64,000 bases of DNA from assembly GCA_051362555.1 (NCBI GenBank), contig CM120647.1, positions 17,584,651 through 17,648,650 on the forward strand. The letters are read 5' to 3'. This document shows, one piece after another, positions 1 to 64,000 of the stretch (its first letter is position 1; each line of letters begins with the position of its first letter). Made by a program: the position numbers and the translations under genes. The stretch comes from Lingula anatina. Its lineage: Eukaryota; Animalia; Brachiopoda. The notes under the pieces are model-generated. The model searched no databases and was not told the origin of the DNA. It saw only the letters and a list, made by a program, of their open reading frames with translations.

Positions 1-16
1 ATTCCTAATTTAACAG

Positions 17-205
17 CATCATGTGGGACTCCCCCAAGTGTGACAGGAGCGACATTTTCACCAGCTGTAGGTCCTTGGGTAGAGGGCGCTGTAGTCACTT
101 ACAGTTGTAACGTTGGTTTAATACAAGCTAATGGTACAAGCACCACTGCTACTTGTACCAATGGTGCTTTTCAATGGGGCACCGGTGGTGCTCTAGTTTG
201 TCAAG
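17..205 (+). CDS. CCP exon 1
   Basis: 189 nt, AG/GT, SCGTPPSV..ALVCQ. Confidence 0.88.
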
Positions 206-3200
206 GTGATTAATCTATTGTTTATTATCTTGGTGAAATAATGGAGTGTTTGATTTAGTATTTTATAAACTCTAATAATTTATTTATAACTCTGCTTGCC
301 AGGGTTGATGAACATTAACTGCTTTGGCTTTGTTTATACATGTACTCATTTGAAGCTTTGAGATGTCACTGACACGTGTTAGTATCACTGACAGGTATTT
401 TACATGGACAATTATTTTTTTTTCTTCTCCTATGAGCCAAAGGAAAAAAAATCACCTATTTTTATATTTATGTAGCATAACTAAGACCAATTGTTCATTT
501 ATCTTAAGCTCCTTGTTCTGCCCCGCCCTCCATCACTGGAGCCTCTTTCTCACCAGCTGTTGGCCCATATCTAGAGGGAGCCACAGTCACATATACATGT
601 ACTGGTGGTCTTGTTCAAGCCAGCGGCACCAGTCGTACAGTGAGATGTACTGGTGGTGCCTTTTTATGGGTAGGAGGGGCTGCACTAACTTGTCAAGGTA
701 AAAAGAATACATGCCAGAAGATATATAATATTTGGATGTAATGGCATGGTTATAAAGGCAGTTAAATTTTCCACATTTGTATTGGATTTATAAACATTAA
801 GAAGGTTAAACTTTTGCTTCATGATGTAACTTAAAATAAATATGTAACCTAGGTGTTGAAAGGGTTCATCAGAAGCTTTTAAATAAAAATCTAGATTTTT
901 TTTCGCGTTTTAGCTGCATTGTTTATATATATAATGTTTACATCACTATTACATGCATTGTATTTTATGTTGAACCAAAAAAAAAAAAGTAATGCATTTT
1001 TATTTATATGTAGCATAATAAAGAAAATTTGTTCATTTACCTTAAGCTACCTGCTCTGCCCCGCCCTCTGTCACTGGAGCCTCTTTCTCACCAACTGTTG
1101 GCCCATATGTAGAGGGAGCTACAGTCACATATACATGTACTGGTGGTCTTGTACAAGCCAGCGGCACCAGTCGTACAGCAAGGTGTACTGGTGGCGCCTT
1201 CTTGTGGGTAGGAGGGACTGCACTGAATTGTCAAGGTAAACAGAATGCAGGCTGGAAGATATGTAATTACCTCTGCTAAGGAGGTTATGTTTTTGGTTCC
1301 GTTAGTTTGTCTGTCTGTCTCTCTGTCTGTTAGCAACATTACAAAAAAGTTATGGACCAATTTTGATGAAATTTTCAGGAACTGTCAGAACTGGGCCAAG
1401 GAACAGATGATTAGTTTTTGGTGGTGATCCGAATCATTAATCAATCAATAATCAATAATCATAAATCAAAAAACTAAATCATTATAGAATGAAAATTTAG
1501 GGGTGAAACGGCATTGGAAGGAGACTTTGCTGCCTTGGCAGAGGTCTGCGCTCTTGGAGTGCTTTTCTAGTATTTATCATGTTTTAGTATGGCTAGTAAA
1601 GTGTAATAGCATATGGTCATAAAGGCAGTTAAATTTTCAACATTTGTATTGGATTTATAAACATTAAGAAGATCAAACTTTTCCTTCATGATGTAACTTA
1701 TATAAGTAATAAAGAAGATGGATCACCCTAAAGAGTAACAATTTTCATTTTTCAGCATCATGTGGGACTCCCCCAAGTGTGACAGGAGCAACATTTTCAC
1801 CAGCTGTAGGTCCCTGGTTAGAGGGTGCTGTAGTCACTTACAGTTGTAACGCTGGTTTAATACAAGCTAATGGTACTAGCACCACTGCTACTTGTACCAA
1901 TGGTGCTTTTCAGTGGGGCACCGGTGGTGCTCTGGTTTGTCAAGGTGATTGATTTTAAATAATCTTAAGCTTAGTATGAAGAGATATATATATCTGCCTA
2001 TGTAAGCTAGAATTTAATTAGGTGCTCTGCATGTAACAAAATACAACTAAATACATGTATATGTACAGGTTTTTTATTAAGTCAAAAAAAATAGATTTAA
2101 AATTTCTAATTTTTAAGGTAAAATTTGTCTTCTTATTTATGAGCTTATGTAATCTTCCAGACTATCAGTACTTAATCATGATTTACAGTAAGCTTTTTTT
2201 TTTATATTTTCAGCTACATGCTCAGCCCCATCCTCCGTCACTGGAGCCTCTTTCTCACCAACTGTTGGCCCATATCTAGAGGGAGCCACAGTCACATATA
2301 CATGTACTGGTGGTCTTGTTCAAGCCAGCGGCACCAGTCGTACAGCGAGGTGTACTGGTGGCGCCTTCTTGTGGGTAGGAGGGGCCGCACTAACTTGTCA
2401 AGGTTGGTAACTTGACAGTAAAGAAATAAGTAGTTAGAAAAGTAATGATCTGTTTTGTGTTCAAATAATGGCAGTGCAAACCTATGGTCTTTGCAGGTAA
2501 ATTTATTTCAGTGTATGTGTAATTGGACAAAAAATAATGCATCAGGGTAGTAGAAAATCAACTAATTTTAAAATTAATTAGTTTTGTCAATTTTGATATC
2601 AATATATTTTTTATACCGTAATTTAATTCTGAGGTGACAGTTACATGCCTTTCTTAAAGAGATTTTACCAATCATTAATTTTCAATTTAAAAAAATCCAT
2701 TTTTCAGCAACCTGTGCAGCAGCTCCTGTGGTTGCTGGGGCAACCCCATCCCCAGCGTCAGGCCCATATGTAGATGGCGCCAGGGTCACATATAGATGTA
2801 ACAGTGGTTTGATCCAAGTCAGTGGTACCAGTAATACTGCTACCTGCACCAATGGGGTATTCCAGTGGGGCACTGGTGGTGCTTTTGTGTGTCAAGGTGA
2901 TTATTCAGAGAATTAATCAGTCGCAAAATATATATTTTTAGACTTTACAATAATGTTGAAAGCAAATTAATTGGGATTTCAAACTTTTTTTAAGCTGTAT
3001 TTTGTAAGTCATTATTTTGACACTTATAGAATAAATAGATGCATATATTTTTAGATATTTTTTCTAAAAAAATATTCACCAACTACTATGCATACATAGC
3101 TCATTCCTTATGAGCTTAAGAGTCTGAACAATTTTTGTAAAATAAACATCCTCACTTTCAGCCACATGTCAGAACCCTCTGGCTGTCAGTGGAGCTACCT

Positions 3201-4002
3201 TCACGCCATCTACAGGACCCTACAGTGAGGGTTCCGTTATCACGTACTCCTGTAATGGAGGCTTCGTCCAGACCAACGGCACCAGTACTACTGCAAGGTG
3301 CACCAATGGCATTTTTGTTTGGGGCACAGGTGGTGCCATCTCTTGTAGAGGTAAGTTGAAAGTTGAGGAACTCCTTCAGTCAGTTTTTCCTTGGATTGAA
3401 TAGCCAAAGCACTGGGACTAGTGTTTGTTCAGTTTTTCTTCTTTCCCTTTTTTTCTTGACTAAATTTGATGGACCAGAAATTGTTCCCAGAATATCTATT
3501 TACTAGTACATTGCAAAGTTGTGTTATGTTATAATGAAGTGTCTATCTTCAGACTGACACTTCAGAAGTTCGCGTGTTTATAAATATGCAGTAAGACAAT
3601 GAAGCTGTGTCATTTTGTGTGAGCGTATGAGTGCGTGAGTATGTGTGTGTGTTTCTGTGTCTGTCAAACAAAAGGTGGTCAAAAACCATTATAATATTTG
3701 TCCCCCCCCCCAGGTATCTGCCCCAGTCCTCCCAGTGTAAACGGAGCAGCTTTCAGTCCCCTGAAGCAACAGTACACAGAGGGCGATGTCCTGACCTATG
3801 TCTGCTCGTCAGGATTCACTCCAACGTCTGGCAGCAATAGAGCCACGTGTACAAACTCTGCCTTTGCTTGGGGTGCTGATGGCGCCCTCTTCTGTGCAGG
3901 TAAGCCGAAGATGATGATGATGATGATGATAACATTTTTACAGCACTTGCTTTTTAACAACTGACTGCTTTATTGTTTCTCTAACATAATCATCATCATC
4001 AT

Positions 4003-4067
<65 letters not shown>

Positions 4068-4447
4068 CAACAACTAATATGGATGAATAGCTACATGAGT
4101 GGAAAAATGTAATTTGCTCTTGTTTTAATAAAAAAGTAACTTTTCAAATTAATGAACCACTTCCAGCCAACTGTCCTAGCCCTCCTACCATTCAGGGAGC
4201 ATCCATTACTACAAATTCAGCAACATTCACTGAGGGAGCAGTTGTTGATTACACGTGTAACTCTCCTGGCTTTGTACAGGTGAACGGCACTAGTTCTCGT
4301 GCCACGTGTTCTAACAGTACCTTTATCTGGGGAGCTGGAGGCCCCATTGAGTGCCAAGGTGTGTTAGAGTATTAGGGTAGTTTAACTTTGACTGAGGAAA
4401 TCCTGGGTATGTGTTTTAAATTGCATATGCTTGCATGTGTGCTTGTT

Positions 4448-4488
<41 letters not shown>

Positions 4489-7400
4489 ATTCATATTAAT
4501 AAACACATGAAACAGAGAGAGAGAGAGGAAAAAAGACTGAGATAGAGTGAGAGAAAGAGATAATTAAAAAAGTGAATTAAAACCATGTGTGTTTTGACAA
4601 TTAATTTAAAAGTAAACTAGTCAAAGCATGAGCTGAAAAAGGTGCATTTGTATGCATAATCAAAATTTTGTCTTGATTATCATATAATTAATACAAAAAC
4701 CTAACTGTAACAGAAGAATAACTTCTTTTTTAATGTGCTATGTAGTTATTAATGCTTTAAGTAACACTTTAAGCAGCATGTAAAATAACTTGATCTCTGT
4801 ACATGAAGTAGTAGCTGGTAATGAATATTTACACATTGTTCCATATAATAACCATATTCAGTGTGGTATTTTAGGACTTATTTCACTTCTTTGGGGCAAG
4901 CTACAAGAAAGAATGAAGCCTCTTCCCTCAGGCCCTTTTATGTGACTTTTTTTTGATTAATTTTAACATGATATGGTTCAGACAGTGCAATATAATATTT
5001 ATAAACTATTAAATTTTTGTGCCGCAGCAACTTGCTTGACAGCGCCAGTGGTTGCCGGGGCCACCGTCACCCCGGCACAAGGGTCTTATGTCGAGGGAAG
5101 TGTACTGACATATGCCTGTAACAGCAACTACCGACAGGTCACCGGAACCAGCACCACCGCTAGATGCACCAATGGTGTCTTTGTCTGGGGAACTGGTGGT
5201 GCCACCAGGTGTCAAGGTACGGGATTACACTCTTTGCTTTTTCCTTTTTATTTCAATATCTGATTGTCTGTAATTATAACTTTTTGGTGATTCTTCATTT
5301 TAGGTAGTGCAAACGCCATTTTCATTAAGGCCACTGTCTGTTTTTTTACCACTAGATATTATAATCATGCTATAATTTCTTTTAGCTGAAATGTTTTTAC
5401 ATTATCATGATTTTTTTAGCTTTATGTCAGAGCCCACCAGAGGTGGTTAATGCAGGGTTTGTCACTCAGGCCTCAGGACCTTTCATAGAGGGCGACACTG
5501 TGACATACGCTTGCACCACTGGGTTTGTCCAGACCAGTGGCTCGGCTTCGGTCAGATGCACTAATGGCACATTTGACTGGGGTGTGGTCGGGAGCATGGT
5601 GTGCCAAGGTTAACATTGATTTTGAATTATCTTTAAATTTTAATTTTTTTTTCTCATGTGATTACTTACTAATGCCTGTCTGTGGTCATGCATATTAAAA
5701 TGTTTAGAAGTATTGAGCTTTTTAACCTAATGGTTGCAATAAAATGTTCATGCTTAATTTTGTTATTATTACAAACTATATTAACCCAGAAAGATGTTAA
5801 ACTTGAATTAATCACAAGTTGCATTAAATGATTTAAAACTGAAAAACAATAACAGCAGCCTACAAAAGAACATAAAGCAGCCTAAAATAGCTCATAAAAA
5901 ATGCATGCGATCCAAAGTAACAAATATTATATCAACATTTCCAGCATCATGTAATAGTATCCCAGAAGTCCAAGGGGCGAGTTTTAATTCGTCTGCAGCT
6001 TCGCCCTATGTCAGTGGAGATGTACTGACCTACAGTTGTAATACTGGTTATATACAAACAAGTGGGAGTTTGACTGCACAGTGTCAGAATGGAAGTTTTG
6101 TATGGGGTATAGATGGCGCTCTTGTCTGTCAAGGTGGGCTTTAACATTGTGGCTTTTTCTGACTTGCTTTATATTGCTGTAGTTTAAAGATAATGATAAG
6201 AAAAAATGACAAGATCTGTGTGGCACTGACATGCGATAAATTTATAATGTTGTTTGTTTTAACAAAAAATGTGTAAGCATTATTAACATGTCATGTACAA
6301 GAGCTTTTTGTGTGTTAACACTTGCCTGCAAATGTGTAACTAAAATATGTTATATTTCATAACACAATTATATATCTTTATTCTTTTAATGTGGTATATA
6401 AGAATGAAAAATATGACACATGACAACTGCTTATGAACTAGTCACTGTTAAAAAGACATGCTGTCTTGTTGCAGCAGTCCAAGCCCTGGTCATTGTGGTA
6501 GTTGTGATTGCATTAGGTTTGATTGTGCAGGGTTGTGATTGCCCTACATGCAATTGTGCTAGGTGTGATTATGCTGGTTGTGATTGTGTTGGTTGTGATT
6601 CTGTAAAATAATTGTGTTAGGTTGTGATTGCACAAGCTGTAATTGAATTGTGGGTGATTGTGTGGGGTGTGATTATTCTTAATCACTATTGCACAAATTG
6701 TGCCTATTTTAGCCACCTGTGCCCAGGGTCCTCCGACCGTCCAGGGAGCCTCTTTCAATCCGGCCACTGGTCCATACCTGGAGGACAGTGTGGTCAGATA
6801 CGCCTGTCAGTCTGGCAATACTCAGACAGGGGGCAGCACTGCAGCCAGATGTAGAAATGGTGTGTTCACCTGGGATGCACCTGGAGTTTTGAACTGTACA
6901 GGTGAGTAGGTACAGAGCTGTCAGCGTGACATTAACATGACTGTGCTTCAACAGTTCATAGCTTAAGAAAGTATGATAATGCTTTGTCGCAAGGAGAGGT
7001 TTATTTGTTAATATTTGCTGTGTCATTGTAGGTATTAGGAAGTTTATATACATTTAATGCACATATTTCTTAAATTGTGAAAAGCTTTTTTTATTGAATT
7101 TATAAGGACAATATTTTTGTTTAAATTACAAAGTTTGTGTCTCATCTTGCCTCAGTATCCTGCACAGTGCCACCTACTGTCCAGAGAGCAGACTTCTCAC
7201 CTGATCAGGGCCCATACCTAGATGGCACCGCAGTCACCTACGCTTGCTCAGGAAGCAGTGTCAGGACCTCTGGCAGTGATGTGGCAACGTGTCAAGATGG
7301 GAATTACGTCTGGGGATCTGGAGGGGCACTTGTTTGTGAAGGTACAGTGGGGTACCGCCGGGTGCAAAAATCTGAACGAATTTTTTTCATCTCAACCTCT

Positions 7401-10400
7401 ACTGACATTTCACATTTGTGATTTTCTGATGAAGGATGCTTCTTTGATAGCCCACTGATGGCTTGTTGGATTTTTGTCTGAGTTCTGCTGTATTACTCTT
7501 AAAATGTATTTGTCATTGTGTTTTAATGCAGTATAAACTAAAAATTATTTCCATCCTTACAGCTGGTTGCCCTGGAGACACTCCTAATGTAGCGGGGGCA
7601 TCACATTTCCACGTAGGGACTTACACAGAGGGCGCCAGGGTCACATACTTCTGTCTCAATGGCTCCACCCAGACTGGAGGTAGCAGTTCTGTAATCTGCC
7701 GAAATGGAAATTTTGTCTGGCAGAATGGCCAACCCATTATATGTCAAGGTATTTGGAAATATTTTCATTTATTTTAAGCAGTTGTTCAGATTCCCAATTT
7801 GAAAGTTAATCCAGGATAGAGACATCAAAAAGTTACAAAAATTATATTAGTTGATCACAGATTGAGAATTACAAATACTGAAGTTGTATAACTTTCCCTG
7901 ACAGAATATGCATATCTTTAACATCTTCAAGATTTCTAATCACATGAAGCATCACAATTAATGCATTACATTTTAGTAAAATATGCCATGCTCAATAATT
8001 GGGCATTCATTTAAATAGCTAAATATATTTTGGTTATTGTGCGGAAATATAAGGTTAATTTATTAATGAAAAAGGAGAGAAAGCATAAAAAAATTAATTA
8101 TCATCCTGAACAAATATTTGAACCCAAGCAAACTTACAAAAATCTCTTTCAATTTTTCCCAGCATCCTGTGCTAGTGGACCCCCAATAGTTGTTGGAGCT
8201 TCTTTCACGCCTGCCCAGGGACCATATATAGATGGCAGCACTGTTACTTATGCCTGCGGTTCGGGCTTTGTTAAGACTAATGGATCACTGACGGCATCGT
8301 GTAACAATGGAAACTTTGAGTGGGGTGCTGGAGGATCCTTGGTCTGTACAGGTAATGTGGTGTTGAAATTTGATAGCATCACATCTAACACAATCTAGGG
8401 TCACATCTGACACAATCTAGGGTCACATCTAACACAATCTAGGGTCACATCTAACACAATCTAGGTCACACAATTAATGTCTTATATAAGATAATTTAAT
8501 CTCATGCCTACCTACTGCCTGCCAATTTGACCAACAACGATTACCCAGTATAGTCATTCTCAATTTAGATTCAAACAACTGACTTGATATATGAGAACGC
8601 ACCCTGTACATCACACCCAGACACAATCATATTTGAGGTATTCACATTCAGACGCATTCACTATCTCTGTACTGCAACCTTTTTCATGATAAACAGCAGC
8701 AGATAAAGTTGTCATGGAGATCAGATAAATATTTTTGATGCATATGAAGCTCTTATAGCTTGAGCATATTTAAAACAAAACTATGAAAAACTATACATGA
8801 AATCGTCTCACTTCTACAGTTTTAGAAAGTTTTCAATTGCAGTTCATTGTTATATGATGGATTTGATTATTAATATATTTTATTTTCTTCCTGTTCAGCT
8901 GGCTGTCCTCTGAGCCCCCCTACTGTCGCTGGGGCAAGAATACTCAATCCAGTGTCGGTGCACACAGAGGGCAGCACTGTCAACTATGCTTGTCTTGAGA
9001 ACTACATAAATACAGGGGGCAGCACTAGTGCAGTGTGCAGAGGTGGCACTTTTGTATGGCAGAATGGGCAAGCTATATCCTGTGAATGTAAGTCTTTGTT
9101 GTTTTGATTTAAAAGATATGTAATAGTAAAAATAATGATAAACATAACATGGTTATCATTATGGAAAACTCATATTATATTGGGGCATTTAACTTGATTT
9201 ATTGAAATAGGTCAATTATAGTTTTTAAGGTTAAAAACATTGAATTGCACATTTTTATCTCATTGTTAGCTGGGCAATATGTAAGATTTATGTATGAATA
9301 CACATGAATTGATAAAAATAAGTTATCAATTATAAGGTTGAATGTTTTTCAGTGGGTTGTGCTGAGCGTCCACCAAATGTCACAGGTGCTTCCTACAGCC
9401 CAGCCACAGGTCACATTCATCAGAACGAAGTCATAACGTACTCCTGCATGGCCGGATACGTGCAGACAGCGGGTTCCAATACAGCGACTTGCGTCAATAG
9501 TAATTATGTATGGACCAATGGAGCTTTAGTGTGTTCATGTGAGTTTTGTCTTATTAGTCAACATAAAGTTATATGTTGTCTTAATTTTTCCAGGGAAAAA
9601 GTTTTCAGCATGTAGTGCAGCTATTGGATGGTACAACAGAGACAGATGATTTTTTGGCCTTTGTATGAATAAAAGTTGTTTGATGTTTATAGATACAGTA
9701 GAATGCATGATAAAAATATTTCAATTTTTAGTATTATGTACGTTAATGTTTGTGATGTGTGCTTTTATAATAAATTAACCATGCATAATTTTTGTAGCAC
9801 TTACTCTTCTGTGTGTAGAATTGTGAAAATTGCTTCTTTGATAAAACTTTAGTTTAATTTAAAATAATTAACACCAGAATTATAGAAATAACACAAAAAA
9901 ATTGACTTTGTTGTGCTGTCTGGTTTGTTTAGTGGGTTGTTCTGATCCTCCAAAAAATGTCATTGGGGCGTCATTTGGGCCAGAGATAGGTCCGTACCAA
10001 CAGGATGATGTTGTTACCTTTGCTTGCATGGAGGGATATGTTCATACCTCTGGATCTGTTACTGCTGTTTGTGATAACGGGACATTTGTTTGGACAAATG
10101 AAACAATTGTCTGTCAGCGTAAGTCTATTCATTAACATTATTTCTGCCTGTGGGATGTAACTTGAATTATGCGAACAACGCACATGTTCTAGGACAACTA
10201 TTCCATGATAAAAGCAATAGTGCAATCTGCTATTGGTGGCCATTTTGGTTTTTTCAAGATATCCAACATCTAATATTTCTTTGAACGTTATTCTTTACCT
10301 TGTCCAAATTAGTAAAAGTGAACAGTTTGTCCCTTTCTTGCATGATGTTGCTAGGCAAAGTAGCATAAGAGAGCCAATCAAATAACAAATTTCTGAGACA

Positions 10401-13400
10401 TCTTGTGCTCTGTTTTAACATTGCACTGTACTAGATGTAGTATTTACATTGAATAATTTTTTATAGAATAGGGCCTATGTTATTTTTCATGATGCAGCAT
10501 GTTTTTTTTTTTAATTAACTTAAAAAGGTTTAATACACTAGCAATATTTAGAAAAGAAATGCCTTTATTTAGAAGCTTTGTTCTAATTCATTTTTTGTGT
10601 GCTTAGCTGGATGCGCAAACTCTCCACGAAGTATTGTGGGTGCATCGTTCACCCCAGAAATTGGCCCTTACCTCCAAGATGATGTTATAACATATGCATG
10701 TGCGGAAGGTTACGTACAGACATCTGGCTCTAGTACGGCTACATGTGATAACACCACTTATGTGTGGACTAATGAAGCTATTGTTTGTGAACGTAAGTCA
10801 GATTAACCCTTAATGAATAAATAATTTGTTTGTTAGTTTTAGAACATTTTAAATATAAATTGCTTATCACTGATGTGCATGTTTTAGTTGCTTTGTAGCA
10901 CTATTGCTTGTAGTATATTAGCTAATATATGTGCCAATTTTTCAAATTGAGAAGTTTTTGGGAGAATTTAGTCAGAATTTGCTTTTAAACAGTTGAAGCA
11001 CCTATCTGATTACACATTTAAAATGAGACACTTTCTTTGTGCTTAGCTGGGTGCGCAGACTCTCCACCGAGTGTTGTGGGTGCATCATTCACCCCAGAAA
11101 ATGGTCCCTACCAACAGAAAAATGTTATAACGTATGCATGTGCAGCAGGTTATGTACAGACATCTGGCTCTAATACTGCTACTTGTGATAACACTACTTA
11201 TGTGTGGACTAATGAGGCTATTGTCTGTAAACGTAAGTAAAACTAATTTTACAGCAAAAAGCTGGTTTGGTAGTTTCAGAACTTATATTTTTTAGAATAA
11301 ATTGCTGGTTATTAATGTGCTTTTTTAGTTGCTTGATAATGCTTTTACAGGTAGTTGGGGTACAGTCGACTGCCTTTTCATGCTTATAATTTGAAAAGTT
11401 TTTGCAGATCCAAATTAAAAAAAGGGTTCATAAGTGTTGAGACACTTTTGTGATCACATGCTAGTTAAATATCAATTTTTAATGTGCTTAGCTGGGTGCG
11501 CAAACTCTCCGCCGAGTATTGTGGGTGTGTCGTTCACACCAGAAAATGGCCCCTACCTCCAGGATGATGTTATAACGTATGCATGTGCGACAGGTTACGT
11601 GCAGACATCTGGCTCTAGTACGGCTACATGTGATAACACCACTTATGTGTGGACTAATGAAACTATAGTTTGTGAACGTAAGTCACACTTAGTCTGAAGA
11701 AAGACATTTTTGTCAGTTTTAACAAGTTTTTACATTAATTTTAGAATTGTTTTCACTTAAAACTATCTTGCAGTAGTCTAATACACTAATAATATCTAGA
11801 AATGAAATTAAGAGTAAGGTGCATTGCTAAACCCGAATACTTTTTCTAATGTGCTTAGCTGGTTGTGCAAACTCTCCACCAAGTGTTGTGGATGCATCGT
11901 TCACCCCAGAAAACGTCCCATACCTCCAGGATGATGTTATAACGTATGCATGTGTGGCAGGTTACGTGCAGACATCTGGCTCTAATACTGCTACATGTGA
12001 TAACAGCACTTATGTGTGGACTAACGAAGCAATTGTTTGTGAATGTAAGTTGGACTAATCCTTAACAAAAAGCTTGTTTGTTAGATTAAGATCTTATTTT
12101 GAGCATAAATTGTTATTGATGTGCATTTTTAGTTGCTTGCTTCTAGTAGTAGTTTAGGTGACAACCATGTATTTTATGTGCTAATTTTCCATGCTTCTGA
12201 CTCAAAAGGTTTTTGGAATATTTTGCTGACCCAAATTTGAAAATGCTTTGCAAGCGTTGTAGTACAAGATAACACACTTTTATAATATAAAACTTTTTCT
12301 AATGTGCTTAGCTGGGTGCGCAAACTCTCCGCCCAGTGTTGTGGGTGCATCGTTCACCCCAGAAATTGGGCCATACCTCCAGGATGATGTTGTAACGTAT
12401 GCATGTGCGACAGGTTACGTGCAGACATCTGGCTCTAATACTGCTACTTGTGATAACAGCACTTATGTGTGGACTAATGAAACAATTGTTTGTAAACGTA
12501 AGTCTAATTCTTAATATAGTTTATGTCTTATTTCAGTATGCTCCTCAATATGCCTTAATATTTTAATTGCTTTATTATTAATATTAGTGCTTGACTAATT
12601 GCTTTAGTGTGCTTTTAAAATAATTGAACCACATTTTTTATTGCGTGACAGTAGCTATAAGTAACCAAACGAGTGCTTTCTAATGGCTGCCTATAAAGAA
12701 TTGTGATCAAACAGTCTGCTTAGATGGGCTGGACTGAGATGGGTTGGAACAGTTTCACTGGATATGTGCAATTAATTGCTGAATTTTCTCATTGCAAATA
12801 TACTAGTAGATGTCAGTGTTCCATAGTTTGTTTGTATTTTTAGTTAACATTTAACATGCAAGTTGTCTTGTTTATACAGTGGGTTGTGCAGACTCTCCTC
12901 CGAGTGTCGTAGGTGCGACATTTACACCACCAACAGGCCCGTACCTGCAGGATGATGTCGTGACGCATGCATGTGTGGAGGGATACGTCCATACAGCTGG
13001 TTCCGTCACGACAATGTGTGATAACAGCACGCATGTTTGGTCTAATAATACTGTAGTGTGTGAACGTAAGTTTTTACAGCATGTGAATAGGAATTTTACT
13101 GATTATTGCTTTTATTAATTGTAATGATAATGTTTATAATGATGATGATAAAACAGGGCATGTAAACATTAAAATAGACGCTTTACTCATTAATTTTTGT
13201 CAGGTAAACAGGATTCTAATGTTACAGTAGTGCTTTTGTACTTGAGCTAGTTTAATATTATTAAGATCAAATTTGATATCTAAATTAACAATGCTTTTAT
13301 TAACTAGCTGGCTTATAAATTGCTGACTTTTTTGACTTAATATTATGCTATTAAACTACCATGTGCTTTTTAACATGTAATTGCAGTAGATATTCTGGGT

Positions 13401-16400
13401 AATTACTCACAGAAATTGAACAAAATCGACTTCTTTTCTTTCCCACAATGTTTGATATAAATAAAAAAGATAATTGAATTAAAAAAAAAACTATTTTGTT
13501 GATGTCAGAATATAAGTTTCTCAAAATGATAAATTTGGACCAAAAAAAAGTACAATGTTTGAAATTTGTGAGTATTTACCACATTTGTTCTTTCTTCTTG
13601 CTTACCTTGCCAAATCCAATGCAAGCTTTATAGATTATATTAAATCCAATTAATTATAGAAATGATTAACCAAATATTCTTTATTAAGCTGGCTGTCCTC
13701 AACATCCACCAAATGTAACTGGCGCGTCATTCAAGCCAGCTGTAGGCCCATACAAACAGGATGACGTAATAATTTATGCATGTGCGGTTGGATATGTACA
13801 GACGTCTGGGTCTGTCTCAGCAATGTGTGATAACGGAACTTATAGCTGGACTAACGAAACTATTGTTTGTGAACGTAAGTCTAACTTCTAACATATTTGT
13901 TATAAACTTTGTAGAGTAAATTGTATGTTTAAGACACTAATTGACTAAATTTTTGTTGTGTGTAGATGCATGACTAACATTGATATTCAATTTATCAAAA
14001 TGTTTATAGAATGTTCTTTTTTCAACAGGTTCACTGAGTGTTATTCAATATTTTGATTGTTATTCCTTTTTCAGTTTTTACAAAAAAGAAAGATTTTTTT
14101 TTCCAGCAGTAATAGCCATTTTTGCAGCTGCTGGACTCCTTTGATTTATAAAATTATTTTGAACCGACTGTATGAATAAAACATTGTTTTTTTATATTAA
14201 CCTTTTTCATAGATTCACAATCTATTTTTGAATATTTTTCCACATATTTTCTTTCAGCGTGGTCTCAGTACAGTTGAGGATCTAGAGCTGCAGAACTGCA
14301 ATATGTCACTTTATTTATTTATTTATTTATTTATAATACCAAGTTTCAGTATTAGTCATCTAATATGATTTCAGCTGGCTGTATCATAGCCCCTCCAACA
14401 GTAGCGGGGGCCACACTAGTGAATCCACGGGCCACCTATACAGAAGGTTCCAGACTGACATACGTCTGCCGAGAGAATTATATCAACACAGGGGGCAGCA
14501 CTGTGGCAGCTTGTAGAGGGGGAGTGTTTGTGTGGCTGAATGGAAGTGCAATTTCTTGTGAATGTAAGAGAAATTAATGCACTTGGTTTGTTTGATATTT
14601 TAATGCAGAGCAGTTTGTTCATCAGGATATCATATAGAGTGGGAAGAGTAGTTTACCTCAACACCTTATACAATTTTAAGTTGTGGAGACTTTGAAAGAC
14701 TAATCTTTCATTATCATAATTTGGTGCCTGCCTTCTTATTACATCTTAATACTGTCCCATTTCTTCGTTATATTTCTATACAAAACTTACCAAACACTTA
14801 TATTTCTTTCTCATTACTAATGGGTTTACACATAATTTCATAGCTAAAACTTATTTTCTGTAGTGGGATGTGCCGACCGTCCACCTAGTGTGACAGGTGC
14901 TTCCTTTACCCCAGACACAGGTCACATTCATCAGAACGAGGTCATAATGTATACATGTGCGCCTGGATTTGTACAAACTGCAGGTTCTAATACAGCGACC
15001 TGTCTTAACAACTCGTATGTGTGGACAAGGGCTGCTCTGGTCTGTCAATGTAGGTTTATACTGTACTGGTGCTCTCTTCTGAATCTTTTTACTGTCTCTG
15101 TATTCTTTACCTGTATTTCCATATTCAAACTGTATTTCTATTTTATAATCCAAAGGTTACTACATTTAGAATATATGTTTTTGACCATCTTATATTTTTA
15201 TTTGCTCTGTTTTATCCCTTCTTAGCCATTTTGTCCTTTTTATGAACTAAACTTCTCGGGAGTTACCAGAACCAGATCTTAATGCAAAATTTTCTTAATT
15301 CTTTGTAGATTTCTTCCTATCAAATCTCTGTTGTGGGTGTTGCTTTTTTTCTGAAAACCAATTTAGCCTCTTTTTTGTGGTAGTTCAGTCTTTAATTTTC
15401 TTCCAGATTCTAATCCAATTTTAATACTTTTGATAGACCATAGTTGGAAATGGTTCTTATTTATTTGACTTTCAGATATACCTGTGGCAATAGGGTTAAG
15501 TAAGTGCTTAGTGGAAGTGTTTTTTAAAATTATTTTCAGCATCTAGAAAAAATTAAAATTGAAATTACTTTTCAGATTTCCAAAATGGCATCACAATTTT
15601 TTTCAGTGATTATCATTTCTTTTTGTGGCCCAGTATGATGCACATGCATTGGATTTTATAATGACATTTATTCTTTTCTTTAAACACAATTTTTCAGATG
15701 GAAACTGGAAAAAAAGTGGTAAAAGCCGAAATTTCTCCTAAAAATCAAAGTTAAGAGGTACATTTATTTACTCATATTATGATGTGTTTACATCCATTCT
15801 AGCTGGTTGCTCAATCTCCCCACCCTCAGTAGCGGGGGCCACACTAGTGGATCCACGGGCCACCTATACAGAAGGTTCCAGACTGACTTATGTCTGCCAG
15901 GAGATGTATATTAACACTGGAGGCAGTGATGTAGCTGTCTGCCGGGGAGGAGTTTATGTGTGGGAGGGCGGAAATGCCATTTCTTGTGAATGTAAGGAAA
16001 AGTGATATGCAAAATACCAATATGTGAAGTTCAAATGATTTTTCACCGTGATATATTGTGAATGGCTAGTATTACGAAGCACACTTTCCAGTTTAGTTGG
16101 GATACTGAGAGATACTTATTTCTTGTCAGCTAAAATCAATTAATAGATAATAAAATGATTTTATGTTTTCATAGAATGTATTGCCCTTTATCCAACCAAG
16201 CAGCTAATCTAATGGTAACTGTTGTTATGAAATATACTCTAAAATGATATTCTGAACTTTTCCTTCATGTAGTGGGATGTAGAAATATGCCACCCAACAT
16301 CACGGGAGCCTCTTTCTCACCAGCGACTGGTTTGTACCATGAGCGCGATGTTGCCACATATGAGTGTGCATCAGGGTACGTGCAGACTGCAGGTTCCAAT

Positions 16401-19400
16401 TTGGCAACATGCAGAAGCGGAAATTATGTCTGGACCAATGGGGCCATTGTGTGTGAATGTAAGTTACATACAGTATACCATATTTTGGTTAGATTTTTCT
16501 ACTGTTACAGTTAATGGAAACTAAATTGAGAAAACTTTTTGCCATAATGACAACGTATTTAAATATAACATTTTGTATGGAACATTCTCACTTTGTTTTA
16601 TAGTGTTAATAACATTATGGTTCTTGAATAGCATCTACATTATGTTTAACATGTTTCGACCAACATGACAACTCATGAAAACTAGTCTGTCATGATTAAA
16701 ATTATCTTAAAAAATTATTAAAATGTATAAATTTTTTCATCACCATTGCTTTGTTTGGTGCTATAATATATATAATTGTACCACCAGCGTTAGCGCTGGC
16801 GGTACACATGGTTTCGGTCCCGTCCGGATCGTTCCGCCGGCTCCGCCGGCTCCGCCGGCTCCGTTGGCTCCGCCGGCTCCGCCGGACGGCTACCGTTACC
16901 GCTTCTCCTCCTAGACGGTAAGGGCCCCCGTACCCATCTCATGGATTTAGGTCACCTATAATCTCAACTCGTTCCACGTAAAATTTGGGCTTTGTCGGTA
17001 TTGGGGTCTGGGTGTGGCACTCATTGCAATGCACCCTTGTCTAAAAATGGCAAAATTAAATGCTAATTATCTACCCTACGGAAGGAGTTATGGGAAAAAT
17101 TTCTATAGACGGCTTTCCAAAAGTCATATGTGTAGATTTCAAATATACCCTTGGATTTGACCTTTGACCTTTACTTCAAGGTCAAATGGGCCAAAATTTT
17201 CAAAAAAATGAAATTTTTTACGAAAAAAATTTTTTTTGCCCTGTTATTCAGACACCACACAGACTTAACCAATAATATTATTGGAAGGTGTTACCCTTCA
17301 GGTCATCTTTCATCTCCATGAATTTGGGGTCAATCGGTGCATTTTCACGGGAGTAGCAACCATAAGATACCGAAACTGAAAACTGTCTCTAATTCGGGAA
17401 CCGTTAATGCTAGAGACCCATTCTTTTTTGCATTTTGTAGAGCATGTAAAGCCCAACACTGGAGGTGGTCTCGGTTTTTTTGTATTCCATACGGTTTTCG
17501 AGTTACGCTGTATCAAAAAGTACATATTGGTGGTAAAAGCAAAATGTGCAGTACGGTAATGGATAATAAATTTTGAACTCTGGAAAAATAAAACATAAGG
17601 CTTGGCAAAGCAGACAACCTGTGTTCAAAAATGACATTATTTCATCAAATTTGAACTTCTGAAACTTCAGAGCACCTCCTATTTCAAGAATTTTGACCAA
17701 AATGACATTTTCTTTATTTTAATTAATTTTTTCTGTACGAAATTTAAGGCACATTATGGTAACTCCAAAATTATAACATTTAGTCCCTTATATCTCCAAA
17801 ACTGGCAGAGATAGGTCCATAGTTACTATTGAAGTTGAATAGGAAGTCATATACTGGCAATCTTACTATGACCTTGAAAGTGACCTTTGACCTACTTTTC
17901 ACCATGAACTGAACTTTGCAAATTTTTCTTCCCTTTTATCTCCAAAACTGGCAGATATAGGTCCATAGTTACTATTGAACTTGAATAGGAAGTCATATAC
18001 TGGCAATCTAAATGTGACCTTAAAATTGACCTTTGACCTACTTTTCACCATAAACTGAATTTTGCAAAATTTGCTTCCCTTTTATCTCCAAAACTGGCAG
18101 AGATAGGTCCATAGTTACTATTGAACTTGAATAAAAAGTCATATACTGGCAATCAAAATGTGACCTTAAAATTGACCTTTGACCTACTTTACACCATGAA
18201 CTGAATTTTGCAAATTTTGCTTTCCTTTTATCTCCAAAACTGGCTGAGATAGGTCCGTAGTTACTATTGAACTTGAATAGGAAGTCATATACTGGCAATC
18301 AAAATGTGACCTTAAAATTGACCTTTGACCTACTTTTCACCATACACTGAATTTTGCAAAATTTGCTTCCCTTTTATCTCCAAAACTGGCAGAGATAGGT
18401 CCATAGTTACTATTGAACTTGAATAGGAAGTCATATACTGGCAATCAAAATGTGACCTTAAAATTGACCTTTGACCTACTTTACACCATAAACTGAATTT
18501 TGCAAATTTTGCTTTACTTTTATCTCCAAAACTGGCTGAGATAGGTCCGTAGTTACTATTGAACTTGAATAGGAAGTCATATACTGGCATTATAAATGTG
18601 ACATTAAAATTGACCTTTGTCCTACTTTTCACCATAAACTGAACTTTGCAAATTTTGCTTCCCTTTTATCTCCAAAACTGGCAGAGATAGGTCCATAGTT
18701 ACTATTGAACTTGAATAGAAAGTCATATACTGGCAATCTAAATGTGACCTTGAAATTGACCTTTGACCTACTTTTTATCATGAACTGAACTCTGCTAATT
18801 TCTTTCTCTTTTAACTTCAAACTTGACAGAGATAGGTCCATAGTTACTCTTGAACTTGAATAGGAAGTCATATACTGGCAATTTACTGTGACCTTGAAAT
18901 TGACCCTTGACCTACCTTACGAAGAACTTAAATTTGATTGTACCATATATATTTTTTGCAATAGTTTAAAAATTCTTGTTGATTGCATTTTTACAGCTTG
19001 TCAAGCACAAAACTGGTGGCTGTGTCCCTTATTTTGTGTATGTGGGGGTCTATACGAATGCGCTTGCTCCAGCTGGTGGTACAATATTCGGAGGCGGTAT
19101 CGCCTCTCTGATCCTCTAGTTAGATATAAGACCTTTTCAAAAGATTAATTTCAGTTTGCAATATTTGACATTTCATTTAATTAGTCAGTTCATTCAATTA
19201 CCAAAACATTTATTCTTTGTTTCCAGCTGGTTGCCAGGGAACCCCACCAACTGTGACGGGGGCCACACTAGTTAATTCAGGGGCCACCTATACAGAGGGC
19301 GCTAGGCTGAATTATGTCTGCCAGCAGAATTATATTCTCACTGGAGGCAGTGAGGTGGCTATTTGTAGAGGTGGAAATTATGTCTGGGAAAGGGGAACTG

Positions 19401-22400
19401 CTATCTCTTGTGAATGTGAGCTATTTTGTAAACACATTTTAAAGAAAATGTTCTGCTTTTGAAATTTTGAAACAAGGTTGCAAAAGTTAATGTTCTTTTG
19501 ACAATTCATAGCATATTAGATAAAGACAACACGAGGCAAAAAAAAACCTGTTGATAAAATATGAAAATCGGTGAATAGAGTGTGAAAATAGACAGTGAAT
19601 GACTTAAATATTGTGTTCCATTGATTACATAAATCACTCTCAGATAACAAAAATACAGTCATTCATTGCCCTTTCATGCTATTATTATTTTTTTTAATAA
19701 GTAAAATAGTGTTTTTTCAAGTTGAAATGTTGCTGAATCTTATTAAAAGTTGCTGTTTGATGATGTATCAAGCTATTTAACCTGCCCATATGTATATAAA
19801 TTGTATAAATATTACTAAGATTACATTCTTTTCTAGTGGGCTGTGAAAACCCACCGTCCAGTATGACAGGAGCCTCTTTCACCCCAGCCACAGGTCCTTA
19901 TCGTCAAAACACCGCCATTACCTATGCCTGCAGGTCGGGCTACGTCCAAACTGGGGGATCCAGCCGCGCCACCTGTATTAACAGCAGATATGTCTGGGAC
20001 AGCAATGGACCAATCAGATGTCAGCGTAAGTAGATGTTGAGGTTTTATATTTTGGTTTTTGTCATTTTTGATTGAATTTTATAATATAAGTTGAAAACTG
20101 AAGTTCATTTTTGATTGGTTGTTTTTCGTTTTCTGGAGATGCAGTAATAAAACTTCAAACTTCTTTTTGGACAATTATATTGATTTATGAGGTTGTTTCT
20201 CATATTTTTGCATTTGGCAGCCAAAATGAATAATTTTTCCCTTAACATTAAAATGAGTAATTCTTTTTCTTATACAGTGAGAAATAAAGTAAAATTTATT
20301 TTATTATCTTTAAACTATGCTCACAATGCATCATTTCTCAGATAAAAAACTTTCAAAAATTTTGTCAATCATTTTCAGCTGGTTGTCAAGGCAACCCACC
20401 CACAGTTACAGGGGCCGAACTTATTGCCCCAGGGGCAGCCTTCACTGAGGGCACCATACTGCCTTACGTCTGCCAGGATGGTTACATTAACACGGGGGGC
20501 AGTAACATGGCCAGGTGCTCTGGAGGAACATTTGTTTGGGATAGAGGACAGGCGATCTCCTGTGAACGTAAGTCAGGGGGGTTAAGATGGTAGCAACATG
20601 TTGTACAGAATAGAAATGAAGACATGAAAAGTTTACAGATGAAGAAATAAGTGAATATATAAATGAGTTAAAGAAGTGAATAAAAGAATAAGTAAATGAA
20701 TGTATACAGGTAAGTGTAAATGATAAATGGATTGTGAAATGAAAATTCCCAACACATTCACATGTAACACAATCTTACTTGTCATATTCACATCTAACAC
20801 AATTGAAACCCAACACTCACCTATGTCAATCACATCTAACACAATTGAAACCCAACACTCACCTATGTCAATCACATCTAACACAATTGAAACCCAACAC
20901 TCACCTATGTCAATCACATCTAACACAGTCTTAGCCTCACAATATAAAACACAATGTCTTCTGTCATTACAGGTGGTTGTGCTGGTGCACCTCCCAACGC
21001 AATTGGAGCAGCCTACATCCCCACTACTGGTCCGTACCGTGAAAATAATACTGTGACCTACTCCTGCTCATTGGGCTATGTCCAGACTAGGGGGTCAACG
21101 ACTGCTAAATGTACCAACAGCAGGTTTGAATGGACTAATGGGGCCATTGTGTGTCAGCGTAAGTGGAATTGGTTAAACAAAGAGAAAATGTGCTATCAGG
21201 CTAGAACGCACAAACACACACTCAAACACATTTACGTGTATGTAGTAATACATACACATACACAAGTTTGCACACATACGAGAAGTGGGGTATAGAGAAA
21301 ACATCCAGGCCAGCTTGTATAATGGTGCTTGCAGGCTCATACACACAAACCTACACATACACATACACACAATGTAAAAATATTGGTATTTTGTTAAAAA
21401 ATGTTTATATGTTATCAGTTTTTCACATGAGACAGTGAAATATTGCCACGTACATATGAAGGTACATTTGTCACATATCTATAGATTGAAATATTGTTCC
21501 CATGTTTTATCTAAGAGTAAGTTTTTATTTCAATATCTTTTAGCATTTATCTTATTATTATGAATAAAATTTTTGACTTCAGCTTTGGCAAATATGTTAA
21601 CAAAAAGTGTTTTTTATGCAAAATAAGATAGCAATTTTCCATTTTTCCTCCAGGTGGCTGTGGCACACCACCACAGATAGGTGGAGCCACCTACAGTCCA
21701 GTCAGGGAAACTTACCTAGAGGGCGCTCAGGTGGAGTACGTCTGCTCAGCTGGCAATGTTGGTACATCAAACAGGGAGGTGATGACCTGCGTCAATGGCA
21801 ACTGGCAGGGAGTACGACTGCAGTGTCAGGGTAAGAGATAAGAGAAATTTGCACAGACAGCAACATTTTTTTATAAGAAAGTCAAGCAATTTCATCAGAG
21901 ATCGTCTTTAGATGACTTACATTGGCAATGGTTGAAATCGAACTAAACTTAACTGAATTTACTATAAAACTATTTAAATTGTTAAAAATGGTACTGAAAG
22001 AAAAAAAAATTATGATAGTTTTGGATTATATAGCAGAATTAAACAACATGCAAGTCACCATTCCCAATTTTAGCACCCTGGCCAACTATATCACTTTGTT
22101 CAGTGCAACAACTTACATACTGACACATGCAGGGGTGGATTTAGGCTGTCTTCTGGGTCTTCCTGAAGACGGTCAGATTTTCAAGTTTACATTATGGGTA
22201 CCTATTTTTTCTGTTGGAAGATGGTCAAAAAATGGAGATTGGATCAACAAATATAATATGGAAGACTGTAAGAAAATATCACTGGATCCGCCTCTGACAT
22301 GACCTGCTCACATGTCAAAAAAATTAAAAAGAAATATATAAATGATGAATAGATAAATTGATACTAAATAAATGAGGCCCATGCCCTCTACATTCCAGCT

Positions 22401-25400
22401 GGCTGTGCACAGGGAGCTCCCACAGTGAATGGAGCCAGATACTCTCCCATGTTTGGTCCTTACCTCGAGGAGGCCACCGTGGTCTATGCCTGTTCTTTTG
22501 GTTTTGTCCGTAAGTCTGGCAGCCTCCAGGCAAAGTGTACTAATGGCAGCTTTATATGGAACAACAATGAGGCCCTTGTGTGTGAACGTGAGTATTTACT
22601 AGTCTTTAGAACTGTCTGTGTGTTAGTTGATAAAGAGACCAAACAATATTTCACTATTTTCATTAATTTATTTTAATAAATTTTGTTAATACAGAATTTC
22701 TTTCTTCTTGTTTAGTAATTTGAGCATTTATTCATGCTGGTAGATTTATTATTTTCTGTAAATTCTTTTTTAATTATATCTCCATTTTGCTCTGTATATT
22801 TAAAATGCACACATGTATCTCTCTCTGAATAATTTTTTAATTAAATAAAAAATCAGGTGGTTGTTCTGGAGAGCCCCAACGAGTGACGGGGGCCACATAT
22901 TCACAAGCAGGGCCTTACACAGAGGGCACAAGGATTACGTACAGCTGTGGGGATGACTTTGTACAAGTTGGAGGCACCAGCACCTTATCTTGTACCAACT
23001 CCAGATTTCAGTGGGGAGCTGAAGGACCAATAGCTTGTCAGCGTAAGTAGGTCACATTGACCCAGTTTTCAGAAGGACCAGTAGCTTGTCAGTACTAATA
23101 GGTCACATTGACCTAGTTTTCAGAAGGACCAATTGCTTGTCAGCAAAAAGTAGACCACATTGATCTAACCTTTGGTTGTGCAAATTGATATTGTATGTGA
23201 AGCAGAAGCATGCTTAAATACAGGTAGTATAAATACCCTGTTTTCTCAAAGTTGTGAAGTAATTGCTTATTCACTCATTTCTTACAAGTCAGTTGATAGG
23301 AATGTGAGCTAGGTATAATAATTTAAAAAATCCCCATACAGAAATAATTTTATTTCAATTTCAGCTGGTTGTAAAAATGGTCCTGTTGAGGTGACCGGAG
23401 CCTCGTTTTCACCCTCCACTGGGCCTTACGTCCAAGGGTTGCAGGTGTTCTACAGATGTCAGCTGGGTCAACTTCAGACGGCTGGGAGCAGTTTGGCCTT
23501 CTGTAATAATGGGAACTTTATGTGGGCAGCTGGTGGTCAAATTAAATGTGAAGGTATGGGTAGACAATATTTTAAGTTGGGCTTATTCCCATTGGAACTA
23601 TCATAATATGTAGGTAGATACAACACAACCGTGACTCTTGCTGAATACAGTTAGATGAACAGATTAACACTCCTCCTCTTGTTTCCAACATTCTCATATA
23701 ATGTCCAGTTTTTCTGTATTCTACTCGGTGCCAGAAGGAGGAGTGTTAATTTGTTAATTTTACAGCATTTTGCCAGAGTCCATCCAGAGTTGGAGTGACT
23801 TAAATAAAACAATAGTTTTGTTGGGAATGAACCCATACTGAATGCTGCACCAAGTGATTGTTAACAACTAGTAAATTTTGAACTTGGGGATCATTTGTGA
23901 TGAAGCCTAATAAATCTGTGCTCACTTTTGGAGAAAATAAGGTTTCACTTATTCTCAGAAAAAGAGTCCGTGTACCCACAACCTTCCAAAAAGAAATAGA
24001 CCCACAAAAAATACTTACAAAGCAGCTTCTGACTACTTAATATGTAGGTTCCTAAAGATATTTTCTTTCTTTCTTCTCCTAGGTGGTTGCTTTAGTCCTC
24101 CCCCAGTTGCATTTGCCACGCCTGAAAACACCCAAGGCCCATTCCTAGATGGCGTTAATGTCACCTACAGTTGTCGATCTGGCTATGTTCCTACAGGTGG
24201 CAGTGGAGTAGCTCGCTGTGTCTCGGGGAACTTTGAATGGGGAACACTAGGTCCTCTAAGATGTCAAGGTAGGTGCTGTGGGGTAGTCATCCACAGTTTA
24301 ATTGAAACACTTTTTATATTTCTATGGTCATGATGAATATTTGGATTAGTAAAAGGAATGTCCTGATTATAATTGGGAAACTGGAGGTTCATAATTTGAA
24401 AGAAAACAAAAGTGCTTCTTTGCTTTGTAACTTCTGCCACAATATCTCCATCTTTGAAGAGTCATACATGTCACAATGTTAAACTTCTCACTGTTAAATC
24501 TATCAAACCTACTGCATGTATGTAAAACATAGTATGGTCTCTGTTTTCACAACCAACACACCAATTTACTTTTACAGGCATCAAATTGTTATACTTACCA
24601 TATTTGCATAATACAATTCTCATTAACTTATTTCTATTTGAGATGTTGTGTTTATTTTTCCAGCGGGCTGCCCTGGCCAGCCACCAGAAATCAGTGGCGC
24701 CACCTATACCCCAAGGGCACAGTACCTGGCCAGCGCCAGTGTGGAATATCGCTGTCGGGATAGATTTATACAGGTTGGAGGTGGTGACATAGTCACATGT
24801 ACCAGGGCTGGGTTTGTGTGGAATTCTGGGGCTCCTATTGTGTGCCAAGGTGAGTCACATCCTGGAGCAATTACTCTGTCTCACCTAACACACTCAGAAT
24901 TTGTTTATATAATCGACATTTTGGGTTGATGTGCTTTGTTATACCTCAGCTGACTATACTGAAAGCAAAATTTTATCTCTTATTTTCCCCCCATCAACTT
25001 GTTAATTTAACAAATTGAATTGCCATTAAATTTCTTACAAATGGTGAGAAAGTCACTAAACCCAATCCTGTCACACCTAGCACCTAACAGCTGGTGGAAA
25101 CCCACTCAGTACTTGTGGCAAAGTCTTACTCTTTCTATACTCCTGGCAACCACCACTGACATCAAATTAAGTCCTGCTGGTATTTTGTTTTGTATGTTGA
25201 AATAATTTCGGCACAATATCTTATCACATCTAACGCACTTTTTTCAATTTTTACGCTAGTTGCACAGGCCCAATTCTTCATGCTGGTCACATCTAACACA
25301 ATTTTTTCAACTTGGCTGGTTGTACAGGCCGAGTTCTTTTTGATGGTCACAACTAACGTAATCTCTCATTTCTTCCAGCTGGTTGTGCAGGCTCACCTCC

Positions 25401-27851
25401 AGTAGTCCAGAATGCAGAGTTCAGTCCCTCTGTGGGTCCATACAGGTCAGGTGTGACGGTCTTCTACACCTGTAACACGGGATATGTGGCAACTGCTGGG
25501 GTGACTGCTGCAAGGTGTACTGACGGAAACTTCCAGTGGGTGGACGGCACTGCACTACGCTGTGCACGTAAGTTTTAACTGGAGTTCTAGTGCCTTTTAT
25601 TAAACAAACTGGGAATCTTGATTAGATTTTTGATAAGATAATTTATTGGAAGTGTATGGTGGTAACAAGTTTTGAAAGATCAGTTGCAATTACTGGTTTG
25701 CAGTTACAAGCAATCTTTAATTTTTAACTCACACAATATTCCAGTTGGATGTGGTGGGACCCCACCTTCTGTCGCAGGCGCCTCACCACCAAATCTGTCT
25801 TCCACTCCACCAAACCTGGGCTCAGTGGCAACATATGCTTGTAGCACTGGGTTTTTCCGCACTTCTGGGAGCCTGACAGCCACCTGTACCAACACTGGCT
25901 GGAACTGGGGCTCTGAGGGAGTACTTCAGTGTTCTTGTAAGTCAACTAATTCTACCTTTTCTGAAATCTCTCCTCTTTATTCTTCTACCTCTTCTTCCTG
26001 TTCTTCTACTTCTTCCTCATCTTCTTTTTGTTCTTTCTCCTCCTTGAATTCTAGAGAACTTTGTATGCAATAAACCATTTATCAGTATAATTTACTAACA
26101 TGTGTAATATGGAAGGTTTTGATAATGGACACTAATCATAATGTTCCACTGTCATATTGCAGCTGGCTGTCCACCGCCCCCACAGATAGATGGTGCTGAG
26201 TACACTCCCAGGACAGGCCCATACAGAGAAGGCAGCTCCCTCAGCTACTCCTGTGGTAGAGGGTATATCCAGATAGCAGGTGCCAGATCACTGAGATGTG
26301 AGTCTGGTGTCTGGATAGGAAGCAGGATTGCTTGTGCCCGTAAGTGAGAGATAGTTGGATCATATAGAATGTTTTATTTAAGTATATGGATTATAAGTTT
26401 CAGGGATCACTTGCTTATTAACTTTCTTTTAGCCTAACAGCTTGTTAATTATAGTAGAAATTTATTTTTTTGTCATAATAAGTGATTTATTTGAAATTTG
26501 CATAAAGGATATCAAGTGAGATATCATTTAATAGACAATTGGATAATTTCAATTTAGGGTATAATAATTTTATTGAGAGCTTCAAGATAAAACTTTATTG
26601 CTTTCAAAATAATATTTCTCATACCATAATTATTAAAGCACAACATGCATTCAGTTTTATTGGATGAGATCCCCTGAACTTGTTAAAGTGCAAGAAAAAC
26701 CATCCAGTAGTGTGCATTTTTCTCAAGCATAAAAATAAATCTTATTCACATTCCAGGGGGCTGCAGTGAGGACCCCCCCAGCACCGATGGTACCACCTGG
26801 GCCACCTCTGGCAGACCTTACATGGAGGGTGCCAAGGCCATATATGTGTGTCTACCTAACCATATAGAGGACCGGGGGAACCACACCTTGGTCTGTACCA
26901 ATGGAGAGTTCCAGGGGGAGCCACTGACCTGTGAAAGTAAGGAAGTCTTGGTTTGGACATACGCCTGCCTTTTTGATTATTTTTTTAATTTTATGTGTCG
27001 TTTTGATTTGTTTTTATGTCAACCTTTTTGATTTTGCCAGGTTAAGAGGAATGAGATGCAAGGGTTAAATGTGACTGTTATTTTCATCAGTATTTACAGT
27101 TTTTCTACCATTCTTTGTCTGTCTGCACAGCTCAAAATAAGAAATATTTTCTAAATTTTTCACAAACACAAAGTATGCTCAAAAAGTGCATTAGACCCAA
27201 AATACCCCATCAGTGATATCTTATAACTCTGATAATTCTTCATCTCACACAAACTATCATAATAAGGGAAATATTTATTTAATTTTTTGACATATTTACA
27301 GGTGGTTGCCAACAAAACCCCCCTGCTCTAAACCATGCAGACTACTCCCCAGCAAATGGGCCGTATGCCACTGGAGCTAGGGTTACTTACAGATGCCATG
27401 ACGACTATGTCAAAGTGTCTGGTGGTGACTTCCTGACATGTCAAAATGGAGTGTTTGTTGGGAATTATATTCAGTGTCAACGTAAGTAGCATTTTCTTTG
27501 GAACTTATAAGAGTACCATTTTTTATTGATTTTGAAATCGTGATAGATGTAGAAAAAAGAATGACTGGCAACTGAAACTAATTTTCTATTGGTTCAGGAA
27601 TATATATAAAATCACGTGTCAAATCTCAGATCATTTTAACACTTTAACGTCCTAAGTTAACTCTTTGCTCCCCAGGTGCATGCCCTACACCACCTTCAAA
27701 CCCAGGCACCATACAGATTGCCACTGAACCATTCATAGATGGCAGCACAGTCACATATTCCTGTGAGACTGGGGGAGTGGCTATAGCTGGAGTCAACAAC
27801 TTAGTTTGCCAGGCAGGAAGTTGGCAGGGTCAGCCACTGGTCTGTAATGGT

Positions 27852-27898
<47 letters not shown>

Positions 27899-30800
27899 TG
27901 CATGAGAGAGAGAGTATGTGCGTCTGTGTTTGTGTATGTGTGTGAGAGAGAGTGTGCGTGTGCGTTTGTGTATGTCTGTGAGAGAGAGTGTGTTTGAGAG
28001 AGAGAGAGAGAGAGTGTGTGTATGTGTGTGTGTGTGTGTGTGAGAGAAAGAGAGAGAGGGAGAGAATTTCTCTTGAGAGGGTTCTAAATCACAGGTATCA
28101 GCTTCAACTCTGTTCATTCAATTTACATGTTCCTCTCACCTGTATTGGTCAGATTACATGGCAGGGGCCACATGTGAAAATTATGATGGTGGGATTGCAG
28201 AGTTTCACAGATACATACTTGGTTGGGTGAGTCATGCATTTTAATGGGTGGTAAGTCATGCAACAAGGCACAAATGGGTAGACACAAGGGGTAGACACCA
28301 ATTTTGAAAATTTGCTTATTTTTTCCATGCTTGTCAAGTGAAAAAAACTTTTGATATTTCATCAGTTATATCCATGCAAATTTCAGAGGGCTGTACCACT
28401 CCACCCTCCATTGCCTCAGCCACATACTCCCCGCCACAGGGTCCATACAGAGAGGGCTCCCAGGTGACCTACACCTGCGCTACTGGTCTGGTCCAGACGT
28501 CCGGCAGCAGGACTCTCACCTGTAGAGGGGGTCAGTTTGTGGGGACTAGGATGACCTGTGGAGGTAAGTTATTGGAGATTTGTTCGTCAAGACAAAATGA
28601 ACTCTTTCTGTAGCAGAACTTAATCTGCAGTTGAATAGTTTATAGGGATTAACTTGTAGAGCTAAATTACAGACTATATTTATTTTAAAAATAATAGAAA
28701 AAGCTTATCAATAATCTTGAGAAGGATATCTCACCATTCAACATGTGGGATTCAATCTACAGGTTCTGAATAGACTAAAAAGGAGTCTTTTTCCATGGAG
28801 CAGATTTCTTATGTGTGATATGGTGGAAAATTGTGGTATTGGTTTAAGATTGTTTTTTTCAGTGCATCATGAATCAGATAAATATACTAAGTGGATTAAT
28901 TAATAAATTTGAACATTTCATTCTCAGTTGGCTGTACAAGTGACCCAGTGGCCCCAGCCAATAGCTTCAGCAATGCTACAGGAGGTCCTTATCAAAATGG
29001 CGACATCATCTACTACGAGTGTGTCAGTGGATATGTGCCAACAGGGGGCAGTGCGTTCCTCACCTGTAGCCAGGGGAGGTTTGTTGGGGAGCGACTCACC
29101 TGCTCAGGTAAGTGGTACACGGTATTGCATATCATAGTTAAAATTTAACATTATTATACCAGATGCTAGATGTATACAATAATGTATTTAATGTTATTAA
29201 AAAGCATTTGGCAGAAAATGTGTGTTTTAGGAAAAAATTGAATTTAAATAGAAGATACGACACATGTATATCATGATTTATGTAACTAAAAAAGTAAAGT
29301 GATTTTATTGATTTGAAACTGAAAATAATGTGCTCTAAATTTTCTCTATTCTGGATAGCCATTTACTGTTGTCTTTGATCTTTACATTTCCCAGTATTAA
29401 GTATAATTTTGTCTAATTACCACCAGGTGGCTGCCTGTCCCCTCCTCCCAGCATTCCCAATGCCCTCCTGACGCCAATGGCGCGGCCATATCTGTCAGGC
29501 ATGCTGGCCCAGTACAGGTGTGCCAACAATTACGTCAAAGTTGGAACCAGTGATTCGTTGACGTGTTCCAATGGGCCTTGGATAGGAACAAGAATACAGT
29601 GTCAGCGTAAGTAATGGCAATTGCTTGCTAAATTCCATCGTAACTGATATGATTATATTTTTAGAATAAGATTGTGTTGATAATACTGAAAAATATGTGA
29701 CAATGAAAAAATACAAAGTTGAGTTAAAATAAAATGTTTTCTTTTTTTGTGTGTCAGCAGCCAAAACTTTTAAAACTTCAAATAATGCTCTGTTTTTTGT
29801 TAGCTAGGAGTGTGTGAAATGTTAATGAAATGTTAGTAAGAGACCAGCAAAGGTCTCTAAGGTAAAAAAATTATATTGATAATATCTGATGTTTAAACTT
29901 CTGAATATTCTTGATACATTTCATTGAAATATTTTTCCAGGTGGCTGTACAACTATCCCCAATATTGCTAATGCCCAGAAATTGACCAATGGCAATGTCT
30001 TCACAGAGGGCAGCAGTGTAACATTTGGTTGTGTGACAGGGTACATTCAAGATGGCGGTAGTACATCGCTTGTCTGCAATGGTGGAACTTTTCAGGGAGA
30101 ACAGATCGTTTGCATACGTAAGTTGATTTACATGAGCTGCAGACATTATTTATTCATCACTTATCTTTGATTGTGTATTTTTTGTCAAAAATGACTTCTC
30201 TTTATTTTTAAAACACTTGAAGGCTCAAACAAAATAATGATTCTTTTTATATTGGGTTTGAGAACCAAATTAATATTCAGTACTTTTTCAGAAATGGATC
30301 AAGTCTTTTGAGTGTGTCTTCCTTATTGTTTATGTGTCAATAAAACACCATATACAATACAATTCCCATAATTCTCTTTATGAGTTAATTTTTAAATTTG
30401 ATTAATGAATCAATGAGTACAGTTCACGCATACTCTGTATCTCTTTCAGCTGCCACTGTAAGCTGTAGCACAGAGCCTCCCACTGTGACCAATGCCAGAG
30501 TCATCAAGAGTGGTGCCCCCTATCCAGATGGCGGCACTGTGCAGTATGAGTGCCAGGCCAAATACGTGAAAACAGGGGGCAGCACTAGTCTCACCTGTAA
30601 CCGCGGCAACTGGGTTGGAGACAGGATTGTATGTGCAAGTATGTGATTACTTCTTACTTGTCCCAAATACTGATTGACTATAGCGACTTGAGTGACCATT
30701 CTGACAATATTGCAATTCAGAAATATTATACTATGAATGTTTTAAATTTTTTTCACGCATTTATTTCTTCATTTGCATTTTCGACTTATAATCTATCACT

Positions 30801-32965
30801 TTCTTTTTACAGAGGGATGCAGTGGAAATCCACCAAAGATTCCCAATGGCAATGTGTTCAGCAGTGTGCCGCCATATTTGGAGGGTGCACAAGCAACTTA
30901 CTTTTGTAACAGTGGCTTTGTGGTGGCCAGTGGAGACATAACACTGCGATGCACAGATGGTAGATTTACAGGAACCATTCCTCAATGTAGACGTAAGTGT
31001 CTCTAATAGAACTTGGATTTTTTTTAAATAACCAAATGAAAATGTCAAATTGTATGTTCGAAAAAATATTTTTTTTAACTAGCAGACAATGTTTAAGGTA
31101 TTTATGAAAAATTAGATGTGAATGTTTTCTTTCAATAGTCTCAAAAATAATTTAGTCTTTGACAGAATAAAATAAAAACTCATTAATATCACACTCCTCA
31201 TTTTATTACCTGTAGCCACAAATTTAATCTATTTTATGCCATATTAATAAATTAAGAAATTATTTCACATTGATTTCAGCTGGCTGCCTACAGGCACCAC
31301 CCACAATACCCAACACAGAGCAGAGTGGTTCTGGACCCCCGTACCTAGAGGGCACCTTGACATTCTACACCTGTGCCACGGGGTACATTAAGGTCCAGGG
31401 AGATGACCGACTGACCTGTAGAAATGGACAGTATGTGGGAGCTCCACTGATATGCGAATGTGAGTACAGTATTTATTCTGAAGTTTCAGATACCAAGTAT
31501 TTCATTCTTTTTAGGATTTAAAGTCATGAAGTTTATTACTCACACAGTTGTAATTTCTAATAGTTTGAACCAATTTCAGTTTTTTTTCTTAAAATATCAA
31601 ATCTCCATTTTTGGGTATAGTTCAGCTAATACAAAAAATGTATTATATTATCAGTGTTAAACATGTTTGATGGGCAATAATTTATATGATGTGTGATTTG
31701 ATTAAGTTTGATACTGTCCATATGAAATCCATCCTTAAGAATATAATTTTTAAGGTTGCTTAAAATTGATAATTACATTTCAATTGTTGATTGAGATATG
31801 ATCTCTTCTTCCAGCTGGGTGCCCCGCCCCTCCACAGGTAAACAATGCGGAGGTGGCCCTCCCCCCAGGGGGTCTATACCAGGGCACTGTGGTGACGTAT
31901 TACTGCAGTGATAACTATGTACAGACTGGAGGAAGTAAGACACTGCGCTGTGAGAGAGGAAACTGGACAGGACAGAGAATTCAGTGTAGTTGTAAGTGTG
32001 AATAAGTATTCATGCATATGTGGGGATGGCTAATAGCAATTAAAATACTGTTCTAAGTTTGGCATTGTGATGTTGAATTGGAATTAACATTAAAATGTGT
32101 GTGCAGATTCATGTAGCATTTATTTTTGCAAATAAATATGAGTTCATATTGATATTAAAAAAAGTCTAAATTATATTATTTTATATATGACAGTTCATGA
32201 TTATTGTTATTTTCTATAGCTGGCTGTGCTGGTTCCCCAGAGGTGGTTCCTAATGCAGAATTTACCACAACTTCATCTGAACCTTACCTAGAGGCTGCCG
32301 TCTTGACCTACTCCTGTGTCAGTGGCACTGCTAAGATTGGCGGAGCTGAGCAACTTGTCTGCCGCAGTGGAAAATTTACGTGGAATCAAGGGGGCGCTCT
32401 AGTGTGCCAGGGTATGGATTGATTGCTTTGTTTTGATTATCACACAAGCACATCCAAACACAATTATATCCAATCCAAACACAATCATTCCTAGACATCA
32501 TGGCACAGCTAACACAATTACATTCCTGGTACAACTAATACGGTAATCAGATGACTTTGAAAAATGGTGTTTTATTATAGAAAGATTCAAGATATATGTG
32601 CAATCAAGCTAGAATTCTGAATTATCAATATGATGATCATTCATGTCCATGAAGATGACTTCTAAGCTGCATTTATTAGTCAGATGTGAAATATGTCAAC
32701 TGCAAAGATAATGAAAATAAGTCATCCTCAAAATTTAAAAACATTGTATCTTATTACAGCTGGTTGCCAGGGAGCACCTCCCACCATACCACGTGCTACT
32801 CACAATGGCGCAGGTGGTCCATACCTACAGGGTACAGCAATTACGTACACATGCAACAGTGGATTTGTTGCAAATGGCGGCAGTCGCACTCTGACTTGTC
32901 GAGGAACAACTTTCCAGGGAGAGCCTTTACAGTGTGCAGGTGATGAGATATTTTGTATGTTCTTT

Positions 32966-32999
<34 letters not shown>

Positions 33000-35900
33000 A
33001 AATGGTTAATAGAATATAGATAAAGATACTTTTGAAGTTTAAGAGTAGATGACCTCTAGAGAGTTGAATTTTTCACTTTTATTTGGCAAAAATGATGTCA
33101 CACCATTAGTCACATAGGACACAACCATTTGTCTCATCCAACACAATCAAATGTCCCACCTAACACAATAACTTCTTCATTTCCAGCTGGGTGTGAGAGT
33201 CAACCACCTTCAGTTCCCAGAACAGTCAATAACGGCGGCAGTGGACCATATCTAACAGGACAAGTTGTCAGCTATAGCTGTGCTGCGGGTAACGTGGCAA
33301 TCTCGGGAGATCGCGACCTCAGGTGCAACAATGGACCTTGGGTGGGAAACAGGCTGAACTGTCAATGTAAGCATCAGCTCTTGTGACTTGACCTTTTTAT
33401 GAAATGAGTAAAATTTTATATATAGAACTGATGAATGAAGATGTGATATATTTGTAGGAGAATTTAAGTTTGTGAATTATTCGTTCCCAACTAGTAAGGG
33501 ACCTGTATTTCTAAATGCAAACTTCTTAAACAGCCATGTGGTAGTAAAATATGATAGAAAGTACAGTAATGAATGAAAATCAGAATATAAATAACATTAT
33601 CCATTCTTCAACAGCTGGTTGTAGTCAGAGCCTCCCAGAAGTCCTTGGCGGTGGTTATGTGGCCCCCACAGGTCCAGTGACGCAGGGGACACAGATCACA
33701 TACAACTGCAGCCAGGGGTTTGTACAGGTGGCGGGTTCGTCCTCGCTGATCTGTAACAATGGAGTCCTGCAGTGGCAGGGGGGAGAGCTACAGTGTCGAC
33801 GTAAGTATATAGCCAGAGAATAGATTTTAGGTGGTGTTGGGTGTGATAGGGGTTGGGGTTGGGTGTGATGGTGGTTGATTATAGAGATATCATTTAAAAT
33901 GTTGCTGTGCGCTGGGGTTTATATATAGGTTAGAAGCTTTTTATAATTTACATGTATTATGAAGCTGTATATACAAAGACACAGAAGTGCATAAAAGTAT
34001 GTGGTGCTTTTTTTATTTGAGTAATGTCTCTGCAGTATTATTCTGATAATTCCCTTCTTACTGTTTCTTTATTTATTCATTTATTCATGGATTCATTAAT
34101 TCTGTCTCAGATAGTTTTTATCCAGTAAGTTTTTGAGAGAACCTTTTTGTGATGAAATTTTGACACCAAGTTGCCTTGGACATCAGATAATATTTTTCTC
34201 TTGCCAGCTGGCTGTACTGAAGTACCCACAATTCCCAATGCCAGGGTGAGAGCAGCAGCACCACCTTTCAGACAGAACTCCTTGGTCTTGTATGAGTGCA
34301 ACCCAGGCTACATTCAGACTGGTGGCTCCATCTTTCTATCCTGTAACAATGGACAGTTTGTCGGACAAAATATAGTCTGTGAACGTAAGAAGAATCTTGA
34401 TTTTTTTGGCACTTTATTGTGAAAAGCATTTGCTATTTTGAGACTTCAAACACATTTTTTTTTCTCTTTTGTAAATCAGAGAATTCTAGTACTTTGCATT
34501 TAAACATTGATTTTATAATTTGATCCTGTTTCCTTGTACAAAAAAGACATTCTTGATACATATTTTAAGTAGAAATGTTAATGGAGATAATTGATTTACT
34601 TTAAAAAATTACATTTCAAATCATCATTTTTGCACCAATTTTCACTCTTCTTATTAAAAAAAACAGTTTTCTTGATAACATGAACTGATGAATCATTAAT
34701 ATTCCATTTCGTGCAGCTGAAAAAATAGAATGTATCAGAGAGCCGCCATTGGTGGCTAATGCTGTCAACAATGGAGCAGGAGCACCTTATGCAGATGGCG
34801 CCACTGTCACCTATAGCTGTGCTGAGGGCTACGTCAAAGTGGGCGGGGGCTTGGAGTTGACATGCAGTAGGAATGAGTTTTTAGGGACCAGGATTCAGTG
34901 TGCATGTGAGTAACTGCTGAAACAAATTTAAGTATTTCCGCCCCTTATTTTGCTGATTATTTTGTTACTGTTTCATTAGTTAATTTTATCTTCATCTTGG
35001 GAAATTTTCATTTTTGAACCATTTTGTCTTTAGACGTGTGATTAAAAAAATCACAAATAACTTTAAACCAGCCTAGTTGAACTGAATTATTCAACAAAAA
35101 AAAAAATAAATAAAAAGCTTTTTTGTCCAATTTCCATTCCTAGCTGGCTGTAAGGAAGCACCATCTGTGGGTCAGAATTCAAACCGTAACCTTGGTGCGG
35201 CACCATATCTAGAGGGAGTCACAGCCCGTTATTCCTGTATCTCTGGTTATGTCCCCGTCAGTGGCCAGACCTCCCTCACATGTAGCAGTGGGACATTTCG
35301 TGGAGATCCACTTGTCTGCAGACGTAAGATTTACAAGTGGAGGGAAATTATATAAAATGATTGCTGCATTATCCCCTCACATACTTAAATGTTAGATTTG
35401 TGACTGAGTATTAGACTGAATTCAGTATAATTTGCAACGGCATAAACATATTGTCAATTTTTAGAGAGATATATATTTCAGTCTTTTGTCTCTGAAAAAT
35501 GTGTCTTGGATTAAAGAATTGCCATAATAATCATAAATGAATACTTTATGAATGTCCTCAAATTTTAAATTTACAAAGTAATAATGAGAAGAAATTTTCC
35601 CTATGTAACTTATCTGTCTATAACATTATGGCTTGTCTTGTCAGGTGGTTGTAGTGGAACGCCCCCTACACCTCCGCTGACCAGCCATGACAGGACAACA
35701 GGACCCTATCTCCAAGGAGACATCATCACCTACCAATGCTTGCAGGGAAATATCAAAACATCTGGTGACACCCAACTTCGTTGTGATGGAGGGAATTTTG
35801 TCGGCCAAGCTCTTGTTTGTGAAGGTAGTTAAGATTCCTTGTAGTTTGTCATTGGATTTGAGCTTGAATAATAGAAATGGAATTCTCTCTTTTTTATAAT

Positions 35901-38900
35901 TAGTATATTAAAGTGAACCAAATATATATTCAAAAGATTTAGATGCTCTTAAAGAACACATAAAATTATAAAGGAAATCTTTTCTACACATCAGGTAGTG
36001 GATGCAAGGTTCATCAAACATAATAGACTTTCCACTCATTGCTTTAAATTTTTTATCTTTTATGTTTGCACATGTTGAACATGTCTTTCTTTCTTAGAAT
36101 TTGCAATTTTAATGTATAAAAAACATGATATTCAAAGAATTTTCCTTGTTTTTTTTACCAGCTGGCTGTTCAGGCAGCCCTCCATCTGTGATCAATGCAG
36201 ACCTGAGTGCAGGCTCAGGCCCCTACAGGGAGGGGTATGTGGTGACCTACTCCTGCGCCACAGGGTACCTCCAGACTGGGGGACAGCGCTTCCTCACCTG
36301 CCGCAGTGGCTCCTTCCAGGGAGAGAGGATACGCTGTCAAAGTAGGTCAAGTTTTGGGCTGTATAGAAATGATATTGTTGCAGTTACGTAATAGCACATC
36401 CTTCACTTCCGAAATTGTGCTCAACTTCAGTATATAGTTAATACAGTTGTCCCTTTCTACATCCCTCTGTCTGTTCGTCCATCCATCCATCAACATTCAT
36501 CAACCTCTATATAGTGTAAAACACTAACACAACACTGGTTTTATAGCATTTATTTTCTCTAAACATACACAAACAGAGCTAAACTACAGCCAAGTTTTGT
36601 ATATAACTTAGAATGAAAAAAAAAATTAATGCAAACAAAGTTCACAGTGTACTGGTAGTACAACAATGCATTAAAAAAAGTTACTGTAATAATCAACACT
36701 GGCACTGGTTTCATTCTTTCTCTTTCACCTTCACAGGTGGATGTCCCAACCAGCCTCCACAGATCCCCAATGCGGTCATGTCAGGTGTGATCAGCCAGCC
36801 ATTCTTACAGGGCAGCTCTGTCAGCTATGTGTGTAACCTGGGCTTTGTGTCTGCCACCTCCAGCTCTATGTCCATCACATGCCAGCAGGGACAGTGGGTG
36901 GGCATGGAGAGTATTAGATGTCAAGGTAATGTGTTAGCTGTGACAGTGTATTAGGTGTGACAGTGTGTTAGGTGTGACAGCAAGGACAGTGGGTGGGCAT
37001 AGAGAGTATTAGATGTCAAGGTAATGTGTTAGGTGTGACAGTGTGTTAGGTGTGAGAGTGTGTTAGCTGTGACAGTGTGTTAGGTGTGACAGTGTGTTAG
37101 CTGTGACAGTGTCTTAGTTGTGACAGCAGGGACAATGGAGGCATGGAGAGTATAAGATTTCATTGTAATGTGCTAGATGTGACATTATGTTGGGTGTGAC
37201 AACATGCTAGACATTGCAGTGTTATTTGTATGGCAGTTTAACCATTCCTTTTTCAAAATATAGAATAGGTAAAAAATCTGTGATATGGAACACACTGAAC
37301 AGAAAAAAGTTCTTGGATGTAATTTTGCTGACAGCCAGTAAAGTTTTATTTTAAAAATCATTTTGTAATAATAATGGCGGTTTTTTTTTTATCAAATTGG
37401 TAAAAGGAGACTAATCAGTGTTCATGATCATTATAATGGTATTGTCAGCCACACATGTTACAAATAACATGATGTTATATCTAACTGCTTCAGCTGGATG
37501 TAGTGACAGTCCTCCCTCTATCCCCTTTGCCACCCACAATGGCCGCAACGAGTCATCCGTCCAAGGTACCAGGGTCACTTACACGTGTCGGAATGGATTC
37601 ATCGCAGTGCGTGGAAGTCGAGTCTTAATGTGTGGCAGCAGTGGAGGTTATGAAGGCGAGAGACTTGTCTGTCAACGTAAGTGATTTTACGAATCATAAG
37701 TTAAAAGGAAACACTGAATTGAAGTAAGCAAAGAGTTAAGCATCCATTAAATATTGAATTTCTGATATTTTTTATTGTATATGAGCTAATTATTGCGAGA
37801 ATGATTATTATTTGTTTGCTGTTTCATGAAAACAGATACATTAAAGTTATAATTTTCTTTAAGTAATGTATTCAAAACACACTTCCAGCTGGGTGCGATA
37901 ACGAGCCGCCATCAATTTTTGGAGCAACTAACGATGCTAGTGGTGCCCCCTATCAGCAGGGTCATAGAGTGAGGTATTCCTGCACCACAGGCAATGTTGC
38001 CATTAATGGCAGTGATGTTCTTACCTGTAATGCAGGTACATGGGAAGGCCAGAGACTACAGTGTAGACGTAAGTTCAGTTGTGTTAGGGAGCATTTCACT
38101 TTAAATTTGAATTATAAGTACAAGTATCATTATGAGATGTATAAATAGGTTTTTGGTTTGTTATTATTATTATTATTTTTGTAGTTTTTGTTCTGTTCCA
38201 TTTTTTTAATCACTTTACATACATTTTTTACAAAATTATTTTGTCTTTTATTTATTTATTTACATTTATTTTAAATGCTTTTAAAGTTTTTGATTTATTT
38301 CCTAATATTTTTTCCCAAAATCTTTTCTTTGTTAAAATTTTCGATGCCTTCATTTATCTTCTTATTATTTAATTTTTTACTCAGCTGGTTGCTCCCAGAA
38401 TCCACCTTTCATCTTTGGTGCCTCTTTTGTGGTCCCCGGGGTACCCACCCAGGGGTCTACTGGCCCCCAGGGGTCAAGCGGTCCACTAGGACCTGTGTTA
38501 CCTGCCTATGTCCTGCAGGGCACACAGATTCAGTACACGTGCGACACAGGAAGAGTGCGTGTCTCTGGCTCCCTCACTCTCACATGTGATAATGGTATAT
38601 ATGTTGGAGAGAGGATAAAGTGTGAATGTAAGCAAAAATAATTTTTATTTTTTATATATGCATTGATTAAGTTAGCATGTGATTTTAACCAGGTTTCTTG
38701 AATTGAAAGTTGATTTGAATATTTTGTTATTAATTCTTCAAATGTATGTTATTTTATGTTTTTCATATTAATTAAAATCACCAATTGCCATAAATACATT
38801 TAGTTTCTTAACAGTTGCTTTTGTCAGTCTTTAAGAAATTACTGTCAGATTTGTGCCTTACTTTAATTGGTAAAATGAGTTTGTGCCTGTTTCCAATCAA

Positions 38901-41900
38901 ACATTAAATTTACAGTGGGCTGTGTGAGTGCACCTGTCATCCCCAATGCTGTTATCAGTGTGGGTGAGGCACCATACCTACGAGCAGAGACCGTCACGTA
39001 TGCATGCGCCGAGAGATACATCAAGTCAGGAGGACAGGAGACACTGGTGTGTGGACGCAATGGTTTTGAGGGAGAAAGACTTCAGTGTGAACGTAAGTTG
39101 ACCGAGCTTTGACAATCACATTCTTTTGAATTACAAACAGAGCGTCAGTTATGAGGACATTGCACCTTTTAATACTTGGATTTTGTGTGGTGAATTGATA
39201 TGTATGAGGCCCAAAATTTCATAACATACATTTTTTTAATTCATTGGGAATTCACACATTGTAAGGTATTCATTATCCTGTCTATCATTATTTACAAAAC
39301 AAACTAATGGTGGCTGTCATTGTTCATCGTTTCAGCTAAAATTGTTGGTTGCTACCAGGAGCCTCCCTCTCCAGCCAATGCCGTCAGCAGTGCCACAGGT
39401 TCCCCATACGCAGAAGGTGTCACCGTCACCTACAGCTGTGCCACGGGTTATGTAAAGATCAGCGGAGACAGCAGCTTGACTTGCCGTAATGAGCAGTGGC
39501 AAGGAAGTAACATTGTGTGTAGAGGTAAGGGTGAGCAGAGAGGGTCAGTTTACCAGAATTATTCATTTCAGCCATCTGTCAATTTGATAGGTTTGTAGCT
39601 TATAGCATATAAAGGTATTATGTATCTATATATCACAGTGCAATCCACTTGTCACCTTTATCCCAAAGACTTTCCTATCAAAATATCAAACCCATCATTA
39701 TTTTCATGTTATCTCACCCAATACATCACAGTGCCTCACTTAGCACATTCACTTAATGTATCCCCAAAATGTTATCACAATATCTCACCTAACACATTAT
39801 ATATTATATCTCATTCCAGAGGGCTGTCCGTCCAACCCACCAGATGCACCCTTCGCCACATATCAAGCTGGCTTTATCCCCCGTCTTGAGGGCAGTGTCG
39901 CCACCTATACTTGTGTACCTGGTACAATCCAGGTGGGCGGGGACAGGGTGTTGGAGTGCATTGATGGACAGTTCAGGGGGCAGCTGATTCAGTGCCAAGG
40001 TTTGTATGGGAATCATCAGATTTAGAAGGATTGACATTTATTATGAAAGACATATTTTACACTGACTGTGATAATTTCAAATTTGTGAAGATGTTTTTTT
40101 CTATTTTAGTGATAACATTTTATGATTTATTTGTGTAAAATGATATCCAGCAGTTGTTAGGACTTTGTTTACCACAAATATGCATATTGACCAAAATAAG
40201 ATATGACTGTGAATTAGTCTGTAAATTTTCTTCATGTTGATAACATTTCTGTATAACAATTAAACAGATAAAGAAAAAATTCAAAGACAACCTCAAAATC
40301 ATTTCTAGCCGGCTGTGGGAATCCACCCTCTATCACTAATGCCATAACATCATCGAGTGGACCCTATACTGAGGATTACATCGTGACTTATCGCTGTGCA
40401 GAGCGTTACATCCAAACAGGTGGTGACAGCAACCTACGCTGTCAGAGGGGAAGCTACGTGGGCCAGAGGATTGTTTGTGAACGTACGTGTAGGAAAGTTT
40501 TTTTTAGAGTTCTTGATGATATTTCTTAATTTCATGATTTTTTAAATGATTTAACTAGAATTATGGAACAAGTGGGATAGGTTTAAGAGATAATGATAGA
40601 ACTTATTTGTAATTTGAATTTCATTGGTGATGTCTCCATACTGGTAATTAAGTAATGACTGTCAAACCCTGCAGTACATATTTATCATTTACATGACAAA
40701 ATTTCTTGTGATAACAATTTTAGCCTGTCAGTTGTTTTCTAAAATAAAGCCATCTTTTTGGTATTTTACAGCTGGTTGCCTTGGCAACCCACCTGAGGTT
40801 CCATTCGCTGCCCATGACATTGTGTCTCCTCCATATCGCAGTGGACTGACAGTCAGCTATGGCTGCACTACAGGATATGTCAGGGTCAGAGGGGACACCT
40901 CCCTCACCTGCAGAAATGGGGTGTTTGAAGGCACTGTTATTGACTGTAGAGGTCAGCACTGTTTTTTGTCAAATTTTTTCATTATGAGTTGTGATAGTTG
41001 TACTGTATTGTTTCTTTCTATTGTTTTAGTCAAATTTGTAGTTATTACTCAAAAGTAAATTTGCAACAGACAGTGATATGTTTCATATTATCCAAAGCTA
41101 AATTTGGTTACAATTATAGCAAAGTCAATGAGCCCAGCAACACACATCTGCTAAGTTATCACCACAGAAATTATTGAACAACTTGTACTTAATGTATAGT
41201 AATGTAGCCCTTAATGTCACACCAAAACACAATCATGCTGTATAACACAATCTTTTGTATAACACAATCATGTATAACACAATCTTCCTACCTGTATTAC
41301 AGCTGGCTGTGCTGGCAGCCCACCTACCATCCCTAACGCAGAGCTGCTGACTGTTGGACAAGGACCATTCCTAGAGGGAGACACTGTACGATATGGTTGT
41401 AGCTCTGGTCGAGTGTCCATAGGTGGTGATGCTGTTCTCAGGTGCAGAAATGGCATCTGGGAAGGCAGACGCCTACAGTGTGATGGTAGGTTCTTTTTGG
41501 CTTTATCAATTTAGATTTTCCTCAAACTTTTTGATAGTTTATTGTTTACAAAATTTCTTTTACACTTGATTGGTAGAACCTGTAATAAAAATAATTTATA
41601 CTAAAAATAAAATCCTAGAAAAGGAATTTGATTTTCTAATGCCCATACTGAACTCATTTTAATAATTAACTATTTTCATGTTTGTGAAATTTTAAACAAT
41701 TTGCAAAAAAAAAAAAAAAAAAATAGACATTTAAAAAAAAATTGGCTCTTTTTCAGTTGGCTGCCTCCAACAGCCTCCCAGTGTTCCCAACACCAAGCTG
41801 GTGGCGGCCTCTAGTGGGCCGTATCCCAATGGCGCCGAGGTGGAGTATAGCTGTGTGGACAACATGGTCATGGTGTCAGGCAACAGAATGAAGTCTTGTA

Positions 41901-44900
41901 ATGGCGGAGAGTGGGTCGGCGCCTCCATGGTCTGCAGACGTGAGTGGAAGGAATTTAGAATATGGAAGCAGATTTAGGCTGTGAACATATGTCTGTTCTG
42001 GAAAATGGGTTAGAATAATCCAGAATGACTTACTGATTTCGATGTCAGCCTGCATCTGTTAAGATTAGCATATCGAATTTTTATTTTTCTTTTGTGTTAC
42101 CTTGTGTGGTAGCACTGCAGTTTACAACTGTTAATAAGAAAACTGTTCATTCCAATTAAAATCTGGTTTTTTGTCCATATGAAAAATGGCCAGGATATTT
42201 GTTTCATTGCCTGCACTGATATTTCTGCTTTAGACTTTCATCAAAGTATATCAAGTTTTATACACCTATCATAATTATATGATACATTTGAAATGAAGTA
42301 ATCAACTTCCTTATCATTCTGCATTTTCAGCTGGTTGTTCAGCATCTCCTCCTGTTGTGGCAGGTACCACAAACGATGCAAGTGGCGGCCCCTATGAACA
42401 GAACTCTGTGGTGACGTACTCGTGTAATTCTGGCACTGTACAGACAGGTGGTAACGCCGCCCTGGTGTGCGGGAGTGACGGCGAGTGGGCGGGGTCTCTT
42501 ATTATTTGTGCAGGTCAGTGTGCCCAGAAGTTTGACAGTAAGGACTCAGTGTTTTTAATGGGGAAATTTGTGAATTTTACAGAGACTGTAACATACAATT
42601 TTAAGTCTTGAATTCTTAAAGTTAGCACATTCCAATTGAGTGGTAGCAAAAAACTGTAAGGCACCACAAATGCTACACAGAAAGAAATATTTTTGTGATA
42701 ATGACAATGAATCAATAAGTTGACAGTAATTATTTAAGATAAATATGAGTCCAGTAATAGATTAACATTCATGTAAAACATGACAGGATGACTAATTATC
42801 AACTATGTGGTGTAACCACTTATTTATTCATTCATTTCTATCAGCTGGCTGCACTGAGGCGCCCCCTATAGTACCACGTACTACCAACAATGCAGGACCA
42901 GGACCATATGTTAATGGGGCCAGCGTGACCTACTTCTGTGCCAGGGGAAATGTCGCTGTGAGTGGGGACACCACATTGACCTGCCGGGATGGGAATTTTG
43001 TAGGAAGACATCTTGAGTGTGAACGTGGGTATTGACTCTATAAAGTGACATTGTTATACTTAACTTTGTTTAAAATAAGTTTCTTCAACGTGTTTCTGAT
43101 ATTAAAGTTTACCTATTGTGAGAAACAATTTCTTCATTTAAAGCAATATTGGGATGTAAAGTCCCCTTATTTTCTGGTATTGCACTGGTACATGTGCATA
43201 AATTTATTATTTTTATCATTTTATCATTTTAATTGACATACCAAATACCTACTAGTTTTTCTGTATCCATATTTCCATATATTAAATGTAAAAATTCAAC
43301 TGTTCAACATTAGCTTAAATGATCATAATTGACAATATTGTAGCTGGCTGTGCTGAGATGCCCCCTGATGTCCCCCTGTCTGTCTACCTGTCCTCCCAGT
43401 CAGGGGTCTACCTGGAGGGGCAGCAGGTTACTTACCTGTGTATCAGTGGGACTATTAAAGTGTTTGGAGGGATCCTCACCTGTAGAGGCGGGGTGTATGA
43501 GGGAGAGAGGATTGTCTGTCAAAGTAAGAAGTTTGTTTATATTCATTTATGAAATGTTGTGGGGAATTTTAATGTTGTTTCGAAAAGGTATATGAAATGA
43601 TTATTTTCTTTAAGGGTGTTTTATTATTTTTTTTCATTTGTATTTTATTCTTGGTAATTAATGTTTTAATAGTAAAACACAATAATTAATTTTTTTTACT
43701 TCTTAAAAAGTACATTAAAATTAAGATTTTATTGTTATTTTTTATGGTATTATTTTCTTATTATTTGATTAGGACTGAAGTGATATTTTGTGAACATCAA
43801 GAATTATGTCAGTTAGTTTCATTAAATTTAAATAAAATTATGATTTCATTTTAAGTTTCATGTGGACAATTTTGTCAAAAAATTCTTTCTACAATTTTCA
43901 CAAAAAATATTTCCAGGAGGATGTTTGCAGTCTCCTCCAACCATCACCAATGCCATCTTGGAGACTGAAAGCAACAGAATTGTAGAGGGCACTAAGATCA
44001 GTTACAGATGCCGGGAAGGATACATAAAGATTGGTGGTGACAGTGAGCTGACATGCAGCAATGGTGAATTTGAGGGAGCAAGGATTGTCTGTGCAGGTAT
44101 GGCATATTTATAAAATTCACAGTCAGTAGACAAAAATGTTGTCATATAATTAGGTAATAATGTTGGGTATGCAATCTCCATTTGTGCCTCCAATAAAGTT
44201 ATTTATGACCATTGAAGCAAATTTTGGACAAACGGGACTTTTTGTGACCTTCAAAGCACATTTTGCACAAGAAAATGTTTTGTATCTGTCAGAAGATGAA
44301 GGAATATTGTTTTGTTGTTAGTTTAATAAAACTAGACAACAACTAAGTAAACTGTAATCTTTATTCCTATAAATATTTAAGCTGGCTGCACTGGGGCACC
44401 CCCTTCACTTCTCTATGCCACACACAATGGTGTCGCCCCCTACACTGAGGGTGAAGTTGTTACATATAGTTGTGTTGACGATGCTCGTCAAACTGGAGGA
44501 AGTAATACTCTGACCTGCCAACAGGGGGAGTTCAGGGGCACAAGGATTGTTTGTACAAGTAAGCAACTTCTTTCTTTCTAGCTAATAGTGAAAGTGTGTA
44601 AGAGTTAAAAATAAAGTTCCTGTATTTGATACAGTGTTTTAAAAGGGAAAATATCAGGAAAAAAGTAACATTTTTTCTTGTTTTCCTCTCTTTTTACCAG
44701 TTTCTCTCTCCATTTCTGAAATTTAAATAATAATAATTTATTATGCATTTGATTTATTTTAATTCCAGAGGACACTATCCCAACAAACACATGCTCAATG
44801 CCACCTAGTGTGCAGTTTGCAGTGCATAACGCAGAAGGCAGCCTGTTCACAGATGGCGCTGTGGTCACCTACAGCTGTGTGTCAGGTTATCTCCAGATTG

Positions 44901-47900
44901 GCGATGATACTGAGCTGACATGTAGAAATAGACAGTGGGTCGGCACTCTTATACAGTGTGCAGGTATTAAGTTTCATCTTTTTGAATGATTTTTTTAAAT
45001 GTGTGTCTTGGTATGTGGTTTGAGGTTCCTTTGGTTACATTTGCATGGTCCCATATCTTTATGCAAATCTCTTTTGATGGATGGATTAGGAATTACTCAA
45101 CAAAGTATTTAAACAGGACACATAACCTCCCCAAAAACAAAGTGTTCCTCTATTGTTAAAAGATGCACTGGTGACTGTTTAACTTACGGATACCATATCT
45201 TGGTCTAAATGTGACCACCAAACAAAGTTTGGTCTGATACCTCCCTTAACAACACAATTGTATTTTCATTTATTTATTTATTTATTTATTTATTTCCAGC
45301 TGGCTGCGTGGTGACCCCTCCCAATGTGGTCAATGCGGTGTTCACCGTACCCTCCTCTCCCTACGTGGAGGGTATGAGGGCCAACTACACCTGTACTGAT
45401 GGCTATTACAGGGCCAGTGGAAGCTACAACTTACTCTGTTCTGGTGGCTCTTGGGTAGGACAGAGGATAGTGTGTCAGCGTAAGTACTGCCCTGTCCTTG
45501 GGTCAGATATAGCAGGTTTCAGTGATAATGCTATGTAAGTCAGTCAGTTATGTTTTACATTAGTAAAGTTTTAAACTCTTATTGCAGTCCAATTGATGAT
45601 GATGCATCTCTCTCAGACTTCCTCTGAGATGGACTGAAATATCTGGGAGAGAGAGAGAAAGAGAAAGAGAGATACAAAAATGTCTATTAAACAAAATCTA
45701 AGCCTATTTATAATATGTTAAAGATAATTATTTAGTCAATTAAGTTATTCAAGCAATACAGTCAGTGAAAGTAAAAAAAAAAATCTATTTTCAATGTACT
45801 GTATCACTGAGTGTCATGGTGTCCAAGTGATTGTGTTAATGTTGTGGTTGTAACAAATACAGCTCCATCAATATACTTGGGAAACATCAATAAATTATGC
45901 CTCGTACATGTACATGTATCTGCCTTACATGTGGATGAATCTTGCTGTAACGCATTATTGAAATTTCTTGATTCCATCATTTAATCTGAAGTAAAATTAT
46001 TTCAGCTGGTTGTAAAGATGCCCCCAGCATCCAACACACCTTCAGAACTGGAGATGGTCCCTATAACAATGGCTACTCTGTCAGCTACACATGTCAGGCA
46101 GGATTCATTGAGACACATGGCTCTAGAGTGCTGACATGTCAGAATGGAATCTGGATGGGAGAGCTGCTGGTCTGCCAGGGTGAGTGGGATTGTGTTAGTT
46201 GTGACATTGTCAAGGGTAATTGTTGGGTGAGATACTGTTCTGCCAGGATGATTTCGACATTGTGGTATGTGTGATTTCTTGTGTTAGTTGAGATGTTTCT
46301 CTCAGGGTTGGTATTTTAAAAGTTTGTTCTCTATGGTTATGTGGTATTTTGTCACCTTTGGTAGTTTTAATGTAAAGTGTTGAGTACTTCTTTGTTTTGA
46401 AGAATGATGTTGCTTTGTAAGACATGGCTTTTTTCCATGAATGTTTATTTTAGCCAAGTATTTACTTACTACATAATCAGCTGAAAATTGGTTGTTTGAT
46501 TTGGTCTGAATTGAATTTCAAGAGATGATGATGTTAACTATTAAGTATAATGTAATGTTTTTTTTCTGTTTTAATTAAATTTTGATAAATGTTTAATCAT
46601 ATTTTGTTAACTTTCAGCTGGGTGCTCAGGTCCTCCCCCTACCATTGCAAACACTGTGTTAGTGTCAGTGTCCACGCCATATGTAGAGACCACTATCGCC
46701 ACCTATAGGTGTGCTTCTGGATACCAAAGGAGTAGGGGCAGCTTCACATTGGTCTGTAGGAACAGCAACTGGCAGGGGGCACTGTTACAATGCACAGGTA
46801 ACTGAGAAATTCAATATAGATTGATGACTGATTATAAAACATACTTCTTTTCCTTGTTTCTAATGTGGTTAGCAGTTTTATAAAATGAGATATGATATTA
46901 AGAAGGATTTGTGCCATTATGGTGTCAATTTCCTTCAAACTTAAAGCTGCATTTTAATCCAACATATGTTGTCTAGATATTTTCATCATTCAGACTTTTG
47001 TATTGTTATGAATGATTAGTATCATTTATTTATGTTTATTATTTTTATAATCTATTAAAAGGCGCAGACACAGACAGTTGCAGTGAGCCCCCCTTTGTCA
47101 CTGGAGCAACCAATGATGCCACTGGTGCCCCCTATGCACAGGGTCAGCTTGTGCGCTATTCCTGCACTACTGGAAATATACCAGTAGGTGGCGCTGAGGT
47201 GTTGCGGTGCCAATCTGGTGCATGGGTGGGAGAAATTCTACAGTGCCAAGGTAATTTAGTCCTTTTCCAAATATTATTTTTTGGATGGGTCCTTTGGCTT
47301 ATATCACAAAGCCACTTTATATCAAGGTTGTAAGGGCATTAATATTGTGAGTACATAAAATCTCATGAAATAGGTCCAAGGGGATGGTATCACTGAAGTG
47401 TTTTAGACCAAAATTTAGTCTTAATTTATTGGAATGACAAAAGATTTATTTACTTTGGATTGTAAAAACAATATGTGCAGTTGTCAACTTAAATGGTGCT
47501 GAATATTGTTCTTAAACAGTAACTGTAGTGCTTGATTCGTCAGAAAAGCCAAGTGCAGTGCTCCATTTCAATAATCAAATTTCTTTCTCAGCGGGATGTG
47601 CCGAGCCACCACCTTTCATCTTCGGTGCCACATATGTTGGGGCACCAATCATTGGGATGACAGGACCACAGGGGTCCACCGGCCCCCAGGGACTCCCTCC
47701 TCCGCCCTATGTCACCCAGGGGACTCAGATCCAGTATACGTGTGACGTGAGAAGGGTCCAGACTGGAGGATCCAGTGTGCTTACCTGTAACAATGGGAAC
47801 TATGTGGGAGAGAGGATACGCTGTGAACGTGAGTGGGAGTTCTGGATTTCTTCAATCTTGTTGTACTTTGAGAAGAAAATCCTTTGGATTTATGTGGCAA

Positions 47901-50900
47901 TTTTGGTGTGGTATTTAAGCCTTGTAGATCCCCAATATAGACTTTGAGCCTCTTTGAAGCTTGCATTTTCACTTTGTTTCAAAGTTCACTTTTGTTTTAC
48001 TTCTATATCAGTGTTGAATTATTTTAAATTGTTCTTCAAAGATATTTTCCTGTTATTCTTCATCAGACATCTTTTTTTTTTTATTTTGCTCTTTTGTTTG
48101 TCTGTCAGTCTGCATCTGACTCTGTCTGAAGGTCTCTCTGTGTTCTCACATAATCACAGGATAGTGCCTAGATGATGGTTGTGGTTCAGTTGAGATAATA
48201 ATATAGTACATGTATGACATGCCTTCAAAAAGACTTGGTCAAAAACTTGATAAGGTAAAGGAGACTGTTAGCAGTATAAATTCCAGGATTGCAATTGTCT
48301 TGCTGCTTCTAAAAGTATTATGCTTTGATTTATCATACTGTCAAATAACATCAAATATAATGTAATCAGATTTGCTTAGGTGAGCGTATTTATTTTGATA
48401 TATAATATACCATTAATACATTTCAGTTGGATGTAGTGGTACTCCACCATCAATAGGGTTTGCCATCCATGATGGTAGTGCCCCCTATAGGGAGGGAGAT
48501 GTTATTACATACAGCTGTGTTGAGGGAGCGCGTCAAGTAGGTGGCAGTAACTCTCTGACCTGCCTCCAGGGGGCATTCCAGGGCACAAGGATCATTTGTC
48601 AAAGTAAGTTAAAAATTTTAAACACTTCTTTTTGTTCTTATGTTACTTTTTTAGAATTTATCATGTTAAGCCATCCATGAAAACAAATAACAAACAAAAT
48701 TCATGAAAATTATTCTTTTATATTTTCCAGGAAATGTAACCCCAAGCAATCAGTGTTCAGTGCCACCTACAATTATGTTTGCTCAACACAATGGAGTTGG
48801 AACTTTATTCACAGATGGCGCTGTTATCACATACAGTTGTGTTTCATCCTATGTCCAGATAGGTGGAGATGCAGAGTTGACCTGCAGGAATAGACAGTGG
48901 GTGGGAAGCCGTATTCAGTGCACACGTATGTGTTCATTATTGCCCTGCCTGATTTAGGAGCAGTAGATTATTTTCAATATTTAAGTTGACAAAGGGGTTT
49001 ATAATCTGTACATCATTAAGATGGGTTTTGATTTTGTTTATATGACACTGCTTGTAAATGTTAAACAGAATTTCAAGAAAGAAAAAAATATAAAATTTCT
49101 TGTTGTTAATTGTAGTCATTTTCATTCTTATTTATTAACATATTTTTTGTTTATTTTCTTTTGTGTATCTTTACATCGTTTGTTTATTATGTATTTGCAT
49201 ATATTTGTCTGTTTATTTATTTATTTATTTATTTATTTATTCAAATATTATTATTTTCTTTTGTGTTTCTTTACACCATTTGTTTATTTATTACATATTT
49301 GCATATATTTGTCTGTTTATTTATTTATTTATCCATTATTTATCCAATGTTTCCAGTTGGCTGTGTAATGGCACCCCCAGAAATCATGAATGCAGTGTAC
49401 ACCATAGAGCAGGCACCCTATGTGGATGGTATGAGAGCAGTGTACTCCTGTAGTGAAGGCTTCTACAGGGTCAGTGGGAACTTCAACTTGATGTGCTCTG
49501 GAGGCTCTTGGACTGGTCAGAGAATAGTGTGTCAGCGTAAGTTTTTAGTACCAGATTAGTATTATAATTTTAGGGTCTTTAAGTCAAAGTGCTCTTTAAG
49601 AAATTATTATGAATCGCTTAAAATGCAGTTTATCATAATAAAATACTTTTGAGTTCAAAGATCAGGGATGAGATTTGTCCAACTATTTCCAATATTTAGA
49701 GGCCAAACAAGGTATTTCTGAGATCAGTGGGGGTTTGCCATAAAAACGGGGAGAGGGGTATGTCTGGCCTCCATGTAATATTTTTAGACCTTTTCACTAA
49801 ATGTCAGTCTCATCACTGGCTCACCAATGTCAATATTTGATTACAGCTGGCTGTAAAGAGGCCCCCAGCATCCAACACACCGTCAGAACTGGAGATGGTC
49901 CCTATAACAATGGCTACTCTGTCAGCTACACATGTCAGGCAGGATTCATTGAGACACATGGATCTAGAGTGCTGACATGTGAAAATGGAATCTGGATGGG
50001 AGAGCTGCTGGTCTGCCAAGGTGAGTGGGATTGTGTTAGTTTGGGTGAGATAATGGTCTGCTAGGGTGAGTGGGATTGTGTTAGGTGTGACATTGCCAGG
50101 GTTTTTGTGTTGGGTGAGATACTGGTCAGTCAGGAAAGGTCAAGTATGAATTCTTGGAACTGCATTCTCATCATTGCTTTGGATTGGAATAAGCTTGCAT
50201 GTATTTGGAAAAATATTATTTAGCTCTTGAAATTTGGTTCATTGATGTTGCAACTTTAGCCTGTTTCCTTTCTTAATTAACAATATATGAACACAATTTT
50301 GCTGGAGACTGTGTTTAAATATAATCAAAAGATACACATAGATCCGACTATGTCCTCTGTTAGTATACAGAATAGCCGCAGGATGAAAATGCATTGATTT
50401 CTGTTGAAATTTCAGATGGTTGCTTACAACACCCACCAACCCTGCCCAATGCTATATTATCATCTGTGTCCACTCCATATGTAGAGACTACTATCGCCAC
50501 CTATAGGTGTGCTCCAGGGTATCAAAGAACTGCCGGCAGTTACATGTTAGTCTGCATGAATAAAAACTGGCTAGGAGCACCTCTGCAATGCTCAGGTAAA
50601 TATGTGTATCATTTTTGTAAAAAATCAGTTTCTCTATGCATTTCCCAAAAGTCATAAATTCAAAACTCTTTTTCAGAAACCTTTAAGCTCCTAAGCTGAC
50701 CCAAATTATATATGGCATAAAACCTTAATCAGACTTTGATGCAAAATGGACTTTTTCTGACCAAGAGAGCAGTCCTTTTTTTTTAATTCCCTTGAACCAC
50801 ACTGATTGTGGGCCTGTAACAGTAATAACTGAGGGCATGCCAAAGCACTATTTATAATAAACATATGCAGGTCAATGTAGTAGTCTACTGACTTTTTGCA

Positions 50901-52642
50901 TCTTTCTCATTTGACATACCACTAAAACCTTTGAGGTATCAAATACATTGTGTATATGTCGAGCACATTTCTAGTATCTGGTATGTCCTTAAGGTGTCAT
51001 ATGTTTGTATGTGAATATGTGGAACACATTTCTAGTATGCGACTTCATCTTTTCAGCTCTTGGAAGTGTCCAGGGTGTAGGAGTCATAGGTGGCAACACT
51101 TTGTCCCCCTTTCTGAATTTCCCAAGCTTCACAAGGCAGCCTCTGGCATTCCCAGTCACAGAGAGCCCACTCACTGTGGGGACCACTGTGGGGAGAAGCT
51201 CCACGGGGGCGGGGGCAGGTGGCACAGGTGGAGGAACGACTGGAACTGGTTCTGGAACTGTAGGATCTGGTTCTGGTACTGTTGGATCTGGTACATCAGG
51301 CTCAGGAACAATTGGATCCAGTTCTGGTGGAGTTGGTTCTGGTTCTGGAATGGCAGGATCTGGAAGTGGATCTGGAAGTGTTACTGTGATTGGACCTGGT
51401 TCAGGCTCAGTTGGAATTGGCATTGGTTCATCAGGAGGCGGAGCTGGTACAGGAGGAAGTGGAGGTAATTTGGGTGGGACAACCATCATTGGAGGAACAG
51501 GAGGTAGTTCAAGTGGGACAACCATTATTGGAGGAAGTGGAGGTAGTTTGGGTGGGACAACCATCATTGGAGGAACTGGAGGTAGTTCGGGTGGCACAAC
51601 CATCATTGGAGGAACTGGAGGTAGTTCAGGTGGGACAACCATCATTAGAGGAACTGGAGGTAGTTCGGGTGGGACAACCATCATTGGAGGAACTGGAGGT
51701 AGTTCGGGTGGCACAACCATCATTGGAGGAACTGGAGGTAGTTCAGGTGGGACAACCATCATTGGAGGAACTGGAGGTAGTTCGGGTGGGACAACAATTA
51801 TTGGAGGAACTGGTGAAACTGGCCACTGGCATGTCTACAATGTAAACACAGGTGTTCTTGGTCCACTGCCTGGTCAAACAGATGGGCACTGGCATCTAAA
51901 TGGAGGTACTGGCCAGACCACTGGTCAGTCACAAGGACAGGCCTCCAGTACAGGACACTGGCATGTGTACAACTACAACAACCCTCCTACTTCAAACAGT
52001 GGGGCCTTCAATACTGGGATCCCTGCATTTAATTATGGATCACAATATGGTGGCAGCGGTGGGTCGGGCACCTTAGCCTCAGGCACAGGTGGCACTGGTT
52101 ACATCTTGGTTGGTACCCCAGGAAATCAAAGGTGGGTGCTGTCGGGCAGTGTGGGTGGAACTGGAGGGTATAATTACTACAGCAGCACTGGCACAGTGAA
52201 TGGTGGTTACATTGGTGGCACAGGAACTATAAGAATCTACCACAATGGACCTGATGTGGTTCTTGGCAGCACCTCAGCAGGAGACACTGTGAACAGTGAA
52301 ACTGGCACGAGAAATGATGGCACCACAGGAAGTGGTTCCAATGAAGGAGGAAGCACCACAGGAGGAAGTGGTTCCTCTGGTTTTCAAAGCAGCACAGGAG
52401 TTGTGAGCCCAGGAATGATCGGTTTCCGCCCAAGCGGTGGGACAGACCAACCCACTCCAGGTGGAACACAGGGCGAAACTGGCTCAAGTAACTCTAAGCT
52501 GGCCAATAGTATAATAGGTCAAAGTTCATTAAGTGCATTTGGTGTGTTCCCTGGGATGTCCCCCTCTGTCTGGCCAGGGGGGTCAAGTGGTCCAAGGTCA
52601 AGGGTCAGCAGGTCGACAGAGACTGAGGTGTCACAGGACTAG
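17..52642 (+). CDS. Giant multi-CCP/Sushi-domain protein, 5'-partial: 90 single-domain exons plus Gly/Ser/Thr-rich terminal exon (about 6,090 aa in window)
   Basis: 90 exons flanked by AG/GT, all lengths multiples of 3, all phase 1-1, each reading C-x(2-3)-PP...Y-x-C-xx-G-[YF]...G...C-xx-G-x-[WFY]...C. Consecutive junction codons never form a stop. Terminal exon ends at TAG 52640-52642. Confidence 0.9.
509..697 (+). CDS. CCP exon 2
   Basis: 189 nt, AAG acceptor, PCSAPPSI..ALTCQ. Confidence 0.87.
1047..1235 (+). CDS. CCP exon 3
   Basis: 189 nt, AAG acceptor, TCSAPPSV..ALNCQ. Confidence 0.87.
1267..1571 (+). mobile_element. Non-autonomous Helentron-type element (HINE/DINE-1-like)
   Basis: Subterminal inverted repeat ACCTCTGCTAAGG 1269-1281 / CCTTGGCAGAGGT 1533-1545, (TGTC)n microsatellite, 3' hairpin and CTAG end; absent from the paralogous intron after exon 2. 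Confidence 0.8.
1756..1944 (+). CDS. CCP exon 4
   Basis: 189 nt, near copy of exon 1. Confidence 0.88.
2214..2402 (+). CDS. CCP exon 5
   Basis: 189 nt, TCSAPSSV..ALTCQ. Confidence 0.87.
2708..2896 (+). CDS. CCP exon 6
   Basis: 189 nt, TCAAAPVV..AFVCQ. Confidence 0.88.
3162..3350 (+). CDS. CCP exon 7
   Basis: 189 nt, TCQNPLAV..AISCR. Confidence 0.9.
3714..3899 (+). CDS. CCP exon 8
   Basis: 186 nt, ICPSPPSV..ALFCA. Confidence 0.9.
4004..4075. repeat. (AAT)n/(AAC)n microsatellite
   Basis: Direct read. Confidence 0.95.
4167..4358 (+). CDS. CCP exon 9
   Basis: 192 nt, NCPSPPTI..PIECQ. Confidence 0.88.
4453..4487. repeat. (TG)n microsatellite
   Basis: Direct read. Confidence 0.95.
5028..5216 (+). 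CDS. CCP exon 10
   Basis: 189 nt, TCLTAPVV..ATRCQ. Confidence 0.88.
5420..5608 (+). CDS. CCP exon 11
   Basis: 189 nt, LCQSPPEV..SMVCQ. Confidence 0.87.
5945..6133 (+). CDS. CCP exon 12
   Basis: 189 nt, SCNSIPEV..ALVCQ. Confidence 0.88.
6495..6675. repeat. Degenerate minisatellite of (ATTGTGNTAGGTTGTG)-like units
   Basis: Repeated GTTGTGATT / ATTGTGTTAGG words. Confidence 0.7.
6713..6901 (+). CDS. CCP exon 13
   Basis: 189 nt, TCAQGPPTV..VLNCT. Confidence 0.9.
7156..7341 (+). CDS. CCP exon 14
   Basis: 186 nt, SCTVPPTV..ALVCE. Confidence 0.88.
7563..7748 (+). CDS. CCP exon 15
   Basis: 186 nt, GCPGDTPNV..PIICQ. Confidence 0.9.
8163..8351 (+). CDS. CCP exon 16
   Basis: 189 nt, SCASGPPIV..SLVCT. 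Confidence 0.9.
8380..8475. repeat. 22-bp minisatellite x4 (CACATCTAACACAATCTAGGGT)
   Basis: Units at 8380, 8402, 8424, 8446. Confidence 0.92.
8899..9087 (+). CDS. CCP exon 17
   Basis: 189 nt, GCPLSPPTV..AISCE. Confidence 0.9.
9353..9538 (+). CDS. CCP exon 18
   Basis: 186 nt, GCAERPPNV..ALVCS. Confidence 0.9.
9933..10118 (+). CDS. CCP exon 19
   Basis: 186 nt, GCSDPPKNV..TIVCQ. Confidence 0.9.
10607..10792 (+). CDS. CCP exon 20
   Basis: 186 nt, GCANSPRSI..AIVCE. Confidence 0.9.
11047..11232 (+). CDS. CCP exon 21
   Basis: 186 nt, GCADSPPSV..AIVCK. Confidence 0.9.
11492..11677 (+). CDS. CCP exon 22
   Basis: 186 nt, GCANSPPSI..TIVCE. Confidence 0.9.
11859..12044 (+). CDS. CCP exon 23
   Basis: 186 nt, GCANSPPSV..AIVCE. 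Confidence 0.9.
12312..12497 (+). CDS. CCP exon 24
   Basis: 186 nt, GCANSPPSV..TIVCK. Confidence 0.9.
12880..13065 (+). CDS. CCP exon 25
   Basis: 186 nt, GCADSPPSV..TVVCE. Confidence 0.9.
13398..13580. mobile_element. Degenerate MITE-like remnant
   Basis: Imperfect inverted repeat GGTAATTACTCACA.. / ..TGTGAGTATTTACC. Confidence 0.4.
13689..13874 (+). CDS. CCP exon 26
   Basis: 186 nt, AAG acceptor, GCPQHPPNV..TIVCE. Confidence 0.87.
14375..14563 (+). CDS. CCP exon 27
   Basis: 189 nt, GCIIAPPTV..AISCE. Confidence 0.9.
14864..15049 (+). CDS. CCP exon 28
   Basis: 186 nt, GCADRPPSV..ALVCQ. Confidence 0.88.
15803..15991 (+). CDS. CCP exon 29
   Basis: 189 nt, GCSISPPSV..AISCE. Confidence 0.9.
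16273..16458 (+). CDS. CCP exon 30
   Basis: 186 nt, GCRNMPPNI..AIVCE. Confidence 0.9.
16776..19121 (+). mobile_element. Non-autonomous Helentron-type element (HINE) carrying a satellite array
   Basis: TTGTACCACCAGC 16776-16788 perfectly complementary to GCTGGTGGTACAA 19072-19084; 5' hairpin, (CCGCCGGCT)n, 3' hairpin GAGGCG-gtat-CGCCTC, CTAGTT end. Confidence 0.82.
17791..18917. repeat. 146-bp tandem satellite, about 7.7 copies
   Basis: TATCTCCAAAACTGGC recurs at 17791, 17937, 18083, 18229, 18375, 18521, 18667 and (degenerate) about 18813. Confidence 0.95.
19227..19415 (+). CDS. CCP exon 31
   Basis: 189 nt, GCQGTPPTV..AISCE. Confidence 0.9.
19837..20025 (+). CDS. CCP exon 32
   Basis: 189 nt, GCENPPSSM..PIRCQ. 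Confidence 0.9.
20379..20567 (+). CDS. CCP exon 33
   Basis: 189 nt, GCQGNPPTV..AISCE. Confidence 0.9.
20789..20928. repeat. 42-bp minisatellite x3.3 containing CACATCTAACACAAT
   Basis: Units at 20789, 20831, 20873, 20915. Confidence 0.92.
20973..21158 (+). CDS. CCP exon 34
   Basis: 186 nt, GCAGAPPNA..AIVCQ. Confidence 0.9.
21654..21830 (+). CDS. CCP exon 35
   Basis: 177 nt, GCGTPPQI..RLQCQ. Confidence 0.9.
22130..22296. mobile_element. Degenerate MITE (CAGGGG..GGAT termini)
   Basis: CAGGGGTGGATTTAG / CTGGATCCGCCTCTG imperfect TIRs. Confidence 0.55.
22399..22587 (+). CDS. CCP exon 36
   Basis: 189 nt, GCAQGAPTV..ALVCE. Confidence 0.9.
22857..23042 (+). CDS. CCP exon 37
   Basis: 186 nt, A-rich (weak) acceptor, GCSGEPQRV..PIACQ. 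Confidence 0.86.
23021..23166 (+). repeat. 51-bp tandem triplication of the exon 37 3' end and donor
   Basis: GAAGGACCA..GCTTGTCAG at 23021, 23072, 23123. Confidence 0.88.
23365..23553 (+). CDS. CCP exon 38
   Basis: 189 nt, GCKNGPVEV..QIKCE. Confidence 0.9.
23658..23755. repeat. 20-bp inverted repeat (small MITE or hairpin)
   Basis: AACAGATTAACACTCCTCCT / AGGAGGAGTGTTAATTTGTT, 1 mismatch. Confidence 0.7.
24083..24268 (+). CDS. CCP exon 39
   Basis: 186 nt, GCFSPPPV..PLRCQ. Confidence 0.9.
24664..24849 (+). CDS. CCP exon 40
   Basis: 186 nt, GCPGQPPEI..PIVCQ. Confidence 0.9.
25222..25392 (+). repeat. About 60-bp tandem triplication of the exon 41 branch point/acceptor
   Basis: TCACA(T/A)CTAAC..CT(A/G)GTTG(C/T)(A/G)CAGGC units at 25225, 25288, 25348. 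Confidence 0.75.
25379..25567 (+). CDS. CCP exon 41
   Basis: 189 nt, GCAGSPPVV..ALRCA. Confidence 0.9.
25745..25936 (+). CDS. CCP exon 42
   Basis: 192 nt, GCGGTPPSV..VLQCS. Confidence 0.9.
26163..26339 (+). CDS. CCP exon 43
   Basis: 177 nt, GCPPPPQI..RIACA. Confidence 0.9.
26757..26936 (+). CDS. CCP exon 44
   Basis: 180 nt, GCSEDPPST..PLTCE. Confidence 0.9.
27302..27481 (+). CDS. CCP exon 45
   Basis: 180 nt, GCQQNPPAL..YIQCQ. Confidence 0.9.
27676..27849 (+). CDS. CCP exon 46
   Basis: 174 nt, ACPTPPSN..PLVCN. Confidence 0.9.
27853..28065. repeat. Compound (TG)n/(GA)n microsatellite
   Basis: Direct read. Confidence 0.95.
28387..28563 (+). CDS. CCP exon 47
   Basis: 177 nt, GCTTPPSI..RMTCG. 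Confidence 0.9.
28928..29107 (+). CDS. CCP exon 48
   Basis: 180 nt, GCTSDPVAP..RLTCS. Confidence 0.9.
29427..29606 (+). CDS. CCP exon 49
   Basis: 180 nt, GCLSPPPSI..RIQCQ. Confidence 0.9.
29941..30117 (+). CDS. CCP exon 50
   Basis: 177 nt, GCTTIPNI..QIVCI. Confidence 0.9.
30450..30638 (+). CDS. CCP exon 51 (extended linker)
   Basis: 189 nt, ATVSCSTEPP..RIVCA. Confidence 0.87.
30813..30992 (+). CDS. CCP exon 52
   Basis: 180 nt, GCSGNPPKI..IPQCR. Confidence 0.9.
31280..31459 (+). CDS. CCP exon 53
   Basis: 180 nt, GCLQAPPTI..PLICE. Confidence 0.9.
31815..31991 (+). CDS. CCP exon 54
   Basis: 177 nt, GCPAPPQV..RIQCS. Confidence 0.9.
32220..32411 (+). CDS. CCP exon 55
   Basis: 192 nt, GCAGSPEVV..ALVCQ. 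Confidence 0.9.
32760..32939 (+). CDS. CCP exon 56
   Basis: 180 nt, GCQGAPPTI..PLQCA. Confidence 0.88.
32969..32997. repeat. (GA)n microsatellite
   Basis: Direct read. Confidence 0.95.
33187..33366 (+). CDS. CCP exon 57
   Basis: 180 nt, GCESQPPSV..RLNCQ. Confidence 0.9.
33615..33800 (+). CDS. CCP exon 58
   Basis: 186 nt, GCSQSLPEV..ELQCR. Confidence 0.9.
34208..34384 (+). CDS. CCP exon 59
   Basis: 177 nt, GCTEVPTI..NIVCE. Confidence 0.9.
34717..34905 (+). CDS. CCP exon 60 (extended linker)
   Basis: 189 nt, EKIECIREPP..RIQCA. Confidence 0.87.
35144..35323 (+). CDS. CCP exon 61
   Basis: 180 nt, GCKEAPSV..PLVCR. Confidence 0.9.
35645..35824 (+). CDS. CCP exon 62
   Basis: 180 nt, GCSGTPPTP..ALVCE. 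Confidence 0.9.
36162..36341 (+). CDS. CCP exon 63
   Basis: 180 nt, GCSGSPPSV..RIRCQ. Confidence 0.88.
36737..36925 (+). CDS. CCP exon 64
   Basis: 189 nt, GCPNQPPQI..SIRCQ. Confidence 0.9.
36928..37200. repeat. 17-bp minisatellite (GTGTGTTAGGTGTGACA) interleaved with copies of the exon 64 3' end
   Basis: Direct read; exon-end copies near 36978 and 37125. Confidence 0.88.
37494..37676 (+). CDS. CCP exon 65
   Basis: 183 nt, GCSDSPPSI..RLVCQ. Confidence 0.9.
37889..38068 (+). CDS. CCP exon 66
   Basis: 180 nt, GCDNEPPSI..RLQCR. Confidence 0.9.
38385..38627 (+). CDS. CCP exon 67 with Gly-X-Y insert
   Basis: 243 nt, GCSQNPPFI..GSTGPQGSSGPLGPV..RIKCE. Confidence 0.9.
38916..39092 (+). CDS. CCP exon 68
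   Basis: 177 nt, GCVSAPVI..RLQCE. Confidence 0.9.
39336..39524 (+). CDS. CCP exon 69 (extended linker)
   Basis: 189 nt, KIVGCYQEPP..NIVCR. Confidence 0.9.
39820..39999 (+). CDS. CCP exon 70
   Basis: 180 nt, GCPSNPPDA..LIQCQ. Confidence 0.88.
40309..40482 (+). CDS. CCP exon 71
   Basis: 174 nt, GCGNPPSI..RIVCE. Confidence 0.88.
40772..40951 (+). CDS. CCP exon 72
   Basis: 180 nt, GCLGNPPEV..VIDCR. Confidence 0.88.
41303..41485 (+). CDS. CCP exon 73
   Basis: 183 nt, GCAGSPPTI..RLQCD. Confidence 0.9.
41757..41939 (+). CDS. CCP exon 74
   Basis: 183 nt, GCLQQPPSV..SMVCR. Confidence 0.9.
42331..42513 (+). CDS. CCP exon 75
   Basis: 183 nt, GCSASPPVV..LIICA. Confidence 0.9.
42845..43024 (+). CDS. 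CCP exon 76
   Basis: 180 nt, GCTEAPPIV..HLECE. Confidence 0.88.
43344..43523 (+). CDS. CCP exon 77
   Basis: 180 nt, GCAEMPPDV..RIVCQ. Confidence 0.9.
43917..44096 (+). CDS. CCP exon 78
   Basis: 180 nt, GCLQSPPTI..RIVCA. Confidence 0.9.
44382..44558 (+). CDS. CCP exon 79
   Basis: 177 nt, AAG acceptor, GCTGAPPSL..RIVCT. Confidence 0.86.
44769..44963 (+). CDS. CCP exon 80 (extended linker)
   Basis: 195 nt, DTIPTNTCSMPP..LIQCA. Confidence 0.88.
45300..45479 (+). CDS. CCP exon 81
   Basis: 180 nt, GCVVTPPNV..RIVCQ. Confidence 0.9.
46006..46179 (+). CDS. CCP exon 82
   Basis: 174 nt, GCKDAPSI..LLVCQ. Confidence 0.9.
46618..46797 (+). CDS. CCP exon 83
   Basis: 180 nt, GCSGPPPTI..LLQCT. Confidence 0.9.
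47062..47250 (+). CDS. CCP exon 84 (acceptor ambiguous: 47062/47068/47074)
   Basis: 189 nt from first AG, ADTDSCSEPP..ILQCQ. Confidence 0.8.
47592..47828 (+). CDS. CCP exon 85 with Gly-X-Y insert
   Basis: 237 nt, GCAEPPPFI..GMTGPQGSTGPQGLP..RIRCE. Confidence 0.9.
48427..48603 (+). CDS. CCP exon 86
   Basis: 177 nt, GCSGTPPSI..RIICQ. Confidence 0.9.
48731..48925 (+). CDS. CCP exon 87 (extended linker)
   Basis: 195 nt, NVTPSNQCSVPP..RIQCT. Confidence 0.88.
49125..49340. repeat. (TTTA)n-rich low-complexity duplication
   Basis: Direct read. Confidence 0.8.
49357..49536 (+). CDS. CCP exon 88
   Basis: 180 nt, GCVMAPPEI..RIVCQ. Confidence 0.9.
49847..50020 (+). CDS. CCP exon 89
   Basis: 174 nt, GCKEAPSI..LLVCQ. 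Confidence 0.9.
50416..50595 (+). CDS. CCP exon 90
   Basis: 180 nt, GCLQHPPTL..PLQCS. Confidence 0.9.
51057..52642 (+). CDS. Terminal exon: about 528-aa Gly/Ser/Thr-rich low-complexity tail
   Basis: TTTTCAG acceptor at 51056, phase 1 matching exon 90, open to TAG 52642 (same frame as ORF 51005..52642). Confidence 0.88.
51473..51814 (+). repeat. Coding tandem repeat, 39-bp unit x about 9 (GGTTIIGGTGGSS)
   Basis: Units start at 51473 + 39n up to 51785. Confidence 0.95.
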
Positions 52643-53635
52643 ACATTGTTGAGATGACTCTTATCAACTTACATTTATGCTCATTTGTATTTTGATTTGT
52701 AGATAACAAGTTATAAGCTCTGCTTACTGTAGTTGAATGATCTTGTGGATAACATGTAATTTATGGTCACTTTCAGTACTGTGCATTTTCCTAGTCCACT
52801 GGGTAGTTCTTAGGACACAGTTGATGTATCTTACTTTGTTCTAGTAAGGGACCCAGAAAAAATGTAGCCTACTTGATATTAATGTAAGATGTGTCATTCA
52901 TTTGAGGATGCTGTAAAATTCAATTGCTGAATCAACAATTTTCCTTAAGGTGCACTTGAACCTGGCATAGTAATACCGTCATCCGTGTGTTTGGAAATCT
53001 CCAAATGGTGTTCCTGACTTAAAACATATTATCAATTTTTGTAAAGATTACCATTTTTCAGCATGAAAAAGCCTTAGTAAAAGGGGGTAAAGAAATGTAC
53101 CTAATAATTACTTATTTCTTTGCTTCGATCATGGTAACTGTAATTACTTAATATCCCAATTTGGCATCTAACGGTGTATATTTTATGATTGTCTGAATAT
53201 TTTTGTATGGGCAATATTATTTTGATTATACTGCTTCCCAGAGACACTGAATTTCTGTTATTTCTAACAAGAGATATGGAGAAAGAGAGTGTGAAGTAAA
53301 AAACGTTAAACATGGACTCGGTGGTAGGTTACAGAAATAATGGGTGTTTTTTAGATTTGTAAACGACAGTTCTGTCTCTCTTCTTTTTCAAAACTTGCTC
53401 GAGGTCTTCAATAGTGTATCCAGGGTTAGGTTATCTTCCGTTATCTTTGGATTTTTGATAAGATGATATCGTACTGTCGATTGGCCTGAAATACCATATC
53501 AGAGCGGTCACGCCTCTTTATCTGTATACAGGTATTGCGGTATTATCTGAGGAATGCAATACATTGGGAGTTTCTGTCTAAAAATCTGATATAAGATGAT
53601 ATGATGTCGTCAAAAATAGCATTCTAGTATGGTTA

Positions 53636-54732
53636 GGCCACACTTTTTTAATTTTATGGATGACATCCTGCGCGCGCACCGATTTTCGTCCGTTCTCCAA
53701 AAAAAAAAAAAAAAAAATCCCCCCCACCCCCCAAGGAAGTCGGTTGTCGCAAACGTCGTGATTGAATTTGCCGGAAAATGCAATCGGCAATGCTCGGCTA
53801 ATTCCGCAAGCTCCATGCTGTCATTGTCGACTGCGGAGACATCCGAGTAGTTCCGAGTGCGGAAAATGAGCTTTCTGCGCATGCGTATTATCACCACGTG
53901 GAAATATGGCCGCTTTGCCGTCAAATTCATCTCTAGCATTAATTTCAAAATACACGACAATTAAAGTCATGAAGAGAACGAGGGCGTCGTTTTGGATTGG
54001 TTTGCCATTGATATTGGACATGGAGATATCACCTTTTTACAATTATACGAAAGGCTGGCCGCGGCCAGCGATCATCGCCCGGAAAATTTCAGTGACATTC
54101 TGTCCAAAGCAGCACATAGACTTGCCAGGGGGGGGGGGGGGGGGGGGTTTGTAGCGAAAAAAGGGTCGACAAGAGCGTCGTGGTATTTGGTGGACTGAAG
54201 GTCGGACAGGCCACCCGATAGTTGGCTGTTACGTGTGAGTCGAAGTAGACAAAATGGCATCGACCGAAATTACCTTTTTTTAGATTTGGTAGTAGGAAGC
54301 AAAGGCCTATCTTTGCTTCATTTTTTAACAATTCTGTGAAGTGTTTACAATGCTTAAATTTTCTGAGAGTACAAATAAAGACGCTGTTTATTTGATATTT
54401 GTTTTATTGATTGCTATTCCAACAGAATGCATGAAATAACCTTAAATACATTTGGTAATATGCAGCATATATATATTCATGACTTTTTACCTTTCTACGA
54501 AGTAGGCCCTATTCACAATGCTTTAATATTTTGAGAGCATGGATAAAGACATGTTGTTAGTTTGATACGTGTTTCTGTGGTAAATTAGTGTTTCCAGCTG
54601 TGTTCTGAAAACATAACTTTTCTTAAGCAGTTTTTTTTTTTTTTTGGACTGTTTTTTTTTTTTTTTTCGCCCGCTCGCACCGATTTTGGGGTCCCCAGAG
54701 GATGTCATCCATAAAAATAAAAAAGTGTGGCC
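53636..54732. mobile_element. Non-autonomous PIF/Harbinger-type DNA transposon (about 1.1 kb)
   Basis: 33-bp TIRs GGCCACACTTTTTTA(A/T)TTTTATGGATGACATCC (1 mismatch) flanked by TTA/TTA target duplication; no transposase ORF. Confidence 0.85.
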
Positions 54733-54780
54733 TTATGGTGATAAAGACGGGGTGTCAAAGCCCATAAAAAGCTCTAATAT

Positions 54781-55005
54781 GAGAGAAGAGTTTCATTAGC
54801 TCTGTATGTATCATTTTAAATTATTGTTTTTCTTTTTATCAAGAGCTTATAAAATATGTAGGTTTTACCTCCAATATTTCTGTGACTGTCAGTCACCATC
54901 ACCCTAGTCATTTACTCCCTGATGATGGTGACTGACAGTCACAGAAATATTGGAGGTAAAACCTACATATTTTATAAGCTCTTGATAAAAAGAAAAACAA
55001 TAATT
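54781..55005 (+). mobile_element. Penelope-like retroelement remnant (inverted pLTR pair)
   Basis: 88-bp perfect inverted arms 54814-54901 / 54923-55010; 16-bp direct repeat TAAAAAGCTCTAATAT at 54765 and 55006; hammerhead core. Confidence 0.7.
54915..54955 (+). ncRNA. Minimal type I hammerhead ribozyme-like motif
   Basis: CTCC-CTGATGA-tgGTGACT.gac.AGTCACa-GAAA-TA-TT-GGAG: stem I CTCC/GGAG, both core boxes, stem II hairpin; G-A mismatch at the base of stem II. Confidence 0.6.
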
Positions 55006-56266
55006 TAAAAAGCTCTAATATCTTTTTTAAATATTTAATTTGCTAAAGCTTAAAGGATATTTACACTAGATTTTGTAAAAAAGAAAACGTCAATTCCTAT
55101 CGTATACCATCTAAGAAAAATGTCGAAAAATTAGTTTTGAAGAAGACGGCATTTTGAACTTTGAATTCTACGTTCCAACAAAAACTAGTTTGCTAACTGG
55201 GGCATAATTGTCTCGGGTTTTACAGCAAATACATTTAGTTGGCCGTTACTGCTCCAGGCGGACTCAGTTTGTCTAGTTTGGGTTGCGGCGGGGAGGAGGC
55301 ACTCTCCTCAAACCCCACCTAGTATCCGCCAGAGGATGGGCATGTGGCCTCGTATCATGTTTTTGTCACCTAGCTTAATCCAAGAAAAAATGCATGCACT
55401 TCTTTGTAATAAATTCCCATTTGTTTTACTGTGTGAATAAGAGACATGACATGTTTAAGATATGTTTCAATGGTAACAAAAATTTAGCAATGTCTCCAGG
55501 AGTTGGTCTGCAACAGCTTGCTGACAAATTGATCTTGTCATTTGGTGCAACTTTAATTCGTGTGAAAGAAGATAAGAAGTTTGGGAATGTTCACAAATAA
55601 CAACTTTAGGGTTTAATTATCAACCACATACGCACAAACACACTGAAATAATTATCATATCTGAACAATCATACCTGAAAACTGATAAACAGAGCGGCTG
55701 GAAAACGTTATCAATATTTAACTGCCATTAATAGTTATTGTGCCAGCACGTGCACGGTCATGCACGTTGTCCTACTGTCATTACATGCTTAGATATAAGA
55801 CGACCATGTCAGAAAATAATCGCAGTATATAGCTGACATTTGACGAACAACTTCGCCTTAATGACACTGATGAAGAGATGAGAATGAACCGCTGTACCAT
55901 AGTAAATACTGTTTGTACTAAAGGTGAGAGATGTTTATCCTAGTGCTCACAGGTAAAAAAAAAACAAATAAATTATTAATTTTAATCATGTATAATTGTT
56001 CTCAAGCCAGTTCTGGCTGTGACGACATTTAGATGAATAGTAACTGAAAATCTTTGTTTCGTCAAAGGAGCAGCTTCGCATGGACTGAATTGTTGATATC
56101 TGAATGGGTGTAATAAGGTAAAATGGCCTTAAAACTTTTTTGTGTGTGTATAGTAATCAAAAATGTTTCTAACATTGGTTGTAATAATTTTTTGGAGTAT
56201 GCACCGAAAAAAGTGTCTTTTGGTGAGTTTTTCAACCGGATGCTCATCAGTCAGACTGCCGACTAT

Positions 56267-56478
56267 GACTGCATTCCCACAATTTTAGGTCGATCCAGTC
56301 TCCCTGTAGACCACTGGGGGTTCACGCAAAATTGCTGTCAGCCGAGCGTGCACGGAAGTTTATTGCCCCTTTACAGCTTTTAGTAGGCGGGACAGACATT
56401 TAAGCCGGCTAAGCTGAGAGTAATCTAGTGAGACTCCCCACGGGGATAGATCGATGTAAAATCTGTGGGAATGCAGTC
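56267..56478. mobile_element. MITE with about 29-bp imperfect TIRs
   Basis: GACTGCATTCCCACA..TCGATC / GATCGA..TGTGGGAATGCAGTC. Confidence 0.7.
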
Positions 56479-56858
56479 TAAGCTACGCCTCTTTTTGTAA
56501 AGGCCGTTCCCATAAGGGGTCAAAGCAAAGTTAATAAGTTATAAGCCATGTGCGGTAACAGCCAAGGCGTTCCGTTCCAAGAAAACGATATTACACGAGT
56601 AGCGGTGGAGCCTGTTTTTCGGTCTCTCATTAGTCGAAATGAATAGATCCCAGAGAACAATGGGTGACTTGTTGCGGTCTCGTTTAAATCTCGTTTTCCG
56701 GAAACGATTCCTTCATGTACTTCAATAATTATTGTGAACAATGTCAACAGCGACGCAAGGTCGTTGCCTGTCTTTCACACTACTACAAGAATATATATGA
56801 AGGTTTATTTAATATGTTCTTAAATGGGAAGATTCTCTAGGAGACTGGTAGTATTGAC

Positions 56859-57016
56859 GGGGGCGTCTCGATAGTCCGAAGGTTCATTGGTCCGAAAAGT
56901 GGTAACACTTTCATCGATTTTTTAATCAAGGGTCCATTGGTCCGAAGGTTCTATAGTGAACATTCGGACCAATGAACCTTCGGACTATTGAACCTTCGGA
57001 CTATCGCTACGGCGCC
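56859..57016. mobile_element. Small non-autonomous DNA element with 8-bp TSD (Zisupton- or hAT-like, unresolved)
   Basis: GTATTGAC at 56851-56858 and 57017-57024; inverted subterminal repeats ATAGTCCGAAGGTTCATTGGTCCGAA / TTCGGACCAATGAACCTTCGGACTAT. Confidence 0.8.
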
Positions 57017-59163
57017 GTATTGACAGGTGTGAAAATTTTGATCTGTTAAATGTGGGGGCTAGCTAAAAATCATTCAATGAATGGTATCATACGTGCCTTA
57101 AGCCCCTTTTACACTGGACAGCGTCCTTTCTGCGATCAAAAATGTGGTCAGGACTCTCAACTGTCGCCAAATATCGAATCTTGGTTTAACTTGTAAAACT
57201 GCGAGCGACCTGTTCGTCCCCTGTGCAACACACGGCGTCCATCGCGATTTTTAAGCGACCATTGAGCATCCTTATTGCGTTCTCTGTAACTTCATTGGCA
57301 ATCAGTGGCAACCACTCTACGATCATTCTGTCTCCTGCTAGACCAAACAGCGTTGTTTGGGCGACCTTCTTTATATTGACTCTTTCATATTTTTTTCATC
57401 AGTTCTAATCCGGTCACTCAATTAAGAACATTTCAAGGAAAAGAAACATGATTACGAACAAAACTACAGTAATGCAAAGTCTGCATGGACTGATAATAAG
57501 TCAGATGATCATTGTTGTCCTTATAAGACGAATGGACAAGCGCTGAAGACGAGAAAGGGTGTCTGACACAATAGAGAATATTCAAATCCGTTTTCGAAAG
57601 ACGCATTCTGCAAAAATTGCGACAAGATTTGCATCTTGAAACAAAGCGAAATGTTCGTTCTATAATTACCTCCAAAATTTGATCGGTTCAAAAATTTTAG
57701 GACAAAAATGCCAACTGGAGGCTGGTATATAGCTCTTACCCTAAGATTTCCTGCCTTTGGTAAAAATACCCTAGTGTGGCCCCGTTTGAGAGTATACTTC
57801 ACGTGCCGACAACTGTCCGATCGTTCAGCATTCATGGTGTAGCCTACGTGTACGTTTGAGAAATTGAACACGGAAAAAAGTTTAAAATGTTTATTAAAAA
57901 TACAAGAAAAAAAGAAATAATTTTTAGATATTTAAACATGTACAGTTACTCGGGTGGCTTAGCGTCATGGCTACATTGATGTATGGACAACAAACATAAT
58001 AGTCTATGTTCATCATAAAATGTGCGACAAAGTTTATTCTTGTCCAAGCACTTGGGGGAAAAATGGGTAAAATATTTTTATGTTGTCGACTGAAACAAGT
58101 AGTGTGCATTTCAACATTCCTGACATGATCTTTGCATCACAAATATAAAAAAGTTATTTCATGTTTTTTTTTAACTGTCAGCATGCACTCCATTTATCCC
58201 TTTTATAATATTCAATGACATACAAAGTAAAATAGCGTAAAAATAAGAGCCCAATAAGGAAGATTATCGAGTTTGATTTTTCGACGAACACTTTTTTACA
58301 ACGTAATACTTTAGGAAATAAATTGAACAACAATAAAAAAGTGTTCATCGAATTTTCAAAATAAATATAACGCAGGGTACGGCTGTCGTTGTTATATCCT
58401 CCTTGAGGCAAATCGCCAACATTACATACATGTAAAAATATTCGCAGAATAAGTTTTAAAATCTGATATCGAAATTCCAAACTGTTGGTAAAATCAAAAT
58501 TAATAGCTATATTATAACGTAATTTGACATCACTAATTTGTACTAATTTGTTAGATAACCAAAATTGCCGATGATCCAAGTGAAGGAAACATTTTTCTGA
58601 AAGTAACGGCGACGATATTATTCTGAACAACTTACAGGACGAAGGACCCGTACTAGTTACGAAAAGCCCTCTTTTCAACAGGCGACTAAAAGCATTTGTT
58701 TTTTTTTTTTTTTTTTTTATTACAAAGTGGATTTATAAAGGCAACATTTTATTCAAGCAAAATGTTCCAAGTAATTAACGGGATTAAAAGATAAGGTGAC
58801 GCCAACTGTGTGATCCCGGTCTTACAGATAGTAACCTCTTTTTAAAGTGACGAATGCATGACCCAGGCTGTAATCAACGCACTTGCCAAATTACATGTAT
58901 ATATTGTTATCCTCCAAGCGTCGCTTCCAGTTACGCTGCCATTGTTTGTTGTCCTCCACCTTCTATTGTATAGAAAGGGAGTGGAAGGTTTTTACGGGTA
59001 GTAAACAATTTTTTCTAGTTTTTTTCTTCATCCGTATAACTTTTTAAAACAGTATTTAATTTTTTATTCTTACAAGTTTATGTGTCTAACACGACGCATT
59101 CGAGGGAGAATTTTTCCCGGTGATGTATATTTGATATGTTTATTGTCTTAATAAATCTTTAAG

Positions 59164-59305
59164 CTGCAGCTTTGAGAGAGAAGACGCTGGGAGAAACCCA
59201 CAAGACTGCAGACACGATGTACAGGAAACGTACAGCCGAAGAGATAAACCACCAAGAGCAGGAAGTTATTAGTTTATGTGAAAAAATTACAGGAGCGAAT
59301 AAAAG
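59164..59305 (+). CDS. Protease gene internal exon
   Basis: 142 nt, phase 1-2, AALREKTLGE..GANK, AG/GTAAAA; alternative in-frame acceptor at 59170. Confidence 0.62.
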
Positions 59306-59337
59306 GTAAAAGTAGTAGAGAGAAACACACACACACA

Positions 59338-59375
<38 letters not shown>

Positions 59376-59537
59376 AGGGCCGTAGCCTGAGCAAAATGCC
59401 AGGGGGGGGGGCAGTAAGCGGACACGAGGGGGCGAAGCCCCCAAGGGGGGAGGGGGTGTCCTCCTACCAGTGTGGAAAATTCTAAATCCCAGGGGGGGGC
59501 AGCTGCCCCCCCCTCTGCCTCCCCGGAGGCTACGGCC

Positions 59538-59580
<43 letters not shown>

Positions 59581-59796
59581 GAGAAGAGAGACATGCAAAA
59601 TGAATGTTTTTAAATTTGTTTTACGCGAAGTGCGAAGCTAAAAATTAACGTTTTATTGTTAATTTCGCCTTGATCCACAATTAGTTTCAGAACGCCAACA
59701 AAGGATGGCTGGCTGAAAGACAAAGCTGAAATTCATGTAACCAAAGAGCTTGTTGAAGAAATGGAAAGGTAATAACAATTGGAACTCTTTCACTCT

Positions 59797-59834
<38 letters not shown>

Positions 59835-61618
59835 TTTCGATGTTTTATTGTCTTTTTTTAATTATGAAAGATACGGTATGTCCGCAAGATTTTATTAGAC
59901 GATGTCTTTTTTCTATTTAATAAGGGAGCATTCAGATTCAAGTTCTCGTACCAGCAGGATCGATCCATCTCGCTTAAGTGCAGTCAATGTAATCAGCTTA
60001 ATTTTCTGAGTAACCGAGTGCACACGAAAGTTAATAACCCCCGAACTGCTAGATGAGGTGTGTCAGACAAATTAAGCTAATTACATTGACGGCACTTTAG
60101 CGAGGATCCCCTCACAGTTGGAACTATCCAGCTGGTACTATGTGTCTGTATCTGAATGCTTACTAAGACTGGGTTCCCTTACCTAGATCGATCTAAAAGG
60201 ATCCGTCCAGCTCCGAGGAGTTTCTCGCTTTTTTAATTAGAATTATCCCCTAGCAGCTTCTATAGGCGTGACAGACGTCTAAGCCGCTTAAACTGATTGC
60301 AATTTAGCGAGAACCCTTCGGAGATGGATCGATCAAAAGTTAGTACGATAGGGTCTAGGAATGGTCTCTCTGATACAAAACTGACTGATATATACAGTGT
60401 AGTTTTGTCCCAGTAATTGCTATTAAAATGGATTTACTGGAACTCAGGTCATTTTTTACATTAAAGGTTGAAGAGAAAATTAATTAAGCGCAAGCGGTTT
60501 TACCTACCTTTATCATATTACATACATTTTGAATTCAACATATACAGTACATACAAGTTGCAAGTCGATTGTATAGATATAAAGATGCAATCAATCACTG
60601 AGCAAAAGCACTGTTTTCTTGGTTTTGTAGTACAGAGGGTGTTATAGCATTGGGCAGATGGGGTGAATATCTGCAGGTTCATCTACAGGATGATGGCAAA
60701 TCAAAGGCGACTATGTCTGATGACAAAGTAAGGCAGTTGTTGCAGAAACACAACATTCCTGGAGACAAAATTCTAATCGTCCGTCAATCCGAACGACCCC
60801 GACTTAAATTGTATGATGCTGTTCCTGCTCCAGGATCAAAGATTCGTAGTCACGACGATCATAAAAGATATGGCACTCTCGGAGCATATGCCAGTTCCTC
60901 AACTGACCCGAATATCGGTTTTATTTTAACATGCAATCACGTTACGAGGGGTTTTGCAGAAATTTGCATGGCACTGGTAGCTGATGACCTGGAAGTGTGG
61001 GGGGAAGGTGAGGCGTCTGCGCATGGCGCGTGCATCAAGGGAGAATGCGTTTTATCCCTCGAAACTGGAAATGGAAGCACTGTGGATTTGTCGATTGTCA
61101 AGTTTAATGCCGTCAAAAAGAAACTGCAATCAGCGGTCGCTAGGGAGACAACTAATGACATGGACTCGCTTTCTGAGAAAATAGTGTTTAAAGTTGGTGC
61201 TACGACGGGAAAAACTTCAGGCAAAATCATTGGTTCCGATTATTATTTATCTGAAACGTATGGAAACCTGATTTTAATCCTGCCAGACTCTTCGTGTAAG
61301 ACCACAGGATTTTCGCAAAAAGGAGACAGTGGTTCCGTCGTATATTTGGAATCAAATTCGAAGTTGGTTTCTATGGTTATTGGCGAAGTTGAAAATTTCT
61401 CGTATTATGATATCAGTGTCAAGCCCCCTAAACTAATTAAGGATGGTCCACCTGTGACAGCCTCGTTTTTGATTAATAAAGGGTTAGCAGCCGCATCGGC
61501 GAAAGACCGGGGAGAGTGGTCAATTTTTGATCACACGGCTTTTGAATGTGACTTTAAAAGACAATGTCCAAAGCCAGGGTCCGGAATCACTCTTAGAAGC
61601 AGCACGCCCGTTGAATAA
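59164..61618 (+). CDS. Atypical chymotrypsin-fold serine protease (Nal1/Ssy5/alpha-lytic-like), 5'-partial; exons 59164-59305, 59691-59768, 60631-61618
   Basis: Phase-compatible GT-AG exons join in frame (..GANKR|TPTK..EMES|TEGV..); motifs GTLG, ILTCNHV (His), VDLSIV (Asp), KVGATTG, GDSGS (Ser). Confidence 0.8.
59375..59540. mobile_element. 166-bp MITE inserted in a (CA)n microsatellite
   Basis: Perfect 14-bp TIR CAGGGCCGTAGCCT / AGGCTACGGCCCTG; (CA)n on both sides (59325-59578). Confidence 0.85.
59691..59768 (+). CDS. Protease gene internal exon
   Basis: 78 nt, TTTCAG/GTAATA, phase 2-2, TPTKDGWLKDKAEIHVTKELVEEME. Confidence 0.72.
59787..59834. repeat. (GA)n microsatellite
   Basis: Direct read. 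Confidence 0.9.
59924..60163. mobile_element. Palindromic Tourist/Harbinger-like MITE
   Basis: TAA on both flanks; AGCATTCAGAT / ATCTGAATGCT termini; long internal inverted repeat (GTCAATGTAAT..AGCTTAATTT / AAATTAAGCT..ATTACATTGAC). Confidence 0.72.
60167..60368. mobile_element. Adjacent degenerate palindromic MITE
   Basis: CTCCGAGGAGTTTCTCGCT / AGCGAGAACCCTTCGGAG inverted pair; GATCGATC words shared with 56267-56478. Confidence 0.55.
60631..61618 (+). CDS. Protease gene terminal exon (catalytic domain)
   Basis: TTTTGTAG acceptor; ORF 60650..61618; His 60938, Asp 61085, Ser 61328. Confidence 0.85.
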
Positions 61619-61845
61619 TGTAAATGAAGAGGTCCGTACTCACATTGATTCTGTTCTGTCAAAGCAACAAATACAATTAGAAATTCTCCAATACAATAAA
61701 TGTCAGAGGATGTAAGACTAGCAGGAGCTATTTAAATATTACAATGTATAAATTTTGGAAATTCTTTAAAACATCATAAAATATCAATGATGCACAGCCG
61801 CAAGGTTAATGGTTTTCATGACAAACATTGGTCATGTGCCCGAAT

Positions 61846-61890
<45 letters not shown>
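61846..61890. repeat. (AAT)n microsatellite, possibly the 3' tail of a minus-strand LINE
   Basis: Direct read. Confidence 0.9.
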
Positions 61891-63420
61891 TTTATTTATA
61901 GTCTAAAATCCACGTAAAATGTTCAGTAGATTTTACATTGGGTAAAATGAGCAGAATAAGATGCATAAAGTTAATAAATAAATAAATAGGTAGTTAACAT
62001 ATTAAGATACAGACTTGACATTTAATATGGAATATTTCAGTTTCGAAGGTATGCCTAGGTAAAAATCCGTTCTTTTTTAAAAAAACTCCGATCTCATATA
62101 AGATTTGTGAATGGAGAAGTGTGAAGTCAGGTGTGTCGCTACCAATTAACTGACTTCCATGTCTGCTGCGCTGCTACATTATGTAATATGCGGTGATTTA
62201 ATTGGGTAGTGTTCCCTTGGGCTGGTCAGGGCTTGGCTTAGGCAAAGCTTGGTTCTGTCAAAAAAGTATCCGTATGTCGGCAACTACTGCATAGAAGAAT
62301 TTGAAATTTTGCATGCAAGCGGTCAGTTTTGAAGTGCGTAAAATGAGCTAAGTAGTGCTTTACAAATTTGTAAATTTGTAGCAGAATGGCGCGAAAAAGA
62401 CATTACCAGACATTATCAGACAGATTATAGCGGCAAACGGAACGGTCCGCACAGTTTTATAGAGTAATGCCCAGACTGATGTACCTACACAGATGTCACA
62501 CCAAATGCATCGAAATCTTGCCTCCAGGGTACAGGACACACTGTCTTTCGGGATATGCTGCTGCAACTAAACGAAAGCCACCCAGTCCGTTCAGAACGAG
62601 GGGTTAATTGCCACCAAAATGCATTTTTCAAGGCCCTTAACGAACACCAAACTGATTTTAGCAGGTTAGAATATCAGACGACCTCCGAGGAACCCACTGT
62701 AAACAGCAAAACATCGTCGTCTGTTTCTCTAATGAATTGGGGGCCATGACCGTTTCTAGGTAGAACACTGAAACCACGAGGCTTTCTTTATTGAGGTCAG
62801 ATTTCACCTGTACCGACCAACTAGTCAAAACAGAGTTTACAGACATCCAGAAGAGGCCTATGACGAAGCATGTGCCGCGTCTAAAGTGACACGGGTCATT
62901 GACAGCGTCGGTATTTGGAGTGGATACCACATTGGTGCCAAAACACCAATGGTAGTCATTGACGAAAACCTGAACCAGATCAAATAAACGAATAATCTGG
63001 GAACCACTTGACTATCATTTGATAGGGGGCACCTTAGGGACAATTTTAGGTTACACGGTGAGATTCACACAGAACACTTTTAATAGCAGATAACTTACAG
63101 AACCAAGAGAATGAGCAGCTACCCTGGTCATCACAATCGCCACATTTGAACCGCATAGACAATATGTGGGTAAGCCATTACTCACCGAATCAACTGCCTA
63201 CATGCCCTACATCAAAACTGGACCAAATTGGACAATTTTGGACCGATGCCTGGAATAATATTCCAGATTGAACTCTAAAAACCTATCCCAAGGAATACCT
63301 TGCCGCTTGAGAGCGCTTGTAACAGACAGAAGAGGCCAGGCGTAACAGCGACCGTTACTATGTCTAGACACTGACATGAGAGTCCTTTGTGGAGCGTATA
63401 ACTTATTTACAGACGATAAT
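61890..63420 (-). mobile_element. Decayed LINE (CR1/L2-like reverse transcriptase remnant)
   Basis: Minus-strand peptide LKRQGIPWDRFLEFNLEYYSRHRSKIVQFG resembles the L..YGI.G..L.W..SYL..R.Q.V RT segment; AATAAA and (TTA)n tail at the 3' end; many stops. Confidence 0.4.
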
Positions 63421-64000
63421 ATGGTAAATATGGAGATCCAAAATATCTCTTTTAATGGCTGTCGTATGACATAGAATAGGCAATGCATTTCTGTTTGCTT
63501 CAATGTCGAATTCAACCAATGAGCTGATGTCACCATGACATCAAAGAGATAATTTAAAGCTATTAAAACACGATTTTAATCTTTATTTTCATTTATCAGT
63601 CAGCAAAATAGGAAAAAAACTGATGAAAAATGACTTGGAAAAAATATTCCATATTAAATGTCAGTTCTGTATTAAAATATAAAGTACTATGTAAATAAAT
63701 ATATGGACAATTAAAATTTTAAAACATTAAAATAGATAATTCAATGTAAAGATAGCAGCCAGTCAAATCAGTTATAAAACGTTTTGAAATTAAACGTTTT
63801 TAATTTTCGTCTTTTAAATTGCCCTCAGACTCTATTTTTAAATATATTGGGGGAATGTTTCATTCATTTTTTCCATAGACTTGAAGAGCTAGGTCACCGT
63901 ACATGTTCTGAATCTGGCATTACATGATATGAATCTAATGAAAGCTTTTACAAAGTCATCATGAAATCCCATCAGATTTTCGAGTTGGTATAATTATTTC

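Follow-up and report, generated by a model that had tools for sequence, protein, structure and literature searches.

Tandem CCP (sushi) modules, each 3.5–4 nm long, make up factor H, CR1 and C4BP, with CR1 having 30 of them. According to the available text of one survey, complement regulators carry basic residues across the linker between CCP1 and CCP2 (motif M3), and regulator-like motif patterns are reported from many invertebrate phyla (PMC6683126). For factor H, the accessible parts of two structural studies describe a rigid, rod-like junction at the 3-residue linker between modules 19 and 20 and a flexible one at the 6-residue linker between modules 18 and 19 (PMC4068365, PMC3289644). Outside complement, LEV-9 of Caenorhabditis elegans (8 CCPs and a WAP domain, activated via C-terminal cleavage) and Hasp of Drosophila (up to 17 CCPs and a WAP domain) are secreted extracellular scaffolds, with no repeat tail described for either in the excerpt of PMC9083331. 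SVEP1/polydom ends in three EGF repeats, as stated in the available portion of PMC12549020.

The gene described here is intact, and its 3' part, comprising at least 90 CCP exons and an end exon rich in Gly, Ser and Thr, lies in a 64,000-nucleotide stretch of DNA (the window). Within the window its product resembles factor H, CR1 and C4BP in being a pure tandem array of the same fold and shares with factor H 19–20 the same minimal 3-residue linker, but it has at least three times the module count of CR1 and differs from the complement regulators in having no basic linkers, in its low module similarity and in the absence of a membrane anchor from the window. It also resembles SVEP1, a secreted matrix protein with a long CCP tail, but the gene ends in a Cys-free exon with no EGF repeats and no Pfam match. 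Identity with SVEP1 was therefore excluded.

Mussel byssal preCols, in which a rod carries Gly-rich flanks and His-rich ends, and Lustrin A of abalone nacre, which has a Gly/Ser block, are analogues in design only, as no relation in sequence or fold has been shown and their rods are not built from CCP modules. Lustrin A is described as a long matrix protein of repetitive sequence, containing Cys repeats as well as disordered stretches (PMC6003135), and skeletal matrix proteomes are reported to include sushi domains (PMC7853314, PMC6003135).

Anatomy of the array and its terminal exon

A strict exon pattern (AG, an open phase-1 frame with exactly four Cys at CCP spacing, then GT) occurred 90 times on the + strand of the window, not once on the − strand and not once in each of eight block-shuffled windows, and a chance pattern was thus rejected. 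The 90 exons are intact, all phase-1 and all on the + strand between positions 17 and 50595 (Table 1), and they amount to 16,695 nt, or 5,565 codons, with 360 Cys at exactly four per exon. A first exon pattern (phase-1, four Cys) had yielded 88 groups, two of them false; an HMM built from the 86 true exons gave 94 matches over six frames, of which 90 scored above 10 bits and the weak remainder at most 2 bits, and the only new strong matches were four long exons absent from the first set. GT donors are present at all 90 exons and the acceptors are CAG, TAG and AAG in 68, 17 and 5 cases, respectively, with a median intron of 332 nt in the array. Joined to the terminal exon, the 90 exons form a single frame of 6,092 codons with one stop; we infer the join between exon 90 and the tail from phase and position.

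Table 1. Exon blocks of the CCP array and features of the terminal exon, in window coordinates.
Feature	Position	Strand	Character	Individual exons
CCP exons 1–17	17–9087	+	Cys3–Cys4 spacing of 14 residues, Trp always present; recent duplicates 1/4 and 2/3/5	17-205, 509-697, 1047-1235, 1756-1944, 2214-2402, 2708-2896, 3162-3350, 3714-3899, 4167-4358, 5028-5216, 5420-5608, 5945-6133, 6713-6901, 7156-7341, 7563-7748, 8163-8351, 8899-9087
CCP exons 18–30	9353–16458	+	Acidic, N-glycosylation sequon-rich: the 13 modules together have a net charge of −45 and 18 sequons	9353-9538, 9933-10118, 10607-10792, 11047-11232, 11492-11677, 11859-12044, 12312-12497, 12880-13065, 13689-13874, 14375-14563, 14864-15049, 15803-15991, 16273-16458
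CCP exons 31–42	19227–25936	+		19227-19415, 19837-20025, 20379-20567, 20973-21158, 21654-21830, 22399-22587, 22857-23042, 23365-23553, 24083-24268, 24664-24849, 25379-25567, 25745-25936
CCP exons 43–66	26163–38068	+	Mostly short type (Cys3–Cys4 spacing of 11 residues); 10 of 24 have Trp; modules 50 and 59 are followed by longer linkers	26163-26339, 26757-26936, 27302-27481, 27676-27849, 28387-28563, 28928-29107, 29427-29606, 29941-30117, 30450-30638, 30813-30992, 31280-31459, 31815-31991, 32220-32411, 32760-32939, 33187-33366, 33615-33800, 34208-34384, 34717-34905, 35144-35323, 35645-35824, 36162-36341, 36737-36925, 37494-37676, 37889-38068
CCP exons 67–90	38385–50595	+	Block 79–83 duplicated as 86–90; longer linkers after modules 68, 79, 83 and 86	38385-38627, 38916-39092, 39336-39524, 39820-39999, 40309-40482, 40772-40951, 41303-41485, 41757-41939, 42331-42513, 42845-43024, 43344-43523, 43917-44096, 44382-44558, 44769-44963, 45300-45479, 46006-46179, 46618-46797, 47062-47250, 47592-47828, 48427-48603, 48731-48925, 49357-49536, 49847-50020, 50416-50595
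Terminal coding exon	51057–52642	+	527 residues; stop at 52640–52642	
13-residue (39-nt) tandem repeat	51452–51813	+	9.3 copies, 91% matches	
Three GHWH motifs	51821–51964	+	Tail residues 255, 276 and 299; follow the repeat	

An earlier note on this DNA had counted 90 one-domain exons of about 5,565 aa with four Cys each, and both the strict pattern and the HMM return exactly these counts. Its statements that no pseudo-exon is present and that no other domain type is interspersed are borne out as well, as none of the former was found in the six-frame HMM scan of the window and no other open phase-1 exon with strong splice sites was found in the 90 introns. Nor was a convincing start, signal or stop exon found in any array intron, where two weak signal-like candidates, one of them microsatellite-derived, were seen. 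A short partial re-copy of the end of exon 64 was noted in intron 64: in the stretch 36883–37126, which spans the exon end and part of the intron, a 95-bp duplication has placed the exon end and its donor beside a 17-bp tandem repeat, which also attracts RNA reads from elsewhere.

An assembly artefact was rejected because the closest exon pairs differ (dS 0.10–0.25) and long self-matches are just 74–90% identical, the intron satellite and the tail repeat excepted. Exon 1 starts at base 17, directly after an acceptor and with no start or signal exon before it, which makes it plausible that the array would extend past the 5' edge of the window. No upstream splice join into exon 1 was present among the RNA joints listed for 1–19900, and metagenome scans for DNA upstream of the window found nothing.

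The assignment of the modules to the CCP (sushi) type is supported by several lines of evidence. Pfam Sushi (PF00084) matched 87 of the 90 at E ≤ 0.1 and 70 at the gathering score of 20.7 bits, with no match for exons 38, 77 and 85, and all 90 scored 57–93 bits against the array's own profile. Cys spacing is standard in 88 modules and interrupted by a loop insert in the other two, and 14 residues separate Cys2 from Cys3 in 79 of the 90. Between Cys3 and Cys4, 65 modules have the canonical Trp; the remaining 25, all within modules 44–86, have Phe or Tyr. Exon 66, the one module of 90 that was modelled, reached a pLDDT of 96.4 in AlphaFold2 when 83 of the 90 modules were aligned as input, and the Foldseek rows listed for this model were complement-type CCP proteins and IL-15 receptor alpha at TMq 0.67–0.83; the best E was 7.5e-3 and none was ≤0.001, which is not unexpected for a query of 59 residues. 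Against solved structures, the module profile matched 113 CCP-protein sequences, with factor H, CR1 and CR2 at the head of the list. Two of the checks proposed in the earlier note, a Pfam Sushi scan and modelling of the fold (of module pairs in the note, of a single module here), both favoured the assignment.

Mean pairwise identity between modules is 38%, and the array has grown by tandem exon duplication. In addition to the recent duplicates given in Table 1, exons 20–24 (84–92% mutual identity) and exons 27, 29 and 31 form such groups. Cys3–Cys4 spacing is mostly 13–14 residues in modules 1–42 and mostly 11 in modules 43–90. Linkers, counted from the last Cys of one module to the first Cys of the next, were said to be mostly of 3 residues and are so in 83 of 89; the other six, all after module 50, have 6, 6, 6, 7, 9 and 9 residues, and Gly is the final residue in 68 of the 83 short ones. 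In a tree of 223 modules (90 from the window and 133 sampled from 13 relatives; 60 columns), most forks were unresolved, but the window label required 6 changes compared with 70 when shuffled, and a single clade of window modules was not rejected (p-AU 0.708), which would allow a single expansion. In exons 67 (38385–38627) and 85 (47592–47828) the Cys1–Cys2 interval is longer by about 20 residues and includes four to five collagen-like Gly-X-Y triplets, too short alone for a triple helix.

The tail encoded by the terminal exon consists of 31% Gly, 16% Ser and 14% Thr (61% together) and has no Cys. Its best 19-residue hydropathy is 0.97, its end is hydrophilic and no membrane segment or GPI-type end was found in it, in agreement with its previous description as a Gly-rich, non-membrane tail. 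No matches to the tail were obtained in Pfam, in a sequence search among proteins of near length, in the Atlas or among PDB sequences. A single-sequence model had a mean pLDDT of 41, with residues ~140–250 reaching 56–73 and forming one short strand per 13-residue repeat. Its best structural matches were beta-rolls, namely a ryegrass ice-binding protein (Z 9.4, rmsd 8.1 Å, 105 aligned) and trimeric autotransporter heads of the YadA-head type (Z 8–9, rmsd about 8 Å), the second-best match overall having Z 8.8 and rmsd 8.6 Å; all are near the background of the tool, and Foldseek returned nothing at E ≤ 0.001. The 13-residue repeat is predicted, with moderate confidence, to be a beta-solenoid (beta-roll). 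Metal binding by the GHWH motifs is a guess from their sequence, and from the model we infer a possible self-associating beta-roll with a metal clasp at the tail. Past the stop, the first AATAAA-type signals are at 53960 and 54374, and further dispersed repeats at 53633–53864 attract many reads with unrelated flanks.

Constraint, transcription and relatives

Across 16 pairs of duplicate exons dN/dS was 0.11–0.35, and it was 0.25 when pooled over 13. The duplicated exons are under purifying selection and, with open frames throughout, a dead array was rejected. Nine RNA runs were taken by species label, of which eight were mapped, four on 34000–53900 and four on 1–19900; none carried tissue labels. 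Depth was very low, about 0–5 in exon bins in all eight runs, and the deep bins are dispersed repeats. In the stranded runs X1, X2, X3 and X6, exon-only bins in both the 5' and 3' parts were covered by − strand first mates, and transcription was assigned to the + strand because such mates mean + strand RNA in most libraries. Reads also cover the terminal exon and extend beyond the stop. The gene is thus intact, constrained and weakly transcribed.

Two exon–exon joints among those listed, both GT–AG and each with 8 reads from 2 runs, bear on splicing. The first (48603>48731) joins exon 86 to exon 87; the second (45479>49847) joins exon 81 to exon 89 and skips exons 82–88, or seven modules. The latter may be a mis-mapped 81–82 joint, given the 95% identity of exons 82 and 89, or it may reflect a shorter allele or isoform. 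The neighbours of these two exons are 64–69% identical, and the identity of 82 and 89 suggests recent gene conversion or an allele that would have no copy of the seven modules. Among the joints listed, none was found between exons in 1–19900 or from exon 90 to the tail, and no read or contig from the two mapped regions spans a full-length transcript; one full-length mRNA is nonetheless likely. Of the 40 read differences listed among 190 in 34000–53900, 23 fall in exons. Among those listed, 6 of 7 in CCP exons are synonymous, and those in the tail are divided equally, 8 of 16 changing a residue and 8 of 16 synonymous.

When 1.84 billion representatives were searched with the profile, 5,326 matched. 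No orthologue was found among 30 clusters looked up from the best 150, and the joined chain is about 30% identical to its best relative. When the module alignment was used against proteins of 141–2000 aa, four generic CCP proteins were returned. The earlier note did not recognise a named gene, and indeed no named orthologue was present in the collections searched. No account of the gene, or of a CCP chain of similar size, was found in the literature, most subscription journals lying outside that search.

Among the matches looked up, the closest short-linker CCP proteins were XP_078687101, XP_066295027 and XP_066289674 of Branchiostoma (the last of which we take to be from this genus), XP_013405295 and XP_013405348 of Lingula anatina, H2Y8B7 of Ciona savignyi, and XP_053396463, which is presumably from Mercenaria. 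Mean bits per module were 41–51 for the three amphioxus proteins, 42 for C. savignyi, 38–40 for the two Lingula proteins and 30 for XP_053396463, compared with 13.5–21.6 for factor H-like, CR1-like, SVEP1-like and other long chains. The best single modules of these relatives are 39–53% identical to window modules, but their whole chains reach about 30% at best, and they are therefore not orthologues; their database names (SVEP1-like or selectin-like) are automatic. The 3-residue linkers are common to the Lingula, Ciona and XP_053396463 proteins and the window chain, and the Lingula proteins and XP_053396463 also share the 14-residue Cys2–Cys3 spacing. The relatives differ in having 7–35 modules each and no Gly-rich repeat tail; in addition, the amphioxus modules have additional Cys, and XP_053396463 (34–35 CCPs) ends in a membrane segment. 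The two Lingula proteins, the nearest relatives that combine 3-residue linkers with an intact start, have a hydrophobic start that by eye is signal-like, and their Thr-rich, low-complexity tails are free of membrane segments. Extra N-terminal parts amount to ~135–220 residues in the Lingula proteins and ~300 in XP_053396463, the latter with LDLa-like Cys spacing (by eye). Together these proteins point to a short-linker CCP subfamily, so far unstudied, that spans amphioxus, brachiopods, tunicates and a bivalve.

Long CCP arrays in invertebrates do not appear to be rare among predicted sequences. P0078 (ENA record, 4,739 aa) has ~79 CCPs, Styela clava XP_077970683 (3,714 aa) has 59 and P0017 (3,321 aa) has ~55, and the SVEP1-like invertebrate proteins XP_070563038 (which we assume to be from Ptychodera) and KAK3796936 have 47–48. 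The P0078, Styela and P0017 arrays are uninterrupted, like the window chain, but have mostly 4-residue linkers, a 13-residue Cys2–Cys3 spacing, ~13–15 bits per module and no Gly-rich tail; the Styela protein has a signal-like start and no membrane end. P0078 appears as one very long frame on a 54-kb contig and is probably part of a larger gene. SVEP1-type modules likewise have 4-residue linkers and a 13-residue Cys2–Cys3 spacing (XP_070563038), as against 3 residues (83 of 89) and 14 residues (79 of 90) here. With 90 modules the window chain has the highest count among the 211 proteins compared, by a modest margin. The lead in size is narrower than the earlier note had suggested: CR1 and SVEP1, with which it compared the chain, are the wrong ceiling, as predicted invertebrate chains reach 47, 59 and 79.

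A candidate extracellular strut and its alternatives

The reading that we favour, and to which we give about an even chance, is a lineage-specific extracellular structural strut or spacer of more than 6,000 residues that is likely secreted. All exons would be joined in one mRNA, and a signal peptide, presumably encoded upstream with the N-terminus outside the window, would export the protein. Two disulfides per module and the 3-residue linkers would hold neighbours end to end and, at 3.5–4 nm per module, give a contour length of ~315–360 nm. By analogy with factor H 19–20 and 18–19, the chain would be extended at most junctions and hinged at the six longer linkers, which lie in the C-terminal half, and the acidic, sequon-rich modules 18–30 would form a glycosylated segment. 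A beta-roll formed by the 13-residue repeat would, together with the three GHWH motifs, provide a self-associating or metal-bridged end that would fasten chains to each other or to matrix, the rest of the tail being disordered. The product would be a semi-flexible, non-stretching strut in extracellular matrix or a secretion.

A stiff rod of more than 300 nm had been proposed earlier. The rod-like 3-residue linker of factor H 19–20, in the portions of the two studies available (PMC4068365, PMC3289644), speaks for stiffness, but the six longer linkers and the Gly that ends 68 of 83 short ones speak against it. A semi-flexible chain is likelier because tilts would add over 90 junctions, the linkers are Gly-rich and six are longer. 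The comparison with titin fits the length and not the mechanics, as disulfide-locked modules should not unfold under load in the manner of titin Ig domains; any stretch would sit in the tail. A more elaborate version, in which the longest CCP chain is also a block-built fibre precursor, with a non-stretching strut of >300 nm, a glycosylated middle block, hinges near one end and a beta-roll/His–metal clasp that would bundle or cross-link chains into an animal glue, a mucus net or a sheath, sushi modules thus being used as bulk building material, is unlikely. Low RNA depth, in runs with no tissue labels, counts against a bulk mucus or glue role because such a protein should abound in its gland.

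It is unlikely that the array is instead a long stalk, either bearing a recognition head (such as a lectin, vWA or CUB domain) encoded beyond the window at the N-terminus or hanging from a membrane anchor there, with a role in cell adhesion or immune recognition and not as bulk material. The N-terminus lies beyond the window, where other domains or a membrane anchor could be encoded, and the extra N-terminal parts of the Lingula proteins (~135–220 residues) and XP_053396463 (~300) would fit such a head, as would the low expression of a receptor-like product and two RGD triplets in modules 61 and 72 (no chance control). These points are countered by the absence of a membrane or GPI end from the window, by a 527-residue repeat tail that a stalk would not need and by a module number of 90, far above the 14–35 of relatives.

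Production of the 90-module chain seldom or never, with exon skipping, length alleles or internal polyadenylation leading to shorter products, is quite unlikely. All exons are symmetric (phase 1-1) and any could be skipped in frame, one observed joint skips seven of them, and AATAAA is found in 34 of 89 introns, as would be expected in AT-rich introns (no control). However, no convincing start, signal or stop exon is present in the introns, the joint between neighbouring exons 86 and 87 was observed, and mis-mapping would be a simple explanation of the long skip.

A scaffold of the Hasp or LEV-9 kind, present at low abundance around cells or at synapses, processed by cleavage and clustering receptors via CCP contacts, is very unlikely, as a chain of >300 nm far exceeds the width of the synaptic cleft, the 6,092 residues contain no R-x-K/R-R furin site, and the names Hasp and LEV-9 were absent from the 30 clusters looked up among the best 150 matches. 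It would find support in low expression and in LEV-9 and Hasp themselves, secreted CCP chains with such a role, LEV-9 being cleaved C-terminally according to the available text of PMC9083331. Regulation of complement in the fluid phase, by what would be a factor H or CR1 of unusual size, is highly improbable, in line with the earlier note. In its favour, the chain is purely CCP within the window, factor H, CR1 and CR2 are its strongest matches among solved structures, and regulator-like motif patterns are reported from many phyla of invertebrates (PMC6683126). Against it, the structural matches mirror the set of CCPs whose structures have been determined, factor H-like and CR1-like proteins score 15.8–21.6 bits per module against 38–51 for amphioxus, Lingula and C. 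savignyi, and two or more Lys/Arg occur in 1 of 89 linkers (a crude stand-in for motif M3), compared with the basic linker expected of a regulator from the available text of the same source.

If made at full length, the favoured strut would be longer than any other CCP chain examined (at least 90 modules, compared with 79 and 59), and CCP modules, known mainly from complement and synapses, would be used as a ruler-like structural element. Judged from sequence, the gene remains a case of extreme architecture rather than of a new mechanism, its length being extreme and its tail unmatched. The array would offer a clean test of 3-residue linkers as determinants of stiffness in long module chains, and it is a readable record of growth via exon duplication.

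Repeats and neighbouring sequence

Most of intron 30, the largest intron, is a high-copy dispersed repeat (16775–19121) with RNA depths of hundreds to over 1000 and many unrelated flanks. It contains a perfect 14-bp inverted repeat (16775–16788/19072–19085) and, internally, 9-bp and 146-bp tandem arrays; on the 3' side a hairpin precedes CTAG, and to us the repeat looks like a non-autonomous Helentron-type element. A shorter high-copy repeat in intron 3 (1344–1571) also ends in CTAG, and reads run from it into unrelated flanks.

Downstream of the array, a 338-codon open frame (60602–61618, + strand) showed a weak Nal1_C match of 24.4 bits (cut-off 26.1). It had no sequence matches, but its Atlas look-alikes (0.98) were eukaryotic hypothetical proteins and trypsin-like clusters, and it is probably an exon of an unrelated Nal1/trypsin-like gene.
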